Numbered from the stretch's first letter, positions 1-64,000 are shown. The stretch is DNA of 64,000 nt from an uncultured Actinomycetota bacterium (GCA_963718235.1 CAVQYR010000001.1:448001-512000); one strand, 5' to 3'. Numbers and translations are program-made. Notes: generated by a model from the sequence alone, not told the origin.

Positions 1-275
1 AGCGCGCCAGTGACGCCGGGCTACGGGTGCTGGGCGTCGACCTGCTGGACCAGAACGACGCCGCCCTGCGCACCCTGAAGGCGCTCGGCGTGACGTTCCC
101 GTCGGTGTCCGACCCCGACGGCCGGCTGAGGGCCGAGCTGGGTCTGGCCGCCACTCCCACGACCCTGTTCGTGACCGCTGACGGTGAGGTGGTGCACACC
201 AAGTTCGGCGCCTTCGCCAGCGCCGCCGAGCTGTCGTCGATGGCCCGTAAGTACCTCGACGTCGACCTGCCGTGA
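1..275 (+). CDS. TlpA/ResA-like thiol-disulfide reductase, 5' end outside window
   Basis: C-terminal thioredoxin-fold segment (LGVD...FPSVSDPDG...PTTLFV...G.V); usual neighbour of Nudix-marP in Actinobacteria. Confidence 0.8.
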   Translation, partial: RASDAGLRVLGVDLLDQNDAALRTLKALGVTFPSVSDPDGRLRAELGLAATPTTLFVTADGEVVHTKFGAFASAAELSSMARKYLDVDLP

Positions 276-910
276 CCCGCGAACCCGACCCTCCCCCGTG
301 GCTGGAGCCGCTGCTGAGCGGTGTCGCCGGGATCACGGCGACCGACCTCACCCGGTTCACCCCGCCGGAGTCCGCGTCCCGGCGCTCGGCGGTGCTCATC
401 GTGTTCGGCGAGGGCGACGCCGGTCCGGACGTCCTGCTCATCGAGCGGGCGCACGACATGCGCAGCCACGCCGGCCAGCCGGCGTTCCCGGGCGGGGCGG
501 TCGACCCGACCGACGACGGCCCGGTCGCCGCGGCGCTGCGCGAGGCGGCCGAGGAGACCGGACTGGACCCGGCAGGCGTCGACGTCCTGGCCGTCCTGCC
601 CGACCTTTACCTGCCGCCCAGCGACTTCGTGGTCACCCCGGTGGTCGGCTGGTGGCGGGCACCGACACCGGTGACCGCCCTCGACCCGGCAGAGGTCGCC
701 TCCGTCCACCGAGTCCCGGTCGCGACGCTGACCGACCCGGCGCACCGGTTCCGGGTGCGTCACCCCAGTGGGTTCGTCGGTCCGGCATTCGACGTTCATG
801 GCCTGGTTGTGTGGGGCTTTACCGGGGGATTGCTCGATCGACTGGTCTACTTGGCGGGGTGGGAGCAACCGTGGGATCGCGACGACGTCCGCGACCTGAG
901 CGACGAGTGA
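272..910 (+). CDS. CoA pyrophosphatase (Nudix hydrolase)
   Basis: HAGQPAFPGG motif plus Nudix box AALREAAEETG; VWGFTG near the C-terminus. Confidence 0.92.
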   Translation: MTREPDPPPWLEPLLSGVAGITATDLTRFTPPESASRRSAVLIVFGEGDAGPDVLLIERAHDMRSHAGQPAFPGGAVDPTDDGPVAAALREAAEETGLDPAGVDVLAVLPDLYLPPSDFVVTPVVGWWRAPTPVTALDPAEVASVHRVPVATLTDPAHRFRVRHPSGFVGPAFDVHGLVVWGFTGGLLDRLVYLAGWEQPWDRDDVRDLSDE

Positions 911-923
911 GGGGAGACCGACG

Positions 924-2105
924 GTGAACGTCGTCGATCTCGTCCTCGTCGTGGGGATCCTGCTCTTCGCCTACATCGGTTGGCGGCGTGGCTTCCTGTA
1001 CGGCCTGCTGTCCCTGGCCGGGTTCCTGCTCGGCGCCGCGGCGGGACTGTGGCTGACCCCGCGGGTCGTGGGCTCCTGGGACCCTGGCGTTGGTCGAGCG
1101 GTAGTCGCGCTGATCCTGGTGTTTCTGTTCGCCACGATCGGCCAGGTGCTGGTGGGCTACTTCGGTCGCCGGATGAAGGACGCGGTGACCTGGCGTCCCG
1201 CAGTGGTGCTGGACTCCTCGCTCGGTGCGGTGCTGTCGGTCGTCTCGATGCTGCTCGTGGTGTGGCTGATCGCCAGCGTCGCGGTGCACTCAGGACGCAG
1301 CGAGTTCATGCGCGAGGTCCGTCAGTCCTACGTCCTCGGTGTCGTCGACACGGTGATGCCCGACCTCGCCGACAAGGCGACCGGCGAGCTGCAGGCACTG
1401 GTCGACGGCTCGGGGTTCCCGGAGGTCTTCGCCGGACTCGGACCCGAACCGGTCAAGCCGATCGCCAAGCCCGACCCGGCCATCGTGCGGCGTGAGCCCG
1501 TCGTGTTCGGGGCCGCGAACACGGTGAAGATCTCCGGTATCGCGCAGGGCTGCGGTCGCGGGCTGGAGGGCTCGGGGTTCGCCTTCGCCCCCGAGCGCGT
1601 CCTCACCAACGCCCACGTCGTGGCCGCCGTCGACAAACCGGCGGTCTACCTCGGTGGCGAGGGCCAGGGCTACCCGGCGACCGTCGTCTACTTCGACCCG
1701 GAGCTCGACGTCGCGGTGCTGTCGGTCCCCGGGCTGACCGCAGAGGCCCTGCCGTTCGGGCTCGAGGTCAACCGCGGCGACAGCGTGGCGGTGGTCGGCT
1801 ACCCGGAGAACGGCCCGCTGGATGCCGAGGCCGGTCGGGTGCGCAGCGTCCTGGTCGCGCAGGGACACGACATCTACGGCCGCGGTGCCGTGCTGCGCGA
1901 GGTGATCTCGATGCGCGCCACGGTGCGACCGGGAAACTCCGGTGGCCCGGTGCTCGACCGCAGCGGGCACGTGGTCGGTGTGGTGTTCGCCGCTTCGCTC
2001 GACGACGAGTCGACCGGCTACGCGATGACCGCCGAGCAGGTCTCGGACGCCGTTGCAGCCGGCGTGGCCGCCGAGGGTCCGGTGAACACCGGCCCCTGCG
2101 CCTAG
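924..2105 (+). CDS. marP: MarP-family membrane serine protease (CvpA-like TM domain + trypsin-like domain)
   Basis: Four N-terminal TM segments; TNAHVV, D, and GNSGGP catalytic motifs. Confidence 0.9.
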   Translation: MNVVDLVLVVGILLFAYIGWRRGFLYGLLSLAGFLLGAAAGLWLTPRVVGSWDPGVGRAVVALILVFLFATIGQVLVGYFGRRMKDAVTWRPAVVLDSSLGAVLSVVSMLLVVWLIASVAVHSGRSEFMREVRQSYVLGVVDTVMPDLADKATGELQALVDGSGFPEVFAGLGPEPVKPIAKPDPAIVRREPVVFGAANTVKISGIAQGCGRGLEGSGFAFAPERVLTNAHVVAAVDKPAVYLGGEGQGYPATVVYFDPELDVAVLSVPGLTAEALPFGLEVNRGDSVAVVGYPENGPLDAEAGRVRSVLVAQGHDIYGRGAVLREVISMRATVRPGNSGGPVLDRSGHVVGVVFAASLDDESTGYAMTAEQVSDAVAAGVAAEGPVNTGPCA

Positions 2106-2233
2106 CGACGGCCGCCGCCGGCCAGTGGCTGTGCACAATCGGCGGTTGTACCGCTGGGCACGTCCTGAGACGTCGCGCCACGGCGCGTCGTGTGCGTCGC
2201 CGTCCAATCGCCCGGCCCGCGCCGCCGCAGGCG

Positions 2234-2653
2234 TCAGCCGACGTGGGCCCGGGCGACGTCGACCCAGGCCGCGACGTCGACCTCGCTCACCGGCGGGAGC
2301 CCCTCGAGCGTGGCCTCTCCCCGTTGCAGGAGCCGCTCGGCGCCGAGTGCGTTGCCCCGCTGGGCGTGGGTGACGGCGACCATGAGCTGGGCCAGGCCGC
2401 GCCACAGCTGCCGGCTCGGTTCGTCGGAGGCGTGCTTCCACGCGGCCTCGAACACCTCGTGCGCCGCGAAGGCCCGACCGGCGTCCAGCAGCTCCTGGGC
2501 GTAGGCGACCGTCTGGGCGTCGGTGAGGTCCAGTTCGTCGGAGACCGGCGTCACCCCCGCCGTGCCCGGGGTGAGCGGGCGGCCGAGCGCGTCGCGCGGG
2601 CGGTCGTTACGCGGCCGACCCCGGGGGTCCCTGGGGCGGTCGGCGTCGCTCAC
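2234..2653 (-). CDS. DUF309 domain protein
   Basis: RPRDALGRPL and FAAHEVFEAAWK...WRGLAQ motifs; GTG start inferred. Confidence 0.8.
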   Translation of the reverse strand: MSDADRPRDPRGRPRNDRPRDALGRPLTPGTAGVTPVSDELDLTDAQTVAYAQELLDAGRAFAAHEVFEAAWKHASDEPSRQLWRGLAQLMVAVTHAQRGNALGAERLLQRGEATLEGLPPVSEVDVAAWVDVARAHVG

Positions 2654-2654
2654 G

Positions 2655-3572
2655 TCAGCGGTCGGGCTCAGGGTCGGACAGCCAGGCGAGTACCTCGGCG
2701 TCGAACCGATCGGGGGCCTCTTCGTGCGGGAAGTGGCCGACGCCGTCCAGCAGCCGCCAGCGGTAGGGGGCCACGACGAACTCACCGGACCCCTGCGCAC
2801 TGCTGGGCAGCACGCACGTGTCGGCGGAGCCGTGGAGCTGGAGCACCGGGACGCCGATCGGCGCGCGCATGCTGGACGCGTACCGGGCGCCGTCGGGGCG
2901 GGGCACCGAGCGCACGGCCCACCGGAAGTACTCCATCGCGCAGTACGCGGTGTTGCCCACCTGCATGGCCTGGCGGTAGAAGGCCGACGTCGGCTCGTCC
3001 GGCCATCCGGGTGCCGCCCACCGGTGCAGGAGCTCGTCGACCCGCCGCGCGTCGTCCCTGACGAGCATGCGCTCCGGTGCCCACGGCGACTGGAAGGACA
3101 GCGAGAACGCCGAGGCGGACAGCTGAGCGGGGTCGGTCATCACAGCCTTGCGGAGCCGTCGGGGGTGCGGCGCGGAGACGGCGACCAGTCGACGCACGAG
3201 CTTGGGCTGGTTCGCGGCGAGCGACCACCCGATCGCTCCGCCGACCGCGTGCCCGACGACGAACGCGTCGGCACTGCCGAGGGAACGGATGACGGTCGCG
3301 ACGTCGGACACCAACGACGGCATGTCGTACCCACGCGGGGTGTGGTCGCTCGCACCGTAGCCCCGCAGGTCGAGGGCGACGACCCGGTAGCCGGCGTCGG
3401 CGAACGACACGAGCTGGTGGCGCCACGCCCACCAGTTCTCGGGGAAACCGTGCAGGAGCACCATCAACGGGCCGTCGCCGGCGGTGGCCGCGTGGAACCG
3501 CAGCCCGTTCGCCGCGATCTCGCGGTGTTCCCAGGGACCGTCGACGAGCAGGTCGGACCGGTCGGGGGTCAT
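2655..3572 (-). CDS. Alpha/beta fold hydrolase (epoxide hydrolase-like)
   Basis: LLHGFPE, DLRGYG, GHAVGG elbow, GHFPHEE; ATG overlaps the upstream gene's stop. Confidence 0.88.
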   Translation of the reverse strand: MTPDRSDLLVDGPWEHREIAANGLRFHAATAGDGPLMVLLHGFPENWWAWRHQLVSFADAGYRVVALDLRGYGASDHTPRGYDMPSLVSDVATVIRSLGSADAFVVGHAVGGAIGWSLAANQPKLVRRLVAVSAPHPRRLRKAVMTDPAQLSASAFSLSFQSPWAPERMLVRDDARRVDELLHRWAAPGWPDEPTSAFYRQAMQVGNTAYCAMEYFRWAVRSVPRPDGARYASSMRAPIGVPVLQLHGSADTCVLPSSAQGSGEFVVAPYRWRLLDGVGHFPHEEAPDRFDAEVLAWLSDPEPDR

Positions 3573-4108
3573 GGCCCCGTAGCGGTGTCGCCGACCGTGG
3601 TGGGCGCGGGCGAGCTGGGTGCCGGCGCGGGGGCTGGTGCAGGGGGTGCGCTGAGGCCGGGAGCAGCCGACCCCGGCCCGGACGGCGACGAGGTCGCCGG
3701 CTTGAGGCCGGACAGGATCTGCTTGGTCTCCTCGGCCGCCTTCTGGGCCTGCTGCGGGCCCTTGGCCTGCTCCAGGTGCCGCTTGGCGACGAAGGCCAGG
3801 ATGACCGCGATCACGAGGTAGACCGCAGCGACGATCAGGAACGACGCCCACAGCGGCAGCCCGGTGCCGTCAGTCAGCCCGTAGACGGCCGCCCAGGTCA
3901 GCAGCAGCCAGACCATCATCACCAGCATGGCCGTGGCTGCGAGCAGCCCGCCGCCGGTGGCTCCCCGCTTGGCCGACTCGGAGACCTCGGCCTTGGCCAA
4001 GGCGATCTCGTCGCGCACCAGCGTGCTGACGTTCTGGCTGAGCGAGCTGACCAGCGCGCCCAGGGAGGCGCGCTCGTCGCGCCCGGGGTTGCCGTTGGGG
4101 TACGTCAT
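3569..4108 (-). CDS. Actinobacterial holin-X / DUF1469 membrane protein
   Basis: SLGALV...STLVRDEIALAKAE motif, two TM helices, Pro-rich tail. Confidence 0.85.
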   Translation of the reverse strand: MTYPNGNPGRDERASLGALVSSLSQNVSTLVRDEIALAKAEVSESAKRGATGGGLLAATAMLVMMVWLLLTWAAVYGLTDGTGLPLWASFLIVAAVYLVIAVILAFVAKRHLEQAKGPQQAQKAAEETKQILSGLKPATSSPSGPGSAAPGLSAPPAPAPAPAPSSPAPTTVGDTATGP

Positions 4109-4198
4109 CGGTGTCCTCCTCGTTGCTGCCCCCAGCATGGCGGATTCTGCGCTGGAGAGGTAACCGGACCCTCCCGACGGGGTCGTGGCTCTCGCGGG

Positions 4199-5449
4199 TC
4201 AGTCCTGGGCGGCCTCCCGCAGCTCGATCCGCCGGTAGACCCGGTCGCGCAGGCGCAGCACGATCATGGCGACCACGGCGGCGGCCACCGAGGCGAGCAG
4301 GATCGCGACCTTGACGTCGTCCAGTCGGTGCTGGTCGTCCTCGAACGCGAGCTCGGCGATCAGCAGGGACACCGTGAAGCCGATCCCGGAGAGCATGGCG
4401 AGCCCGGCCATGTCGAGCCAGGCGAGGTCCTCGTTCAGCTCGGCCCGGGTGAACCGGGCGGTGAGGTACGAGGCGCCGAGCACCCCGACGAACTTTCCGA
4501 GGAAGAGGCCGAGCATGACCCCGATCGCGGCGGTGTCGTCGAACACGTCGGTGAGCGCCCCGACGTCGAGAGGGACGCCGGCCGCGAGGAACGCGAAGAT
4601 CGGAACCGCGAACCCGGCCGACCAGGGACGCACGACATGCTCGAGGTGCTCCGCCGGGGAGGTCGTTTCGTCCGCGTCCGGTCTCACCCTCGTGAGCAGG
4701 CCCAGCACGACCCCGGCGACCGTGGCATGCACGCCGCTGTCGTGCATGAAGGCCCAGGCGACCACGGCGACCGGAATCAGGAGCCATGGGCTCGTCACGC
4801 GGCGCCTCTGCATCACCCACCACACGCCGAGGGCGAGCACCGCCAACGCGAACGACCCCGCCTTGAACGTCTCGGTGTAGAACACGGCGATGACGGTGAT
4901 CGCCCCCATGTCGTCGACGACGGCGAGGGTGAGCAGGAACGCACGGAGCGCGGAGGGCAGGTGCGACCCGGCGACGGCGAGCACGGCCAGCGCAAAGGCG
5001 ATGTCGGTGGCCATGGGCACGCCCCACCCGTCGCGGGTGCTCGGGTCCCCGCCGGCGACGGCCAGGTAGATCAGGGCCGGGACGACCATGCCGGCGACGG
5101 CGGCGACCACGGGGACCACCGCCTGTGACACCTTGCTCAGGCTGCCCACGACGAGCTCGCGCTTGAGCTCCAGGCCGGCGACGAAGAAGAAGATCGCGAG
5201 CAGGCCGTCACCGGCCCAGTCCTGAAGGCTGAGGTCGAGGTGGAGGGCTGCCGGTCCGACCACGGCGTCCTTGAGCTGCTCGTACCAGCCGCTGAGCCCG
5301 GAGTTGGCGAGCACCAGCCCGACCAGCGCGGCTCCGAGCAGGAGTGCGCCGCCCACCGTCTCCTGGCGGAGGGTGTCGGCCAGGAACCGGCGTTCACCGG
5401 AGGGCAGCCGACCGAACAGCACCCGTCGGGCGTCCGGAGACGAGGACAC
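4199..5449 (-). CDS. nhaA: Na+/H+ antiporter NhaA
   Basis: DGLLAIFFFVAGLELKRE, GWGVPMATDIAFA, LAVVDD, GIGFTVSLLI; GTG start after GGAGGG. Confidence 0.95.
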   Translation of the reverse strand: MSSSPDARRVLFGRLPSGERRFLADTLRQETVGGALLLGAALVGLVLANSGLSGWYEQLKDAVVGPAALHLDLSLQDWAGDGLLAIFFFVAGLELKRELVVGSLSKVSQAVVPVVAAVAGMVVPALIYLAVAGGDPSTRDGWGVPMATDIAFALAVLAVAGSHLPSALRAFLLTLAVVDDMGAITVIAVFYTETFKAGSFALAVLALGVWWVMQRRRVTSPWLLIPVAVVAWAFMHDSGVHATVAGVVLGLLTRVRPDADETTSPAEHLEHVVRPWSAGFAVPIFAFLAAGVPLDVGALTDVFDDTAAIGVMLGLFLGKFVGVLGASYLTARFTRAELNEDLAWLDMAGLAMLSGIGFTVSLLIAELAFEDDQHRLDDVKVAILLASVAAAVVAMIVLRLRDRVYRRIELREAAQD

Positions 5450-5497
5450 GTTCCCTCCCGTCAACCACTGGACGTGGACGCGGTCTTGCGTGCACGT

Positions 5498-5533
5498 GCC
5501 GACCCGACTTCCCGGCGCTCCGCTGCAACCCTA
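5498..5533 (-). promoter_or_regulatory. Putative -10 (TAGGGT) and structured 5' leader of nhaA
   Basis: Minus strand TAGGGT (5528-5533) is followed by GGAGCGCCGGGAAGTCGGGTCGGC, where GCCGG/TCGGC can pair. Confidence 0.45.
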
Positions 5534-5613
5534 CGCGCCGGGCCGGCTGCGGTCCTCAGACGCAAAGGTCCACCCGTGAGAGCCTGCTGCGACGTGTACA
5601 GGGGGTGGGAGGA

Positions 5614-5712
5614 CTGGGCAGGAACGCTGACGACGGGTTCCACGACTTCGTGGTCTCCCGGCGGTCCTCGCTGACCCGGGTCGCGTTCCTGCTCACCGGC
5701 AAGCCACGAGGG
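5614..5712 (+). pseudogene. N-terminal fragment of a SigE-type ECF sigma factor
   Basis: Reads LGRNADDGFHDFVVSRRSSLTRVAFLLTG after GGGAGGA, resembling the F.EFV..R...L.R.AYLLTG start of these factors; then runs into the acs 3' end. Confidence 0.55.
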
Positions 5713-7689
5713 TCAGTCGGGCGAGGCGTCGGACAGCTGCGAGTCGATCAGGTTCATCACCGTGGGGTCGGCCAACGTGGTCACGTCACCCAGGTCGCGG
5801 TGCTCGGCGACGTCGCGCAGCAGACGGCGCATGATCTTGCCCGAGCGGGTCTTGGGCAGCTCCGCGACGACCATGATCTGACGCGGCTTCGCGATCGGCC
5901 CGATCTCGTGCGCAACGTGGGCCCGCAGGTCCGCGACCAGCTGCTCGCCGTGCGCCTCGTCATCAGCCACGTGACCGCGCACGATCACGAAGGCGACGAT
6001 GCCCTGTCCGGTCGTCGGGTCGGTGGCACCCACGACCGCAGCCTCGGCGACCGAGGGGTGGGACACGAGTGCCGACTCGACCTCGGTGGTCGAGATGCGG
6101 TGCCCTGACACGTTCATGACGTCGTCGACCCGGCCGAGCAGCCAGAGGTCCCCGTCGTTGTCCTTCTTGGCTCCGTCACCGGCGAAGTAGAAGCCGTCGA
6201 AACGCGACCAGTACGTCTGGCGATAGCGCTCGGGGTCGCCCCAGATGCCGCGCAGCATCGCCGGCCACGGGTCGGTGAGCACGAGGTAGCCACCACCGCC
6301 GTCCGGGACGGTGCGGGCCTGGTCGTCGATCACGTCGGCACCGATGCCGGGCAGCGCACGCATCGCCGAGCCGGGCTTGGTGGCGGTGACCCCGGGTAGC
6401 GGGCTGATCATCATGGCGCCGGTCTCGGTCTGCCACCACGTGTCGACGATCGGCGCCTTGTTGCCGCCGATGTGCTCGCGGTACCACATCCAGGCCTCGG
6501 GGTTGATCGGCTCACCGACCGAGCCGAGGACGCGCAACGACGACAGGTCGAACTGCTCGGGCACGTCATCGCCCCACTTCATGAACGTGCGGATCGCGGT
6601 CGGTGCTGTGTAGAGGATCGACACCTTGTACTTCTCGATCAGCTCCCACCAGCGTCCCTTGTGGGGGGTGTCCGGTGTGCCCTCGTACATCAGCTGCGTG
6701 GCCCCGTTGGCAAGCGGCCCGTACACGATGTAGGTGTGCCCGGTGACCCAGCCGACGTCGGCGGTGCACCAGTAGACGTCGCTCTCCGGCTTCAGGTCGA
6801 AGACGTTGTGGTGGGTGTAGGCGGCCTGGGTGAGGTAGCCGCCGCTGGTGTGCAGGATGCCCTTGGGCTTACCCGTCGTTCCCGACGTGTACAGGATGAA
6901 CAGCGGGTGCTCGCTGTCGAACGACGCAGCGTGGTGTGTCGCGGCCTGACGGTCGACGACGTCGTGCCACCAGACGTCTCGCCGGTCGTCCCACTCGACG
7001 TCCTGCCCGGTCCGTCGGACGACGAGCACCTTTCGCACCGACGGCGTCTGAGTGACCGCCTCGTCGACGGCGGGCTTCAGCAGCGCCGGCTTGCCGCGGC
7101 GGTAGCCCCCGTCGGAGGTGATGACGAGCACGGCCTCGGCGTCGTCGATCCGGCTGCGCAGCGCCTCGGCCGAGAACCCGCCGAACACCACCGAGTGCGG
7201 GGCGCCGATCCGCGCACAGGCGAGCATCGCGATCATCGCCTCGGGGATCATCGGCAGGTAGATCGCGACCCGGTCCCCGGCAGCGACACCGAGCTCGGTC
7301 AGCGCGTTGGCCGCCTTGCACACCTCGACCTGGAGCTCGGCGTAGGTGAAGGTCCGCGTGTCACCTGGCTCGCCCTCCCAGTGCAGGGCCACGCGGTCGC
7401 CGTGACCGTCGTCCACGTGCCGGTCGACGCAGTTCACCGCCACGTTGAGCCGACCGCCGACGAACCAACGGGCGAACGGTGCGTCCGACCAGTCGAGCAC
7501 CTGGTCCCACGGTGCCTCCCAGCGCAGCCGCTCTGCCTGGCGCTCCCAGAAGCCCATCCGGTCCGCCGAGGCCTCCTCGTACATCAGCGAGGTGGCGTTG
7601 GCCTGTGCGGCGAACTCCGCCGACGGCGGGAAACGTCGCTCCTCCCGCAGGAGGTTCGACAGGGCTTCGTTGCTGTTGCCGTCACTCAC
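5713..7689 (-). CDS. acs: Acetate--CoA ligase
   Basis: [34 protein letters not shown]. Confidence 0.96.
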
Positions 7690-7803
7690 GACGCGCACTC
7701 CTCGTCAGGCCGGGTTGGGAGACCTCGAGCCACCCACGAGGAAACGTAGCGGCCGGACGCCGGGGGGTGAAGGGCGAGCCCGTGCCTCTGCCAGGGTGGT
7801 GCG

Positions 7804-8550
7804 GTGCCCGTGGACCCGTTCGCGTCGTTGATGACCCTGCCCGGCGTGTTCGAAGCGGTTGACGCGTCGCGGGCAGGGGTCGATGCCCTGCTCAAGGAGC
7901 GTGTGCTGCGACAGCGCCGGGCCGAGGTCAGGTCCGAGTCGCTGCGACGGGGTGCCTGGGCCTCGGTGGTGCTCGGCGGCCGCGACGTCAGCCTGGACAC
8001 GTTCGAGGCGCCGTTCCCCGACACCGACGACGGCCGGTGGTGCGCGGCGTCCCTGCGGCTCACGACCGAGCTGAGGACGCTGTCGGACACCTGGGGCAGT
8101 GCGCCCCTTCAGGCGCTGGCCCGGGTCCACGCACTCGTCGCGGGCGAGTTCGTCTCGCCGGACGAGCTGGGCCGACCGAGAAGGGACCCGGAGGTCTCGA
8201 GGCGGCTGGCCCAGCTGTCCGACCTGCTCGCAGCGCCGACCGAGGGGGCTGCAGTGGTGGTGGCGGCGGTCGTGCACGGTGAGGTGCTCGCACTGCAGCC
8301 GTTCACCTGGGGCAACGACCTGGTCGCGCGTGCGGCGCAACGCCTGGTGCTCATCGAGCGGGGGGTCGACCCCGACGCTCTCAGCGTGCCGGAGGCGGGT
8401 CTGCTGGAGCTTGGCCGCGAGCGCTACCTCGAGGCGCTCGACGGGTACTCCTCCGCGACCCCAGAGGGCGTCGCGGGCTGGTTGGTCCATATCGCCGGCA
8501 GCATCGCTCGTGGTGCCGCTGTCGGGCGTCAGGTGTGCGCGCAGTGGTGA
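7804..8550 (+). CDS. Fic/Fido-like protein with degenerate motif (Rv3662c-like)
   Basis: VHGEVLALQPFTWGNDLVARA resembles the Fic motif with His replaced by Gln; conserved position next to acs and HAD-IB. Confidence 0.75.
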   Translation: MPVDPFASLMTLPGVFEAVDASRAGVDALLKERVLRQRRAEVRSESLRRGAWASVVLGGRDVSLDTFEAPFPDTDDGRWCAASLRLTTELRTLSDTWGSAPLQALARVHALVAGEFVSPDELGRPRRDPEVSRRLAQLSDLLAAPTEGAAVVVAAVVHGEVLALQPFTWGNDLVARAAQRLVLIERGVDPDALSVPEAGLLELGRERYLEALDGYSSATPEGVAGWLVHIAGSIARGAAVGRQVCAQW

Positions 8551-8587
8551 TCGGTCAGGCAGCGAGGTCGGCGGCGACGTCCACCGC

Positions 8588-9406
8588 TCATCCGGTCGGG
8601 TGGCTGCGTCGGCTGGCGAGCCAGACGATCCCGGCGGCCGCACCCGCCGCCGCCCCGGCCGCGACCGCCCCGGCGGCCAGACGCTGCTTGGGTGGGATCT
8701 CTGCGACGCGCGGCAGCCGACGACGCATGGCCACCGGGGTGGCGAACGTGAGCTGCTCCCAGCCGCTCTCCTCGGCAACCTTGCGCAGCCCTCGGTCCGC
8801 GTTGACGGCGACCGGGTGGCCCACGGCGTCGAGCATCGGCACGTCGGTCACCGAGTCGCTGTACGCGTAGCTCGCATCCAGGTCGTAGCCCTTCTCCTGC
8901 GCCAGCTGGGTCACTGCCACAGCCTTGTTGTCCCCGTAGGCGTAGAAGTCGATCTCGCCGGTGTAGGCGCCGGCCTCGACCACCATGCGGGTGGCCAGCG
9001 CGTGGTCGGCGCCGAGCATGGCGCCGATCGGCTCGACCACCGCTGATCCCGAGGACGAGACGATGACGACGTCACGCCCCGCAGCGTGGTGCTCCTCGAT
9101 CAGGGTGACGGCCTCGTCGTACACGATCGGGTCGATGAGCTCGTGGAGGGTCTCGTGCACGATCTCGTCGACCTGGTCCACCGGCCACCCGGTCACCAGG
9201 CTCTGCAGGTAGGCCCTCATCCGTTCCATCTGGTCGTGGTCTGCGCCGCCTACGAGGAACACGAACTGGGCGAAACCGCTTCGCAGCACAGCGCGTCGGT
9301 TGATCAGTCCGCCCTTGTAGAAGGGGCGGCTGAACGCCAGGGAGCTGGACTTGGCGATGATGGTCTTGTCCAGGTCGAAGAACGCGGCCGAACGGGTCGG
9401 ATTCAC
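8588..9406 (-). CDS. HAD-IB family hydrolase (Rv3661-like)
   Basis: AAFFDLDKT, VIVSSSG, YAYSDSVTD motifs; C-terminal TM helix. Confidence 0.92.
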   Translation of the reverse strand: MNPTRSAAFFDLDKTIIAKSSSLAFSRPFYKGGLINRRAVLRSGFAQFVFLVGGADHDQMERMRAYLQSLVTGWPVDQVDEIVHETLHELIDPIVYDEAVTLIEEHHAAGRDVVIVSSSGSAVVEPIGAMLGADHALATRMVVEAGAYTGEIDFYAYGDNKAVAVTQLAQEKGYDLDASYAYSDSVTDVPMLDAVGHPVAVNADRGLRKVAEESGWEQLTFATPVAMRRRLPRVAEIPPKQRLAAGAVAAGAAAGAAAGIVWLASRRSHPTG

Positions 9407-9519
9407 CCCTCGAGGATAGGTCGCGCCCGACAGGTCCGCGGATCGGCCGATTTCGCGACTCGCCGGACGCGGAATGCGCGAGTTGTTTGCAGACCGCGCG
9501 GCGGTGTGTACACGATGGG

Positions 9520-9615
9520 CCACGTCGGTCCCTCGGGATCGACGATGCGCATGGCAGCACCCCCCGGCCATGCGCCCTGCGGCCCCCGCTCTCCCCCCGA
9601 GCGGGGGCCGCTCCG
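9520..9615 (+). ncRNA. 6C RNA (B11-like sRNA)
   Basis: Two hairpins with CCCCCC loops: GCGCATGGC/GCCATGCGC (9547-9575) and GCGGCCCCCGCTC/GAGCGGGGGCCGC (9579-9611); lies between HAD-IB and ssd, the known 6C locus; ends approximate. Confidence 0.88.
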
Positions 9616-9733
9616 CGCTTCGTCCACAGGCGTTTGCTCGATGCTCGTCATCCCCACCCTCAGCCGTGCGCGTCATTCCCCTGCTTGCGACCTTCGAGGC
9701 TCGCTGCACGTGCCCGCGCAGCTGGAGGTCTCG

Positions 9734-10846
9734 ATGACGACGGACAAGGCCTGGACAACAAGCTCCTCCGAAGCGACGCCGGCCACCGCGACGCGACCAC
9801 TCCTGGTGTCCGGCGACGACGACGTCCTGGACGCCGTCCTCCGGGTGGCCGCGGCGGTGGGCGTCGACGTCGAGGTGGCGCACGACCTCGGAGGTGCTCG
9901 CACCGGGTGGGCGGCCGCGCCACTCGTCCTGGTGGGCCACGACCGGCTGACGGCGCTGGTCACGTCGTCCCTGCCCCGACGCTCCCACGTGGTCGTCGTC
10001 GGCGTCGATGCCGACGACGTGGCCCTCTGGCGTCGTGCGGTCGACCTTCGGGTGGAGCACGTGGTGTTCCTGCCGACGGCCGACTCGTGGCTGGCCGACC
10101 GGCTGTCCGACCTCGAGGCCGGAACACCGTCGGCCACCGTGCTCGGAGTGGTCGGCGGCTGTGGGGGCGCCGGCGCCAGCACCGTGGCAGCAGCGCTCGC
10201 GGTCGCTGCGGCTCGAAGCCGGCGGAGCCCACTGCTGGTCGACGCGGATCCGCTGGGCGGAGGGCTCGACCTCCTCCTCGCCGCCGAGGACGCGGCCGGC
10301 TCGCGCTGGGCCGACCTCACCGACGCCCGCGGTCGAGTCGCTGCCTCGACCCTCGCCCACGTCCTGCCCCAGGTCATGGGTGTCTCGGTGCTCGCCTGGT
10401 CTCGTGACGGCGCTCCCACGGTTCCGGTCGAGGCGGCGGCGGCGGTGCTCGACGGCGCCCGTCGTGGCAGCGACGTCGTGGTGGTCGACCTGCCGAGAAC
10501 CCCTGACGACGTGTCGCGACTCCTGCTGCAGCACGTGCAGACACTGTTCGTGGTCGTTCCGGCCCGGGTGCGTGCGATCGCGGCCAGTCGAGCGCTGCTG
10601 CGCCGCCTCGAACCCGCGGTCGGTGACCAGCGGATCGTCGTCCGGGGACCGGCTCCCGGTGGTCTCCGGACCGAGGACGTCCGGCGTGCGCTCGAACGAC
10701 CCGTCGTCGGCTGGCTGGACCACGACCCGGCCCGGGCGGTCGACGAGGAGTCCGGCGAGCCACCCGGGCTCGACGAGCGAAGCGAGACCGGCCGGCTCGT
10801 GCGCCGCCTGCTCGCCGAGCTGGACGGGCAGACGAAGGCGGCATGA
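9734..10846 (+). CDS. ssd: Septum site-determining protein Ssd (CpaE-like)
   Basis: GGCGGAGAST deviant Walker A, LVDADPLGGGLDL, VVVDLPR; heads the tad cluster. Confidence 0.9.
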   Translation: MTTDKAWTTSSSEATPATATRPLLVSGDDDVLDAVLRVAAAVGVDVEVAHDLGGARTGWAAAPLVLVGHDRLTALVTSSLPRRSHVVVVGVDADDVALWRRAVDLRVEHVVFLPTADSWLADRLSDLEAGTPSATVLGVVGGCGGAGASTVAAALAVAAARSRRSPLLVDADPLGGGLDLLLAAEDAAGSRWADLTDARGRVAASTLAHVLPQVMGVSVLAWSRDGAPTVPVEAAAAVLDGARRGSDVVVVDLPRTPDDVSRLLLQHVQTLFVVVPARVRAIAASRALLRRLEPAVGDQRIVVRGPAPGGLRTEDVRRALERPVVGWLDHDPARAVDEESGEPPGLDERSETGRLVRRLLAELDGQTKAA

Positions 10847-12039
10847 CGACCGCAGCCTTCACACCGCCCCGCAGCGGGCCGGTCCGACTGGTCGACCGTG
10901 CGCTGGTCGAGCGGGTGCGCGGACGGTTGGTCCGTGACGCCGTCGATCCCACCCCGACCGCCGTCGCCTCGGCCCTCCTGGCTGAGGGACGCGTGCTCGG
11001 CGACGCGGGGGTGCGCTCGGTGGTCGATGCCCTCCATGCCGAGCTCGTGGGTCTTGGTCCGCTGCAGGCTCTCGTCGACGACCCCGCCGTGACCGACGTC
11101 CTCGTGGTCGGAGCCGACCAGGTCTGGGTCGACGACGGCGACGGGCTGCGTCGGGTGCCACTCGCCTTTCGGGACGACGCCGAGCTGGTCGCCCTGGCCC
11201 AACGCCTGGCCGTCTCGTGTGGGCGCCGGCTCGACGACGCCCAACCGTTCGTCGACGCCCGGCTCCCGGACGGCGTCCGGTTGCATGCCGTCCTCCCACC
11301 GGTGGCAGACGTTGCGTGCCTGTCCCTGAGGCTCGGCCGAACCAACGCCTTCACCCTCGACGAGCTGGTCGACCTCGGGGCCATGCATCCAGAGCTGGCC
11401 GCTCTCGTCGCCCGGGTGGTCAGCCGCCGGCTCGCCTTCCTCGTCACCGGGGGAACGGGGTCGGGCAAGACCACGCTGCTCGCCGCGCTGCTCGGTCTGG
11501 TTCCTGCTGCGCACCGTCTGGTCCTGGTCGAGGACACCGCCGAGCTGACGCCCGACCACCCACACGTGGTGCGGCTGCAGTCACGGCCACCGAACGTCGA
11601 GGGCAGCGGCGAGGTCACGCTGCGCACCCTGGTGCGCCAGGCGCTGCGCATGCGTCCTGACCGGCTGGTCGTGGGTGAGGTGCGTGGAGCGGAGGTCGTC
11701 GACCTGCTGGCGGCCCTGAACACGGGTCACGAGGGTGGGTGCGGCACTCTGCACGCCAACTCCGCGCGCGACGTCCCGGCCAGGATCGAGGCGCTTGCGG
11801 CGCCCGGTGGACTCGACCGGCACGCTGCGCACAGCCAGCTGGCCTCAGCCCTCGACGTCATCCTCCACCTGGAGCGGGGCGCCGGCGGGGAACGGACGCT
11901 CACCTCGGTCGGTGTGCTCGACCGCCAGGCAGACGGCGTCGTGGAGGTCGTGGAGGCCGTGCGCCGCACGGACAACGAGTGCCGGCCCGGTCCGGGGTGG
12001 GCCGCCCTTCAGCGACGACTCGAGAGGGTTGACCCGTGA
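10843..12039 (+). CDS. tadA: TadA/CpaF pilus assembly ATPase
   Basis: GGTGSGKTT, LRMRPDRLVVGEVRG, NTGHEG, TLHANS. Confidence 0.93.
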   Translation: MTTAAFTPPRSGPVRLVDRALVERVRGRLVRDAVDPTPTAVASALLAEGRVLGDAGVRSVVDALHAELVGLGPLQALVDDPAVTDVLVVGADQVWVDDGDGLRRVPLAFRDDAELVALAQRLAVSCGRRLDDAQPFVDARLPDGVRLHAVLPPVADVACLSLRLGRTNAFTLDELVDLGAMHPELAALVARVVSRRLAFLVTGGTGSGKTTLLAALLGLVPAAHRLVLVEDTAELTPDHPHVVRLQSRPPNVEGSGEVTLRTLVRQALRMRPDRLVVGEVRGAEVVDLLAALNTGHEGGCGTLHANSARDVPARIEALAAPGGLDRHAAHSQLASALDVILHLERGAGGERTLTSVGVLDRQADGVVEVVEAVRRTDNECRPGPGWAALQRRLERVDP

Positions 12040-12040
12040 C

Positions 12041-12766
12041 ATGGCCGCACTGGTGCTGGCACCGGCGCTCGTCGCCGTCGCGGTGTGGCTCCTGGACCGT
12101 CCGCGTCGCAGAGCCCGCGAACGCTTCCTCGCCCTGCGTCGTGACGATCGTCTGTCCTCCCCGAGCCGGCGGACGGCGGCACGCGGTCGGGAGTCCACCA
12201 TCCTGCAGTTCGTCGACGCGGTCGTCGCCGAGCTCGACGCCGGGGCACCACCGACCGGAGCCGTGCAGGTCGCCGCTGCCGCGCTCGGACACGATCCCGT
12301 GCTCGCGGCCCTGGCCAGGCACGCTGCGCTCGGCGGCGACGTGGTCGCCGCCCTGCACCGCGCAGCCGACGCCCCCCGGGCCGGCGCCCTGCGCAAGGTG
12401 GCGGCCTGTCTGCAGGTGACCGCCCAGTCCGGTGCCGGTCTGGGAACGGCGCTGCGCAGGGTCTCCGACGGGGTCCGCGACGAGCTGGCGCTCTCCCGCG
12501 AGGTCGCGGGGCAGCTGGCCGCCCCGCGGGCCACGGCGAAGCTCTTGGCCGGTCTGCCCTTCATGGTGTGGCTGATGGGCTACGGGCTCGGAGCCGACCC
12601 GCTGAGGGTCCTGCTCACCACCCCCTACGGATGGGCGTGCGTCGTCGTGGGCGTCGGGCTCGAGGTCCTCGGGCTCGTGTGGGTCGAGCGGCAGGCCCGC
12701 GCGGTGACCGCGAGGGTGACCGCCGAGGGTGACCGCAGAGTGAGGGAGGACCGGTGCTCGTCCTGA
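12041..12766 (+). CDS. tadB: TadB-like (T2SS F family) membrane protein
   Basis: ELDAGAPP...GAGL...PRATAKLLAGLP...GADP pattern; follows tadA. Confidence 0.82.
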   Translation: MAALVLAPALVAVAVWLLDRPRRRARERFLALRRDDRLSSPSRRTAARGRESTILQFVDAVVAELDAGAPPTGAVQVAAAALGHDPVLAALARHAALGGDVVAALHRAADAPRAGALRKVAACLQVTAQSGAGLGTALRRVSDGVRDELALSREVAGQLAAPRATAKLLAGLPFMVWLMGYGLGADPLRVLLTTPYGWACVVVGVGLEVLGLVWVERQARAVTARVTAEGDRRVREDRCSS

Positions 12767-13491
12767 TCGCGGTGCTGAGCGGCGGAGCGGCGGTCTGGCT
12801 GTGGGGCCGCTCGCCGCCCAGCGTGACGACCCGGCGCCGCCTCGAGGGCGTGGTGGGCCGAGACCGTCAGCAGCGCACGACGGGGGGTGCGGGCGATCCC
12901 CCGGGCCGGTTGCACCGTGGCGTCGCCTCGGTGGTCGCAGCCCTGGCGGTGTTCGCGCTGCTGGGGGGTCCGGCCGGCGTCGCGGCTGCCGTGGTCGTCG
13001 CGGTCTGGGTGCCCCGGTGGCTGGGCGGGCTCGAACCTCGGGCCGCACGGCGGCGCCGGGAGGCGCGTGCTGCCGAGCTCCCGCTGGTGGTCGACCTGCT
13101 CGCGGCCTGCCTGGCCGCCGGAGCCGCTCCCGCTGCGGCGCTGCAGGCGGTAGCGGGTGCGAGCACCTCCACGGTCGGCTGGGACCTCGACACCGCGGCG
13201 CGCGCCCTTCGGGCAGGGGCGACACCGTCGGAGGCGTTCCGGGCGCTTCCGCTCGACCTCGAGGTCCTCGCCAGGGTGTTCGACCGAAGCAGTCGCACCG
13301 GTGCATCCGTCGCGCACCTGCTTGCCGCGTCGGCCGAGCAGCTGCGCGCCGACGAACGCGCCGCCCGGCTCGACAGCGCCCGTCGTCTCGGGGTGAAGGC
13401 CGCGGCGCCGCTGGGGTTGTGCTTCCTGCCCGGGTTCGTGGTGCTCGGGCTCGTCCCGGTGGTCGTCGGGCTTGTCGGCTCGCTGGTCTGA
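12754..13491 (+). CDS. tadC: TadC-like (T2SS F family) membrane protein
   Basis: LPLVVDLLAACLAAG and PLGLCFLPGFVVLG motifs. Confidence 0.85.
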   Translation: MLVLIAVLSGGAAVWLWGRSPPSVTTRRRLEGVVGRDRQQRTTGGAGDPPGRLHRGVASVVAALAVFALLGGPAGVAAAVVVAVWVPRWLGGLEPRAARRRREARAAELPLVVDLLAACLAAGAAPAAALQAVAGASTSTVGWDLDTAARALRAGATPSEAFRALPLDLEVLARVFDRSSRTGASVAHLLAASAEQLRADERAARLDSARRLGVKAAAPLGLCFLPGFVVLGLVPVVVGLVGSLV

Positions 13492-13635
13492 GCACCGTCC
13501 ACAAACCGATCCACACCGCGGCATCCCCAGAACCTGCGGGGTCACTGCCGCGGTAGCGCGACACCGACGACGCTTCCCCGCGACCTGACCAGGTCACACG
13601 TGCCGGCCGTACGCCGGTGAGTTCGGGAGGTTCAC

Positions 13636-13815
13636 ATGCGTCAGGCACTTCTCTTGCGCGCACGGGGAGACGCGGGCATGACTACCGCCGAGTACGCGGT
13701 CGGCACGGTGGCCGCGTGCGGCTTCGGGGGACTGCTGCTGAAGCTGCTCAGCAGCGACACGGTCATGCAGCTCCTGCTCGACGTCATCAAGCATGCCTTC
13801 GACTTCTTGTTCTGA
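13636..13815 (+). CDS. Flp-type pilin (DUF4244), 59 aa, not in the supplied ORF track
   Basis: Own translation MRQALLLRARGDAG-MTTAEYAVGTVAACGFGGLLLKLLSSDTVMQLLLDVIKHAFDFLF; prepilin G|MTTAEY motif; GGGAGG RBS. Confidence 0.9.
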   Translation: MRQALLLRARGDAGMTTAEYAVGTVAACGFGGLLLKLLSSDTVMQLLLDVIKHAFDFLF

Positions 13816-13825
13816 GGCGTCGCCG

Positions 13826-14230
13826 ATGCGCCGGGTCGGGAGTGGTCGTCGACGTGCGACCACTCCCGACCGGGGCGCGGTGACAGCGGAGATGGCGGTG
13901 GTCCTGCCGGTGCTGCTCGTCGTCGTGTCGCTGGCCCTGGCCGCCCTTGGGCACGGCATCACCGTGGTCCGGGCCACCGACGCTGCACGTGCCGCAGCGC
14001 GGTCCGCCGCACGCGGCGACGCCGACGCGGTGGCCCTGGGGCTGGCCCGACGTGAGCTGCCCGAGTCGGCGTCGGTCCGGTTGGCCCGCGCCGGTACCGA
14101 CATCACGGTGACCGTGACCGTGCCCGGCCCCCGCGTCGTCCTGGGATTCCGGCTGCCCTCGGTCTCGGCCGCGGCCGTCTCGGTCGCCGAGCCGGGTTCG
14201 GTCGCGGGCCTGGCGCCGGAGTGGCCGTGA
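13826..14230 (+). CDS. TadE-family minor pilin
   Basis: DRG|AVTAEMAVVLP prepilin motif, DAARAAARSAARG. Confidence 0.85.
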   Translation: MRRVGSGRRRATTPDRGAVTAEMAVVLPVLLVVVSLALAALGHGITVVRATDAARAAARSAARGDADAVALGLARRELPESASVRLARAGTDITVTVTVPGPRVVLGFRLPSVSAAAVSVAEPGSVAGLAPEWP

Positions 14231-14820
14231 CTCCTGGGCGACGGGCAGCGGGAGGCCACCAGCCCAACCGTGACGACGGCTCGGCCACCGTGTGGGTGCT
14301 GGTCGCCGCACTCGCCCTCTCGGCGATGACGGCGCTGGGGCTGTGGGTGGCCTCGGTGACCGCCGCCCACCGAAGGGCAGCCGGAGCGGCCGACCTCTCG
14401 GCGCTGGCCGCAGCCGCCACCCTCGCCGACGCCGTGGCGCCGGGGAGTGACCTGACCGGGTCGGTCACGCGGGCCTGTGCCGAGGCCGACCGGGTCGCGA
14501 CCCTCAACGGGGCTGAGCTGGTCTCCTGCCGGATCGAGGCCGACGGCTCGGTCCGGGTGCTGGCTTCGGTCGCGGTGCCCCTGATGCCGCCGGTCGTCGT
14601 CGCCGCCCGGGCGGGCTACGGCTCGACCGGCTCCTTCGCCTGGTCGTCGGGCGCCCCACCCAGCACGGCGTGCAGCAGCGCCACCGCGCCGTCCTTGTCG
14701 AGCGGGTCGTTGCCGTTGCCGCACTTGGGCGACTGCACACAGGAGGGGCAGCCCTCGGCGCAGCTGCAGTCGCCGATCGCGGCCCGCGTGGCCTCCAGCC
14801 AGGCGCGGGCGTCGCCGTAG
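14221..14820 (+). CDS. Rv3654c-family TadE-like protein
   Basis: DDG|SATV motif, AADLSALAAA, AC..A..VA..NGA.LVSC, ARAG; stop lies ~200 bp inside the helicase gene. Confidence 0.8.
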   Translation: MAVTPGRRAAGGHQPNRDDGSATVWVLVAALALSAMTALGLWVASVTAAHRRAAGAADLSALAAAATLADAVAPGSDLTGSVTRACAEADRVATLNGAELVSCRIEADGSVRVLASVAVPLMPPVVVAARAGYGSTGSFAWSSGAPPSTACSSATAPSLSSGSLPLPHLGDCTQEGQPSAQLQSPIAARVASSQARASP

Positions 14821-16958
14821 CCCCGCTCGGCGAACCCGGCACCACCGGCCTGGCCGTCGTAGACGAACACGGTCGGACGTCCGGTGTCGGGGTGCAGCGC
14901 GGTGGACACGCCCCCGATGTCCCAGCGGTCGCAGGTCGCGACCAGGGGGAGCAGGCCGATCGATGCGTGCTCGGCGGCGTGGAGGGCGCCGGGCAGGTCG
15001 GGCTCGGCCACTCCCGCTGCGACCACCTGCTCGGGGGCGAGGGTCCACCACATCGACTTCGTGGTCAGGGTCCGGGCCGGAAGCTCGAGGGCCTCCTCGC
15101 CGAGCACCTCGCCGGTCGCGATCCGTTTGCGCAGGAAGCCGACCACCTGCCGGGTGACCTCCACGACACCGAACGACAGCTGGGTCGCCCCCCACGCCTG
15201 GCTGCGCAGGGACTCGGTGATCCGCAGCTCGGTCACCTCGCGCGCCGAGGTCGTCCAGTCGGGGTCGTCGCGGTGCACGAGAGCCACACCGTCGTCCAGC
15301 TCCAAGGAGTCGACGACGAAGCTCTGGCCCTGGTGCACGTAGACCGCTCCGCGATGCACGGTCGAGTGCGCGGCACCCGGGTCGACCGTCCCCAGCAGTC
15401 GTCCGGTGCTCGACTCCACGACGCGCACCGGTGCCCCGCCGATGCCGCGGAGGTCCGCCAGGTCGGACGCCCGCTCACGCTTGGTCCAGTACCAGCCGGT
15501 CGGACGACGGCGCAGCCAGCCACGTTCGACCAGGTCGTCGACCACGGCGGCCGAGGCCGGACCGAAGCGCACGAGGTCGGTGTCGGTCAGCGGAAGCTCG
15601 GAGGCTGCCGCGGCCAGGTGGGGAGCCAGGACGTACGGGTTGTCCGGGTCGAGCACGGTGGCCTCCACGGGCTGACCGAACACGGCCTCGGGGTGGTGCA
15701 CAAGGTAGGTGTCGAGCGGGTCGTCGCGGGCGACCAGAACTGCGAGTGCGGCCTGGCCGGCCCGTCCGGCCCGTCCGGCCTGCTGCCACAGCGACGCGCG
15801 GGTCCCCGGCCACCCGGCGAGCACGACGGCGTCCAGACCCGTCACGTCGACGCCGAGCTCAAGCGCGCTGGTCGCCGCGACCCCCAGCAGCTCGCCGCTG
15901 TGCAGGGCCCGCTCCACGCTGCGCCGTTCCTCCGGCAGGTATCCCGAGCGGTAGGCGGCGACACGCCGTCCCAGGGCGGGATCGATCTCCTGCAAGGCGT
16001 TGCGAGCCAACAGGGCGACCACCTCGGCCCCGCGGCGCGACTGCACGAAGGCGAGGGAACGCGCGCTCTCCAGCACGAGGTCGGTCAGCAGGTCCGCGGC
16101 CTCGGCGGTCGCCGTGCGTCGGACCGGTGCGCCGCGCTCTCCCGAGAGCTCGGTGAACGGAGGCTCCCACAGTGCGAACGCGACCGGGCCACGAGGCGAG
16201 GCATCGTCGACGACGGCACGGACGTCGACCCCGGTCAGGAGGCTCGCGGTCACCTCCGGCTGGGAGACCGTGGCCGACGCGAGCAGGAACACCGGGTCGC
16301 TGCCGTAGCGCTCACTCACTCGGTGCAGCCGCCTCATCACGGCAGCGACGTGCGAGCCGAACACCCCCCGGTAGGTGTGCACCTCGTCGACGACCACGTA
16401 GCGCAGCGCCCGCAGGAAGGAGGCCCATCGGGCATGACCGGGCAGCATCGAGTGATGGAGCATGTCGGGGTTGGTGAGCACGACGTTGGCGTGGGCCCTC
16501 ACCCAGTCGCGCTCCTCGGCTGGGGTGTCTCCGTCGTAGGTGGCGGCGCGAACCCCGGGAAGGTCGAGTGACTCGATCCGCCGCAGCTGGTCGGCGGCCA
16601 GGGCCTTGGTCGGCGCGAGGTACAGGGCCGTAGCCCCACGCCCGTTGGGCGCGCCGCTGCCCTCCATCGCTGCCGTGAGCACGGGCAGCAGGTAGGCCAG
16701 CGACTTGCCCGACGCCGTCCCCGTGGCCACCACGACCGAGCGGCCCGCCCGGGCCAGGTCGGCCACCTCGCGCTGGTGGGCCCACGGGGCCCCGATGCCC
16801 TGGGCCAGCAGCGACTCCCGGAACGGGGTGGGCAGCCAGTCCGGCCACGCCGTCGTCCGGCCGGGGCGGGCCGGCAGCCGCTCGACGTGGGTGACCCGGT
16901 CGGCCCGTCCCGGGGCGGCCAGGAGCCGGGCCAGGAGGTCGCCGTCCGGGTCGTCCAC
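14616..16958 (-). CDS. DEAD/DEAH-box helicase with DUF1998 Zn domain (SftH/Hrq1 type)
   Basis: TGTASGKS, DEVH, SAT, QQAGRAGR; C-terminal CSC..GCPSC; start uncertain. Confidence 0.92.
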   Translation of the reverse strand: MDDPDGDLLARLLAAPGRADRVTHVERLPARPGRTTAWPDWLPTPFRESLLAQGIGAPWAHQREVADLARAGRSVVVATGTASGKSLAYLLPVLTAAMEGSGAPNGRGATALYLAPTKALAADQLRRIESLDLPGVRAATYDGDTPAEERDWVRAHANVVLTNPDMLHHSMLPGHARWASFLRALRYVVVDEVHTYRGVFGSHVAAVMRRLHRVSERYGSDPVFLLASATVSQPEVTASLLTGVDVRAVVDDASPRGPVAFALWEPPFTELSGERGAPVRRTATAEAADLLTDLVLESARSLAFVQSRRGAEVVALLARNALQEIDPALGRRVAAYRSGYLPEERRSVERALHSGELLGVAATSALELGVDVTGLDAVVLAGWPGTRASLWQQAGRAGRAGQAALAVLVARDDPLDTYLVHHPEAVFGQPVEATVLDPDNPYVLAPHLAAAASELPLTDTDLVRFGPASAAVVDDLVERGWLRRRPTGWYWTKRERASDLADLRGIGGAPVRVVESSTGRLLGTVDPGAAHSTVHRGAVYVHQGQSFVVDSLELDDGVALVHRDDPDWTTSAREVTELRITESLRSQAWGATQLSFGVVEVTRQVVGFLRKRIATGEVLGEEALELPARTLTTKSMWWTLAPEQVVAAGVAEPDLPGALHAAEHASIGLLPLVATCDRWDIGGVSTALHPDTGRPTVFVYDGQAGGAGFAERGYGDARAWLEATRAAIGDCSCAEGCPSCVQSPKCGNGNDPLDKDGAVALLHAVLGGAPDDQAKEPVEP

Positions 16959-17146
16959 CGCCGCAGTCTCCCAAACGGGTCCCAACAGCCCCTCAGGCCA
17001 CGAGTCGGCGGGCCGCGGGCGAGGAGAGCGAGCTTCGCCTCGGAATCGGCGGACCCGGGCGACAGCGCCGAGAGCGGCTGCGTAAACTCCGCCACGCCCC
17101 GTGCCCCTCGTGCGCCGGGGTTCGACGTTTCCGTACAGGAGGACGA

Positions 17147-19489
17147 ATGTCCGTGGTCCGTCTCGCCGACAGCGGTGTGAGCCTGAGCCTCAGCGGGGCC
17201 AACCTCACGTATGTCGTCATCGTTGCCCTCATCGCCCTGGGCGCCCTGGTGGTGGCCGGCCTGCTCGTGCGTGAGGTGCTGGCAGCCAGTGAGGGCACGC
17301 CGAAGATGCAGGAGATCGCGCTCGCGGTCCAGGAGGGTGCTGCGGCGTACCTGCAGCGGCAGTTCCGCACCCTGAGCATCTTCGCGGTCGTGGTGTTCTT
17401 CCTGCTGTTCCTGCTGCCCGCCGAGACCACCAGCCTCAAGATCGGCCGCTCGGCCTTCTTCGTGGTCGGTGCGCTGTTCTCCGCGATCACCGGGTACGTC
17501 GGGATGTGGCTGGCCGTGCGGGCCAACGTCCGGATGGCAGCGGCGGCCAACGACTCCGGCGAGCAGCGGGCCATGCGGATCGCGTTCCGTACCGGCGGCG
17601 TCGCCGGCATGTTCACCGTCGGTCTCGGGCTGTTCGGCGCCGCGGTCGTCGTGCTGATCTACCAAGGCGACGCGCCGACCGTCCTCGAAGGGTTCGGCTT
17701 CGGTGCCGCCATGCTCGCCATGTTCATGCGGGTCGGCGGTGGGATCTTCACCAAGGCGGCCGACGTCGGCGCCGACCTGGTGGGCAAGGTCGAGCAGGGA
17801 ATCCCTGAGGACGACCCCCGCAACGCGGCCACGATCGCCGACAACGTCGGTGACAACGTTGGTGACTGTGCCGGTATGGCGGCCGACCTGTTCGAGTCGT
17901 ACGCGGTCATGCTCGTGGCGGCGCTCATCCTCGGCAAGGCGGCTTTCGGCGAGCTGGGGCTGGTCTTCCCGCTGATCGTCCCGGCCATCGGGGTCATCAC
18001 TGCGGTCATCGGCATCTTCGCGGTGTCCCCGCGTGTGACCGACCGGTCCGGTATGAGCGCGATCAACCGTGGGTTCTTCATCTCGGCCGCCGTCTCGGCG
18101 GTGCTGGTCGTGATCGCGAGCTTTGCGTTCCTGCCCGACTCGATGGTCAAGTTCAAGGGCCTGAACCTGGAGGGGCTGGGTCTCACCGTCGCCAAGCTGA
18201 CCGCCTTCAACCCTCGAGTCCTGGCGATCGGGGCGGTCTTCATCGGCATCGTGCTTGCGGCGGCCATCCAGCAGCTGACCGGTTACTTCACCGAGACCAA
18301 CCGACGTCCGGTCGACGACGTGTCGAAGTCGTCACTGACCGGCCCGGCGACGGTCATCCTCACCGGCATCTCGATCGGTCTGGAGTCGGCGGTCTACTCC
18401 GCTCTTCTCATCGGTGCTGCAGTGTTCGGTGCCTCTCTGCTCGGCGGTGGGTCGGTCACCCTGTCCCTGTTTGCCATCGCCCTGGCGGGTACGGGTCTGC
18501 TGACCACCGTCGGCGTCATCGTGGCCATGGACACCTTCGGGCCGGTGTCCGACAACGCCCAGGGCATCGCGGAGATGTCCGGTGACGTGCACGGTGAAGG
18601 TGCCCGGGTGCTCAGCAGCCTCGACGCCGTCGGCAACACCACCAAGGCAATCACCAAGGGCATCGCGATCGCGACGGCCGTCCTGGCCGCCACAGCGTTG
18701 TTCGGCTCCTTCCGGGAGGGAGTCTTCGGAGCCGTCGCCAAGACCGGCGACGCCGTCAGCGCGCTCAACAGCCAGGACGCGTTGCAGTACTTCGGAGTCC
18801 TCAACGTCGGTGACCCGAAGAACCTGGTGGGACTGCTGATCGGCGCCTCGGTGGTGTTCTTGTTCTCCGGCCTCGCCATCAACGCAGTGTCCCGGGCAGC
18901 GGGAGCGGTGATCTTCGAGGTTCGCCGGCAGTTCCGCGAGCACCCGGGGATCATGGACTACTCCGAGCGGCCCGAGTACGGCAGGGTCGTCGACATCGTC
19001 ACCCGTGACTCGCTGCGTGAGCTGGCGACCCCCGGTCTGCTCGCCGTCATGACCCCGATCGCGGTCGGGTTCGGCCTCGGCGTGGGCGCGCTCGGCTCGT
19101 ACCTGGCCGGCACCATCGCCACTGGCACCTTGATGGCGGTGTTCCTGGCCAACTCCGGTGGCGCCTGGGACAACGCGAAGAAGTTCGTCGAGGACGGCAA
19201 CTACGGTGGCAAGGGTTCACCAGCCCACGAGGCCACGGTGATCGGCGACACCGTCGGAGACCCGTTCAAGGACACCGCCGGTCCCGCGATCAACCCGCTG
19301 ATCAAGGTGATGAACCTGGTGGCTCTGCTGATCGCTCCGGCCGTCGTCCAGCTTTGGATCGGCAGCGACGCCAACGCCGGGCTCCGAACGGTCATCGCGC
19401 TGGTGGCGGTCGGCATCGTGGTCGCAGCTGTCGCGTTCAGCAAGCGTCCGCACGCCGACGTCACCGAGGAAGTCGCTTCCGCGTCCTGA
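17147..19489 (+). CDS. hppA: Membrane ion-translocating pyrophosphatase, predicted K+-independent
   Basis: DVGADLVGKVE, DNVGDNVGD, GDTVGDPFKD; GNTTKA carries the Lys linked to K+ independence. Confidence 0.95.
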   Translation: MSVVRLADSGVSLSLSGANLTYVVIVALIALGALVVAGLLVREVLAASEGTPKMQEIALAVQEGAAAYLQRQFRTLSIFAVVVFFLLFLLPAETTSLKIGRSAFFVVGALFSAITGYVGMWLAVRANVRMAAAANDSGEQRAMRIAFRTGGVAGMFTVGLGLFGAAVVVLIYQGDAPTVLEGFGFGAAMLAMFMRVGGGIFTKAADVGADLVGKVEQGIPEDDPRNAATIADNVGDNVGDCAGMAADLFESYAVMLVAALILGKAAFGELGLVFPLIVPAIGVITAVIGIFAVSPRVTDRSGMSAINRGFFISAAVSAVLVVIASFAFLPDSMVKFKGLNLEGLGLTVAKLTAFNPRVLAIGAVFIGIVLAAAIQQLTGYFTETNRRPVDDVSKSSLTGPATVILTGISIGLESAVYSALLIGAAVFGASLLGGGSVTLSLFAIALAGTGLLTTVGVIVAMDTFGPVSDNAQGIAEMSGDVHGEGARVLSSLDAVGNTTKAITKGIAIATAVLAATALFGSFREGVFGAVAKTGDAVSALNSQDALQYFGVLNVGDPKNLVGLLIGASVVFLFSGLAINAVSRAAGAVIFEVRRQFREHPGIMDYSERPEYGRVVDIVTRDSLRELATPGLLAVMTPIAVGFGLGVGALGSYLAGTIATGTLMAVFLANSGGAWDNAKKFVEDGNYGGKGSPAHEATVIGDTVGDPFKDTAGPAINPLIKVMNLVALLIAPAVVQLWIGSDANAGLRTVIALVAVGIVVAAVAFSKRPHADVTEEVASAS

Positions 19490-19492
19490 CGC

Positions 19493-20953
19493 ATGAACGG
19501 GCCGCGCCGGCTGGCTGTGCGGCTTGCCGAGATCGGGTACGACGCCGACGGGGTCGAGCAGCTGCTCGGCCCCGTCGCTGCGTCGGCGCACACACGTGGT
19601 GACGACCTCGCGGCGTTGCGCACGCTGCGATCCGACGGTTCCGCCCGGTCGACCGTCGTCCGGCTGCTCCTGCTCGCCGACGTCGTCGCCAGGTCCGACC
19701 TCGGCGTGGCACTGGGAGACACCCTCGACGTGATCGAGCCGTACCTCGTCGGCGGCGACGAGGTACGGTGCCGGCTGGAGATCGCGCCGTACGCCGTCGA
19801 CGACCACGACTGGTACGTGGCGGCCGACTGGTCACCCCTGCGCAGCGGTCAGCCGATGGCGTCCGACCACGTGCTCGGCGTCGGTGGTGCGTCGACCATG
19901 CTCGCCCAGTGCACGGTGCGTCGAGACGTGGCTACGGCGCTGGACCTGGGTACCGGGTGTGGTGTGCAGGCCATGCACCTCGCGCAGCACTCGGCGCAGG
20001 TGGTGGCGACAGACATCAGCGGACGGTGCCTCGAGCTGGCATCACTCACCTTCGCCATGAACGACCTCTCCGTCGAGCTGCGACAGGGGAACCTTTTCGA
20101 CCCGGTCATCGGACGTCGGTTCGACAGCATCGTGTCGAACCCACCGTTCGTGATCGCCGCCCCGCCCGCGGAGCGGCACGACTACCGCGACTCGGGCCTG
20201 CCCGGCGACGACGTGTGTGCCCGCCTCGTCCGGCAGATGGGGCAGCACCTCGCCGACGGCGGATTCGGTCAGCTGCTGGCGAACTGGGGGATCCGGTCGG
20301 GCGAGGAGTGGCACGACGTGCCGCGGAAGTGGCTGGCCGACTCGGCCCTCGACGCCTGGGTCGTGCAGCGGGAGGTCCAGGACCCGGCCGCCTACGTCGC
20401 CCTCTGGCTGCGCGACTCCGGGGCGGACCGGGCACCCGACCACGCGCAGCGCTACGACGCGTGGCTGTCCGCACTCGAGGGGCGCGGGGTGGTCGGGATC
20501 GGTTTCGGGCTGGTGAACCTCCACGCCGGCGGGCGGGACGAGCCGGTGCGGCGACTGCAGCACGTGGACCAGGCGCTGGCCCAGCCCGTCGGACCCGACG
20601 TCCGAGCGTGGTTCGACCGGCAGGACGCCCTCATGGCCCACCCTGGAGCCGAGGTGCTCACCCTGATGCTCAGCGTGGCCGACGACGTCCGGATCGACCA
20701 GCGGTGGCACCCCGGTGGGGCCGAGCCGGTCGAGACCGTCGTCCTGCGTGAGAACGGGTTCCGGTTCGCCGGGTCGCTGGACGCCTTCGGGGCCGCGCTG
20801 CTCGACGACCTGGCCGAGCGGGGGCCCGAGGTGCCGGTGGGGGCGCTGGTGGTCGCTCGGGCCGAGGCGGAGGGCCTCGACGTCCAGGCCACTCTGGAGG
20901 GCTCGGTGCCCGTGCTGCGACGACTCGTCGAGGAGGGCTTTCTCGTCCCGTGA
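19493..20953 (+). CDS. SAM-dependent methyltransferase (MTS/HemK-like)
   Basis: LDLGTGCGVQA and VSNPPF; conserved position upstream of topA. Confidence 0.87.
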   Translation: MNGPRRLAVRLAEIGYDADGVEQLLGPVAASAHTRGDDLAALRTLRSDGSARSTVVRLLLLADVVARSDLGVALGDTLDVIEPYLVGGDEVRCRLEIAPYAVDDHDWYVAADWSPLRSGQPMASDHVLGVGGASTMLAQCTVRRDVATALDLGTGCGVQAMHLAQHSAQVVATDISGRCLELASLTFAMNDLSVELRQGNLFDPVIGRRFDSIVSNPPFVIAAPPAERHDYRDSGLPGDDVCARLVRQMGQHLADGGFGQLLANWGIRSGEEWHDVPRKWLADSALDAWVVQREVQDPAAYVALWLRDSGADRAPDHAQRYDAWLSALEGRGVVGIGFGLVNLHAGGRDEPVRRLQHVDQALAQPVGPDVRAWFDRQDALMAHPGAEVLTLMLSVADDVRIDQRWHPGGAEPVETVVLRENGFRFAGSLDAFGAALLDDLAERGPEVPVGALVVARAEAEGLDVQATLEGSVPVLRRLVEEGFLVP

Positions 20954-21068
20954 GCGCCTTGGGCGGGGGCGCTGCGTTTGACAAGCCCCCTCGGGCTACC
21001 GTCACACTCCGGGCGCCGGCCCTGTCCGGGTTGCCGGCAGGTCGACCAACGAGGTGAGGAGTACCCGC

Positions 21069-23678
21069 GTGGCCACCGAGGAGTCCGCGAGCCGCGGTCG
21101 CCGTCTGGTGATCGTCGAGTCGCCGGCCAAGGCCAAGACGATCCGGGGCTACCTCGGCTCGGGGTACGACGTCGAGGCCAGCGTCGGCCACATCCGGGAC
21201 CTGCCACAACGGGCGTCGGAGATCCCCGCCAAGCTCAAGGGCGAGAAGTGGGCCCGGCTCGGCGTCGACGTCGAGCACGACTTCGAGCCCCTCTACGTGG
21301 TCGACAGCGACAAGAAGAGCAAGGTCGCCGAGCTGAGGAAGAAGCTCGCTGCGGCCGACGAGCTGCTGCTCGCCACAGATGAGGACCGCGAGGGCGAGGC
21401 GATCGCCTGGCACCTGCTGCAGGTGCTCAAGCCCAAGGTGCCGGTGCACCGGATGGTCTTCCACGAGATCACCCCCGAGGCGATCCGGGCGGCGGTGGAC
21501 AGCCCTCGCGAGCTCGACCAGCGCCTCGTCGACGCCCAGGAGACCCGGCGGATCATCGACCGGCTGTACGGGTACGAGGTGTCGCCCGTGCTGTGGAAGA
21601 AGGTCATGCAGGGGCTGTCGGCCGGCCGGGTCCAGTCGGTGGCGACCCGGCTCGTGGTCGAGCGGGAACGCGAGCGGATGGCGTTCGTCACCGCGTCGTA
21701 CTGGGACGTCGAAGGGCTGTTCGAGCCGGGCCGGTTCACCGCCAAGCTCGTGGCGGTCGACGGCAGGCGGGTCGCCCAGGGCCGCGACTTCGACTCGCAG
21801 GGGTTGCTCAAGACCCGCGACGCCGTGGTGCTCGACGAGGCCGCGGTGCTGCAGCTCGTCGAGGGTCTCGCCGAGGCGACCTTCGCCGTTCGGTCGGTGG
21901 AGGAGAAGCCCTACCGCCGCTCGCCTGCGGCGCCGTTCATCACCTCGACGCTGCAGCAGGAGGCCAGCCGCAAGCTGCGGATGAGCGCACAGGTCGCGAT
22001 GCGAGTGGCGCAGCGGTTGTACGAGAACGGCTACATCACCTACATGCGTACCGACTCCACCACCTTGTCGCAGACGGCGATCGCCGCCGCGCGGGCACAG
22101 GTGGCGCAGCTGTTCGGCGCCGACCACGTGCACGACAAGCCGCGCACCTACGCCAAGAAGGTCAAGAACGCGCAGGAGGCTCACGAGGCGATTCGTCCGG
22201 CCGGTGACCACTTCCGCACGCCGGGCGAGCTGGCAGGTGAGCTCTCCCGTGACGAGCTCGCGCTGTACGAGCTGATCTGGAAACGAACGCTGGCCTCGCA
22301 GATGGCCGACGCGACGGGCAGCACGATGACGGTGCGACTCGGTGCGACGACCGCAGCGGGTGTCGACGCGGAGTTCTCGGCCGCGGGCACGGTCATCAGT
22401 CGCCGTGGGTTCCTCGCGGTGTACGAGGAGGGGCGCGACGACGAGACGGCGTCCGACGACGACGAGCGACGGCTCCCGGCGTTGAAGGTGGGTGACGCAC
22501 TGACGGCGTCGACGCTGCAGCCCGACGGGCATGCGACCACGCCGCCGCCGCGCTACACCGAGGCGACCATCGTGAAGGCGCTCGAGGAGCGCGGGATCGG
22601 TCGACCCTCGACGTACGCGTCGATCATCGGCACGATCTTGGACCGCGGCTACGTCTTCAAGCGCGGCAGCGCCCTGGTTCCGTCGTTCCTGGCCTTCGCT
22701 GTCATCAAGCTGATGGAGGAGAACTTCGGCGACCTCGTCGACTACGACTTCACCGCGCGCATGGAGGCGGTGCTCGACACCGTCGCCGACGGAGGGACGG
22801 ACCGCCTCGACGTCCTGAAGGGCTTCTACTTCGGAGACCCGTCGCGGGAGTTCCCGGGGCTGAGCCCTCTGGTCACCAGCTTCGGTGACATCGACGCACG
22901 GGCCGTCAACTCCTTCCCCCTGGGTGACGGCGTGGTGCTGCGGGTCGGCCGTTACGGACCGTACGTCGAGCGGGGTGAGGGTGAGACGGCCGAGCGCGCG
23001 AACGTCCCGGCCGACCTGGCGCCCGAGGAGCTCACGCTGCAGAAGGCAGAGGAGCTGCTCGCCCAGCCCAGCGGCGACCGCGAGCTGGGCATCGACCCGA
23101 AGACCGGCCTTGCGGTTGTGGCCAAGTCGGGTCGCTACGGCCCCTACGTCACCGAGGTGCTCCCCGACGACGCCCCGAAGTCGGCCAAGCCGCGAACGGC
23201 GTCGCTGTTCAAGGACATGAGCCTGGACACGATCACGCTGGACGTCGCCCTGCAGCTGCTGACGCTGCCGCGCGTCGTCGGCGTCGACCCGTCCGACGAG
23301 CTGGAGATCACCGCCCAGAACGGCCGGTACGGCCCGTACCTCAAGAAGGGCAGCGACTCCCGATCCCTGGAGTCCGAGCCGCAGCTGTTCAGCGTCACGC
23401 TGGACGAGGCGCTCGCGATCTACGCCCAGCCCAAGCAGCGCGGACGCCGTGCGGCGGCGCCGCCCCTGCGCGAGCTGGGCGCCGACCCGTCCAGCGGCCA
23501 GCCGATCGTGGTCAAGGACGGACGGTTCGGGCCCTACGTGACCGACGGCGAGACGAACGCGACGCTGCGCAAGGCCGATGCGGTCGAGTCGGTGTCGCTG
23601 GACCGGGCGATGGAGCTGCTGGCGGAGAAGCGGGCCAAGGGCCCGGCCCCCAAGAAGCGCGCCGCCCGCAAGCGCTGA
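21069..23678 (+). CDS. topA: DNA topoisomerase I
   Basis: LVIVESPAKAKTI, ATDEDREGE, SAGRVQS, ITYMRTDS; C-terminal GRYGPY repeats. Confidence 0.97.
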   Translation: MATEESASRGRRLVIVESPAKAKTIRGYLGSGYDVEASVGHIRDLPQRASEIPAKLKGEKWARLGVDVEHDFEPLYVVDSDKKSKVAELRKKLAAADELLLATDEDREGEAIAWHLLQVLKPKVPVHRMVFHEITPEAIRAAVDSPRELDQRLVDAQETRRIIDRLYGYEVSPVLWKKVMQGLSAGRVQSVATRLVVERERERMAFVTASYWDVEGLFEPGRFTAKLVAVDGRRVAQGRDFDSQGLLKTRDAVVLDEAAVLQLVEGLAEATFAVRSVEEKPYRRSPAAPFITSTLQQEASRKLRMSAQVAMRVAQRLYENGYITYMRTDSTTLSQTAIAAARAQVAQLFGADHVHDKPRTYAKKVKNAQEAHEAIRPAGDHFRTPGELAGELSRDELALYELIWKRTLASQMADATGSTMTVRLGATTAAGVDAEFSAAGTVISRRGFLAVYEEGRDDETASDDDERRLPALKVGDALTASTLQPDGHATTPPPRYTEATIVKALEERGIGRPSTYASIIGTILDRGYVFKRGSALVPSFLAFAVIKLMEENFGDLVDYDFTARMEAVLDTVADGGTDRLDVLKGFYFGDPSREFPGLSPLVTSFGDIDARAVNSFPLGDGVVLRVGRYGPYVERGEGETAERANVPADLAPEELTLQKAEELLAQPSGDRELGIDPKTGLAVVAKSGRYGPYVTEVLPDDAPKSAKPRTASLFKDMSLDTITLDVALQLLTLPRVVGVDPSDELEITAQNGRYGPYLKKGSDSRSLESEPQLFSVTLDEALAIYAQPKQRGRRAAAPPLRELGADPSSGQPIVVKDGRFGPYVTDGETNATLRKADAVESVSLDRAMELLAEKRAKGPAPKKRAARKR

Positions 23679-23684
23679 CCCCCC

Positions 23685-23731
23685 GTTTCGCGCCCGATCG
23701 GGCCCGAATCGGGCCCGATCGGGCGCGAAAC
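23685..23731. repeat. 47-bp palindrome, copy 1 (REP-like)
   Basis: GTTTCGCGCCCGATCGGGCCCGA-A-TCGGGCCCGATCGGGCGCGAAAC, perfect 23-bp arms. Confidence 0.9.
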
Positions 23732-23736
23732 CGGGA

Positions 23737-24618
23737 TCAGGCGGCGGTGAGCTGACGGATCTGGGCCACCACGAGCTGGGGGCGGTCGGCGAGGTCGGCC
23801 CAGGTGAAGCGGAGCACCCGGTAGCCGGCCTGGAGCAGTCGGTTGCTCTTGTCGCGGTCCCGCTGGAACACCTCCCGCTGGCTGTGCACGTGGTAGCCGT
23901 CGATCTCGACGACGACCCGTTGCCGGGGGAACAGCACGTCGACCTCACCGATGCCGGCGAGCACGACGTTGGCCCGCCAACCGCTGATGCCCGCGCCGCG
24001 GAGGAGCTGGTGCAGGCGCAGCTCGCCGAACGAGCGGCCGCCCGCGTCGAGCAGCCGCACGATGGCCATGAGCTGGGGGGTCCCGTGGCACCCGGCCCGG
24101 CCGCTCGCATCGGCGGCGAGCTCGTCGACGGTGATCCACCGGCGGTGCAGGGCCTCGCGAGCAACGTCGACGGCCGCACGCCAGGGCAGGGAGGCGGCCA
24201 GGTCGACCGCCGTACGGCGCCGTGTGGTGACGGGGATGCCGAGTGCCGTCGTCACGTCGGCGGGCTCGAGCGGTGCGCTGCTGTGGGCGGTCAACCCGCG
24301 GACCTTCGGGTGGTTGCCCCGGGCCACGTGCACGTGGGCGTGCAGGTCGTCTCGCACGTCGGCCAGGCCGTGCAGCTCGGCGGCCGTGTGCAGGCCGGCC
24401 ACTCCTGGGCCGACCAGGGTCGCCGCTTGAGCCCGCTGAGGCACCCCGATCGGTGTCCCACCCTGGACATAGCTGGGACCGAGCACCGGGAGCCACTGCC
24501 GGGTCGCCACCATGCGTCGCTCCCGCTTGGCGGTCACACCCAGGGCCCGCAGCTGGGGTCGGGTGAACACGCCGTGCTGGGTGGCGAGCAGCTCGGCGAG
24601 GTCGGGCAGCGCGGTCAT
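23737..24618 (-). CDS. AbiEi-like N-terminal domain + DUF559 (Vsr-like) endonuclease
   Basis: QHGVFTRPQL start; RS.GE, EVDVLF, VVVEIDGYHVH, DRDK.N.L...GYRVLRFTW. Confidence 0.85.
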   Translation of the reverse strand: MTALPDLAELLATQHGVFTRPQLRALGVTAKRERRMVATRQWLPVLGPSYVQGGTPIGVPQRAQAATLVGPGVAGLHTAAELHGLADVRDDLHAHVHVARGNHPKVRGLTAHSSAPLEPADVTTALGIPVTTRRRTAVDLAASLPWRAAVDVAREALHRRWITVDELAADASGRAGCHGTPQLMAIVRLLDAGGRSFGELRLHQLLRGAGISGWRANVVLAGIGEVDVLFPRQRVVVEIDGYHVHSQREVFQRDRDKSNRLLQAGYRVLRFTWADLADRPQLVVAQIRQLTAA

Positions 24619-24673
24619 CGCGGCACTATCGCCGGTGGGCGGGCTCGCCCGTCCCGACCGTCCACAGCTCCCC

Positions 24674-24720
24674 GTTTCGCGCCCGATCACGCCCGAATCG
24701 GGCGTGATCGGGCGCGAGAC
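24674..24720. repeat. 47-bp palindrome, copy 2 (REP-like)
   Basis: GTTTCGCGCCCGATCACGCCCGA-A-TCGGGCGTGATCGGGCGCGAGAC, 23-bp arms with one mismatch. Confidence 0.9.
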
Positions 24721-24741
24721 CGCGATGGGTAGGGTCGATGG

Positions 24742-25359
24742 GTGAGTTCAGGGGTGTTCGTGGCGCTCGAGGGTGGCGAGGGCGCGGGCAAGTCGACCCA
24801 GCTGGACCTGCTCCAGAGGTGGCTCGGCGAGCAGGGTCACGAGGTCGTGGTCACCCGCGAGCCCGGCGGCACCCCGCTCGGTCGGCGGCTGCGCACGCTG
24901 CTCCTGGACCACGACACCGGCCCGCTGGCCCCCAGGGCCGAGGCGCTGCTCTACGCCGCTGACCGGGCCGAGCACGTGGCCGACGTCGTACGGCCGGCGC
25001 TGACCCGCGGAGCCGTCGTCCTGACCGACCGGTACATCGACTCGTCGATCGCGTACCAGGGCGCGGGGCGTGCGCTCGACCCGTCGGACATCGCCCGGAT
25101 CAGCGCCTGGGCCACCGAGGACCTACTGCCGGACCTGACCGTGGTGCTCGACATCGACCCGGTCGTCGGGCTCTCCCGGTTCGCCGACACCCCCGACCGG
25201 CTGGAGGCCGAGCCACTGCAGTTCCACCGGGCGGTGCGCCAGGGCTTCCTCACACTGGCGGCGGCGCAGCCCGACCGGTACCTGGTGGTCGACGCGGCGC
25301 TGACTCCCGAGCTCGTCCAGGACGAGATCCGCCGCGCGTTGATCCGAGTGCTCCCTTGA
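24742..25359 (+). CDS. tmk: Thymidylate kinase
   Basis: EGGEGAGKST, REPGGT, DRYIDSSIAYQG. Confidence 0.95.
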   Translation: MSSGVFVALEGGEGAGKSTQLDLLQRWLGEQGHEVVVTREPGGTPLGRRLRTLLLDHDTGPLAPRAEALLYAADRAEHVADVVRPALTRGAVVLTDRYIDSSIAYQGAGRALDPSDIARISAWATEDLLPDLTVVLDIDPVVGLSRFADTPDRLEAEPLQFHRAVRQGFLTLAAAQPDRYLVVDAALTPELVQDEIRRALIRVLP

Positions 25360-26543
25360 GCGTCTTCGACGCGTTGGTGGGCCAGCCGCACGTGGTCGCC
25401 GCACTGACCACAGCGACGACGGCCGCGCAGGACTCACTCGACGGCGGCCCCGGCGTGGGGATGACCCAGGCCTGGCTCTTCACCGGGCCGCCGGGCTCCG
25501 GGCGGTCGACCGCGGCCCGCGCCTTCGCCGCGGCGCTGCAGTGTGACAGTGGCGGGTGCGGCGCCTGCTCGGCTTGTCACACCGCGCTCATCGGCACCCA
25601 CTCGGACGTGCGGATCATCTCCACCGAGCTGCTGTCGATCGGGGTCGCCGAGGCCCGCGGGCTGGTACTCGAGGCCTCGGCCCGGCCGTCCCGTGGTCGC
25701 TGGCGGGTGCTGCTCATCGAGGACGCCGACCGGCTCACCCCCGAGGCGAACAACGCGCTGCTGAAGGTCCTGGAGGAGCCGACGTCGAACACGGTGTGGC
25801 TGCTGTGCGCCCCGTCGGTCGACGACGTGCTCCCGACGATCCGCTCGCGGGTCCGCCACGTCACGCTGGTGACGCCGTCGACCCAGGCGGTCGCCGACCA
25901 CCTGGTTCGTACCGCAGGGGTGACCCCGGAGATGGCCGCCTTCGCCGCCCGGGCGTCGCAGGGCCACATCGGGCGGGCCCGCGGGCTGGCCACCGACGAG
26001 GCCAGCCGGCTGAGGCGCGCGGAGGTGCTGCGGATGCCGTTGGCGCTGCGCGACCTCGGTGAGGCCATGGCGGCTGCGCAGAACCTCGTCGACGCAGCCA
26101 CCGAGGACGCCGAGGAGCGCACGGGCGAGCGGGACCCCCAGGAGCGCGCCGAGCTCGCCCGCGCGCTCGGCGTCGAGAACCCGCAACGGGTTCCGCACTG
26201 GGCGGCACCACAGTTCAAGGCGTTGAAGGAGATGCAGGCCAAGCGGGCAAAGCGGGCCGTGCGCGACAGCCTCGATCGGATGCTGCTCGACCTCTCGTCG
26301 TTCTACCGCGACGTGCTGGCCGTGCAGGTCGGCGCCCCGGTCGAGCTGGTCAACGCCGAGCTGGCGAACGACGTCGGCCAGGTCGCTCGCGCCGGTACCC
26401 CCGAAGGCACCCTTCGCCGCCTGGAGGCCATCCAGCTCGCGCGGCTGCGGGTCGGGGCGGTGCGCGACGAGACCGGCCAGGCCCGCAGTGGTGCGCCGCA
26501 GCTGGTGACCGAGGCGATGATGGTTACCTTGTCTCAAGGATGA
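25356..26543 (+). CDS. holB: DNA polymerase III subunit delta'
   Basis: AWLFTGPPGSGRS, C...CGACSAC Zn site, NALLKVLEEP, TIRSR; follows tmk. Confidence 0.93.
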   Translation: MSVFDALVGQPHVVAALTTATTAAQDSLDGGPGVGMTQAWLFTGPPGSGRSTAARAFAAALQCDSGGCGACSACHTALIGTHSDVRIISTELLSIGVAEARGLVLEASARPSRGRWRVLLIEDADRLTPEANNALLKVLEEPTSNTVWLLCAPSVDDVLPTIRSRVRHVTLVTPSTQAVADHLVRTAGVTPEMAAFAARASQGHIGRARGLATDEASRLRRAEVLRMPLALRDLGEAMAAAQNLVDAATEDAEERTGERDPQERAELARALGVENPQRVPHWAAPQFKALKEMQAKRAKRAVRDSLDRMLLDLSSFYRDVLAVQVGAPVELVNAELANDVGQVARAGTPEGTLRRLEAIQLARLRVGAVRDETGQARSGAPQLVTEAMMVTLSQG

Positions 26544-26590
26544 CCGACCCAACCAGACCGAACCAAACCGAACCGAACCAAGGAGTGACC

Positions 26591-27277
26591 ATGCGCGTCG
26601 AGCTCCGCCACCAGCCCAGCTTCTCCGTCGCCCGGGTTCAGCTCGACCCCGGTGAGCAGGTCAGGGCGGAGTCCGGGGCGATGGCCATGCACTCACTCGG
26701 CGTCAACGTCGAGGCGCAGATGCGTGGCGGAGTCATGGGCGCGCTGAAGCGCGGAGTGCTCGGTGGTGAGTCGCTGTTCGTGACCACCTACACCGCACAC
26801 GCCCAAGCCGCGGGCTGGGTCGACTTCGCAGCGAACCTGCCAGGGGACATCTGGACGACGTCGGTCGAGCCGGGTCGCGACCTGTTCGTCACGCGCGGCT
26901 CGTGGCTCGCCAGCGCCGCGGGGGTCGAGCTGGACACCAAGTGGGGCGGAAGCCAGCAGCTGTTCGGGGGCGAGGGCGGTTTCGTGCTCCACGCGACCGG
27001 TCAGGGTCCGGTGATCATCGCCGCCTACGGGGCCATGGACGTCCACGAGCTGCAGGAGGGGCAGGGGTTCACCGTCGACTCCGGCCACCTCGTCGCGTAC
27101 GACCCATCGGTGACCTTGAAGACCCGCAAGGCCGCGAGCGGACTCATGCAGACGATGAAGTCAGGCGAGGGGCTCGTCATGGACTTCATGGGACCTGGCC
27201 GGGTGGTCACCCAGACCCGCAGCCCCAACTCGCTGGTGTCGTGGCTGCAGTCGGTGATCCCCGGGTCGCGCGGTTGA
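26591..27277 (+). CDS. TIGR00266 / AIM24 family protein
   Basis: AESGAM, GGESLF, FGGEG, VDSGHLVA, GEGLV.F.GPG.V..QTR. Confidence 0.88.
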   Translation: MRVELRHQPSFSVARVQLDPGEQVRAESGAMAMHSLGVNVEAQMRGGVMGALKRGVLGGESLFVTTYTAHAQAAGWVDFAANLPGDIWTTSVEPGRDLFVTRGSWLASAAGVELDTKWGGSQQLFGGEGGFVLHATGQGPVIIAAYGAMDVHELQEGQGFTVDSGHLVAYDPSVTLKTRKAASGLMQTMKSGEGLVMDFMGPGRVVTQTRSPNSLVSWLQSVIPGSRG

Positions 27278-28791
27278 TTCATCCGTTCGTCCTTCGTGCG
27301 GGCGCCGCCCTCGGGGCGGCGCTCGTGCTGCTGTCCGCCTGCAGCGACTCTTCGCCCGCTCCTCGGCCCACATCGGGTGCCGAAGCGTCATCTCCGAGCA
27401 GCAGGGAGCTGAAGCCCTTCTACGAACAGCAGGCGAAGTGGTCGGCGTGTGGGGGCGGTGCCGAGTGCGCGACGGTCACCGTCCCCCTCGACTACTCCGA
27501 CCCTGCCGGCAAGACCATCGACCTGGCCCTGCTGCGCGTGCCAGCGTCCGGCACCCGGATCGGCTCCCTGCTGGTGAACCCCGGTGGGCCTGGCGTGCAG
27601 GGGACGGAGTACGCGCGCAACTCCGGCTACTACTTCAACGACCCGCTGCGTGAGTCCTACGACATCGTGGGCTGGGACCCTCGCGGTGTCGGCGGCAGCG
27701 CACCGGTCGACTGCGTCGACGACGCGGACCTCGACCAGATCATCGCCTTTGACGGGACCCCTGACACCCCTGCCGAGCAGCGCGAGCTCCGATCACTGGC
27801 GCAGGGGTTCGTCGACGGCTGTGACGGACGGTCCGGCGGGCTGTTGCCGCGCATCGGCACCGAGGACAGCGCCCGCGACATGGACGTCATCCGGGCGGTG
27901 CTCGGACAACCGAGGCTGGACTACTTCGGGGCCTCGTACGGCACATTGCTCGGAGCCACGTACGCCGACCTGTTCCCCCAGCGCGTGGGACGGTTCGTGC
28001 TCGACGGAGCGGTCGACCCGTCGATCGACAGCCGCGAGCTCGGTCTGGTGCAGGCGCAGGGCTTCGAGACAGCTCTGGATGCGTTCCTCGACGACTGCAT
28101 CGGGGCGGGCAGCTGCCCGGTGGGTCCCACCAAGGAGGCGGCTCGCACGCAGATCGGCGAGCTGCTCGACACTGCTGATGCCCAGCCGCTGCCGACCGGT
28201 ACCGACCGTGAGCTCACCGAGGCGCTGGCGCTCACCGGGATGTTCGCCTCGCTGTACAGCCGCGAGCAGGGCTGGCCGGCCCTGCGCCTCGGTCTGGAGC
28301 GGGCGCTCCAGGGTGATGGCTCGACCCTGCTCCAGCTCGCCGACTTCTACACCGAGCGTCAGGCCGACGGCACCTTCGCCAGCAACGTCAACGAGGCATT
28401 CCCGGCGATCAGCTGCACCGACGAACCGACCGACCGGACCGTGCGCCAGATCCGACGGGACACAAGAGTCTGGCAGCGCACTGCCCCGTTGTTCGGGGAG
28501 CCGTTCGCCTGGGGCCAGTACAACTGCTCCATCTGGCCGCTGCCGGCTCAGGGCCCGCGCCCGCTCACTGCCGAGGGCGCCGACCCGATCCTCGTCGTCG
28601 GTACCACCCGTGATCCAGCCACCCCGTACGAGTGGTCGGTGAACCTCGCCGACCAGCTCGACAGCGGGGTCCTGCTGACCCGCGACGGCGATGGCCACAC
28701 GGGGTACAAGTCCGGCAACGACTGCATCGACGAGGCCGTCGAGAAGTACCTGCTGGACGGCGTGGTTCCTCGCGAAGGGACCTCCTGCTAG
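27274..28791 (+). CDS. Secreted TAP-like alpha/beta peptidase, probable lipoprotein
   Basis: LSAC lipobox, NPGGPG, WDPRGVG, GASYG, DPATP, GHTGY; TTG start inferred. Confidence 0.88.
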   Translation: MIHPFVLRAGAALGAALVLLSACSDSSPAPRPTSGAEASSPSSRELKPFYEQQAKWSACGGGAECATVTVPLDYSDPAGKTIDLALLRVPASGTRIGSLLVNPGGPGVQGTEYARNSGYYFNDPLRESYDIVGWDPRGVGGSAPVDCVDDADLDQIIAFDGTPDTPAEQRELRSLAQGFVDGCDGRSGGLLPRIGTEDSARDMDVIRAVLGQPRLDYFGASYGTLLGATYADLFPQRVGRFVLDGAVDPSIDSRELGLVQAQGFETALDAFLDDCIGAGSCPVGPTKEAARTQIGELLDTADAQPLPTGTDRELTEALALTGMFASLYSREQGWPALRLGLERALQGDGSTLLQLADFYTERQADGTFASNVNEAFPAISCTDEPTDRTVRQIRRDTRVWQRTAPLFGEPFAWGQYNCSIWPLPAQGPRPLTAEGADPILVVGTTRDPATPYEWSVNLADQLDSGVLLTRDGDGHTGYKSGNDCIDEAVEKYLLDGVVPREGTSC

Positions 28792-28805
28792 CTACGGTTC
28801 GGCTC

Positions 28806-29939
28806 GTGAGCCCTTCCCCGGCGGCGCTCAGCCGTCGCTCACCGTCGACGACGCATGCGCGCTCGGCGGTTCTCGACAACGCCAAGTACCTGCTGATCAC
28901 CCTCGTCGTGATCGGCCACATCCTGCGCCCCGGCCCTGAGAACGAGATCGCCATGCAAGGGGCGTTGTGGGTGTGGATCTACCTGTTTCACATGCCAGCT
29001 TTCGCCTTCGTCTCCGGGCACCTGGTCGGGATCAGGCCACCGACCGCTCACCGGTACCGCGACCTGGTGCTGCGCCTGCTGATCCCCTACCTGCTGTTCA
29101 ACAGCTTCTACGTCGTCCTCGACCGGGTGGCGCTCGGCAGCGGGGAGCCGTTCGACCTCACCGAGCCCTACTGGCTCACCTGGTTCCTGCTGTCGCTGTT
29201 CTGGTGGCGCCTGCTGCTGCCGGTGATCCTGCAGCTGCGGTACCCCGTGGCGACGTCGGTGGTGATCTCGCTGGTCGCTGGGCTGGTCCCCGGTGTGGGG
29301 TCGCAGTTCTCGGCGTCGCGGACGTTGTCGATGCTGCCGTTCTTCGTCCTGGGTGCCGTCCTGACCCGTCAGCAGATCCTGTGGCGTCCTCCGCGCGGAG
29401 ACCGGCTGGTCGGAGGGCTGGTCCTGGCGGCTGCCTTCGTCGCGGCCTGGGTGATGGCGTCGAACATGGGGCTGATGACCGACTGGATGTCGTGGAAGGT
29501 CGGGTACGCCGAGCAGGGGCTCGATCCGCTGACCGGGCTTGCCATCCGGGCCCTTCTCCTCGGGGTCGGGATCGTGATGACCTTCGCGTTCTTGTCCGTC
29601 GTGCCCCGCGCCCGCACCGGCTACACCCTGCTCGGCGCGTTCACGATCTACCCGTACCTGCTGCACGGGCTGGTCGTACGTGGGTACCGGGCCACGCCAC
29701 TGCCTGACGCGTCTGAGACGTGGGTCGGCTTCGTGCTGCTCATCGCCGTGGGCGTTGCCCTGACGGCCGCGCTGTCGACCGAGCCCGTTCGACGCCGCGC
29801 CCGGTTCGCAGTCGAGCCGCGGCTGCACTGGCTGTTCGTCCGGGACGCGACCCCGACCCCCTCTGCGCCGGACGAAACGGCGCCACCGCACGGCTCGAGG
29901 TCTCAGCTCCAACCCGCTACCGGGTCACCGGCTCCGTAG
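28806..29939 (+). CDS. Acyltransferase_3 family membrane O-acyltransferase
   Basis: DNAK..LI.LVVIGH, IYLFHMPAF, WFLLSLF, YPYLLHG. Confidence 0.85.
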   Translation: MSPSPAALSRRSPSTTHARSAVLDNAKYLLITLVVIGHILRPGPENEIAMQGALWVWIYLFHMPAFAFVSGHLVGIRPPTAHRYRDLVLRLLIPYLLFNSFYVVLDRVALGSGEPFDLTEPYWLTWFLLSLFWWRLLLPVILQLRYPVATSVVISLVAGLVPGVGSQFSASRTLSMLPFFVLGAVLTRQQILWRPPRGDRLVGGLVLAAAFVAAWVMASNMGLMTDWMSWKVGYAEQGLDPLTGLAIRALLLGVGIVMTFAFLSVVPRARTGYTLLGAFTIYPYLLHGLVVRGYRATPLPDASETWVGFVLLIAVGVALTAALSTEPVRRRARFAVEPRLHWLFVRDATPTPSAPDETAPPHGSRSQLQPATGSPAP

Positions 29940-29967
29940 CTGCGCCGGCGCCCGTTGCCGTACCCGG

Positions 29968-30312
29968 TCACGTCCCCGGGCCCCGCATCCGCCACGCGTC
30001 GGTCACGAGCTCGCGGAGTCGCTCGACGTCGAGCTCGGCGAGCCGAACCATGACCAGGGGCCAGCCGTCGTACCCGGTCGTGGTGAAGAACAGCTCGGGC
30101 TCGCCGAGCAGTAGCGCCTGCTTCTCCGCCTCGTCGCCCACGTAGAGGACTGCGATGTCGGTCCTGATCAGCCGGGGCTTCCCCTCCCGACGCTCGGGGT
30201 AGGACCAGACGAACCCCTTGTTGTTCACCCGGAAGTCGAAGCCGTCGCTCGGCATCTCGACGACGTCGGGCAGGGCGGTCGCCAGGCGGCGTACGTCGTC
30301 TGCGTCAGCCAA
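29968..30312 (-). CDS. MmcQ/YjbR family protein
   Basis: VRRLATALP, FRV..K.F, FFTTTGYDGWP.V.VRL, ELVTDAW. Confidence 0.85.
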   Translation of the reverse strand: MADADDVRRLATALPDVVEMPSDGFDFRVNNKGFVWSYPERREGKPRLIRTDIAVLYVGDEAEKQALLLGEPELFFTTTGYDGWPLVMVRLAELDVERLRELVTDAWRMRGPGT

Positions 30313-30487
30313 GGCACGTCTCCTCGGTCGCTCCCACCGGGCCGAACAGAAGGCCGGTGCCGGAAGCGTACGCCGGACGGCGGAGGTCTAGCGGGAGCGC
30401 AGCCGAGCACGTCCGGGCTCGGGCACCGGCGTCGAGCCCGGTGTGGAACCCGGTTAGACTCCCTCCTCGTGCCGGTTCGCCGGTCAC

Positions 30488-30564
<77 letters not shown>

Positions 30565-30616
30565 CTTTCGTCGGCTCCACAGCGTCTCGACGGCGGCTCT
30601 CTTGCTTCCCAGGTCA

Positions 30617-30663
30617 GACACCGAGAGACCCCGGGGCCGTGAGCGCCGGGGTCTCTGGGTGTC
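30617..30663. terminator. Stem-loop downstream of the tRNA, possibly a bidirectional terminator
   Basis: AGAGACCCCGG ... CCGGGGTCTCT arms extended by GACAC/GTGTC; no long U tract. Confidence 0.55.
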
Positions 30664-30746
30664 ACAGGAACGTCGCCTGACTACCCGCGACGGACGGATC
30701 GGTACCGCCTCAAGGAGAGGCTGCCCGTCTCCTCGGGCGCCATGGC

Positions 30747-31238
30747 CTAATGCGTTGCGGCGACGGTGATGGTCTCACCGGTGGCGTCGTTGGTCAGCTG
30801 GACTGTGATCATGTGGCCTCCAGCGTCTTGGGTGGAGAGCCGGTTGATCGAGAACGTGCCGCCGCCCTCGCTCGCCACGGTGGTGGCCTGCCCCCGGCTG
30901 AAGACCTGGCCGGCATGGCTGAATGTGACCTTCCAGACTTGTCCCGACGCGGCCGAGTGCAGTTCGACCTCCACCTCGGTCTTGTCGTCCTCGCGGTACG
31001 TCGTGATGCGGGCGCGGCTGCCTATGCTGCCCGTGGCAACTTCGCTCAGGTCCGGCGAGGCCGTGGGTGTGGCGGCAGTGCTCTCGCCCGGCGCGAGTGT
31101 TTGCGAGTCGCTCGTGCTTGCCGCTGGGGTGTTCTTCGTTCCCGCACCGGTATCGGATGTCGACCCGCATCCTGTCGCGGTGGCGGCAACCAGTGCCATA
31201 GCCACCGCCGCGATGGCGACGGTCTGACCTCTCATCAT
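30747..31238 (-). CDS. Hypothetical lipoprotein
   Basis: Hydrophobic signal ending ATGC, S/T-rich linker, small beta-rich domain. Confidence 0.7.
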   Translation of the reverse strand: MMRGQTVAIAAVAMALVAATATGCGSTSDTGAGTKNTPAASTSDSQTLAPGESTAATPTASPDLSEVATGSIGSRARITTYREDDKTEVEVELHSAASGQVWKVTFSHAGQVFSRGQATTVASEGGGTFSINRLSTQDAGGHMITVQLTNDATGETITVAATH

Positions 31239-31392
31239 CAGCGACTCCCTCCTCGGCGGTCTTCCCAGGCGGGCCGCCAGGGGCTCCTGGGGGCACGGTG
31301 CAGGTCGAGCGGGGATCGAAGCCATGGCACGCCTCGATCCGCCGCTCAGCGCACTGATGCGCGCTCGCGTACCACAGAGCCACGACGGTCGG

Positions 31393-31785
31393 TCAGTCGA
31401 CGCGAAGCGTCCCCTTCGAGACGAGGGTGCCGCCGGGCGCGCGCACTCGGATGACGTCCCCAGAATTCATCGTGGGAACACCGTGATGCCGATCCAGGAA
31501 CACCGTACCGGTGGAACGAACCCGAGCCCGGCCGACCAAGTCGCCGTCTACGCGGACAGTGACCCTCTTCCCGGAGATCGTCTGAGCGTGGTGGATCACC
31601 ATCTCGAACTCTCCGGAACCGCCGTAGTACTCGGCCATCCCGTGCACCTGCGGGAACGCCGTCGTCGATCGCATGCGGGCGTCGAGCGACGTCGCGGCGG
31701 TCGCCGGGGCCATCGGAACAACAGCGACGGCGACGAGCGCGAGGGTGACAACAGCACGTGGTGCGAACCTTCGGAGTGAGAGCAT
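31393..31785 (-). CDS. Hypothetical secreted protein
   Basis: Signal peptide ending ATA-A; GGAG RBS; good codon usage. Confidence 0.7.
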   Translation of the reverse strand: MLSLRRFAPRAVVTLALVAVAVVPMAPATAATSLDARMRSTTAFPQVHGMAEYYGGSGEFEMVIHHAQTISGKRVTVRVDGDLVGRARVRSTGTVFLDRHHGVPTMNSGDVIRVRAPGGTLVSKGTLRVD

Positions 31786-32116
31786 CTCCGTCTCCCTACT
31801 TGGCTGGGACACCAATAGTGTTCTGCCGTAGGGGCGGGCCGGGTAGAGGAGGAAGTCCCGGCGAGCACTGGATGATCGAGGCAGCCAACCACTCCGGCAC
31901 CTACATCTTGCACGCCAACAGTGAGGCCTTCACCAGGGTGCAGATCATCACGGTTGAGGAACCTCAACATGGTAGGCAGCGCTCTGCCGCCCGTTCGGCG
32001 CGTGCACGGTCGCGAGCGCGCAGCTGTTCGATGTCCTCTTCGGCTTCCTGCAGGGCCTGCACGACGTCCCGCGACTGCACATCGAGCACAACCTGGCTGA
32101 CATTCGCTGGGTTCGG

Positions 32117-32517
32117 TTGGTGACCGGTCGCCAGGCGTTCGACGAGCATCAACTTCAGAGTCTCACTCAGCTCTTCGACATCGCGGAGGTCGTACAGCTG
32201 CCCACGGACGATGTGGTGGCGGCCTGCATCGCCTTGAATGACTTCGACGTAGATGTGGGCATGTCCGCGGGTCCGGCCAGCATGTGGCACATCGAGCGAG
32301 TCCATCCCGCCGCGCGAATCGCAACCGGGCCATGGCCAAGCCCGGAGAGTCTTGCGGTGAGGATTCTTGAAAGCCTCGAGGCAGCAGCGGATGCCGAACC
32401 CGATGAGGTTAAGCGCGGAAGCTTCGAGCGGCGGTCGATGTCTTGGGCAGCACGGCCAAGGGTGTTGGAACGAGTGTGCTGACTGCCGTAGTCCTTAGGG
32501 CCACGGGCATTTCCTGA
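32117..32517 (+). pseudogene. Frameshifted hypothetical protein
   Basis: WPSPESL...AADAEPDEVKRG continues in another frame as KLRAAVDVLGSTAKGVGTSVLTAVVLRATGIS*. Confidence 0.5.
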
Positions 32518-32688
32518 TGGGGGTTGCCCACTCCAAATCCCCTCGCCGCCTGCGGGCGGTAGAAGCGTTGGCTGAAGTTAGCCGGTACCGGGGTACAGGG
32601 TTGAATCCGAGGCTACGCCTGGACAAACAAGTCATCGGTGGGTGAATCCGCGGGTCACCAGACAAAGTGGCAGGAACTTCGCGGCCCC

Positions 32689-32731
32689 CTCGTAATGCGT
32701 AGGTCAAGGGTTCGACTCCCTTAGGCGGCTC
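32689..32731 (+). repeat. Duplicated 3' half of tRNA-Thr (att-like site)
   Basis: CTCGTAATGCGTAGGTC identical to 30520-30536, then AAGGG-TTCGACT-CCCTT-AGGCGGCTC. Confidence 0.85.
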
Positions 32732-32824
32732 GGCGAGTGGCCCGGCTTTGGCGCCCCTTGGGCGGCCTGCTCATATGCCCGCGCAGGGTCTTGGGCCATC
32801 GCTCCTCGACGCACGCGGTTTCGG

Positions 32825-33127
32825 CTAGGCAAAGATGTCTTCGAGGAAGCTCTTGCGCTTCTTGGAGGGCTTGCCACTCGGAGTCTGCGGTGGATAGCCC
32901 TGGCGCTGAGGCGGGTACGGCTGTTGGTAGCCGTGCTCCGGGACAGCAGGTGCTGGAGCCGGGGAGGCAGTCTGGGCGGCCCACCGGAGTTCGGCGTCGA
33001 CCAGGCCGTCGAGCTCGCCGCGGTCCAGGAACACCCCGCGGCACTCGGTGCACTGGTCCACGTGGATGCCGCTGCGCTCGTACTGCCGCATGTCTCCATG
33101 GCACTTCGGGCAGGTCAGCACGCTCAT
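32825..33127 (-). CDS. zf-TFIIB domain protein
   Basis: CPKC...GIHVDQCTECRGVFLDRGEL; KKRKSFLEDIF C-terminus. Confidence 0.88.
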   Translation of the reverse strand: MSVLTCPKCHGDMRQYERSGIHVDQCTECRGVFLDRGELDGLVDAELRWAAQTASPAPAPAVPEHGYQQPYPPQRQGYPPQTPSGKPSKKRKSFLEDIFA

Positions 33128-33354
33128 CCGAGGAGTCCTCTCTTCTGGTCCTTCAGCATCACAGGTGAATGTCGATTCCGCAATCTCACTGCTGAGTTAT
33201 GCTTCGCGCGGCAACGGCGCCAGCCACCAACGGATTCCACGACCTGCGGAGTGACTGGGCCGTTCCGCCGCTGGGAGCAGACAGTCCTGCGCCGACATGC
33301 ATGGTGGGTCGTCCACATCTACCTTTGGGTCTACACACTCATCCAGGAGGATCC

Positions 33355-34113
33355 GTGGCTGCGCCCACGATCGACGGACTACGGCGTTACAACCTCGTCG
33401 CGGCAGCGATTCACGCGGTGCAGGCTGTGCTCATCGTGCTGCTGTCGACCGACTTCACCCTGCCGGTCACCGCGACGTACCTCGAGGGTCCGCCTGGGAC
33501 GACCCCCGCGGACCAGATCGTCCTGTGGGACGTTCCGGTAGCGCTGGGGGTGGCCCTCTTCTTCGCCCTCTCGGCCGCCTTCCACCTGCTCGTTGCCAGC
33601 CCCTGGGGATTCCCGCGCTATCGCAAGGGGCTGCTGGCGGGGCACAACTACTTCCGCTGGATCGAGTACTCCCTTTCGGCGTCGGTGATGATCGTCCTGA
33701 TTGCCCAGCTGGTCGGCATCAGCGACGTTGCCGCGCTGCTCGCGATCTTCGGCGTCAACGTGTCCATGATCTTGTTCGGCTGGCTGCAGGAGCAGTATCA
33801 CGTTCCCGGCGACGGTGGCTGGTTGCCGTTCGTCTTCGGCTGCATCGCCGGCATCGTTCCCTGGCTGGTCATCACCTTCTACCTCGTCGGACCTGGTGCG
33901 ACCAGTGACGCCGAGCCGCCGGTGTTCGTCTACGGGATCTTCGTCTCGCTGTTCATCTTCTTCAACATATTCGCGCTGAACCAGTGGCTGCAGTACAGGC
34001 AGGTGGGGCGATGGCGCGACTACCTCGTCGGGGAGCGTGCGTACATCACGCTCAGTTTGCTGGCGAAGTCAGCACTCGCGTGGCAGGTCTTCGCGGGCAC
34101 GCTCGCCGGTTGA
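33355..34113 (+). CDS. heR: Heliorhodopsin
   Basis: LRRYN...H..Q in TM1, SAAFH, RWIEYSLSAS, YITLSLLAKSALAW (retinal Lys); 7 TM; GGAGG RBS. Confidence 0.93.
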   Translation: MAAPTIDGLRRYNLVAAAIHAVQAVLIVLLSTDFTLPVTATYLEGPPGTTPADQIVLWDVPVALGVALFFALSAAFHLLVASPWGFPRYRKGLLAGHNYFRWIEYSLSASVMIVLIAQLVGISDVAALLAIFGVNVSMILFGWLQEQYHVPGDGGWLPFVFGCIAGIVPWLVITFYLVGPGATSDAEPPVFVYGIFVSLFIFFNIFALNQWLQYRQVGRWRDYLVGERAYITLSLLAKSALAWQVFAGTLAG

Positions 34114-34193
34114 TGGCGCCTCGGCGCCGGCGCTCGGTCGTCGCTGTGTCAGGTGTGGAGCGTTGACGCAGGATGCGGCCTAGGGTCAGTACC

Positions 34194-35395
34194 ATGACGC
34201 GTAGGGCAGGGTTCGACCTGGTCGGACTCGCCGCAGTCCGAGCGTGGATGCGCGCCTACGTCGACGACGGCCGCCTCCCCGGGGCATCGACTCTGATCGC
34301 CCGCCACGGCGAGATCGAGCTGTTCGAGTCCTACGGTGCTCGTGACCTGGAGCGGATGGCTCCCGTTCAGCTCGACACCCTCTTCCGCGTCTACTCGATG
34401 ACCAAGCCGGTCACCTCGGCGGCGGCCATGATCCTGGTCGAGCGGGGTGAGCTCGGGCTGGACGACCCGGTCCAGACGCTGATCCCGTCGTTTGCGGGGC
34501 TCACCGTGAATCGCCACGGAGCCGGGGACACCATCGAGCCCGAACCCCTGCGAGCCCCGATCACGGTCAGGCACCTGCTCACTCACACCTCAGGCCTCAC
34601 GTACGGGGAGGGCAACCCAGGTGCGGTGTCGCGCGCCTACGTGGAGCGCAGGACCGACTTCGGTGCCAGTGACGGGCCGCTGGCAGAGGTGGTCGACCGA
34701 CTTGCCACGATCCCCCTGCTGTTCCAGCCGGGTACGTCGTGGGCCTACGGAGTGTCGACCGACGTACTCGGCCGGGTGGTCGAGGTCGTGTCAGCACAGC
34801 CTCTGGACGCGTTCATGCATGCCCACGTCTTCGAGCCCCTGGGAGATGACTGGACACGTCGTTCGAGGTGGGGCCAGGCCAGGTGGAGCGCTTCGCCGCA
34901 CTGTATGAAGTGACAGAGGGCAACCGACTCACGTGCGTCGAGTCCCCGGAGAGCAGCCCGCAGACCGGTGCCGTCTCGACGCTGTCCGGTGGTGCCGGAC
35001 TCGTGTCCACCGCCTCCGACTACCTTCGTTTCGCTGAGATGCTGCGCCTGGGCGGGTCCATCGACGGTGTCCGCGTGCTGGCGCGCCGGACGGTCCAGGC
35101 GATGGTCAGCAACCAGCTGCCGCACGACCTGGCGGAGATGGGGCAGCCGACCTTCAACGAGACCAGCATGGACGGCGTGGGGTTCGGCCTCGGTGTCTCG
35201 GTGGTCGTCGACCCGAACCGTACGGCCTGGCGCTCGAGCGTCGGCGAGTTCGCCTGGGGCGGCTACGCGAGCACGGCGTTCTGGGTCGATCCGGTGCACG
35301 ACGTCAGCGTGGTCTTCATGACCCAGGTCATGCCTTCGGACCTCTACCCCATCCGGGCCGAGCTGCGATCCCTCGTTCTCGACGCTCTGGTCTAG
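34194..35395 (+). pseudogene. Serine hydrolase (class C beta-lactamase-like esterase), frameshifted near 34845
   Basis: YSMTKP (SxxK), LLTHTSGL, WAYG in one frame; GGAGLVST and WGG in another; may be a sequencing error. Confidence 0.8.
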
Positions 35396-35407
35396 CCAGG
35401 GCAAGAG

Positions 35408-36649
35408 CTAGACGTCGACGACGTTTGGTCGCATGTTCATCCCGAACGGCTCGAGATAGCGACGGATCGCGATGGCTGCCGCGGCTCCCTCGCCTGCAGC
35501 AGACGCCGCCTGCTTCGTGCTTCCGCTGCGCACGTCGCCGGCCACGAACACGCCGGGGATCGAGGTCTGCATTCCGGCGTCCGACACGACGAACCCCTGC
35601 TCGTCGAGGTCGACGAGCTCGCGCACGAGTTCGGCATTGGGGGTCAGACCGACGAACACGAAAGCGGCCGGCACCGACAGGGTGCTGCGCGTACCTGACG
35701 GCGCCTCCTCGACCACCACGCCGGTGAGCTTGCCGTTCTCGCCGACGAACTCCACCGGGGACGTCCTCGCTCGAACGGTGATGTCCGCGTTTCGCTGCAC
35801 CTTGTCCACGGCGGCCCGACTCGCAGTGAGCTGCTCGCCGTCAGTGACCAGGGTGACCTGCTCGCCCAGGGTGGTCAGGTAGAGGCTTTCCTCGGTGGCG
35901 GAGTTGCCGCCCCCGACGACGACCACGTGCTCGCCCCGGTAGAAGGCCCCGTCGCAGGTCGCGCAGAAGTGCACCCCGGAACCGATGTAGTCGTCCTCTC
36001 CGGGGATTCCGAGCCGCCGGTAGGTAGAACCGCTCGCGAGCAGCAGCGCGTGGCAGCGATAGGCGGTCTCGGCGTCGGTACCCTCGCCGGTCCGGACGAC
36101 CCGCTGGTCGCCCTCGACGCCCACCGACGTGACCTGGGTGGCGGACAGGATCTCCACGCCGAACCGTTCAGCCTGCCGGCGCAGCCGATCGGCGAACTCC
36201 GCCCCCCGGACGCCCTCGGGGAACCCGGGGAAGTTGTCGATCTGGTCGGTGGTCCCGATGGCACCCCCGATGGCCGAGGCCTCGATGACCAGCGTCGGGA
36301 TTCCCTCACGGGCGGCGTAGATCGCAGTGGTGAGACCGGCCGGACCGCTCCCGATGACGATGAGGGAGTAGAAGCGCTCCTTGGCCTGCGTCTGGAGGCC
36401 GAGGGCCGCCGCCAGGTCTGCGTTGGACGGCTCGACCAGGGTCGTGCCGTCGGTCAGGAAGAGCACGGGGATGATGAGCTTCCCGTCGTTCACCTCCTCG
36501 ACCACGGCGCGTCCCTCGTCGTCGCCGTCGACATCGACGAAGTCGTAGGGCACTCGCTGCTCGCTGAGGAACTGCTTGGCGCGCTGGCAGTCAGGACACC
36601 ATGCGGTGCCGTACATCCGGATCGGGTGCGGAGGGTTTGTCTGGGGCAC
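35408..36649 (-). CDS. Glutaredoxin/mycoredoxin-like domain fused to thioredoxin reductase
   Basis: N-terminal WCPDC; then GSGPAG, CATCDG, GGGNSA, GVFVAGD. Confidence 0.88.
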   Translation of the reverse strand: MPQTNPPHPIRMYGTAWCPDCQRAKQFLSEQRVPYDFVDVDGDDEGRAVVEEVNDGKLIIPVLFLTDGTTLVEPSNADLAAALGLQTQAKERFYSLIVIGSGPAGLTTAIYAAREGIPTLVIEASAIGGAIGTTDQIDNFPGFPEGVRGAEFADRLRRQAERFGVEILSATQVTSVGVEGDQRVVRTGEGTDAETAYRCHALLLASGSTYRRLGIPGEDDYIGSGVHFCATCDGAFYRGEHVVVVGGGNSATEESLYLTTLGEQVTLVTDGEQLTASRAAVDKVQRNADITVRARTSPVEFVGENGKLTGVVVEEAPSGTRSTLSVPAAFVFVGLTPNAELVRELVDLDEQGFVVSDAGMQTSIPGVFVAGDVRSGSTKQAASAAGEGAAAAIAIRRYLEPFGMNMRPNVVDV

Positions 36650-36759
36650 GGTGGCGTCTCCTGAGGCGTGACGTGGGCACTTCTCGCGAAAGGGAGAACC
36701 CGAGGGCCCCAGGGATCCTTCCCGGGAGCGCCGGACAGTCGAGGAGGTAGGTCGACAGG

Positions 36760-37308
36760 CTAGAGATCAAGGCCGGGTAGGCCGTCCAGACTGGTCGCGT
36801 TGCGCTCCGCACGGTACGCGACCAGCTTCTCCGGTCCCTTCTTCGCCGCCGACCGGTCGAGCACGTCACGGTCGGCCTGGTAGCTCATGAGCGGCACGGC
36901 GAACCCGCAGGACTCCGCAACGCGATCGACGTCGACCACGATGACCGATCGGATCCCCGGGTGGGCGGAGAACCGCTGGACCAGGTCGGCGAAGCCCGGT
37001 TCCTCCGGCAGCACCACGTGACCCCGCCCGTGGAGGCGCACGATCCTCGGCGGCCCTTCGAACGCACAGAACATGAGGACGATCCGGGCGTTCTCGCGCA
37101 GATGGGCGACGGTCTCGATCCCGCTTCCGGTGAGGTCGAGGTAGGCGACGTGCCGATCGTCGAGCACGGCGAAGGTCCCGGCCAGCCCCTTGGGCGAGCA
37201 GTTGACCAGGCCGTCCCCAGCGAGCGGGGCTGTGGCCACGAAGAAGACTGGCTGCACGGTCAGCCAGTCGGTCAGTTTCGCGTCCAAGAATTCGATCTCT
37301 CGGCCCAT
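36760..37308 (-). CDS. Pyridoxamine 5'-phosphate oxidase family protein
   Basis: FFVATAPL, NCSPKG, YLDLTGSG.ET.AH, MFCAFEGPP.I.RL. Confidence 0.88.
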   Translation of the reverse strand: MGREIEFLDAKLTDWLTVQPVFFVATAPLAGDGLVNCSPKGLAGTFAVLDDRHVAYLDLTGSGIETVAHLRENARIVLMFCAFEGPPRIVRLHGRGHVVLPEEPGFADLVQRFSAHPGIRSVIVVDVDRVAESCGFAVPLMSYQADRDVLDRSAAKKGPEKLVAYRAERNATSLDGLPGLDL

Positions 37309-37407
37309 GACTTCGCCTCCCGATGACTTGAGCGGACGTTATCGCGGCCTTGAGGTTCGTTCCCAGAGCCTGAGGCTGGAGACGTCGACCGGAACGGGGA
37401 GGTCCTT

Positions 37408-38700
37408 ATGTTCGGACCGCGTATTGCCGCTACAGCACTGGCGTTGACGTCAGTCATCGGTGTCACCGCAGGACCTGCCGGTGCTGCAGTCGCAGCGACT
37501 TGGGGGGCCACGAAGACGCTGCAGGGCGTCTTCATGGTTTCCTCGCCGCCGGAGGCACCCAGCGTCGCCGCGAACTCGTCTGGTCATGCGGTTGCGGTCT
37601 GGGACAACACCGGCGTTGTTCGGTTCGCCGAGCACGACAAGGCGACCGGGTGGTCGTCATCTCGACCCGTGTACGCCGGTGCTGCCTGGTACGGCGGCCC
37701 GGCCTCCGTGGCGATCGGTTCTGACGGGACGACGGCGATCGCGTGGGCAACCGTGGCGACGCGTTACGTGCCGGCCAAGCTCGTGGCCTCCGTCCGGGCA
37801 CCTGGGGGTACCTTCACGCTCCCGGTTCAGCCGGCTCCCGGAGTGCTCGGAGGCTCATACTCCCTCGGTGTCGCCGGTGACGGCTCGGTGACCATGCTGT
37901 GGGCCGGGGCCTCCGGTGTGCAGTCCAGCACGAGATCACCGGCCGGTTTCTGGAGCCCCGCCCAGCAGCTGTCGGCCGGAACCGGAGTGAGCCTGCCCCG
38001 CCTCGTGGTGAACGACTCCGGTGCAGCGCTCGCGGTCTGGCAGCAAGGTGCGCCCGGGATTCCGACTGAGGTCGTCGCTGCCTATCGACCTGCCGGATCA
38101 GGTTCCTTCGACCCGGCCGCCACGGTCTCGGCGGGAACGGGCAAGGCCACCTGGAACCCCCAGCCCACGATCGATGCCACTGGTGACGTCGCCGTCGGAT
38201 TCGTGGAGGGCACGTCGATGGTGGTCTCCGAGCGCCCGCCAAGTGGCGCGTGGACAACACCTGTGACGATCTCCCCTGCTCTTCAGTCGGTGGGTGCTCC
38301 GGCGCTGGCCATGGACGATGCTGGTGACCTCGTCGCCGCGTGGCAGGCCATCGATGCGAGCGGGCTCAGCTCGGTATGGGAGAGCGGGAAGCCGGCTGGA
38401 GGCACTTTTGGCAACCCCTTGAGGTTGTCGGTGAAGGCGGACGACGCCACCGGACCGAGTGCGTCTTACTCCGGAGATGGCACGGTGGCGGCAGTGACCT
38501 GGATCGACAACGCTGCGTTGAGGGGCAAGGCATCCACCGGCACTGTCGGGGGAATCTGGACGCGATCGTCGTTGGGTCTGGGCTACTGGGGGTCGACCGT
38601 GCCGGTGGCGGCCGGTGGCGGTACGGCAGCTGCTGTCTGGGCCGCGGCGATTCCGACCAACGCGAACACATCGAAGATCGTGGGCCGTGCTTTCGGATGA
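37408..38700 (+). CDS. Secreted hypothetical protein with internal beta-repeats
   Basis: Signal peptide; repeated P.(V/L)A....G...A.W units. Confidence 0.72.
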   Translation: MFGPRIAATALALTSVIGVTAGPAGAAVAATWGATKTLQGVFMVSSPPEAPSVAANSSGHAVAVWDNTGVVRFAEHDKATGWSSSRPVYAGAAWYGGPASVAIGSDGTTAIAWATVATRYVPAKLVASVRAPGGTFTLPVQPAPGVLGGSYSLGVAGDGSVTMLWAGASGVQSSTRSPAGFWSPAQQLSAGTGVSLPRLVVNDSGAALAVWQQGAPGIPTEVVAAYRPAGSGSFDPAATVSAGTGKATWNPQPTIDATGDVAVGFVEGTSMVVSERPPSGAWTTPVTISPALQSVGAPALAMDDAGDLVAAWQAIDASGLSSVWESGKPAGGTFGNPLRLSVKADDATGPSASYSGDGTVAAVTWIDNAALRGKASTGTVGGIWTRSSLGLGYWGSTVPVAAGGGTAAAVWAAAIPTNANTSKIVGRAFG

Positions 38701-38760
38701 TCGTTCGATCGAAAGCTGAGCGTTCGCCCTAGAGTCACCCTCACGGATCTGGAGGGTGCG

Positions 38761-40275
38761 ATGGATCAGGGTGTGTTCGCGGTCGGAGCGGCCACGCTTC
38801 CGCAGCTCCTCGACCAGCGGCGCCCCGAATCGGACGCGCCCTTCCTCGGTTGCCGCGATGGGCGGGTGCTCACCTACGACGACCTCGACGAGTGGGTGGC
38901 GCGCATCATCGGTGCAGTCCGTTCCTGTGGGGTGGTGTCGGGTGACCGGGTCGCCGTCCAGGTGGACAAGTCGCCAACCGCGGTGGCCCTGCACGTCGCC
39001 TTGCTGCGGGTGGGCGCCGTCCAGCTGCCCTTGAACCCGGCGTACACCGACGTCGAGGTGCGCGCACTGCTGGACGACGCCGAACCGTGTCTGGTGATCC
39101 GAGACCCGGCCCGGGACCGTCTTGACGGGCCGTGGCAGACGCTCACCCTGGACGTTGAGGGCGCCGGATCGTTGGCTGATGCTGCCGCTGGTCCTGCACC
39201 ACCCGTGGCCGAGTCTTCGCTGACGGCAGACAGCCCAGCAGCCCTCCTGTACACCTCCGGAACCACTGGTCGACCCAAGGGCGCCCTCCTCACCCACGGG
39301 AACCTGGTGCACAACGCCACGACACTGGTCGACGCCTGGGGCTTCAGGCGCGGCGACGTTCTCCTGCATGTCCTGCCCCTGTTCCACACGCACGGCCTGT
39401 TCGTCGCGACCCACTGTGTCCTGGCGAGTGGGTCGTCGATGGTGCTGTTACCCCGGTTCGAGATCGACGACGTTGTCCGTGCGCTGCCCGACTGCACGGT
39501 GGTCATGGGCGTGCCGACGCACTACGAGCGGATGCTGTCCGACCCGCGGTTCGACCAGGTGGCAACTCGGAACGTGCGGGTCTTCATCTCCGGCTCGGCG
39601 CCGATGACCGTCGGACTCCACGAGCGGTTTGCCACCCGGACGGGCCAGGTGGTGCTGGAGCGCTACGGAATGACCGAGACCTCGATGCTCACGTCCAACC
39701 CGCTGCACGGTGTTCGCAGACCCGGGTCCGTCGGGCCGGCGCTTCCCGGCGTCGAGGTGCGAGCCGTCGACGACGATGACCGTTCGGTGGGCGCTCACGC
39801 CGTCGGCGGCGTCCAGGTGCGGGGGCCGAACGTGTTCGCTGGGTACTGGCGACGTCCGGACCTGCAGGCCACCGAGTTCACACCCGACGGGTGGTTCCGC
39901 ACGGGGGACCTCGGACGGTTCGACGACGACGGGTACCTGGAGCTGGTCGGCCGGTCCAAGGACCTGGTGATCAGCGGAGGAATGAACGTGCATCCCAAGG
40001 AGGTCGAGGCGGTGCTGGATGCCCTCGACGGCGTACAGGAGTCCGCCGTGGTCGGTGTTCCCGACGCCGACCTCGGGGAAGCCGTGGTCGCCGTCGTGCG
40101 GGCCGAGCCCGGTGTCGTCCTCGACGAGGCGGTGCTGCGGGACGCGGCCCGACTGCGGCTGGCCGGGTTCAAGGTGCCCAAGCGGGTCCACGTCGTCAAC
40201 GACCTACCGCGCAATGCCATGGGCAAGGTGGAGAAGGCGCAGATCCGGGCCGACCTGGCGCGGTCGAAGCCGTGA
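38761..40275 (+). CDS. Acyl-CoA synthetase (malonyl-CoA synthetase MatB-like)
   Basis: YTSGTTGRPKG, LPLFHTHGL, ERYGMTET, LPRNAMGKV. Confidence 0.87.
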   Translation: MDQGVFAVGAATLPQLLDQRRPESDAPFLGCRDGRVLTYDDLDEWVARIIGAVRSCGVVSGDRVAVQVDKSPTAVALHVALLRVGAVQLPLNPAYTDVEVRALLDDAEPCLVIRDPARDRLDGPWQTLTLDVEGAGSLADAAAGPAPPVAESSLTADSPAALLYTSGTTGRPKGALLTHGNLVHNATTLVDAWGFRRGDVLLHVLPLFHTHGLFVATHCVLASGSSMVLLPRFEIDDVVRALPDCTVVMGVPTHYERMLSDPRFDQVATRNVRVFISGSAPMTVGLHERFATRTGQVVLERYGMTETSMLTSNPLHGVRRPGSVGPALPGVEVRAVDDDDRSVGAHAVGGVQVRGPNVFAGYWRRPDLQATEFTPDGWFRTGDLGRFDDDGYLELVGRSKDLVISGGMNVHPKEVEAVLDALDGVQESAVVGVPDADLGEAVVAVVRAEPGVVLDEAVLRDAARLRLAGFKVPKRVHVVNDLPRNAMGKVEKAQIRADLARSKP

Positions 40276-41825
40276 CGTCCCCACTGACCCCTGACCTGGT
40301 GGGCAGTCCCGCCCACCGTCTGAGCGACGCCATCGCCTCACGTGAGGTGTCCTGCGTGGAGGTCGTCTCCGCTCATCTGGACCGGATCGAGAGTCTGGAC
40401 GGCACGTACCACGCGTTCGTCAGCCGGCGTCCGCGTGACGCGGTGCTGGCCGAGGCTCGTGAACGCGACTACGAGCTCGCCCATGGTGAACGTCGCGGCT
40501 GGATGCACGGGCTGCCGCACGCGGTGAAGGACCTCTCCGACGTACGCGGCCAGCCGACCACCGGTGGCTTCACCCCGGTCGACTGGGCGCCGCTTGCCAC
40601 CAGCGACAGCCTGTTCGTCGGCCGGCTGCGCGAGTCAGGGGCGGTCTTCGTCGGCAAGACCAACACGTCGGAGTTCGGTCTGGGCTCGCACACGTACAAC
40701 TCGATCGCCCCGACCACCCGAAACGCCGTCGCACCGGACCGCAGCGCCGGAGGCAGCAGTGGGGGAGCCGCAGTTGCGGTGGCGTTGGGCATGGTCCCGG
40801 TGGCCGACGGCAGTGACTTCATGGGCTCGCTGCGCAACCCGCCCGGCTGGAACGAGGTCCTGGGTCTGCGCCCGACGGTCGGACGCGTCCCGGACCTGGG
40901 CGACGACCCGTTCACCGTCGAGGCGGGCGTGGTGGGGCCGGTCGCACGCAACGTCCGCGACCTGGCGCTGCTGCTGGCCGCCATGTCCGGATACGACGTC
41001 CGGGCTCCGCTCTCCTTGGCCGAAGATCCTCGGCGACTGGTGTCACGCCTGGGCGATCCAACCGACTCTCCACGGATCGGCTGGCTGGGCGGCCTCGAGG
41101 GTTACCTGCCCACCGACCCCGGGATCCTTGAGACGTGTGACCGGTGGTTGCAGGGCTGGGCCGACATCGGAGCCACCGTCGAGCCGACCACGTTGCCACC
41201 GGCCATCGGATACGCCGGCGTCGGTGACCTCTGGCCGGCGTGGCTGACCTTGCGCCACCTCCAGGTCGGAGGGGCGTTGGCGCCGTTGCACTCAGACCCG
41301 GAGACCAGAGCGCGGATGGGGCCCGCCGCGGTCTGGGAGGTCGAGGGGTTCCGGCGGCTGAGTGTGGACGACGTGATCGAGTCGACCGCCGTCCGTTCGG
41401 GGCTGTACCGCTCGTTCCTGTCCCTGTTCGAGCGGTTCGACCTCCTCGCTCTGCCCACGGCGCAGACGTGGCCTTTCGCCGCTGAGCTCGAGTGGCCGCG
41501 GGAGATCGCCGGGCAGGCGATGGACACCTACCACCGCTGGATGGAGGTGACCACTCCGGCAACGATGGCGGGGTTGCCGGTGCTCGCAGTCCCGGCCGGA
41601 CGCGGAGTGAACGGCCTGCCGATCGGCGTCCAGCTGATCGGCCCACCACGTGCGGAGGGTGAGCTGCTGCGGACCGCAGCCCTGGCCGAGGCTCACGGCC
41701 TGATCGACGTGCTGTCTCGCCCTGCGACTTCGGTGTTGAACCGGTCGAGCATGTCCAGCCTCTCGCTCAACGAGACGTCGACATGGTCGGGGACGATGAA
41801 CTCGTCCAGGCCGGCTTCCTCGTAG
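40272..41825 (+). CDS. Amidase signature family enzyme
   Basis: AVKD, GKTNTSEFG, GGSSGGAA, GSDFMGSLRNP. Confidence 0.9.
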   Translation: MTSPLTPDLVGSPAHRLSDAIASREVSCVEVVSAHLDRIESLDGTYHAFVSRRPRDAVLAEARERDYELAHGERRGWMHGLPHAVKDLSDVRGQPTTGGFTPVDWAPLATSDSLFVGRLRESGAVFVGKTNTSEFGLGSHTYNSIAPTTRNAVAPDRSAGGSSGGAAVAVALGMVPVADGSDFMGSLRNPPGWNEVLGLRPTVGRVPDLGDDPFTVEAGVVGPVARNVRDLALLLAAMSGYDVRAPLSLAEDPRRLVSRLGDPTDSPRIGWLGGLEGYLPTDPGILETCDRWLQGWADIGATVEPTTLPPAIGYAGVGDLWPAWLTLRHLQVGGALAPLHSDPETRARMGPAAVWEVEGFRRLSVDDVIESTAVRSGLYRSFLSLFERFDLLALPTAQTWPFAAELEWPREIAGQAMDTYHRWMEVTTPATMAGLPVLAVPAGRGVNGLPIGVQLIGPPRAEGELLRTAALAEAHGLIDVLSRPATSVLNRSSMSSLSLNETSTWSGTMNSSRPASS

Positions 41826-42604
41826 GCAGCGAGCACCTCGACCAGCTCAGCTGCGGTTCCGGCCAGCGACTGACCGTCGTCCTCCGGTCGGTCCTGGCCG
41901 GGCTCGACGAGGTGGACCAGGGCCTGGGTCGACCGGCGCACCGTCGAAGGATCCCGGTCGATCCGCTCACACGACTCGTCGAGCACGGCAGACTTGCGGC
42001 GAAACGACTCCAGCGTCGTCCATGCGTTCCACTCGTCGGCCCATCGCGCGGCGGCTGGGATGGTTCGTCGCTCCCCGCTGCCGCCGATCAGGATGGGTAA
42101 CCGCTGCTGTCGTGGCTTGGGTGCGCATGGTGCGTCGTCGAGTCGGTAGTACCGACCGTCGAAGGTGGTTCGCTCATCGCGCAACAGGGACGAGATGACC
42201 GAGCACGCCTCTTCGAACTGGTCGATCCGGACGCCGGGAGGTGGCAGCTCGATGCCGTAGGCGTGGTGCTCGTTGACCTGCCATCCGGCGCCGAGACCCA
42301 GCAGCAGCCGCCCGTCGCTCACCTGGTCGAGCGTGGCCGCCATGTTGGCCACGACGGCGGGATGGCGGTAGAGGTTGCCGAGCACGAGGGTCCCCAGTCG
42401 AAGTCGCGTCGTGCGCGCGGCGACGGCAGTCAGCGTCGTCCAGCCCTCGAGCACCGGCCCATCCGTGGGGCGCCCGGCCCCGTCGTTGGGCATGAAGTGG
42501 TCGTAGACGTAGAGGCCGTCCCACCCTGTGCGCTCGGCATGGTCTGCCATCGCAGCGATCTCCGACCACGGTCGCCGTTGGTCGGGCCAGACGCTGAAGC
42601 GCAT
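41693..42604 (-). CDS. LLM-class, probably F420-dependent oxidoreductase
   Basis: YDHF, LEGWTTL, RHPAVVANMAATLD, GLGAGW, IGGSGE. Confidence 0.88.
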   Translation of the reverse strand: MRFSVWPDQRRPWSEIAAMADHAERTGWDGLYVYDHFMPNDGAGRPTDGPVLEGWTTLTAVAARTTRLRLGTLVLGNLYRHPAVVANMAATLDQVSDGRLLLGLGAGWQVNEHHAYGIELPPPGVRIDQFEEACSVISSLLRDERTTFDGRYYRLDDAPCAPKPRQQRLPILIGGSGERRTIPAAARWADEWNAWTTLESFRRKSAVLDESCERIDRDPSTVRRSTQALVHLVEPGQDRPEDDGQSLAGTAAELVEVLAAYEEAGLDEFIVPDHVDVSLSERLDMLDRFNTEVAGRDSTSIRP

Positions 42605-42648
42605 GGATCGACGCTAGCCGACGGCTCGTCGCGCTGCGGGACTCGCTG

Positions 42649-43416
42649 TCACCTCGACACGGTCGCGTGCATCTCCCACACGAGGACCTCAGCGGGTTCG
42701 GTCGCCGTCACGGTGTGGCCGCCCACTCCTGTGAAGCGGACTGCGTCGCCGGTCCGAAGCGGGCCGGCCCCCTCGAGCTCGACCGCCCCACGAGGGACGA
42801 ACAGGTGCACGAACGGGGCGTCGGGCAAGGAGATGGTTCGTCCCGGCGACAGCCGGGCAGCGTGGAGTGCGGCGTAGCGGTTCTTGATCCGGATGGCCGA
42901 GTGACCCTCGTGCTTGCTCATCCCTGACGCCACGGGGACCAGCCCGCCCGCGAGCAGCTCGGCCTCGATCTCCAGCTGCTCGTAGCCGGGTGTGATGCCG
43001 GACTCGTCAGGCACGATCCACATCTGGACGAAGTGAACCGGCTCGTCGTGAGCGCTGCCGCCGTCGACGCGCCACGAGTCGTTCTTCTCACTGTGCAGGA
43101 TGCCCCGACCGGCGCTCATCCGCTGCGCGAGCCCGGGGTAGATGACCCCGGAGTGCCCGGTGGAGTCCTGGTGCACCAGCGACCCCCGCATCACCCAGGT
43201 GACGATCTCCATGTCGCGGTGCGGATGGGTCTCGAAGCCCGTCCCGGGCACGACCGTGTCGTCGTTGTTGACCAGGAGCAGACCGTGATGGGTGTTGGCG
43301 TGGTCGTAGTGGTGGCCGAAGGAGAACGAGTGCTTGGAGTCGAGCCAGCCCAGATCGGTCGCGAAACGCTCGTCGGCGCGGCGGATGTCCACCGGCTCGG
43401 CGGTTGTCGTGGGCAT
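42649..43416 (-). CDS. Pirin family protein
   Basis: HSFSFG, HPHRDMEIVT, QRMSAGRGILHSE, FVQMWI. Confidence 0.92.
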   Translation of the reverse strand: MPTTTAEPVDIRRADERFATDLGWLDSKHSFSFGHHYDHANTHHGLLLVNNDDTVVPGTGFETHPHRDMEIVTWVMRGSLVHQDSTGHSGVIYPGLAQRMSAGRGILHSEKNDSWRVDGGSAHDEPVHFVQMWIVPDESGITPGYEQLEIEAELLAGGLVPVASGMSKHEGHSAIRIKNRYAALHAARLSPGRTISLPDAPFVHLFVPRGAVELEGAGPLRTGDAVRFTGVGGHTVTATEPAEVLVWEMHATVSR

Positions 43417-43480
43417 CACGTGCTCCTCGGTCGGTGCGGGTGGGGACGGTCAGTACCTTGCGCACAACATCGTTACGCCT

Positions 43481-44236
43481 TCAACTATTTCCACCGGCCG
43501 TGGGCAGGACCGTCGTGTAGGGGGTGACACAGGGGCGCCCTTCGGCGTGCTCGAAGTGGACGCCCTCCGCGGTGACCACCACGCTCGCGCTGCTCACCGT
43601 CCCGAACTCGGCCTCGTGGATGCATGCGGCCGTCTCAGGACCGTCACCGGCCCGTTCGTGCGAGCGCAGCACGGCGCGGAACCCCGCCGTCAGCGCGGCA
43701 ACGTCCTCGGCCGCATCGGCGACCTCCCGCGCCGCGCGAAGCAGGCTGCTCGCCTTGACGCTCGTGCGGTCGTCCGGATCCTGTTCGGTGATGACGTGGA
43801 CGCCAGGCAAGAGCGGACCGCCGCGTCGACCGGACTCGTCGTCCAGCGCCACCCAGGCAGCGGACGTACCGGACAGGTAGACGACGTTGACCGGGTTGTA
43901 CTCGAAAGGACGCAGCTGCGCCATCGCCCGGACGACGCTCGTGTCGTCACCGGCGTTGAGCAGCTCGGTGGGCAGCCCACCACGGGAGCGTCGGACTGGG
44001 TCACGCGCAGGGGGTCGCCCGTGCGGGTGACGGTTCGTCACGGCACAGACCCGTCCCTGTGGGTCCACCGCGAGCCAGGTGCCCCCTGCCAGTCGGTCCC
44101 GGCCACCCCACAGCGGCGGGTCCTCTTGCAGGAGCGCGGGCGGGTCGCTGGGTCGGCTGGTCGACTCGTCGCGGTTCGCGACGAGAACGAGGGGCGTCTC
44201 CGCTCGCCACTGCCAGGCGAACACGATGCTGCACAT
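43481..44236 (-). CDS. NRDE / TANGO2 family protein
   Basis: MC start, ANRDE, GGTWL, SRG, GTVS. Confidence 0.88.
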   Translation of the reverse strand: MCSIVFAWQWRAETPLVLVANRDESTSRPSDPPALLQEDPPLWGGRDRLAGGTWLAVDPQGRVCAVTNRHPHGRPPARDPVRRSRGGLPTELLNAGDDTSVVRAMAQLRPFEYNPVNVVYLSGTSAAWVALDDESGRRGGPLLPGVHVITEQDPDDRTSVKASSLLRAAREVADAAEDVAALTAGFRAVLRSHERAGDGPETAACIHEAEFGTVSSASVVVTAEGVHFEHAEGRPCVTPYTTVLPTAGGNS

Positions 44237-44316
44237 GACCGAACCCTAGGCGCGAGGCATCGAACGGTAGGCCTGGAGTGGTTGCGCTGGCGGGTGACGG
44301 GCTCCACCATGGCGGG

Positions 44317-45855
44317 ATGGTCAGTCGGCGCGTGCTGCACGTGGTGGTCGTCATGGCGCTGGGTCTGATCACGGCCGGATGCACCTCCGGTGACGCCCTT
44401 GACTCCTCCGCTGAGGAGACCAAGGCGGGAAGCCCGACCCTGACCCGGCTCAACGTCATGTCGTTCAACATCGAGTACGGCGGAGAAGGGGTCGATTTCG
44501 GCAGTGTCTCCAAGGCGATCGAGGCGGCCGATGCGGACGTCGTGGCGATCCAGGAGGGTTTTGGGAAAGTCCCCGAGATCGCGGGCGACCTGGGGTGGGA
44601 CTACTACGACACGCGCGCTCAGGTGGTGTCGAAGTACCCCTTGCTGAGCCAGTCCGATCCACAGGATCGAGCGGTCTTCGTCGAGGTAGAGCCCGGGGCG
44701 GTCGCGGCCTTGATCAACCTGCACCTCTCGTCAACGAAGTACGGTCCCCAGCTGATCGACAACGGCAGAGCCACAGCGTCCGAGGTGTTGCGGAACGAAG
44801 AAGCTCTCCGCATGCCCGAGCTGGAGCCGGTGCTCGACGAGGCATCGTCGTTGACCGAGCGTGGCATCCCCGTGTTCGTCACGGGGGACTTCAACGCCCC
44901 GTCTCATCGCGACTGGACCACGGCGACGGTCGGGCTGCGCGACCACATGGCCTTCCCCTTGCAGTGGCCGACCAGTGTCGCGGCCGAAGCGTCCGGTCTG
45001 GTGGATGCCTACCGTGCACTGTTCCCGGACCCGGTGGAGGATCCTGGTCTGACCTGGCCGGCGAGCCGGCCGTTCGTTCCCGGCTACAACCCCGGACCCA
45101 ACGGTGCGGCAGCCGACCGCATCGACCTGATGTTCACCGGAGGCCCGGTGGAACCAGTCGAGGCCAGAATTGTCGGAGAGAAGGGCTCGGCGTTCACTGA
45201 CGTCGCGGTATCGCCGTGGCCCACGGACCACCGCGCTCTCGTCGTCCGCGCCGAGGTGCTGCTTGCCGCGCCCCCCACCTTGGTCACCATTGACCAACGA
45301 CTCGTGACGATCGGGCAGGAACGCAACGTGCGATACGTCTCGGACGCAGGAGAGGCGGCGGTGCTGGCCGTGGTCCCTGCGGCTGGAGCCGCCGAGGACT
45401 CGACCATCGAGAAGCAGCTCGATGACGCCGGGAGTGGTTCGTGGCTCCTCCCCACCAAGGAGCTGGAGCAGGGGGCCTATGAGGTCGTTCTGCTCGACGA
45501 CGTCGGCAACGAGCTGGCACGGTCTCCCTTCTGGCTCATCGAGCCCGGGACGACGCCCCAGCTCACGACCGACAAGCGGGTGTACAAGCCGGGCGAGCCG
45601 ATCGGGGTAACGTGGCTATACGCGCCCGGGAACAAGTGGGACTGGCTGGGCATCTACGAGAGAGACGCCGATCCGGAGGTCGCCTCGTACACGACCTGGA
45701 CCTACACGGGCGGGACCATCGCCGGCACCGAGAGCCTGGACGGGTCCGACTTCGGTGGTCCATGGCCGTTGGTACCGGGCGCGTACAGCGTCTACCTGCT
45801 CGTCGACGACAGCTACGAGAAGGTGGCAGGCGCCGACTTCGACGTCCGGCGGTAG
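44317..45855 (+). CDS. Endonuclease/exonuclease/phosphatase family lipoprotein with C-terminal beta-sandwich domains
   Basis: TAGC lipobox, MSFNI, IQE, GDFN, RID, TDH. Confidence 0.83.
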   Translation: MVSRRVLHVVVVMALGLITAGCTSGDALDSSAEETKAGSPTLTRLNVMSFNIEYGGEGVDFGSVSKAIEAADADVVAIQEGFGKVPEIAGDLGWDYYDTRAQVVSKYPLLSQSDPQDRAVFVEVEPGAVAALINLHLSSTKYGPQLIDNGRATASEVLRNEEALRMPELEPVLDEASSLTERGIPVFVTGDFNAPSHRDWTTATVGLRDHMAFPLQWPTSVAAEASGLVDAYRALFPDPVEDPGLTWPASRPFVPGYNPGPNGAAADRIDLMFTGGPVEPVEARIVGEKGSAFTDVAVSPWPTDHRALVVRAEVLLAAPPTLVTIDQRLVTIGQERNVRYVSDAGEAAVLAVVPAAGAAEDSTIEKQLDDAGSGSWLLPTKELEQGAYEVVLLDDVGNELARSPFWLIEPGTTPQLTTDKRVYKPGEPIGVTWLYAPGNKWDWLGIYERDADPEVASYTTWTYTGGTIAGTESLDGSDFGGPWPLVPGAYSVYLLVDDSYEKVAGADFDVRR

Positions 45856-45879
45856 GTTCTGCGGGTCAGAGGAGAACAG

Positions 45880-47301
45880 TTGACCGCGGACGAACCGATG
45901 AGGCTGGGCGCACAGCGCGACGCCGTGCTCGACCACGCCGCCGACCTCGTCAAGGAAGCATGGCGGTCGTTCGACGACGCTCGACCCACCGAGCCGACCA
46001 TGGACGACCGGGCTCTCGCCCTGCTCGCCGAGCGACTGCCGGAGGGCGCGCTCGACCCGGCGTCCGCACTCGATGAGCTCACGCATGTCCTCGACCGTTC
46101 GATCGCCCAGTCGCGCCCTCGCTACCTGGCCTACGTCGGCTCCAGCGGTCTCGAGATCGGGGCGGTCGCCGACCTCATCGCGGCCTCCTACGACGTCAAC
46201 CTCGCCGTCGACGCTCGGGCGGCCTCTCGGCTGGAGGAGCAGGCCGCCTCTTGGCTCAGTGACTTCCTCGGCTACCCGGCCGCCGGGGGGTGGTTCACCA
46301 GCGGGGGGACGGTCTCGAACCTGTCCGGCCTGGCCGCGGCCCGCGAGCGGGCGCTGCCCGGGTCCCGTCGCGACGGCATGTTCGGCGTCCGGTCCGCGCT
46401 GTACTGCTCGGCCGAGGCCCACTACTCGGTGAGCCGCGGCGCCGAGCTGCTCGGCATGGGCTCTCGGTCGGTGCGCGACATCCCAGTCGACCCGACGACG
46501 CGGCGGATGCGCACCAGTGAGCTGCGCAGCGCGCTCGAGTCCGACCTCGCAGCCGGGGTCGTGCCGGTGGCGGTCGTCGGGACCGCGGGGACGACGCTGA
46601 CCGGGGCCGTCGACCCGCTCGACGAGATCGCCGACATCTGTGCCGAGCACCGGGTCTGGATGCACGTCGACGGGGCCTACGGCCTGCCCGCGGCCGCGAC
46701 GTCGAGACACACCCTCTTCACCGGGCTGGACCGTGCCGACTCGGTGTCGGTCGATGCGCACAAGTGGTTGTTCGTGCCCAAGGCATGCAGCGCTGTACTG
46801 ACCAAGCACCCGTCCGCCTTCGCCGCCGTGTTCTCCCATGACGAGGCGTACATGCCCCACCAGGAGTCGACCCACAACGCGGTCGACCTCACCCTGGAGT
46901 ACTCACGCCCGCTGCGTGCCCTCAAGCTCTGGCTCGCCTTCCGGGTCCACGGGGCGCACGAGGTCCGGTCGGCCCTGGAGCGCAACCTGGGCCAGGCCCG
47001 GCTGTGCTACGACCTGAGCGCCAGGTCCGCCGACTTCGAGGTCATGTCATTGCCGCCAGCACTGTCGGTCGTCCCGATCAGGCACATGGTGCCGGGCTGT
47101 CCCGACGTCGACGCGCACAACCGGCTGCTGGCCCAGAGACTGCAGGACGACGGACGAGTCTTCATCTCGCCCGGGACGATCGACGGGCAGGACTGGCTGC
47201 GCCCGTGCTTCACCAACGTGCGGACGAGAACAAGCGACGTCGAGGTCCTCCTCGAGGTCGTCAGGGAACTGGGGGGCGCCCTGTGCCCCCAGCATCGTTG
47301 A
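45880..47301 (+). CDS. Group II PLP-dependent decarboxylase (aromatic amino acid decarboxylase-like)
   Basis: SGGTVSN, AHYS, GTT.TGAVDPL, HVDGAYG, DAHKW (PLP Lys). Confidence 0.88.
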   Translation: MTADEPMRLGAQRDAVLDHAADLVKEAWRSFDDARPTEPTMDDRALALLAERLPEGALDPASALDELTHVLDRSIAQSRPRYLAYVGSSGLEIGAVADLIAASYDVNLAVDARAASRLEEQAASWLSDFLGYPAAGGWFTSGGTVSNLSGLAAARERALPGSRRDGMFGVRSALYCSAEAHYSVSRGAELLGMGSRSVRDIPVDPTTRRMRTSELRSALESDLAAGVVPVAVVGTAGTTLTGAVDPLDEIADICAEHRVWMHVDGAYGLPAAATSRHTLFTGLDRADSVSVDAHKWLFVPKACSAVLTKHPSAFAAVFSHDEAYMPHQESTHNAVDLTLEYSRPLRALKLWLAFRVHGAHEVRSALERNLGQARLCYDLSARSADFEVMSLPPALSVVPIRHMVPGCPDVDAHNRLLAQRLQDDGRVFISPGTIDGQDWLRPCFTNVRTRTSDVEVLLEVVRELGGALCPQHR

Positions 47302-47320
47302 GTCGAACGAGAGCAGGCTG

Positions 47321-48553
47321 ATGACGGACGACGACCAGCAGCGAGCACCCAGCGATCGGGCCGAGGCCGCGGTCGCGGACTTCCTGGCCGCGGTGACCGT
47401 CGACGACCTGGACCGAGACCCCTACCCGATCTACGCCCGCCTTCGCCGCGAGGCACCAGTGGCTCACGTACCTGCGGTCGACACCTGGTTCGTCACTCGG
47501 TACGACGACGTCACCTTCGTCGCCGAGCACCCCGAGCTGTTCCCCGCCGAGCACGGTGAGTCCCCGGTCGAGGTCACCTTCGGCAAGCCCACCTTGATCA
47601 CCGTCGACGGTCCCGTGCACCACGACCTGCGGCGCAGCTTCGACCCGAACTTCCGCCCACGTCGGGTCCAGGAGTACGTCGACGACCTGGTTCGGCCCTT
47701 GGCCCTTCGTCGCGCCGGCGGGCTGACCGGACTTAGTGAGGCCGAGCTGATGGCGGAGTACTTCGAGCCGATCTCGGTGCTCAGCCTCGCGTCGGTGCTC
47801 GGTCTTGGGGACGTCGACGTCGAGACGCTGCGGCGCTGGTTCCACGGCATGAACCTCGGTGCGACGAACTTCGAGCGCGACCCGGACAAGCAGGCCGAGG
47901 CGGATGCCGTCTGCGCCGAGATCGACGCAGTCGCCGTCCCGCGCATGGAGCGACTCCTGACCGAGCCCGACGACTCGACGATGTCCCACCTGCTCCATGC
48001 GGGCGCTCCGCAGGGTCAGCCGCGGGCGATCGAGCACGTGCTGCCTTCGCTGAAGGTCGCGATCCTGGGCGGGATGCAGGAACCCGGGCACGCCGCCGGC
48101 ACCGTGATGTGTGGTCTGTTCAGCCAGCCGGACCAGCTGGCTGAGGTTCGCTCCGACCCGGTCGCGATGGTGGTCCCGGCGGTCGAGGAGGGCCTGCGGT
48201 GGGTCGCGCCGATCGGCACCCAGTTCCGTACGGCGGGCCGCGACGTCGAGCTCGGCGGAGCCACGATCCCCGCGGGGGCCGGAGTCTCCGCAGTGCTGGC
48301 GTCGGCCAACCGCGACGAGTCGCTGTTCGACGACCCGGACCGGTTCGACCTGCACCGCTCCAACCGCAAGCAGGCCGCCTTCGGCTTCGGCAAGCACTTC
48401 TGCTCCGGCCACTCCTTCGCCCGAAGGCAGATGCAGATCGCGGTCGAGGTGCTGTTCGCCACGTGCCCGGACGTGCGACCGGTACCGGACCGACCGGCCC
48501 GCTTCCGTGGCTGGGAGTTCAGGGCGCCGGCGGAGCTACCGGTCCTGCTGTAG
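47321..48553 (+). CDS. Cytochrome P450, GcoA/CYP255-like (possible aromatic O-demethylase)
   Basis: I-helix LGGMQEPGH, EGLR, FGFGKHFCSG heme motif, F.GW.FR.P tail; resembles GcoA as recalled, not aligned. Confidence 0.85.
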   Translation: MTDDDQQRAPSDRAEAAVADFLAAVTVDDLDRDPYPIYARLRREAPVAHVPAVDTWFVTRYDDVTFVAEHPELFPAEHGESPVEVTFGKPTLITVDGPVHHDLRRSFDPNFRPRRVQEYVDDLVRPLALRRAGGLTGLSEAELMAEYFEPISVLSLASVLGLGDVDVETLRRWFHGMNLGATNFERDPDKQAEADAVCAEIDAVAVPRMERLLTEPDDSTMSHLLHAGAPQGQPRAIEHVLPSLKVAILGGMQEPGHAAGTVMCGLFSQPDQLAEVRSDPVAMVVPAVEEGLRWVAPIGTQFRTAGRDVELGGATIPAGAGVSAVLASANRDESLFDDPDRFDLHRSNRKQAAFGFGKHFCSGHSFARRQMQIAVEVLFATCPDVRPVPDRPARFRGWEFRAPAELPVLL

Positions 48554-49270
48554 CCGGGCGGCGTCGACGAAGGCGCGCACGATCGCCCTCTGCTGCGCGT
48601 CGTCGGCCATGTCCTCCGGGTGCCACTGCACGCCGAGGAACCACCAGCCGTCGCGACCCACGGTCGCGACCGCCTCGACGGTGCCGTCGTCCGCCCTGGC
48701 CAACGTCCGCAGACCCGCACCCAGTGTGTCGATGCGCTGGTGGTGGTAGCACGAGACGGCGAGGTCGTCGGTGACGTCGACTCCCTTGGGCCAGCCGTCG
48801 CCGTCGACCTCGACGGTGTGCCGCACCTCGGTGTGCACGACCTCGCGGTGAGGCTCCTCCATGTGCTGCTCGAGGGTTCCGCCCAACGCCACGTTGACGA
48901 CGTGCAGTCCACGGCAGACCGCGAGCAGCGGAACGCCACGGTCGAGCGCCCAGGTGGCTACTGCGAGGTCCATGGAGTCCTGCACGGTGTCGACGTCGTA
49001 GAGATGCTCGGAGTCGACGTCCTGGCCGTAGCGGCGTGGGTCGAGGTCGCCACCGCCGGGCAGCAGGATCCCGTCGATGAAGCTCAGCCGCTCACCTACC
49101 TCCTGGGGACTGAGTGCGTCGACATCGGGCCACGGCAGCAGGGACAGGGGCTCACCGCCGGCCTCATGGACCATCGTGAGCAGCGCTCGCGCGTTGACGG
49201 CAGCGGCGTACCTGAGGGCCGAGGTGGCGGCGGCGAACCGGGCCGGGATGCCGATCAGCGGGCGACTCAC
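48536..49270 (-). CDS. Gamma-glutamyl-amide hydrolase (PuuD / peptidase C26 family)
   Basis: RPLIGI, LPGGGD, AVCRG, HHQ, GVQWHPE. Confidence 0.9.
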   Translation of the reverse strand: MSRPLIGIPARFAAATSALRYAAAVNARALLTMVHEAGGEPLSLLPWPDVDALSPQEVGERLSFIDGILLPGGGDLDPRRYGQDVDSEHLYDVDTVQDSMDLAVATWALDRGVPLLAVCRGLHVVNVALGGTLEQHMEEPHREVVHTEVRHTVEVDGDGWPKGVDVTDDLAVSCYHHQRIDTLGAGLRTLARADDGTVEAVATVGRDGWWFLGVQWHPEDMADDAQQRAIVRAFVDAARLQQDR

Positions 49271-50514
49271 CCGGCAGCGACCTTCACCGGGAATCGCTTG
49301 ATGCCATGGATGAAGTTCGAACGCACGTGCTCGACCTCACCGTTCAGCTCGAGGTGGACGTCGCGGCGCAGGAGCTCCTCGATCATGATCCGGACCTCCA
49401 GGCGCGCCAGCTGGTTGCCCAGGCAGAAGTGCGGACCGCCCTTGCCGAACGTCACGTGGTCGTTGTTCGTGCGCTTGATGTCGAAGACGTCGGGGGCTTC
49501 GAAGACAGCCTCGTCCCGGTTGCCGGAGGCGTACCACATGACGACTTTGTCGCCTTCTCGGATACTCCGGCCGTGCAGCTCGTGGTCGCGGGTCGCGGTG
49601 CGGCGGAAGTGGTAGACGGGTGAGGCCCAGCGCAGGAACTCCTCGACCGCTGCGGGAAGGAGCTCGGGCTGCTCGCGCAGTGTCTCCGCGGCGTCGGGAT
49701 GCTCGATGAGTGCCCGCATGGTGTGCGACAGCGTGTGCCGGGTCGTCTCGTTGCCAGCGGCGACCAGTAGCAGGAAGTAGTTGTGGAAGTCACGCTCGGA
49801 CAGCGGGACGCCGTCCTCTGGCACCTGGTTCACGAGCTTGCTGACGAGGTCGGTTCCGGAGCCTCCTTGGCGTTCACGGGCGAGGGAGTCGCCGTAGGCG
49901 AAGACCTCGAGTGCGGCAGGGGAGCGGAACGGAAGGTCGCGGTACTGCTCGGACTCCTCGCTCTCCAGCAGGACGTCGGCATAGTCGGGGTCGGTGTTGC
50001 CGACCAGCCGGTTGCTCCACTTGATGAACTGGTCACCCATCTCGTCGGGAACGTCCATCAGGCGGACCAGCACCCGGATCGGGTAGTCGGCGCTGACCGA
50101 CTTCACGAAGTCGAACTCGCCCTGGGCGAACGCAGCGTCCAAGGTGACCGCAGTGAGTCCGCGCAGGAATGTCTCGTAACCGGCCAGGCCACGTGCGGTG
50201 AACTCCCGCTGCAGCAGGCGGCGCAGGGCCCAGTGGCGGGCGCCGTCGGTCTCGAGCATCGACTTGCGCACCTCGAGCTGCGAGGCATCCAGCTCTTCGA
50301 TGCCCACCGCCCCGCGCTCGGAGGAGTACGTCTCGTCGTCCCGGCCGACCGCGACGATGTCGTCGTGGCGGGTCAGCGACCAGAAGCCGTGGTTCGGGGA
50401 AGGCTCGGGGTTCCAGTGGACCGGAGCCTGCTCGCGCAGCACGCGGAACGCGCCCCAGGGGGCGCCACCGGCGAAGAGGTCGAGGTCGGAGAGGTCGATG
50501 TCGTCAGGGGTCAC
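49267..50514 (-). CDS. Cytochrome P450
   Basis: AGNETT, EFLR, FGKGGPHFCLG. Confidence 0.93.
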   Translation of the reverse strand: MTPDDIDLSDLDLFAGGAPWGAFRVLREQAPVHWNPEPSPNHGFWSLTRHDDIVAVGRDDETYSSERGAVGIEELDASQLEVRKSMLETDGARHWALRRLLQREFTARGLAGYETFLRGLTAVTLDAAFAQGEFDFVKSVSADYPIRVLVRLMDVPDEMGDQFIKWSNRLVGNTDPDYADVLLESEESEQYRDLPFRSPAALEVFAYGDSLARERQGGSGTDLVSKLVNQVPEDGVPLSERDFHNYFLLLVAAGNETTRHTLSHTMRALIEHPDAAETLREQPELLPAAVEEFLRWASPVYHFRRTATRDHELHGRSIREGDKVVMWYASGNRDEAVFEAPDVFDIKRTNNDHVTFGKGGPHFCLGNQLARLEVRIMIEELLRRDVHLELNGEVEHVRSNFIHGIKRFPVKVAAG

Positions 50515-50545
50515 GGGGCAGCTCCCGGTCTGGACGCGCGGGCGG

Positions 50546-51895
50546 TCAGAGGTGGTAGGAGTACTCGCGGAACTCCCAGTCGGTGACGAAGCGCTCGAAG
50601 CGCTCGATCTCGTTGCGCTTGTAGGTGACGAACGAGGTCACGAAGTACTCGCCCAGGGCCTCGCCGAGCACCGTGTCGGCCTCCAGCGCGTCGAGGGCGG
50701 CGACGAGGGTCTGCGGCAGCATCGGTGCGGACTCGGGGTCGTAGCCGTAGCCCTCCAGTGGCGCCGGAAGCTCGAGCTTGTCCCGCACGCCGATGTAGAT
50801 CGCGGCACCGACCGCCGCCATGATCAGGTACGGGTTGGCCGTGGCGTCGCCCAGCCGGACCTCCATCCGGGCGCCGGGGCCGCGCTCCGGCGGGACGCGC
50901 AGCATCGCGCTGCGGTTGTCCAGGCCCCAGTCGATGAGCCAGGGGGCCAGGGTGTCCGGGCCGAACCGCTTGTAGGAGTTGATCGTGGGGTTCGCGATGG
51001 CGGCGAGCGCGGGGGCGTGACGCAGGACACCGGCGATCGCGTGGCGTCCGACGGCTGAAAGGCCGTGCTCGCCGTCGGGGTCGCCGAACACGTTGGTTCC
51101 GGCGTCGTCGTTGAGCGAGACGTGGAGGTGGAAGCCGGAGCCGCCCTCGTCGTTGAAGGGCTTGGCCATGAAGGTGGCGAGCATGCCCTCGTAGCGGGCG
51201 ATCTCCTGGACGGCCGACTTCATCCGGAAGGCCCGGTCGGCGGCATCGACCAGCTCGGTGTGGTTGAGGTTGATCTCGAACTGACCTGGACTGAACTCGT
51301 GGTTGGCCGCGGTCACTTGCAGATCTGCGTCACGTAGCCAGCGCAGCGTGCGCAGCAGGATGCCGTTGGGGTCGCCCTTGCGGCCGACGACATAGACGTT
51401 GCCGGTGCTGTCGGCGTACCGGCTGTACCCGCTCGGCGTCGACGGGTCGGGTTCGCAGAGGTAGTACTCGAGCTCGGGTCCCACGATCGCGGTCAGGCCG
51501 ACCTCGGACAGCAGCCCCGCAACGCGGCGTACGACGTTGCGCGGTGACTCCGGTGCGGGAGACCCGTCGACCAGGAAGGCGTCGCCGAGGCAGCTTCGCG
51601 CTCCGGGCTCCCAGGGCATCGGTGCCAAGGTGGCGAAGTCGGGTCTGACCAGCACGTCGGGGAGCCCGGCCTCGATGCCTCCCTGCACCGGGACGACGTC
51701 GCCCATCGGGCTGGTGTGGTAGGTCGCCCGGCAGAAGGCCATTCCGTGTCCAGCGGCGGTCTTGAGCTCATCGATGAGGACGTCACGCCCTCGGTCGACC
51801 CCGATCATGTCGGGGAACGAGACGCGCACGACGTCGATCCCCTCGGAGCGCAGCTGCTCCACAACCTGCCGGACGTCCGCGCTCTCGCTGCCCAC
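50546..51895 (-). CDS. Glutamine synthetase-like gamma-glutamyl ligase (PuuA/GlnA-like)
   Basis: GPELEY, HEFSPGQFE, FMAKP, GSGFHLH, NSYKR, DNRS, EVRLGD; GTG start after GGAGG. Confidence 0.88.
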   Translation of the reverse strand: MGSESADVRQVVEQLRSEGIDVVRVSFPDMIGVDRGRDVLIDELKTAAGHGMAFCRATYHTSPMGDVVPVQGGIEAGLPDVLVRPDFATLAPMPWEPGARSCLGDAFLVDGSPAPESPRNVVRRVAGLLSEVGLTAIVGPELEYYLCEPDPSTPSGYSRYADSTGNVYVVGRKGDPNGILLRTLRWLRDADLQVTAANHEFSPGQFEINLNHTELVDAADRAFRMKSAVQEIARYEGMLATFMAKPFNDEGGSGFHLHVSLNDDAGTNVFGDPDGEHGLSAVGRHAIAGVLRHAPALAAIANPTINSYKRFGPDTLAPWLIDWGLDNRSAMLRVPPERGPGARMEVRLGDATANPYLIMAAVGAAIYIGVRDKLELPAPLEGYGYDPESAPMLPQTLVAALDALEADTVLGEALGEYFVTSFVTYKRNEIERFERFVTDWEFREYSYHL

Positions 51896-51913
51896 GGTGC
51901 CTCCTGGGAACTC

Positions 51914-51927
51914 GTTTGGACCCGAAC
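51914..51927. promoter_or_regulatory. Putative operator, palindrome copy 1
   Basis: GTTTGGACCCGAAC between the divergent ligase and LLM genes. Confidence 0.6.
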
Positions 51928-52029
51928 CATAGTGACGGGGCTCGCCCGGCACAAGGGCTTCGTCCAGTCTTCCGGCACGGCGGCGGCGTGGGTAGGGTCC
52001 GGCGCAGCCCAGTCGTCCAGGAGGCGTCC

Positions 52030-52965
52030 GTGCCCGTTCCGAAGCTGCTCCTCGTGCTCAGCGAGAACTGGACCCTCACCTCGCCCCGAGACCTTCGGGG
52101 TCTGGTCCGGATCGCGGTCGAGGCCGAGCAGGCCGGAGTCGACGGGGTCATGCTGAGCGAGCACGTCGTGCTCGGGGGGTCGGCAGGATCCGAGGGGGTC
52201 ATGGCGAACCCCCGGGACTACGCGCTGCCGGGCAACCAGGAGCCGGACATGCCGTGGCCGAGCTCGCTGGTGCTCCTGTCGGCGATCGCGGCCGTCACCG
52301 AGCGGCTGCGGCTCGTGGCGGGGGCGATCATCGCTCCTCTTCGGCATCCGCTTCTGCTGGCGCGTGAGCTCGGCACCCTGGACCTGCTCGCCGAGGGGCG
52401 GCTCGTCGTGATCCCCACCGTGAGCTGGCACCAGGACGAGTACGACGCGCTGGGGGTGCCCTTCCGCATGCGTGGGGCGATCCTGGACGAGCAGCTGGAG
52501 GTGCTGGGCAAGGCGTGGGGGCCTGGTCCGTTCTCCCACGAGGGGTCGTTCTTCCGGTTCGACGACGTGTGGCTGGAGCCGCACCCGTACCGAGAGCAGG
52601 GTCCGGTGCTGTGGTTCGGGGGGCAGCGGATGCATGGGGCCCTGCTTCGCCGGCTGGTGCGGTACGGCTCCGGGTTCAACCCGCTCGGGCGTCCGAGCGA
52701 CGAGGACCTCGGGCTGCTCCGACAGGGCATGCTGGACGCCGGCCGCGACCCCGGTGAGCTGGAGCTCGTCGGGGGCATCCGCGGCCGCTTCCCTGACGCC
52801 GTGGGTCCAGCGGACCTCGACGAGGCGCTCGCGTCGGTGCCCAGCCAGGTGGAGCGCGGGTTCACCACGCTGTGCTTCAAACCGTCGATGTACATCGACG
52901 ACGCGCGCGACGTCGCACTGCTGTGCCGGTCCATCGCGACCAAGCTGGAGGCGCTCGGCTGCTGA
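52030..52965 (+). CDS. LLM-class flavin/F420-dependent oxidoreductase
   Basis: SEHVV, RHPLLLARELGTLD; GTG start after AGGAGG. Confidence 0.85.
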   Translation: MPVPKLLLVLSENWTLTSPRDLRGLVRIAVEAEQAGVDGVMLSEHVVLGGSAGSEGVMANPRDYALPGNQEPDMPWPSSLVLLSAIAAVTERLRLVAGAIIAPLRHPLLLARELGTLDLLAEGRLVVIPTVSWHQDEYDALGVPFRMRGAILDEQLEVLGKAWGPGPFSHEGSFFRFDDVWLEPHPYREQGPVLWFGGQRMHGALLRRLVRYGSGFNPLGRPSDEDLGLLRQGMLDAGRDPGELELVGGIRGRFPDAVGPADLDEALASVPSQVERGFTTLCFKPSMYIDDARDVALLCRSIATKLEALGC

Positions 52966-53016
52966 GTCCGGATCGCGCGTTTGACCTTCACAGGTCCGGT
53001 GCTGGCGGCTAACCTC

Positions 53017-53030
53017 GTACGGACCCGAAC
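53017..53030. promoter_or_regulatory. Putative operator, palindrome copy 2
   Basis: GTACGGACCCGAAC just upstream of the ADC-like gene. Confidence 0.6.
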
Positions 53031-53043
53031 GAATGGAGCTGTC

Positions 53044-53847
53044 GTGGCTGAGCTCGGTGGATTCCTACCGCCCTACACCCCCTCGGGGCGGTCGGCGCTC
53101 GTCCCCTCCCCACCGTGGCACTACTCCGGCGACCTCCTGACGGTCGAGTACCGGACCGACCCCGAGCGGGTGGCTGCCCTGCTGCCCGCCGGGGTCGATC
53201 CGGCCCCGGCGGACCCAGGCGCGGTCGCGCTGATCTGGGCCGACTGGCAGTCGTGCTCCGACGGCGGTGAGGAGCTGCTCGACCCGGCGCGCTCGCAGTA
53301 CAAGGAGGCGTTCGCCGTCGTCCGCTGCAGCCATGCAGGTGTTACCTACTCGCGGTGCGCGCTGATCTGGGTGACTACCGACTTCGCGATCGGGCGCGGG
53401 CTGCACCAGGGGTACCCGAAGAAGCTCGGGTCGATCCAGATGACCCGGCCCATGCCCCACGGGAAGGCCGCCCCGCGCGTCGGGGCCGGAGGTCGCTTCG
53501 GGGCGACGCTGGCCGCCTACGACCACCGCCTGGCCACCGCCCAGATCACCTTGACCCACCCCAACGAGACCAATGGGTTCGTCAACGACCTCCCGATGCT
53601 GCACAACCGTCAGGTCCGGGCGATCGAGCGGGACGGCGGGCTGGTCCTCGACGAGCTGATCACGATGTCGGGTTACGACGCCGACCTGGGCCAGCCCTGG
53701 GCCGCTGACGCGCAGCTCGAGCTGTCCGACTCGCCCTGGGACGAGCTCGCCTCGGTGCTGCCGGTCCGGGAGATCATCGGCGGGTTCTACCGACAGGTCG
53801 GTGTCAGCTGGAACGGCGGAACCACGGTGGAGCGCCGTCCCATCTGA
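53044..53847 (+). CDS. Acetoacetate decarboxylase-like superfamily protein
   Basis: PPWHYSG, YKEAF, GYPKKLG (Schiff-base Lys). Confidence 0.87.
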   Translation: MAELGGFLPPYTPSGRSALVPSPPWHYSGDLLTVEYRTDPERVAALLPAGVDPAPADPGAVALIWADWQSCSDGGEELLDPARSQYKEAFAVVRCSHAGVTYSRCALIWVTTDFAIGRGLHQGYPKKLGSIQMTRPMPHGKAAPRVGAGGRFGATLAAYDHRLATAQITLTHPNETNGFVNDLPMLHNRQVRAIERDGGLVLDELITMSGYDADLGQPWAADAQLELSDSPWDELASVLPVREIIGGFYRQVGVSWNGGTTVERRPI

Positions 53848-53856
53848 CCCCCTCGC

Positions 53857-55116
53857 TCAGCGAGTGGTGACGGCGACCGGCATGCGCTTGACGCCGTTGA
53901 CGAAGTTGGAGCGCACGCGCTCGACCGAACCGTCCAGCCGTGCGGTGTCGACCCGGGCGACGAGCTCCTCGAGGGTGACCCGCAGCTCGAGCCGCGCCAG
54001 GTGTGACCCCATGCAGAAGTGCGGTCCCCCCTTGCCGAACGTGAGCAGGTCGACGCTGGGCCGGTCGAGGTCGATCTCGTCGGGGTGGTCGATGGCCCGT
54101 TCGTCGCGGTTGCCCGCCGCGAACCAGATCGCGACCTTGTCGCCGGCCTTCATCTGCACACCGTTGAGCTCGACGTCCTTGGTTGTCGTGCGCCGCATGT
54201 GGTGCACCGGCGGTCCCCAGCGCAGCATCTCGTCGAGAGCCGGTCCTTGCAGCAGCTCCGGCTGCTCCTGCAGGCGCACGAGAACCTGTGGTTGGTCGAT
54301 CAGCGTGAGCATGGCCAGCGTGATGGCCTGCCGGGTGGTCTCCTGGCCCGCCAGGGCGAGCAGCAGGAAGTAGTTGTCGAGGTCCTGCTGGGTGAGCTTC
54401 TCTCCCTCGACCTCCGCCTGGACCAGCCGGGTGATCACGTCGTCGGTCGGCTGAGCCCGACGTTGGGCCTGAACCTCGCGGCCGTACTCGAACACCTCGA
54501 GTGCGGCAGGGGAGCGGAACGGAACGAGTCGGTACTCCTCGCTCTCCTCAGAGCCGAGCAGGACGTCGGCGAGCTCCGGGTCGGTGTGGCCCACGAGCCG
54601 GTCCCCCCACGAGGTGAGCTGGTTGCGGTCCTCGTCGGGAACCGAAAGCAGGCGGCACAGAACGCGCACCGGAATCTCGCTGGAAACCGCGTGCACGAAG
54701 TCGAAGGTCGAGGACGCGAGTGCGTGGTCGAGGGTGTGGGCGACGATGCCCCTGAGGAAGGTCTCGTACCCGTTGATCACCCGGGGGAAGAACGCGCTGG
54801 CCGCAACCTTGCGCAGCTCGGCGTGCCGTGGCGGGTCGGTGTCGATGAGTGCGCGGCGCACCTTGAGCTGCTCGTCGTCGAGCTCCTCGAGGGACACCCC
54901 TCGGCTCGACGTGAAGGTCTCCCAGTCGCGGCTGACGTGGACGATGTCGGCGTGCCGGGTCACCGACCAGAATCCGGTGTGCGGCGCATCCTCCGGGGTC
55001 CACGCAACGGGCGCCTCGTCGCGCAGATGCTTGTACAGGGCCCACGGAGGTCCGGCCGAGAAGGTGTCAGGGTCGGCCAAGGGTGCAGCCAGTGCGCCGC
55101 CGTCCGGAGTGGTCAT
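53857..55116 (-). CDS. Cytochrome P450, paralog of 49267-50514
   Basis: AGQETT, EMLR, FGKGGPHFCMG; shares PFRSPAALEVF.YG with the paralog. Confidence 0.93.
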   Translation of the reverse strand: MTTPDGGALAAPLADPDTFSAGPPWALYKHLRDEAPVAWTPEDAPHTGFWSVTRHADIVHVSRDWETFTSSRGVSLEELDDEQLKVRRALIDTDPPRHAELRKVAASAFFPRVINGYETFLRGIVAHTLDHALASSTFDFVHAVSSEIPVRVLCRLLSVPDEDRNQLTSWGDRLVGHTDPELADVLLGSEESEEYRLVPFRSPAALEVFEYGREVQAQRRAQPTDDVITRLVQAEVEGEKLTQQDLDNYFLLLALAGQETTRQAITLAMLTLIDQPQVLVRLQEQPELLQGPALDEMLRWGPPVHHMRRTTTKDVELNGVQMKAGDKVAIWFAAGNRDERAIDHPDEIDLDRPSVDLLTFGKGGPHFCMGSHLARLELRVTLEELVARVDTARLDGSVERVRSNFVNGVKRMPVAVTTR

Positions 55117-55142
55117 GTGATCGCCTTCCCGCCGGAAAAGTT

Positions 55143-55156
55143 GTTCGTTGCCAAAC
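55143..55156. promoter_or_regulatory. Putative operator, palindrome copy 3 (degenerate)
   Basis: GTTCGTTGCCAAAC between the divergent P450 and GATase genes. Confidence 0.4.
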
Positions 55157-55229
55157 GTTCTCGCAGCGGGGATGCTAGAGCCTCGATCGGTTGTTCGGAA
55201 GGGCAAGACGTCGCTGATTGGGGTGGGCC

Positions 55230-55940
55230 GTGCGCGTGCTGTTCGTCCAGCAGGACCACGTGTCTCCCACCGGACCGGTGGGAGACGCCTTCGCGTCCCG
55301 GGGATACGACGTCCAGGAGTTCCTGGTCGTTCCCGAGGAGCACTTCCACGCACCAGCCGTCGTAGCCGACTTCCCGGATCCCCTGTCCTATGACGCGCTG
55401 GTGCCGATGGGCGCGCCCTGGTCGGTGTACGACCACGACACGATCGGCACGTGGATTCGCGACGAGATCGACTTCCTGCGCACGGCTCACGAGGCGGGTG
55501 TGCCGATCCTGGGCATCTGCTTCGGCGGCCAGGCGCTGGCGGCCGCGCTGGGCGGTGCGGTCATTCCGGCGGAGCGCCCTGAGGTCGGTTGGACGACGGT
55601 CGACACCGACCGGCCCGACCTGGTCGAACCGGGGCCGTGGTTCCAGTGGCACGGCGACCGGTGGGTGCTGCCCGAGGGTGTGCCCGCCTTCGCCCGCACC
55701 GAGCTCGCCGACCAGGCGTTCGTGGTGGAGCGCTCGCTCGGCCTCCAGTTCCATCCCGAGCTGACGCCCTCGATGCTCGACGGCTGGCTGGACAACGGCG
55801 GAGACGAGCACGCCGCCGCGCTCGGGATCGACGCCCAGCAGCTGCGGGACGAGACAGCGCGCGGAGCCGCCGAGGCGGCCGAGCGAGCAACCCGCCTGGT
55901 CGACGTCTTCCTCGACCGTGTGGCCACGGCCGGTCGGTGA
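55230..55940 (+). CDS. Type 1 glutamine amidotransferase-like protein
   Basis: LGICFGGQ, QWHGD, QFHPE triad motifs. Confidence 0.9.
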   Translation: MRVLFVQQDHVSPTGPVGDAFASRGYDVQEFLVVPEEHFHAPAVVADFPDPLSYDALVPMGAPWSVYDHDTIGTWIRDEIDFLRTAHEAGVPILGICFGGQALAAALGGAVIPAERPEVGWTTVDTDRPDLVEPGPWFQWHGDRWVLPEGVPAFARTELADQAFVVERSLGLQFHPELTPSMLDGWLDNGGDEHAAALGIDAQQLRDETARGAAEAAERATRLVDVFLDRVATAGR

Positions 55941-56083
55941 CGACGGTGCGCGCGCGACCCGCTCCCCACGATGCGCCTGGGCCGGCGTCGACCGACACCT
56001 GCGACCCGGCGTCCTGTCCGTGCCTGGTCGGGACATGCACCCTGAGCCGAGTCGCTCGAGCAGTGGCAGGAGAGGATGAGCTC

Positions 56084-56602
56084 ATGGCCGGCCAGCACAC
56101 GCTCACCGAGACCGAGCGCGCCGTGGGTGACCGACTCGCGTCGATGTCGCTCGACATGGCGGCCATGGCAGCTGTGAGCAACATCTACCGCGCGGCGGGG
56201 GCGATCCGGAACCGGTTCGAGCGAACCGTTCTCGCGCCGGCCGACCTCACCTGGACGGCCTGGGTCGTCCTGTGGGTCGTGTGGATCTGGGAGGACATCG
56301 AGTCCCGGCACGTCGCTACGGAGGCCGGGATCTCCAAGGGGACCCTCACGGGCGTGGCGAGCACCCTGGAGCGTCGCGGTCTGCTTCGCCGCCGGACCCA
56401 CCCCGACGACGCACGGCGAGTTCTGCTCTCGCTCACACCGGCCGGCAAGCGCCTGATGGGAAAGCTGTTCCCGCAGTTCAACGCGCAGGAGGCCGAGGTC
56501 GTCCAGCCGCTCGGCGCACGTGAGACCCAGGTTCTGACCACGGCGCTGCGCAAGATCGTGATGGGCCTGGAGGAGCCGACCGAATCCCCCGCGACTTCTT
56601 GA
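56084..56602 (+). CDS. MarR family transcriptional regulator
   Basis: wHTH ISKGTLTGVASTLERRG...DARRVLLSLTPAG. Confidence 0.9.
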   Translation: MAGQHTLTETERAVGDRLASMSLDMAAMAAVSNIYRAAGAIRNRFERTVLAPADLTWTAWVVLWVVWIWEDIESRHVATEAGISKGTLTGVASTLERRGLLRRRTHPDDARRVLLSLTPAGKRLMGKLFPQFNAQEAEVVQPLGARETQVLTTALRKIVMGLEEPTESPATS

Positions 56603-56638
56603 CGCCCTTCTCGACGTCACATATGTTCGGCCCCGAAC
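56599..56638 (+). promoter_or_regulatory. Sigma70-like promoter overlapped by perfect palindrome (copy 4)
   Basis: TTGACG-17 nt-TATGTT (56599-56627); GTTCGGCCCCGAAC at 56625-56638. Confidence 0.72.
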
Positions 56639-56689
56639 GATTTTCCTCGGGAGCGCACACCCTCGATTCGCCGGCTCGGGAGGCGACAC

Positions 56690-58156
56690 ATGACGATGGC
56701 CACGGTCGACGGCGTCGCGGTCGACACCCGGCACTGGATCGGTGGTCGTCGGGTCGAGAGCGCAGAGACCTTCGACGACGTGTCGCCCATCGACGAGCAG
56801 GTGATCGCCCAGGTCTCGCGGGGCCGTTCCGACGTGGCCGATGCTGCGGTGGCCGCGGCGCGAGACGCGTTTCCCGCGTGGGCGGCCACGTCACCGGAGG
56901 AGCGCTCGCGCATCCTCCATGCCGTTGCGGACGGCGTGGAGGCTCGGCTGGAGGACCTCGCCCGCCTCGAGACCCGTGACAACGGGTCCCTGATCCGGTC
57001 GCACCGTCGCGGCGTCATGCCCCGCGTGGCGATGAACTTCCGGTTCTTCGCCGACCACCTGCTGAAGCTGCACCACGACGACTTCGAGACGCGAGGGCAC
57101 CGCAACCACGTCAGCTGGGACCCGGCCGGGGTCACCGCCGTCATCACGCCGTGGAACGCTCCACTGATGCTGGCCACGTGGCGGATCGCGCCGGCCCTGG
57201 CAGCCGGGAACACCGTGGTGGCCAAGCCGCCGGAGTGGGCGCCGCTCACGGCCTCTCTGTTGGCCGACATCGCTGCTGAGGCCGGGCTGCCCGACGGGGT
57301 GTTCAACGTCGTGCAGGGGTTCGGGGCGGAGGCAGGCGCACCGATCGTGGAGCACCGCGACGTCCGCCGGATCAGCTTCACCGGCTCGGTGCCGACCGCA
57401 CGGACGATCGGTGCCGCTGCAGCCGCCAACGTCACCCCGGTCTCGTTCGAGCTGGGCGGCAAGTCCCCGCTCCTCGTCTTCGAGGACGCCGACCTCGACC
57501 TCGCCGTCGACCTCGCCGTCGAGCAGTACGACAACACGGGCCAGGTGTGCCTGGCGGCCGTCCGTCTCCTCGTCCACGAGTCGCTGGCCGACCAGTTCAC
57601 CGAGGCCTTCCTGGCCAGGGCGGCGTCGATCAGGCAGGGCGATCCCCGCGACGAGACCACCGACATCGGGCCCCTGATCAGCCGCCGGCACTTCGAGCGG
57701 GTCGACGGGTTCGTCCAGCGCGCCAAGGCGAGTGGTGCCACCGCGCTGCTGGGAGGGGGACCCAACGCCGACCTCGGTGGTCTCTACTACCGGCCCACCC
57801 TGTTCGTGGGGGCAGCCCCGGCGAGCGAGATCCTGTGCGACGAGGTGTTCGGTCCGGTGCTCACCCTGCAGACCTTCCGCACCGAGGCCGAGGCCGTGGC
57901 CATGGCCAACGCCACGAGGTACGGCCTGGCCGCGACGCTCGTCACCGGTGACCGGGCACGCGCCGAACGCGTGAGCAGCCAGCTCTCCGCCGGCACCGTC
58001 TGGGTCAACTGCTTCTTCGTGCGTGACCTGAGTGCCCCGTTCGGCGGCAACGGCGACTCCGGGATCGGACGCGAGGGCGGCACCTGGAGCTTCGACTTCT
58101 ACTGCGACGTGAAGAACAGCGTCTTCGCACCGAAGGGATGGATCGACCATGGGTGA
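56690..58156 (+). CDS. Aldehyde dehydrogenase, HpaE-like (hydroxymuconate semialdehyde DH)
   Basis: PWNAP, FTGS, ELGGKSP, GQVCLA, EVFGPV, RDLSAPFGG. Confidence 0.88.
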   Translation: MTMATVDGVAVDTRHWIGGRRVESAETFDDVSPIDEQVIAQVSRGRSDVADAAVAAARDAFPAWAATSPEERSRILHAVADGVEARLEDLARLETRDNGSLIRSHRRGVMPRVAMNFRFFADHLLKLHHDDFETRGHRNHVSWDPAGVTAVITPWNAPLMLATWRIAPALAAGNTVVAKPPEWAPLTASLLADIAAEAGLPDGVFNVVQGFGAEAGAPIVEHRDVRRISFTGSVPTARTIGAAAAANVTPVSFELGGKSPLLVFEDADLDLAVDLAVEQYDNTGQVCLAAVRLLVHESLADQFTEAFLARAASIRQGDPRDETTDIGPLISRRHFERVDGFVQRAKASGATALLGGGPNADLGGLYYRPTLFVGAAPASEILCDEVFGPVLTLQTFRTEAEAVAMANATRYGLAATLVTGDRARAERVSSQLSAGTVWVNCFFVRDLSAPFGGNGDSGIGREGGTWSFDFYCDVKNSVFAPKGWIDHG

Positions 58157-59099
58157 GGTCGTCGGCGCCGGGATCCTCGCGCACGTCCCGACCATCATGC
58201 TTCCCCCGGAGACCCGGTTGGCCCTCAACGCGGGCCGAGAGATCAGTCTCGTCCCGGCATTGCACCAGCTGCGGCGGGAGGTGTTCGAGACCCTCGACTA
58301 CGACACGGTCGTGGTGCTGGACTCCCACTGGTTCACCACGGTGGAGTTCGTCGTGACCGCCCAGGGTCGCCGGGCGGGGCTGTTCACCGCCGAGGAGCTG
58401 CCGAGAGGCATGACCCGGATCCCCTACGACTGGGTCGGTGACCCCGAGCTGGCCGAGACGATGGCTGGGCTTGGGCCCAGGCACAGCACGTGGGTCACCG
58501 CCAACGACGATCCCTACCTCCCGCTCTACTATGCGACCCTGAACCTCTGGAAGTTCCTCGGTGAGGGTCTCGACAAGCGGTGGGTCACCGTCAGTACCTG
58601 CCAGACGGGGGAGACCGAGGACTTCCTGCGCGCCGGTCGCGCCCTGGGCGACGCCATCGAGCAGACTGACCGCAAGGTGCTGCTGGTCGCGTCCGGAGCG
58701 TTGTCGCACACCTTCTGGAAGCTGCGCGAGCTGCGTGACCACGAGGCCAGCGACCCCGAGCACATCCGGACCCCCGAGGCGTACGCCGCTGACCTGGAGC
58801 GGATCGCCTGGTTCGAGCAGGGGGACCACGCCCAGGTACTCGCGACGATGCCGGAGTTCCTGAAGTACAGACCGGAGGCGATGTTCGCCCACTACCTGAT
58901 GATGGCTGGGGCGCTCGGTGAGGACCGGCTGGCGGCTCCTGCGCGCCGGTTCGGCGAGTACGAGAACTCGATCGGAACCGGACAGGTCCACCTCTGGTTC
59001 GACCGGCCGTCGGGCGGTTTCCCCCGACCGGCGAGCACACCGAGCGACCCCGAGTACGTCCGCCAGATGGGTGGACCCGACCTGGTGGCCGCGGGCTGA
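58149..59099 (+). CDS. LigB-class extradiol dioxygenase, HpaD-like
   Basis: HVPT, DSHW, TAEELP, SGALSH, GTGQ motifs as in homoprotocatechuate 2,3-dioxygenase. Confidence 0.85.
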   Translation: MGEVVGAGILAHVPTIMLPPETRLALNAGREISLVPALHQLRREVFETLDYDTVVVLDSHWFTTVEFVVTAQGRRAGLFTAEELPRGMTRIPYDWVGDPELAETMAGLGPRHSTWVTANDDPYLPLYYATLNLWKFLGEGLDKRWVTVSTCQTGETEDFLRAGRALGDAIEQTDRKVLLVASGALSHTFWKLRELRDHEASDPEHIRTPEAYAADLERIAWFEQGDHAQVLATMPEFLKYRPEAMFAHYLMMAGALGEDRLAAPARRFGEYENSIGTGQVHLWFDRPSGGFPRPASTPSDPEYVRQMGGPDLVAAG

Positions 59100-59115
59100 C
59101 CACCGAAGGAGCAGC

Positions 59116-59961
59116 GTGACCGAGTACCGACGCATCGTGCTGGACGGCAACGTCGTCCGGGTCAGGCGTGAGGGCAACACCCTGCGGTCAGCAGACGGGC
59201 GCGAGACGTCGGTCGACGAGGCTATCCATCTCCCGCCGGTCGAGCCGACCAAGATCGTGGCCGTGCACCTGAACCACATCAGCCGGGTGAACGAGTTCCA
59301 GATCGGGCTGCCGACCACGCCGACCTACTTCCACAAGCCCATCTCGTCGTTGAACGCGCACAAGGGCGCGGTGGTACGTCCCGAGCGGTGCAAGTGGCTG
59401 AACTACGAGGGCGAGGTGGCGATCGTCATCGGTCGTACCGCCCGTAACATCTCCCCGGCGGAGGCGGGCGACTACATCGCCGGCTACACGGTGGCCAACG
59501 ACTACGGGCTGCACGACTTCCGCGACACCGACGCGGGGTCGATGCTGCGGGTGAAGGGGTCGGACACGCTGTGTCCACTCGGTCCCGGTCTGGTGACCGA
59601 CTGGGACTTCCGGGGCAAGGGCCTGCGCACCCTGGTCAACGGCGAGGTGCGCCAGGACGGGAACACCGACGAGATGACCTGGGACATGCACTACCTCGTC
59701 GCCGACATCGCCCGCACGATCACCCTGGTACCGGGCGACGTGCTGCTGTCCGGCACGCCGGCGAACTCCCGCACGGTCTACCCGGGCGACGTCGTCGAGG
59801 TGGAGGTCGAGGGGCTGGGAACCCTGAGCAACCACATCGTGCAGGGGCCGGTGCCCATCCGCGACGACGTGGGCGCCCAGCCCACCGAGTCCGAAGAGGT
59901 GCTGTCCACGGCCCTCGGCGGAGACTGGGAGTTTCGGGGCGTGCGCGCTCCACAGCGGTGA
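59116..59961 (+). CDS. Fumarylacetoacetate hydrolase family protein (HpaG-like)
   Basis: FHKP, YEGEV, ANDY, PGDVLLSGTP. Confidence 0.9.
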   Translation: MTEYRRIVLDGNVVRVRREGNTLRSADGRETSVDEAIHLPPVEPTKIVAVHLNHISRVNEFQIGLPTTPTYFHKPISSLNAHKGAVVRPERCKWLNYEGEVAIVIGRTARNISPAEAGDYIAGYTVANDYGLHDFRDTDAGSMLRVKGSDTLCPLGPGLVTDWDFRGKGLRTLVNGEVRQDGNTDEMTWDMHYLVADIARTITLVPGDVLLSGTPANSRTVYPGDVVEVEVEGLGTLSNHIVQGPVPIRDDVGAQPTESEEVLSTALGGDWEFRGVRAPQR

Positions 59962-59999
59962 CATCCACTCACATCGAACAGCAGCGATCAGGAGGGTTC

Positions 60000-60194
60000 A
60001 TGAAGGTCGTCGTCGACATGGACAAGTGCCAGGACCACGGGCAGTGCGCCTTCGAGGCGCCCGAGGTCTTCCAGATCGACGCCGGGACCGGCAAGCTCGT
60101 GGTCCTGACCGACGAGCCGGACGAGGCGCTGCGCGACAAGGTCGAGGCCGCCGCCGACGTCTGCCCGGTCCAGGCCATCGAGATCGTGGACTGA
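60000..60194 (+). CDS. Ferredoxin (P450 partner type)
   Basis: 64 aa; CQDHGQC...CPVQAI; GGAGG RBS. Confidence 0.92.
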   Translation: MKVVVDMDKCQDHGQCAFEAPEVFQIDAGTGKLVVLTDEPDEALRDKVEAAADVCPVQAIEIVD

Positions 60195-60198
60195 CCGG

Positions 60199-61418
60199 AT
60201 GACCCGTGTCGTCGTCGTCGGGGCCGGCATGGCGGGACTGCGCACTTCGGAGTCCCTGCGCAAGAGTGGCTACGACGACGAGCTCGTCGTCGTCGGCGAG
60301 GAGATCCACCTGCCGTACAACCGGCCCCCGCTGTCCAAGGAGGTGCTGGCCGCAGAGGTGCACCACGAGAAGGTGGCCTTTCCGCTGCGCACTGCCCTGG
60401 GCGAGATCGACTGGCGGCTCGGCTGCCGGGCCACGGGACTCGACCGGGACAGGCGCGCAGTCACCCTCGACGACGGCGAAGTGCTGGAGTTCGACGGGCT
60501 GGTGGTGGCCACCGGCCTCCGTCCACGGCGCCTCGACCTGCCCGGCCCGCCGCCCGACCCGGCAGCGGGTCGCCATGTCCTGCGGACGCTGGATGACGCG
60601 GCCCGACTGCGCGACGAGCTCGTCCCGGGAGCCCGGGTCGTCGTGCTCGGGGCCGGCTTCATCGGCTGCGAGGTCGCTGCCACGGCCCGCGGACTCGGCT
60701 GCGACGTCGTCAGTGTGGCGATCGACCCCTTCCCGATGGTGCGTCCGCTGGGTCCTGCTCTGGGCGCGGAGATGCAGCGTCGGCACGAGGAGCAGGGCGT
60801 GCGGTTCCGGCTCGGCGTGGGGATCGTCGGGTACACCGGCGACGACCGAGTCACGGGTGTGGAGCTCGCCAACGGCGAGACCCTGCGGGCCGATGTGGTC
60901 GTCGAGGCGATCAGCAGCCACTGCAACACCGAGTGGCTGGCGGGCTCGGGGTATGACCTCACGGACGGGCTCTCTGTGCGACAACGTGCTGCGGGTGGTG
61001 CGTCGAGGACGGTGTCGTGGAGGACGGAGTCCACGTCGTCGGTGACCTTGCACGCTTCCCCAACCCGCTCTTCGACGACGTCCCGCGTCGGGTCGAGCAC
61101 TGGAACATCCCTACCGAGACGGGTAAGCGGGTCGGGCCCGCCTTGGCGGCGTACCTGCGTGGTGACGGCTACGACGAGGCGCTCAGCAAGTCGTTTGCGC
61201 CCCTTCCGGCGTTCTGGTCCGACCAGTACGACATTCGGCTCCAGTCCTACGGCATGCCCGGCCTGGCCGACCCCGAGGGGATCGCGGTCCTCGAGGGTGA
61301 CCTGTCCGGGGAGGTCGTGGTCGGGTACCACCGCGGCGACATTCTCGTGGGTGTGGTCGGCCTGGGCATGCTGCCACGCGTCAACAGCTATCGGCCACTG
61401 ATCGGCACGGTTGCATAA
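60199..61418 (+). pseudogene. Ferredoxin reductase with apparent frameshifts at ~60970-61015
   Basis: GAGMAG, YNRPPLSK, GAGFIGCE in one frame; VGDLAR, RVEHW, FWSDQY in another; may be a sequencing error. Confidence 0.85.
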
Positions 61419-61456
61419 CGGCTCGGGCGAACTGGTGAGTAGTTCCCTCGAAAGCC

Positions 61457-61513
61457 TTGACAAGACCCCGTAATCCCGAGACTCTCGGCGCAATCTTTCG
61501 TTCGGCCCCATAC
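61457..61513 (+). promoter_or_regulatory. TTGACA plus palindrome copy 5 upstream of the permease
   Basis: TTGACA at 61457-61462; GTTCGGCCCCATAC at 61500-61513. Confidence 0.6.
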
Positions 61514-61544
61514 GAAACCAGACCCCTCGACTCTGGAGAACCGC

Positions 61545-63094
61545 ATGGACCAGCTCAAGCCCGCACCCGAAGAGACCGCTGGTACCGCCCTGCGCAAGGG
61601 CAGGCTCGGCGTTGCCGGCGTCGTCTTCTTCGTCGTCGCAGCGGCCGCTCCCCTGGTGGGCATGACCGGTGCGGTGCCGGTGGCCATCGTGCTCGGCAAC
61701 GGGGCTGCAGTTCCCGGCGCCTACGTCGCAGTCGGCATCACGCTGCTGCTGTTCAGCGTCGGCTACGCCGCGATGAGCCACCGGGTGACCAACACCGGTG
61801 CCTTCTTCGCCTACGTGGGTCGGGGTCTGGGCATCGGCCCCGGCGTGGGAAGCGCCTTCGTGTCGCTCGTGGCGTACTTGGCCGTCCAGCTGGCGATCTT
61901 TGGCTTCTTCGGCGCGGTCGCCTCCGCGGAGCTTGCCGACAAGATCAGCATCGACTGGCCCTGGTACGTGGTGGAGCCTGATCGCGTGGGCTCTCGTGAC
62001 CGCACTCTCGCTCTTCAGCGTCGATGTCGGCGCCAAGGTGCTCGGGGTCTTCATGACTTTGGAGGTGCTGTCACTGTTCATCATGGCGCTCGCTGTCCTC
62101 TTTACCGGCGGCGGCCCCGACGGGTTCGATCTCAACGCCTCCTTCGCCCCTAACAACGTTCTCGTGGGCGGGCTTGGCGGGACCGCGGGCATTGCGCTGG
62201 CTTTTGCTTTCGCCTCCTACATCGGATTCGAGGCCACCGCGATCTACGGTGAGGAGTCCAAGGACCCGAAGCGGACTGTCCCGAGAGCCACGTACATCGC
62301 GGTCATCCTGATCACGGTCCTGTTCGGCCTTTCGACCTTCGCGATCGTCACGGCGCTCGGCTCGAAGGACGTCGTGAACCAGGTCGTGGCGACTAGCTGG
62401 AGACGACTTGGGCAACCCGGCCAACGTCGTGTTCACCGTGGCCGAGCAGAGCGTCGGCGACTGGCTCGGGAGCTGGGCCGGGTCGTTGGTCTCGAACACC
62501 ATGGAGTGGCTGGTCCTGAGCAGTCTGTTCGCCGGGCTCCTGGCTTTTCAGAATTCGGCAGCTCGCTACTTCTTCTCCATGGGCCGGGCCGGCGTCCTGC
62601 CCACCGCGTTGGACCGGGTGAACAAGTGGGGAGCGCCGCAGGTGGCCACTCTCACGACCTCGGTGATTTCCCTTGCGGTGATCGTCACCTTCTGGCTGAC
62701 CGACAAGGACCCCGTCACCAACCTGTTCTTCTGGTTCAGCGGGCTGGCGGTGCTGGCCATCGTGCTCGTCGAGATCCTCGTCAGCATCGCCGTCATCGCC
62801 TACTTCACCCGGACCAAGGAGGACAAGCGGGTCTGGAACACGATCATCGCGCCCGTTCTTGCGATCATCGGGCTCGCGGTAGGGATGTATCTGCTGATGT
62901 CCCGCTTTGGGCTGCTCGGCGGCTCCGACACGATCCAGAGCACAGTGGACCCAACGACGCAGGCCTGGGGGCTGAGCGCCCTTGGCTGGACGCTCGTCCT
63001 GCTGCCGTTCGCTATGTTCTTGATCGGCTGGGTGATCGGTCTGCTGCGCAAGTCCGAGGAGAACGAGGACGCCGTCAAGGACCTCGTCACCTGA
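61545..63094 (+). pseudogene. APC-family amine/amino acid permease, frameshifted near 61965 and 62400
   Basis: VAAAAPL, GAFFAYV, SYIGFEA...EE.KDP, RYFFSMGRAG spread over three consecutive frames; may be a sequencing error. Confidence 0.85.
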
Positions 63095-63632
63095 GTGGTG
63101 CGGGTGCGCTCTTCGCGTACACGACTGCGTCGAACGTCACGCCGTCTTCCTCCAGCGCGGCCCGGTGGTCGAAGGTCATTCCAAGGCGGGTCATCACGGC
63201 GATGCTCCGAGCATTCGGTGCATCGGTGACCGAGATGACTCGGGGGTACTGCTTGACGGTGAAGCCGTAGTCGAGCCAGGCCCGCGCCGCCTCGGTGGCG
63301 TAGCCGTGACCCCAGTGCTCGCGGGCCAGTCGCCAGCCGATCTCGATGTCGTCGGGGTACCACTCGAGGTGGTGCAGGCCGCACATGCCCAGGAACCGCT
63401 GGTCATGCGTGCGCTCGACCGCGAGCAGCCCGATCGACTCGTGGGAGTGCAGCTCGTTGGCCCACTTCGCTATCTCGTCCGAGTACTCCCGGGTCAGGGG
63501 CTGTCCACCCAGGTACTCCACGACCTCCGGGTCGGCGTTCAGGGCGGCGTACAGCGGGAGGTCGTCGCGACGGAATGTGCGCAGGGTCAGGCGTGACGTC
63601 GTCAGCACGGTCTCACCGGACCACTCCATCAT
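63087..63632 (-). CDS. GNAT acetyltransferase (RimJ/RimL type)
   Basis: T.RL.LR, EIGWRL, WGHGYATEAA, N.RS..V..RLGM. Confidence 0.9.
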   Translation of the reverse strand: MMEWSGETVLTTSRLTLRTFRRDDLPLYAALNADPEVVEYLGGQPLTREYSDEIAKWANELHSHESIGLLAVERTHDQRFLGMCGLHHLEWYPDDIEIGWRLAREHWGHGYATEAARAWLDYGFTVKQYPRVISVTDAPNARSIAVMTRLGMTFDHRAALEEDGVTFDAVVYAKSAPAPLR

Positions 63633-63689
63633 GAAGTCGTACCACGGTCTGCCGGTACCGGTCGATGAGGTTGTCCCAGGAGCAAGCCC

Positions 63690-64000
63690 TCAGGCGGAGA
63701 AGTCCAGCGACTGGTCGTCCACGGCGACCACGGTCCGCTGCATCCCGTCGGTGTCGGTCAACGCGTAGGCGGGGATGAGGACGGCCGAGCCGTCGGGCTG
63801 GGTGTAGAGGGCGAGCCCGAGCCGAGCCCGGGTGATCGTCACCTGCTGGACCGGCCAGCCGAAGTCGTCGCCTGCCCGCACGGTCGGCGGGAGCTTTGGG
63901 CTCGCCACGCCCGTGGCGGCACCGTCGGAGGCGCTGCCGCCACCCGACAGGGTCGAGACGGGACGGTCGGCTGCTGCAGCGATGCCCATCGGCATCGGAC
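63690..64000 (-). CDS. Hypothetical protein, 5' end outside window
   Basis: Open frame running to the window edge, ending LIPAYALTD...VVAVDD..LDF. Confidence 0.6.
   Translation of the reverse strand, partial: PMPMGIAAAADRPVSTLSGGGSASDGAATGVASPKLPPTVRAGDDFGWPVQQVTITRARLGLALYTQPDGSAVLIPAYALTDTDGMQRTVVAVDDQSLDFSA

Follow-up and report, generated by a model that had tools for sequence, protein, structure and literature searches.

A candidate catabolic gene cluster combining gamma-glutamylation, cytochrome P450s and extradiol ring cleavage in an uncultured Actinomycetota bacterium

Positions 48536-63094 of the 64-kb stretch of DNA analysed here (the window) form a conserved unit, in which the grouping of genes goes far beyond chance on both the co-conservation and the operator counts. 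We assign a probability of about one half to the reading that this unit is a catabolic regulon under MarR control that acts on an arylalkylamine with a phenolic or methoxy-phenolic ring, most likely one of the tyramine/dopamine/phenylethylamine type. The cluster genes, their co-conservation and their shared operator are established, whereas the substrate, each chemical step and the order of the steps are what we infer. A preliminary description of this DNA had treated the larger block 45880-63094 as one pathway; its core is indeed co-conserved and shares an operator, but a PLP decarboxylase and one of the P450s (P450A) fall outside that core. Pfam and NCBIfam profile searches of the block located every gene class it had named (PLP decarboxylase, three P450s, ligase, Hpa-like genes and the others) at about the expected places, except that the MarR gene has a central position in the block and not a terminal one. 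Among the block ORFs scanned, the same profiles matched neither an amine oxidase nor a transaminase nor an HpaB-type family, none of which (amine oxidase, transaminase, HpaBC-type hydroxylase) the preliminary description had seen either. Full-text literature searches returned neither a characterised orthologous pathway nor a description of such a route, in agreement with its remark that it knew of no characterised pathway with this combination.

Co-conservation was assessed around relatives of the glutamine-synthetase-like (GS-like) ligase, at least 567 of which were confirmed by tblastn among at least 598 pattern matches in species-representative genomes; counts refer to the best 80 of the at least 567 relatives' loci or to the subset of 61 with at least 15 kb of sequence. 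In this subset the ligase gene is accompanied by an acetoacetate-decarboxylase-family (ADC) gene and by a LigB gene in 59 loci each, by a P450B/C-type gene in 58 (two copies in 7 loci, one in 51), a gene of the FAA-hydrolase family (FAH) in 56 and an aldehyde dehydrogenase (ALDH) gene in 52, and all five occur jointly in 49/61, so that the comparison across actinobacteria proposed earlier finds the core genes kept together in many of them. The MarR gene is present in 50/61 loci, a luciferase-like oxidoreductase (LLM) gene in 36/61, a class I glutamine amidotransferase-like (GATase) gene in 33/61, the small ferredoxin gene in 25/61 and the Peptidase_C26 gene in 23/61. Carriers of the cluster are widespread among soil and freshwater lineages.

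An 18-bp palindrome, with a consensus derived from the relatives' loci, occurs five times and no more in the 64-kb window (1.12 expected; none of 100 shuffles reached five), each time within a promoter gap of the cluster. These unstranded sites are O1 (51912..51929, one mismatch), between the GS operon on the minus strand and the LLM gene on the plus strand; O2 (53015..53032, one mismatch), within the 78 nt that separate the LLM and ADC-like genes and directly upstream of the latter, adjoining GGAG and the GTG start at 53044; O3 (55141..55158, three mismatches), between P450C (minus) and the GATase gene (plus); O4 (56623..56640, two mismatches), upstream of the ALDH-LigB-FAH-ferredoxin-reductase operon; and O5 (61498..61515, one mismatch), upstream of the permease in the gap 61419-61544. 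The 14-bp core GTTYG-N4-CRAAC, exact in O1, O3 and O4, has three copies in the window against 0.16 expected, and in the relatives 163 copies are spread over 71 of the 80 loci against 2.5 expected, an enrichment of about 65-fold, with 160 of the 163 lying outside matched genes. Given the five promoter-gap palindromes and the enrichment of the core in relatives, the cluster most likely forms a single MarR regulon. The HpaR-like MarR-family protein encoded at 56084..56602 (plus strand; Pfam MarR; start read from the sequence), which scores 60 bits against the NCBIfam HpaR model (cut-off 121), is likely the repressor that binds O1-O5. The 18-bp search of the 64-kb window placed no operator upstream of the PLP decarboxylase or P450A.

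The GS-like ligase (50546..51895, minus strand, 449 aa; Pfam Gln-synt_C, 334 bits) is a candidate gamma-glutamyl-amine synthetase. It scores under every NCBIfam equivalog cut-off, those of true GS and gamma-glutamylputrescine synthetase included, and the genome encodes four further GS-family proteins, to which it is at most 41% identical. The minus-strand GS-P450B-C26 operon ends with a PuuD-like gamma-glutamyl hydrolase of the Peptidase_C26 family (48536..49270, minus; 160 bits), for which the best NCBIfam model is gamma-glutamyl-GABA hydrolase (83.5 bits, cut-off 266). A stand-alone class I GATase-like hydrolase (55230..55940, plus; Pfam GATase) matches PDB 7d54 with 238 bits, an entry described as a glutaminase of Mycolicibacterium smegmatis crystallised with Gln. 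Both hydrolases are missing within 10 kb in 22 of the 61 loci, which counts against our preferred reading. The APC-family permease (61545..63094, plus; AA_permease matches in three frames) has orthologues (at least 55% identity) in 9/80 loci, and a different APC permease is found in 16/80.

The ring-cleavage operon encodes, on the plus strand, an HpaE-like ALDH (56690..58156; Pfam Aldedh, 534 bits), an HpaD-like LigB-type extradiol dioxygenase (58149..59099; Pfam LigB) and an FAH enzyme resembling the C-terminal part of the isomerase/decarboxylase HpaG (~59119..59961, inferred start; Pfam FAA_hydrolase, 188 bits). The ALDH scores 527 bits against the HpaE model (cut-off 638) and 360 against PuuC (cut-off 850), the LigB protein, single-copy in the genome, 122 against HpaD_Fe (cut-off 316), and the FAH enzyme 206 against the HpaG C-terminal model (cut-off 276). 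In the PDB, LigB is closest to 8iq8, a 3,4-dihydroxyphenylacetate 2,3-dioxygenase (87 bits), followed by beta subunits of 2-aminophenol dioxygenases (36-44 bits). The ADC enzyme (53044..53847, plus; Pfam ADC, 179 bits), which scores 182 bits against the MppR model (cut-off 380) and matches MppR (156 bits) and 4zbo/6eej (146 bits) in the PDB, is a candidate hydratase/retro-aldolase of the ring-cleavage route. HpaB, HpaH and HpaI gave no match in the window's 95%-complete genome, and this result, with the near-constant presence of the ADC gene in relatives, counts for a route that has no canonical feeder or tail. As every pathway enzyme falls under the equivalog cut-off of its nearest family, the activities named here are analogies only, a point against our preferred reading.

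P450B (49267..50514, minus), a CYP125/124-like protein, finds its best PDB match in CYP125MRCA (393 bits), reaches 231-238 bits against extant CYP124/125 entries and is 52% identical to its paralogue P450C (53857..55116, minus; Pfam p450; start codon read from the sequence). Judged by sequence similarity, the two are nearest to aliphatic terminal-methyl hydroxylases of the CYP125/124/153 type and not to known aromatic hydroxylases, which counts against ring hydroxylation by them in our preferred reading. A small ferredoxin (60000..60194, plus; Pfam Fer4_13, 58 bits), the presumed P450 redox partner, and a ferredoxin-NAD(P) reductase (60199..61418, plus; Pyr_redox_2 and Reductase_C in different frames) are encoded within the ALDH-LigB-FAH operon, and this placement ties the P450 chemistry to ring cleavage. 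The aliphatic affinities of P450B and P450C, together with the separate minus-strand GS-P450B-C26 operon, would also suit two adjacent pathways, an Ipu/Pip-type module for an aliphatic or alicyclic amine and a meta-cleavage module of the homoprotocatechuate type that acts on an aromatic acid; in favour of such a division, the known gamma-glutamyl pathways that employ a P450 or monooxygenase, for isopropylamine and piperidine, act on aliphatic carbon. We regard this division as rather unlikely, because both modules have the same operator in front of them, in the window as in relatives, the P450 redox partners belong to the ring-cleavage operon, the modules co-occur in 49/61 loci, and no HpaB-type hydroxylase that could feed the cleavage module was found in the genome.

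In the single arylalkylamine regulon that we prefer, the permease would take up the amine, and the GS-like ligase would use ATP and glutamate to convert it into an N-gamma-glutamyl amide. P450B and P450C, served by the ferredoxin and reductase, would then hydroxylate the ring to a catechol, and a methoxy group, where present, would be removed by P450A, a task that a VanA/VanB-type Rieske enzyme may perform in other genomes. The LigB-type dioxygenase would open the ring adjacent to the diol, the HpaE-like ALDH would oxidise the semialdehyde, the HpaG-like FAH enzyme would isomerise and decarboxylate, and the ADC enzyme would hydrate the product and cleave it by a retro-aldol reaction. By the carbon bookkeeping of the established Hpa pathway, an ethylamine side chain would thus yield pyruvate, CO2 and gamma-glutamyl-4-aminobutanal, which an ALDH and the C26 or GATase hydrolase could convert, Puu-style, to GABA and glutamate. 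The glutamyl group would stop the amine from cyclising onto a quinone or the ring-opened aldehyde. The LLM enzyme (~52030..52965, plus, start codon uncertain; Pfam Bac_luciferase, 120 bits), just under the cut-off of TIGR03619 (165.3 against 166.9 bits), is probably F420-dependent, and CofD is encoded in the genome; it falls outside the proposed route, which counts against this reading.

Two genes at the left of the block, both outside the conserved core, bear on the substrate. The group II PLP-dependent decarboxylase (45880..47301, plus; Pfam Pyridoxal_deC, 178 bits) is an accessory neighbour, matched at just 29-35% identity in 15/80 loci; in the PDB it comes closest to 4obu (197 bits) and the DOPA decarboxylase 7xin (177 bits), so that the earlier idea of a decarboxylase-derived arylalkylamine agrees with its nearest structures, which are aromatic amino acid decarboxylases. 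A different decarboxylase, most like the MfnA tyrosine decarboxylase model, occurs in 15/80 loci, and both types count for an amine derived from an aromatic amino acid. The accessory P450A (47321..48553, plus), a homologue of CYP255-like aromatic O-demethylases, matches PDB 8u09 with 320 bits and GcoA, annotated as an aromatic O-demethylase, with 292-295 bits; its orthologues (at least 50% identity) lie inside the cluster in 7/80 loci. The suggestion that P450s carry out O-demethylation is supported for P450A by its close relationship to such enzymes and is not supported for P450B and P450C, which resemble aliphatic hydroxylases. A VanA_C Rieske oxygenase and a VanB-like reductase are both present in 11/80 loci, and with P450A they count for an aromatic, methoxylated substrate. 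Lacking the operator and core conservation, the decarboxylase and P450A themselves count against the preferred reading. A second ALDH, with PuuC as its best model (549 bits), occurs in 14/80 loci and a GabT-type transaminase within 10 kb in about 11/80 (770 bits for a representative, cut-off 639), while the window's genome encodes GabT elsewhere; with the C26 model, these genes count for a Puu-like ending. Such loci are a minority and many belong to related genera (Actinomadura, Streptomyces), and they therefore represent few independent events.

Several of these neighbours also bear on whether the glutamylated nitrogen could sit on the ring, as in an aniline/aminophenol-type pathway of the tdn/atd and 1-naphthylamine kind with P450s in place of the Rieske dioxygenase. 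Those systems are reportedly marked by a GS-like ligase combined with a class I GATase that stands alone (PMC4539516 and PMC11335346), and the second-best PDB relatives of LigB are 2-aminophenol 1,6-dioxygenase beta subunits. This version is quite unlikely in our view: aromatic-amino-acid-type decarboxylases recur (15/80 loci), the PuuC-like ALDH and GabT suit a four-carbon amino aldehyde, LigB itself comes closest to a dihydroxyphenylacetate dioxygenase, and the carriers are not confined to polluted-site isolates. Carbon bookkeeping on the established Hpa pathway would fit equally well if tyrosine or DOPA were glutamylated on the alpha-amine and ring cleavage ended in gamma-glutamyl-glutamate semialdehyde, and so two glutamates; the amino-acid-type (APC) permeases also favour this version. 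GS-family ligases, however, are known to act on amines and are not known to act on alpha-amino acids, and with the recurrent decarboxylases and the GabT neighbour in about 11/80 loci this makes the amino-acid version improbable. A biosynthetic cluster for a gamma-glutamyl catecholamine-derived or ring-opened, betalamic-acid-like metabolite is very improbable: LigB-family enzymes do convert DOPA to betalamic acid, MppR is biosynthetic by its model name and a GNAT gene (63087-63632, minus) is the first beyond the block end, but Pfam searches found no NRPS, PKS or tailoring genes in the block, the GNAT gene is kept in only 2/80 loci, and the cluster combines a permease of the importer type with a MarR/HpaR-like repressor and a complete set of semialdehyde-dehydrogenase and decarboxylase genes.

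As read in the window, the reductase and the permease each occupy three frames. In the reductase, the single letters at 60974 and 61003 are absent from contigs of the public metagenome runs X2 and X3, and in the permease one X1 contig lacks the letter at 61970 and one X4 contig that at 62392; these contigs are otherwise identical to the window, all at depths below 5, and run X2 covers 61970 without showing the deletion. Without the extra letters the reductase becomes a single frame of 405 aa and the permease one of 515 aa. Since the public-run contigs lack these four single letters, the frame breaks are probably assembly errors.

Among known systems, the E. coli putrescine utilisation (Puu) pathway, comprising PuuA/B/C/D/E/P/R, shares with the cluster a GS-family ligase, a Peptidase_C26 enzyme with gamma-glutamyl-GABA hydrolase as best model, an importer and, in some relatives, a PuuC-like ALDH (14/80) and GabT (about 11/80); the proposed end product, gamma-glutamyl-4-aminobutanal, is itself a Puu intermediate. 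Unlike Puu, the cluster has no PuuB-type oxidase, all its scores lie below the equivalog cut-offs, P450s and aromatic ring cleavage stand between ligation and hydrolysis, and a MarR-type regulator is encoded. The homoprotocatechuate meta-cleavage pathway (HpaD/E/F/G/H/I, HpaBC, HpaR) resembles the cluster in its HpaD-, HpaE- and HpaG-C-like genes, here in one operon, and in an HpaR-like MarR protein; it differs in that the cluster scores below its equivalog cut-offs, the genome has no HpaB, HpaH or HpaI match, the block showed no HpaF-type gene, and an ADC-family enzyme is encoded in place of these. The Pseudomonas Ipu (isopropylamine) and Pip (piperidine) pathways reportedly proceed by glutamylation, P450 or monooxygenase oxidation of the gamma-glutamyl amide and then hydrolysis, an order that matches the GS-P450B-C26 operon, whereas their substrates are aliphatic or alicyclic and they have no ring-cleavage genes.

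P450A matches the structures of the CYP255 aromatic O-demethylases GcoA and SyoA (PMC6021390 and PMC11842817) over its whole length (292-320 bits), and PDB 8U09 is cited in the SyoA papers. Unlike those enzymes, it is not seen with a GcoB-type fused reductase, and it adjoins a decarboxylase and the gamma-glutamyl cluster rather than lignin-monomer genes; just 7/80 relatives have it. In the degradation of aniline and 1-naphthylamine (tdn/atd, npa) through gamma-glutamyl arylamides (PMC4539516 and PMC11335346), the nitrogen is reportedly removed by a Rieske dioxygenase of two subunits; no Rieske alpha/beta pair is present in the window, the cluster has P450s with a ferredoxin and reductase instead, and the nitrogen of its substrate is probably on a side chain. 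What the cluster and these systems have in common is a GS-like ligase that activates, or in the cluster would activate, an aromatic amine ahead of ring oxygenation, and a class I GATase-like hydrolase that is encoded as a separate protein alongside.

Genes of the window, which has a G+C content of 70%, were chosen by third-position G+C and scanned against Pfam and NCBIfam, with start codons taken from the sequence reading. All gene classes listed in the preliminary description were found. On the forward strand, a PLP decarboxylase (45880–47301) and P450A (47321–48553), the first of three P450s, precede a reverse-strand group comprising a Peptidase_C26 hydrolase (C26; 48536–49270), P450B (49267–50514) and a glutamine synthetase (GS)-like ligase (50546–51895), the 449-aa product of which is present in the protein collection under the uninformative name 'glutamine synthetase family protein'. 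These are followed by a luciferase-like oxidoreductase (LLM; ~52030–52965) and an acetoacetate-decarboxylase-family enzyme (ADC; 53044–53847) on the forward strand, P450C (53857–55116) on the reverse strand and then, all forward, a class I glutamine amidotransferase-like hydrolase (GATase; 55230–55940), a MarR regulator in the middle of the block (56084–56602), an HpaE-like aldehyde dehydrogenase (ALDH; 56690–58156), a LigB/HpaD-like extradiol dioxygenase (58149–59099), an HpaG-C-like FAA-hydrolase-family enzyme (FAH; ~59119–59961), a ferredoxin (60000–60194, from the Pfam scan), a ferredoxin reductase (60199–61418) and an APC permease (61545–63094). The gene past the end of the block encodes a GNAT protein (Pfam). 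Among the ORFs scanned with Pfam and NCBIfam at 44278–63632, there is no amine oxidase or DAO-type protein, as first noticed from the sequence, the sole DAO match being weak, partial and within the ferredoxin reductase; the ORFs scanned across the block also contain no Rieske domain.

Upstream, the forward-strand segment 44278–48553 carries an endonuclease/exonuclease/phosphatase-family gene, the PLP decarboxylase and P450A. Because the gaps are only 24 and 19 nt and all three genes lie on one strand, they may form a single transcription unit, albeit an odd combination. Further upstream (38761–44236) are an AMP-binding enzyme, an amidase, a second LLM oxidoreductase, a pirin and a TANGO2-family protein; freeing an amine from an amide would suit the pathway considered here, and nothing backs such a role for the amidase. 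The window of this high-G+C actinobacterium also contains a heliorhodopsin gene (33199–34113, forward strand; Pfam Heliorhodopsin, 344 bits).

The ferredoxin reductase and the permease each occupy three reading frames in the window. Logan contigs from a single study of freshwater sediment, covering four public metagenome runs (X1–X4) that may represent the source sample of the assembly, were aligned to 59900–63200 and gave 5, 5, 7 and 4 pieces, respectively, that match the window at ≥99%. One letter is absent at each of 60974 and 61003 in otherwise identical pieces (a single contig in each of X2 and X3), at 61970 in one X1 contig, and at 62392 in one X4 contig, with a depth below 5 at all of these positions and some X2 coverage at 61970 without the deletion. 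Omitting the four letters yields single frames of 405 aa (reductase) and 515 aa (permease) with the existing stops kept. A beta-lactamase-family gene (PF00144) is likewise split across two forward frames (34173–34913 and 34868–35395), and a search of the organism's own genome for the GabT family gave several adjacent split matches. As these fit scattered single-letter errors, which the assembly probably contains, the reductase and the permease are taken to be intact in the living organism.

To follow the cluster in other genomes, we used the ligase, for which at least 567 relatives were confirmed by tblastn among the 598 pattern matches listed (one genome per species). Cultured carriers among them include Longivirga aurantiaca CGMCC 4.7317, Actinomadura rudentiformis HMC1 and Streptomyces ossamyceticus NRRL B-3822. 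The best 80 loci among the listed relatives (61–77% identity) were fetched and compared with every window protein by tblastn; gene counts were taken from tblastn because the filter based on third-position G+C overlooked genes, recovering, for example, the ligase in just 71/80 loci. The loci come from metagenome-assembled genomes of Actinomycetes, Nanopelagicales, Streptosporangiaceae and Kineosporiaceae, and from the genera Longivirga, Kineosporia, Blastococcus, Actinomadura, Streptomyces, Spirillospora, Microtetraspora and Embleya. Among the 61 of the best 80 loci that span at least 15 kb, the ADC-like gene and LigB were each present in 59, the P450B/C-type gene in 58, FAH in 56 and ALDH in 52. 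The proposal of one pathway hinged on such genes being conserved together elsewhere, and the full set of these five core enzymes accompanies the ligase in 49/61 loci. MarR followed with 50/61, LLM with 36, GATase with 33, ferredoxin reductase with 26, ferredoxin with 25 and C26 with 23; in 22/61 loci neither C26 nor GATase lies within 10 kb. Most loci have one P450B/C-type copy (51/61), while two occur in 7 and none in 3. At the edges conservation ends: in the tblastn comparison of all 80 loci, the endonuclease/phosphatase-family gene was found in none, the upstream TANGO2, pirin, second LLM, amidase and AMP-binding genes were in no case conserved beside the cluster, and the GNAT gene, present in 2, is not conserved either. 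The PLP decarboxylase had matches of 29–35% identity in 15/80 loci, and orthologues of P450A with ≥50% identity occurred in 7/80, where they are located inside the cluster.

A generic repeat search of 44000–63800 displayed the paralogy of P450B and P450C and no operator. Inspection of the promoter gaps revealed a palindromic core, GTTYG-N4-CRAAC, with three occurrences in 64 kb against 0.16 expected, and one-mismatch copies in two further gaps. Since this pattern was derived from the window itself, it was tested on the relatives, where it occurs 163 times in 71/80 loci (2.5 expected from shuffles), with 160 of the 163 sites outside matched genes and adjoining cluster genes. The flanks of the 163 sites extend it to an 18-bp palindrome, TCGTTYGG-NN-CCRAACGA. 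Searching the window with this relative-derived consensus and up to three mismatches gave exactly five sites (1.12 expected; five reached in 0/100 shuffles). They lie at 51912, ahead of the divergent GS-P450B-C26 and LLM units; at 53015, ahead of the ADC-like gene; at 55141, ahead of the divergent P450C and GATase(-MarR) units; at 56623, ahead of the ALDH-LigB-FAH-ferredoxin-reductase operon; and at 61498, ahead of the permease. The regulator contains the Pfam MarR winged helix, and the promoters it would control share a conserved palindrome; it conforms to the MarR/HpaR type and is the putative protein binding these operators. Within the 64-kb window, the search found no site upstream of the decarboxylase-P450A unit, and the conserved unit is therefore 48536–63094. 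The idea of one functional block is supported for this interval and not for the decarboxylase and P450A, which are poorly conserved and have no operator.

A rival reading takes the cluster as two juxtaposed pathways, an aliphatic amine module beside an aromatic acid module. The operator data and the operon structure speak against such an arrangement, which we regard as unlikely: because the operator is common to the modules and the P450 redox partners sit within the ring-cleavage operon, it is most likely that amine glutamylation, P450 oxidation and extradiol cleavage constitute one pathway.

The proteins were compared with curated family models, each with its own cut-off, and with the PDB. 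The ligase has a full-length Gln-synt_C domain and falls under every curated NCBIfam cut-off, including those of true GS and gamma-glutamylputrescine synthetase (PuuA model NF045547, 263 bits versus a cut-off of 650), so that only the broader family fits; its PDB matches place it at about the same distance from true GS as from amine ligases. The genome, 3.17 Mb in size and 95% complete, has four other GS-family genes, and this fifth one shares no more than 41% identity with any of them. PDB entry 7cql, considered as an aniline enzyme and rejected as such, is cited by the paper on gamma-glutamylmethylamide synthetase. C26, a putative gamma-glutamyl hydrolase, scores 160 bits with Peptidase_C26 and 83.5 bits with the model of PuuD, the gamma-glutamyl-GABA hydrolase (cut-off 266). 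GATase matches PDB 7D54 with 238 bits; this entry is described as a stand-alone Mycolicibacterium smegmatis glutaminase, crystallised together with glutamine (PMC12958103). The best match of the LigB enzyme is 3,4-dihydroxyphenylacetate 2,3-dioxygenase (87 bits), with beta subunits of 2-aminophenol dioxygenases next; its HpaD_Fe score is 122 (cut-off 316). ALDH reaches 527 with HpaE (cut-off 638) and 360 bits with PuuC (cut-off 850), and FAH 206 with HpaG-C (cut-off 276). The nearest PDB entries of the PLP decarboxylase are 4obu and a DOPA decarboxylase. The ADC-family enzyme has the ADC fold (Pfam ADC, 179 bits versus 29.8) and stays below the MppR equivalog cut-off (182 bits versus 380); its PDB matches are MppR and two 'acetoacetate decarboxylase' entries, which we take to be aldolase-dehydratases rather than decarboxylases. 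One such protein, Sbi00515, reportedly has aldolase-dehydratase activity.

P450A, whose family has no curated threshold, matches PDB 8U09 with 320 bits, an entry cited in papers on the syringol O-demethylase SyoA, and GcoA ('aromatic O-demethylase') with 292–295 bits; it resembles the CYP255 aromatic O-demethylases and is a candidate O-demethylase. P450B and P450C, paralogues with 52% identity, best match the reconstructed ancestor CYP125MRCA (393 bits), then extant CYP124, CYP268 and CYP125 at 231–238 bits (231 bits for CYP125 versus P450B), then CYP153-type alkane hydroxylases; in the F/G region of the alignment, P450B has 12 inserted residues. CYP125MRCA is described as a terminal hydroxylase of sterols (PMC12100521). 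The two window genes are surrounded by amine and ring-cleavage genes, sterol genes not being among them, and some of the Actinomycetota proteins counted in the broader CYP125 family may act outside sterol metabolism.

Further indications of the substrate come from ORFs of the 80 loci unmatched by window genes, which were clustered, named through NCBIfam and Pfam matches of representatives and counted by tblastn. A single-subunit VanA_C-type Rieske oxygenase occurs in 11/80 loci, always together with a VanB-like reductase; a decarboxylase closest to the MfnA tyrosine decarboxylase model and distinct from that of the window in 15/80; a second ALDH, absent from the window and with PuuC as best model (549 bits), in 14/80; a different APC permease in 16/80; and a GabT-type transaminase in ~11/80 (union of ORF-cluster and tblastn counts; 770 bits versus a cut-off of 639 for the representative only). 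Since Actinomadura and Streptomyces account for many of the GabT and PuuC-like cases, these amount to few independent events. Six loci (L016, L017, L020, L021, L024, L008) have an Amidohydro_2 (LigW/ACMSD-type) gene in or beside the cluster, and six others (L057, L059, L069, L070, L072, L074) an Amidohydro_3 gene. The organism's own genome encodes a GabT above cut-off on its other contig, as well as CofD of F420 synthesis, and has no match to HpaB, HpaH or HpaI at E ≤ 0.001; with 95% completeness, the absence of these three is likely, not proven. As O-demethylases (CYP255-like or VanA-type) and aromatic-type decarboxylases recur, we read the substrate as a phenolic or methoxy-phenolic arylalkylamine. 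These accessory genes argue against an aniline- or aminophenol-type route, which appears rather improbable, and also against a route for N-gamma-glutamyl amino acids, which we hold to be quite improbable; biosynthesis of a metabolite, at odds with the gene content, is very improbable.

For the single arylalkylamine pathway, our specific and tentative reading, to which we assign a probability of roughly 0.3, is that tyramine- or dopamine-type arylethylamines retain a gamma-glutamyl group at their nitrogen while the ring is hydroxylated and then opened by extradiol cleavage. All of the chemistry that follows is inferred, and its steps are modelled on the carbon bookkeeping of the Hpa route (cleavage, oxidation, isomerisation/decarboxylation, hydration/retro-aldol). 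A 3,4-dihydroxyphenyl ring bearing -CH2-CH2-NH-gamma-Glu would be cut adjacent to the diol, the semialdehyde oxidised, the product isomerised and decarboxylated, and hydration followed by retro-aldol cleavage would release pyruvate, CO2 and gamma-glutamyl-4-aminobutanal, the ADC-family enzyme conceivably serving as hydratase-aldolase in place of the missing HpaH and HpaI. PuuC acts on gamma-glutamyl-4-aminobutanal and PuuD on the corresponding acid; an end in this aldehyde, feeding the Puu/GABA route, would account for the C26 hydrolase as well as for the PuuC-like ALDH and GabT genes near the cluster in some relatives. In betalamic-acid formation, the amine of DOPA cyclises onto the ring-opened aldehyde. 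The glutamyl tag would act as a protecting group against cyclisation of this or the aminochrome type, blocking attack of the free amine on the o-quinone or the ring-opened aldehyde. The weak links are the LLM enzyme, which has no step, the presence of two hydrolases with neither near 22/61 clusters, and the aromatic hydroxylase role that P450B and P450C would have to take, since their relatives hydroxylate aliphatic methyl groups.

Plants, animals and microbes commonly produce biogenic aromatic amines, and the textbook bacterial routes for these begin with an amine oxidase or a transaminase. If the reading is true, their consumption by this route would be widespread and undescribed among soil and freshwater actinobacteria, including Streptomyces, Actinomadura and abundant uncultured freshwater and soil actinomycetes (at least 567 ligase relatives), and a glutamate-protected route taking nitrogen through ring cleavage would be a new element in the cycling of carbon and nitrogen. 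Functions would be assigned to a fifth kind of actinobacterial GS-like ligase, an ADC-family aldolase, CYP125-like P450s outside sterol metabolism and a CYP255-like O-demethylase possibly acting on the amine conjugate, and the operator together with the MarR protein would offer a ready biosensor for the true substrate.

The preliminary description knew of no characterised pathway with this combination, and a search of the mainly open-access full-text literature agrees: it yielded neither an orthologous characterised pathway nor any publication in which a GS-like ligase occurs together with a P450 and extradiol cleavage, and gamma-glutamyl-tyramine appeared there only as a methanofuran/methylofuran intermediate or as an entry in metabolomics lists. 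A riboflavin/lumichrome pathway with a thiamin-dependent decarboxylase, xanthine oxidase, Rieske dioxygenase, P450 and extradiol dioxygenase was considered and dropped, as the accessible portion of its report names no glutamine-synthetase-type ligase (PMC12746152). The logic of the Puu pathway is alike, whereas here the ligase and ALDH fall under the PuuA and PuuC cut-offs and a PuuB-type FAD oxidase is missing; that of the Hpa meta-cleavage route is alike as well, with HpaD, HpaE and HpaG counterparts under their cut-offs and HpaBC, HpaH and HpaI missing. The gamma-glutamyl pathways for aniline and 1-naphthylamine (tdn/atd/npa) share this logic and differ by a Rieske alpha/beta pair that the cluster lacks. 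Because of these sub-cut-off scores and missing components, the cluster is not a member of the Puu, aniline-type or Hpa systems. The Ipu and Pip pathways follow a similar logic, and by this comparison the cluster would belong among the gamma-glutamyl-dependent amine catabolic pathways, itself with an undescribed combination of genes.
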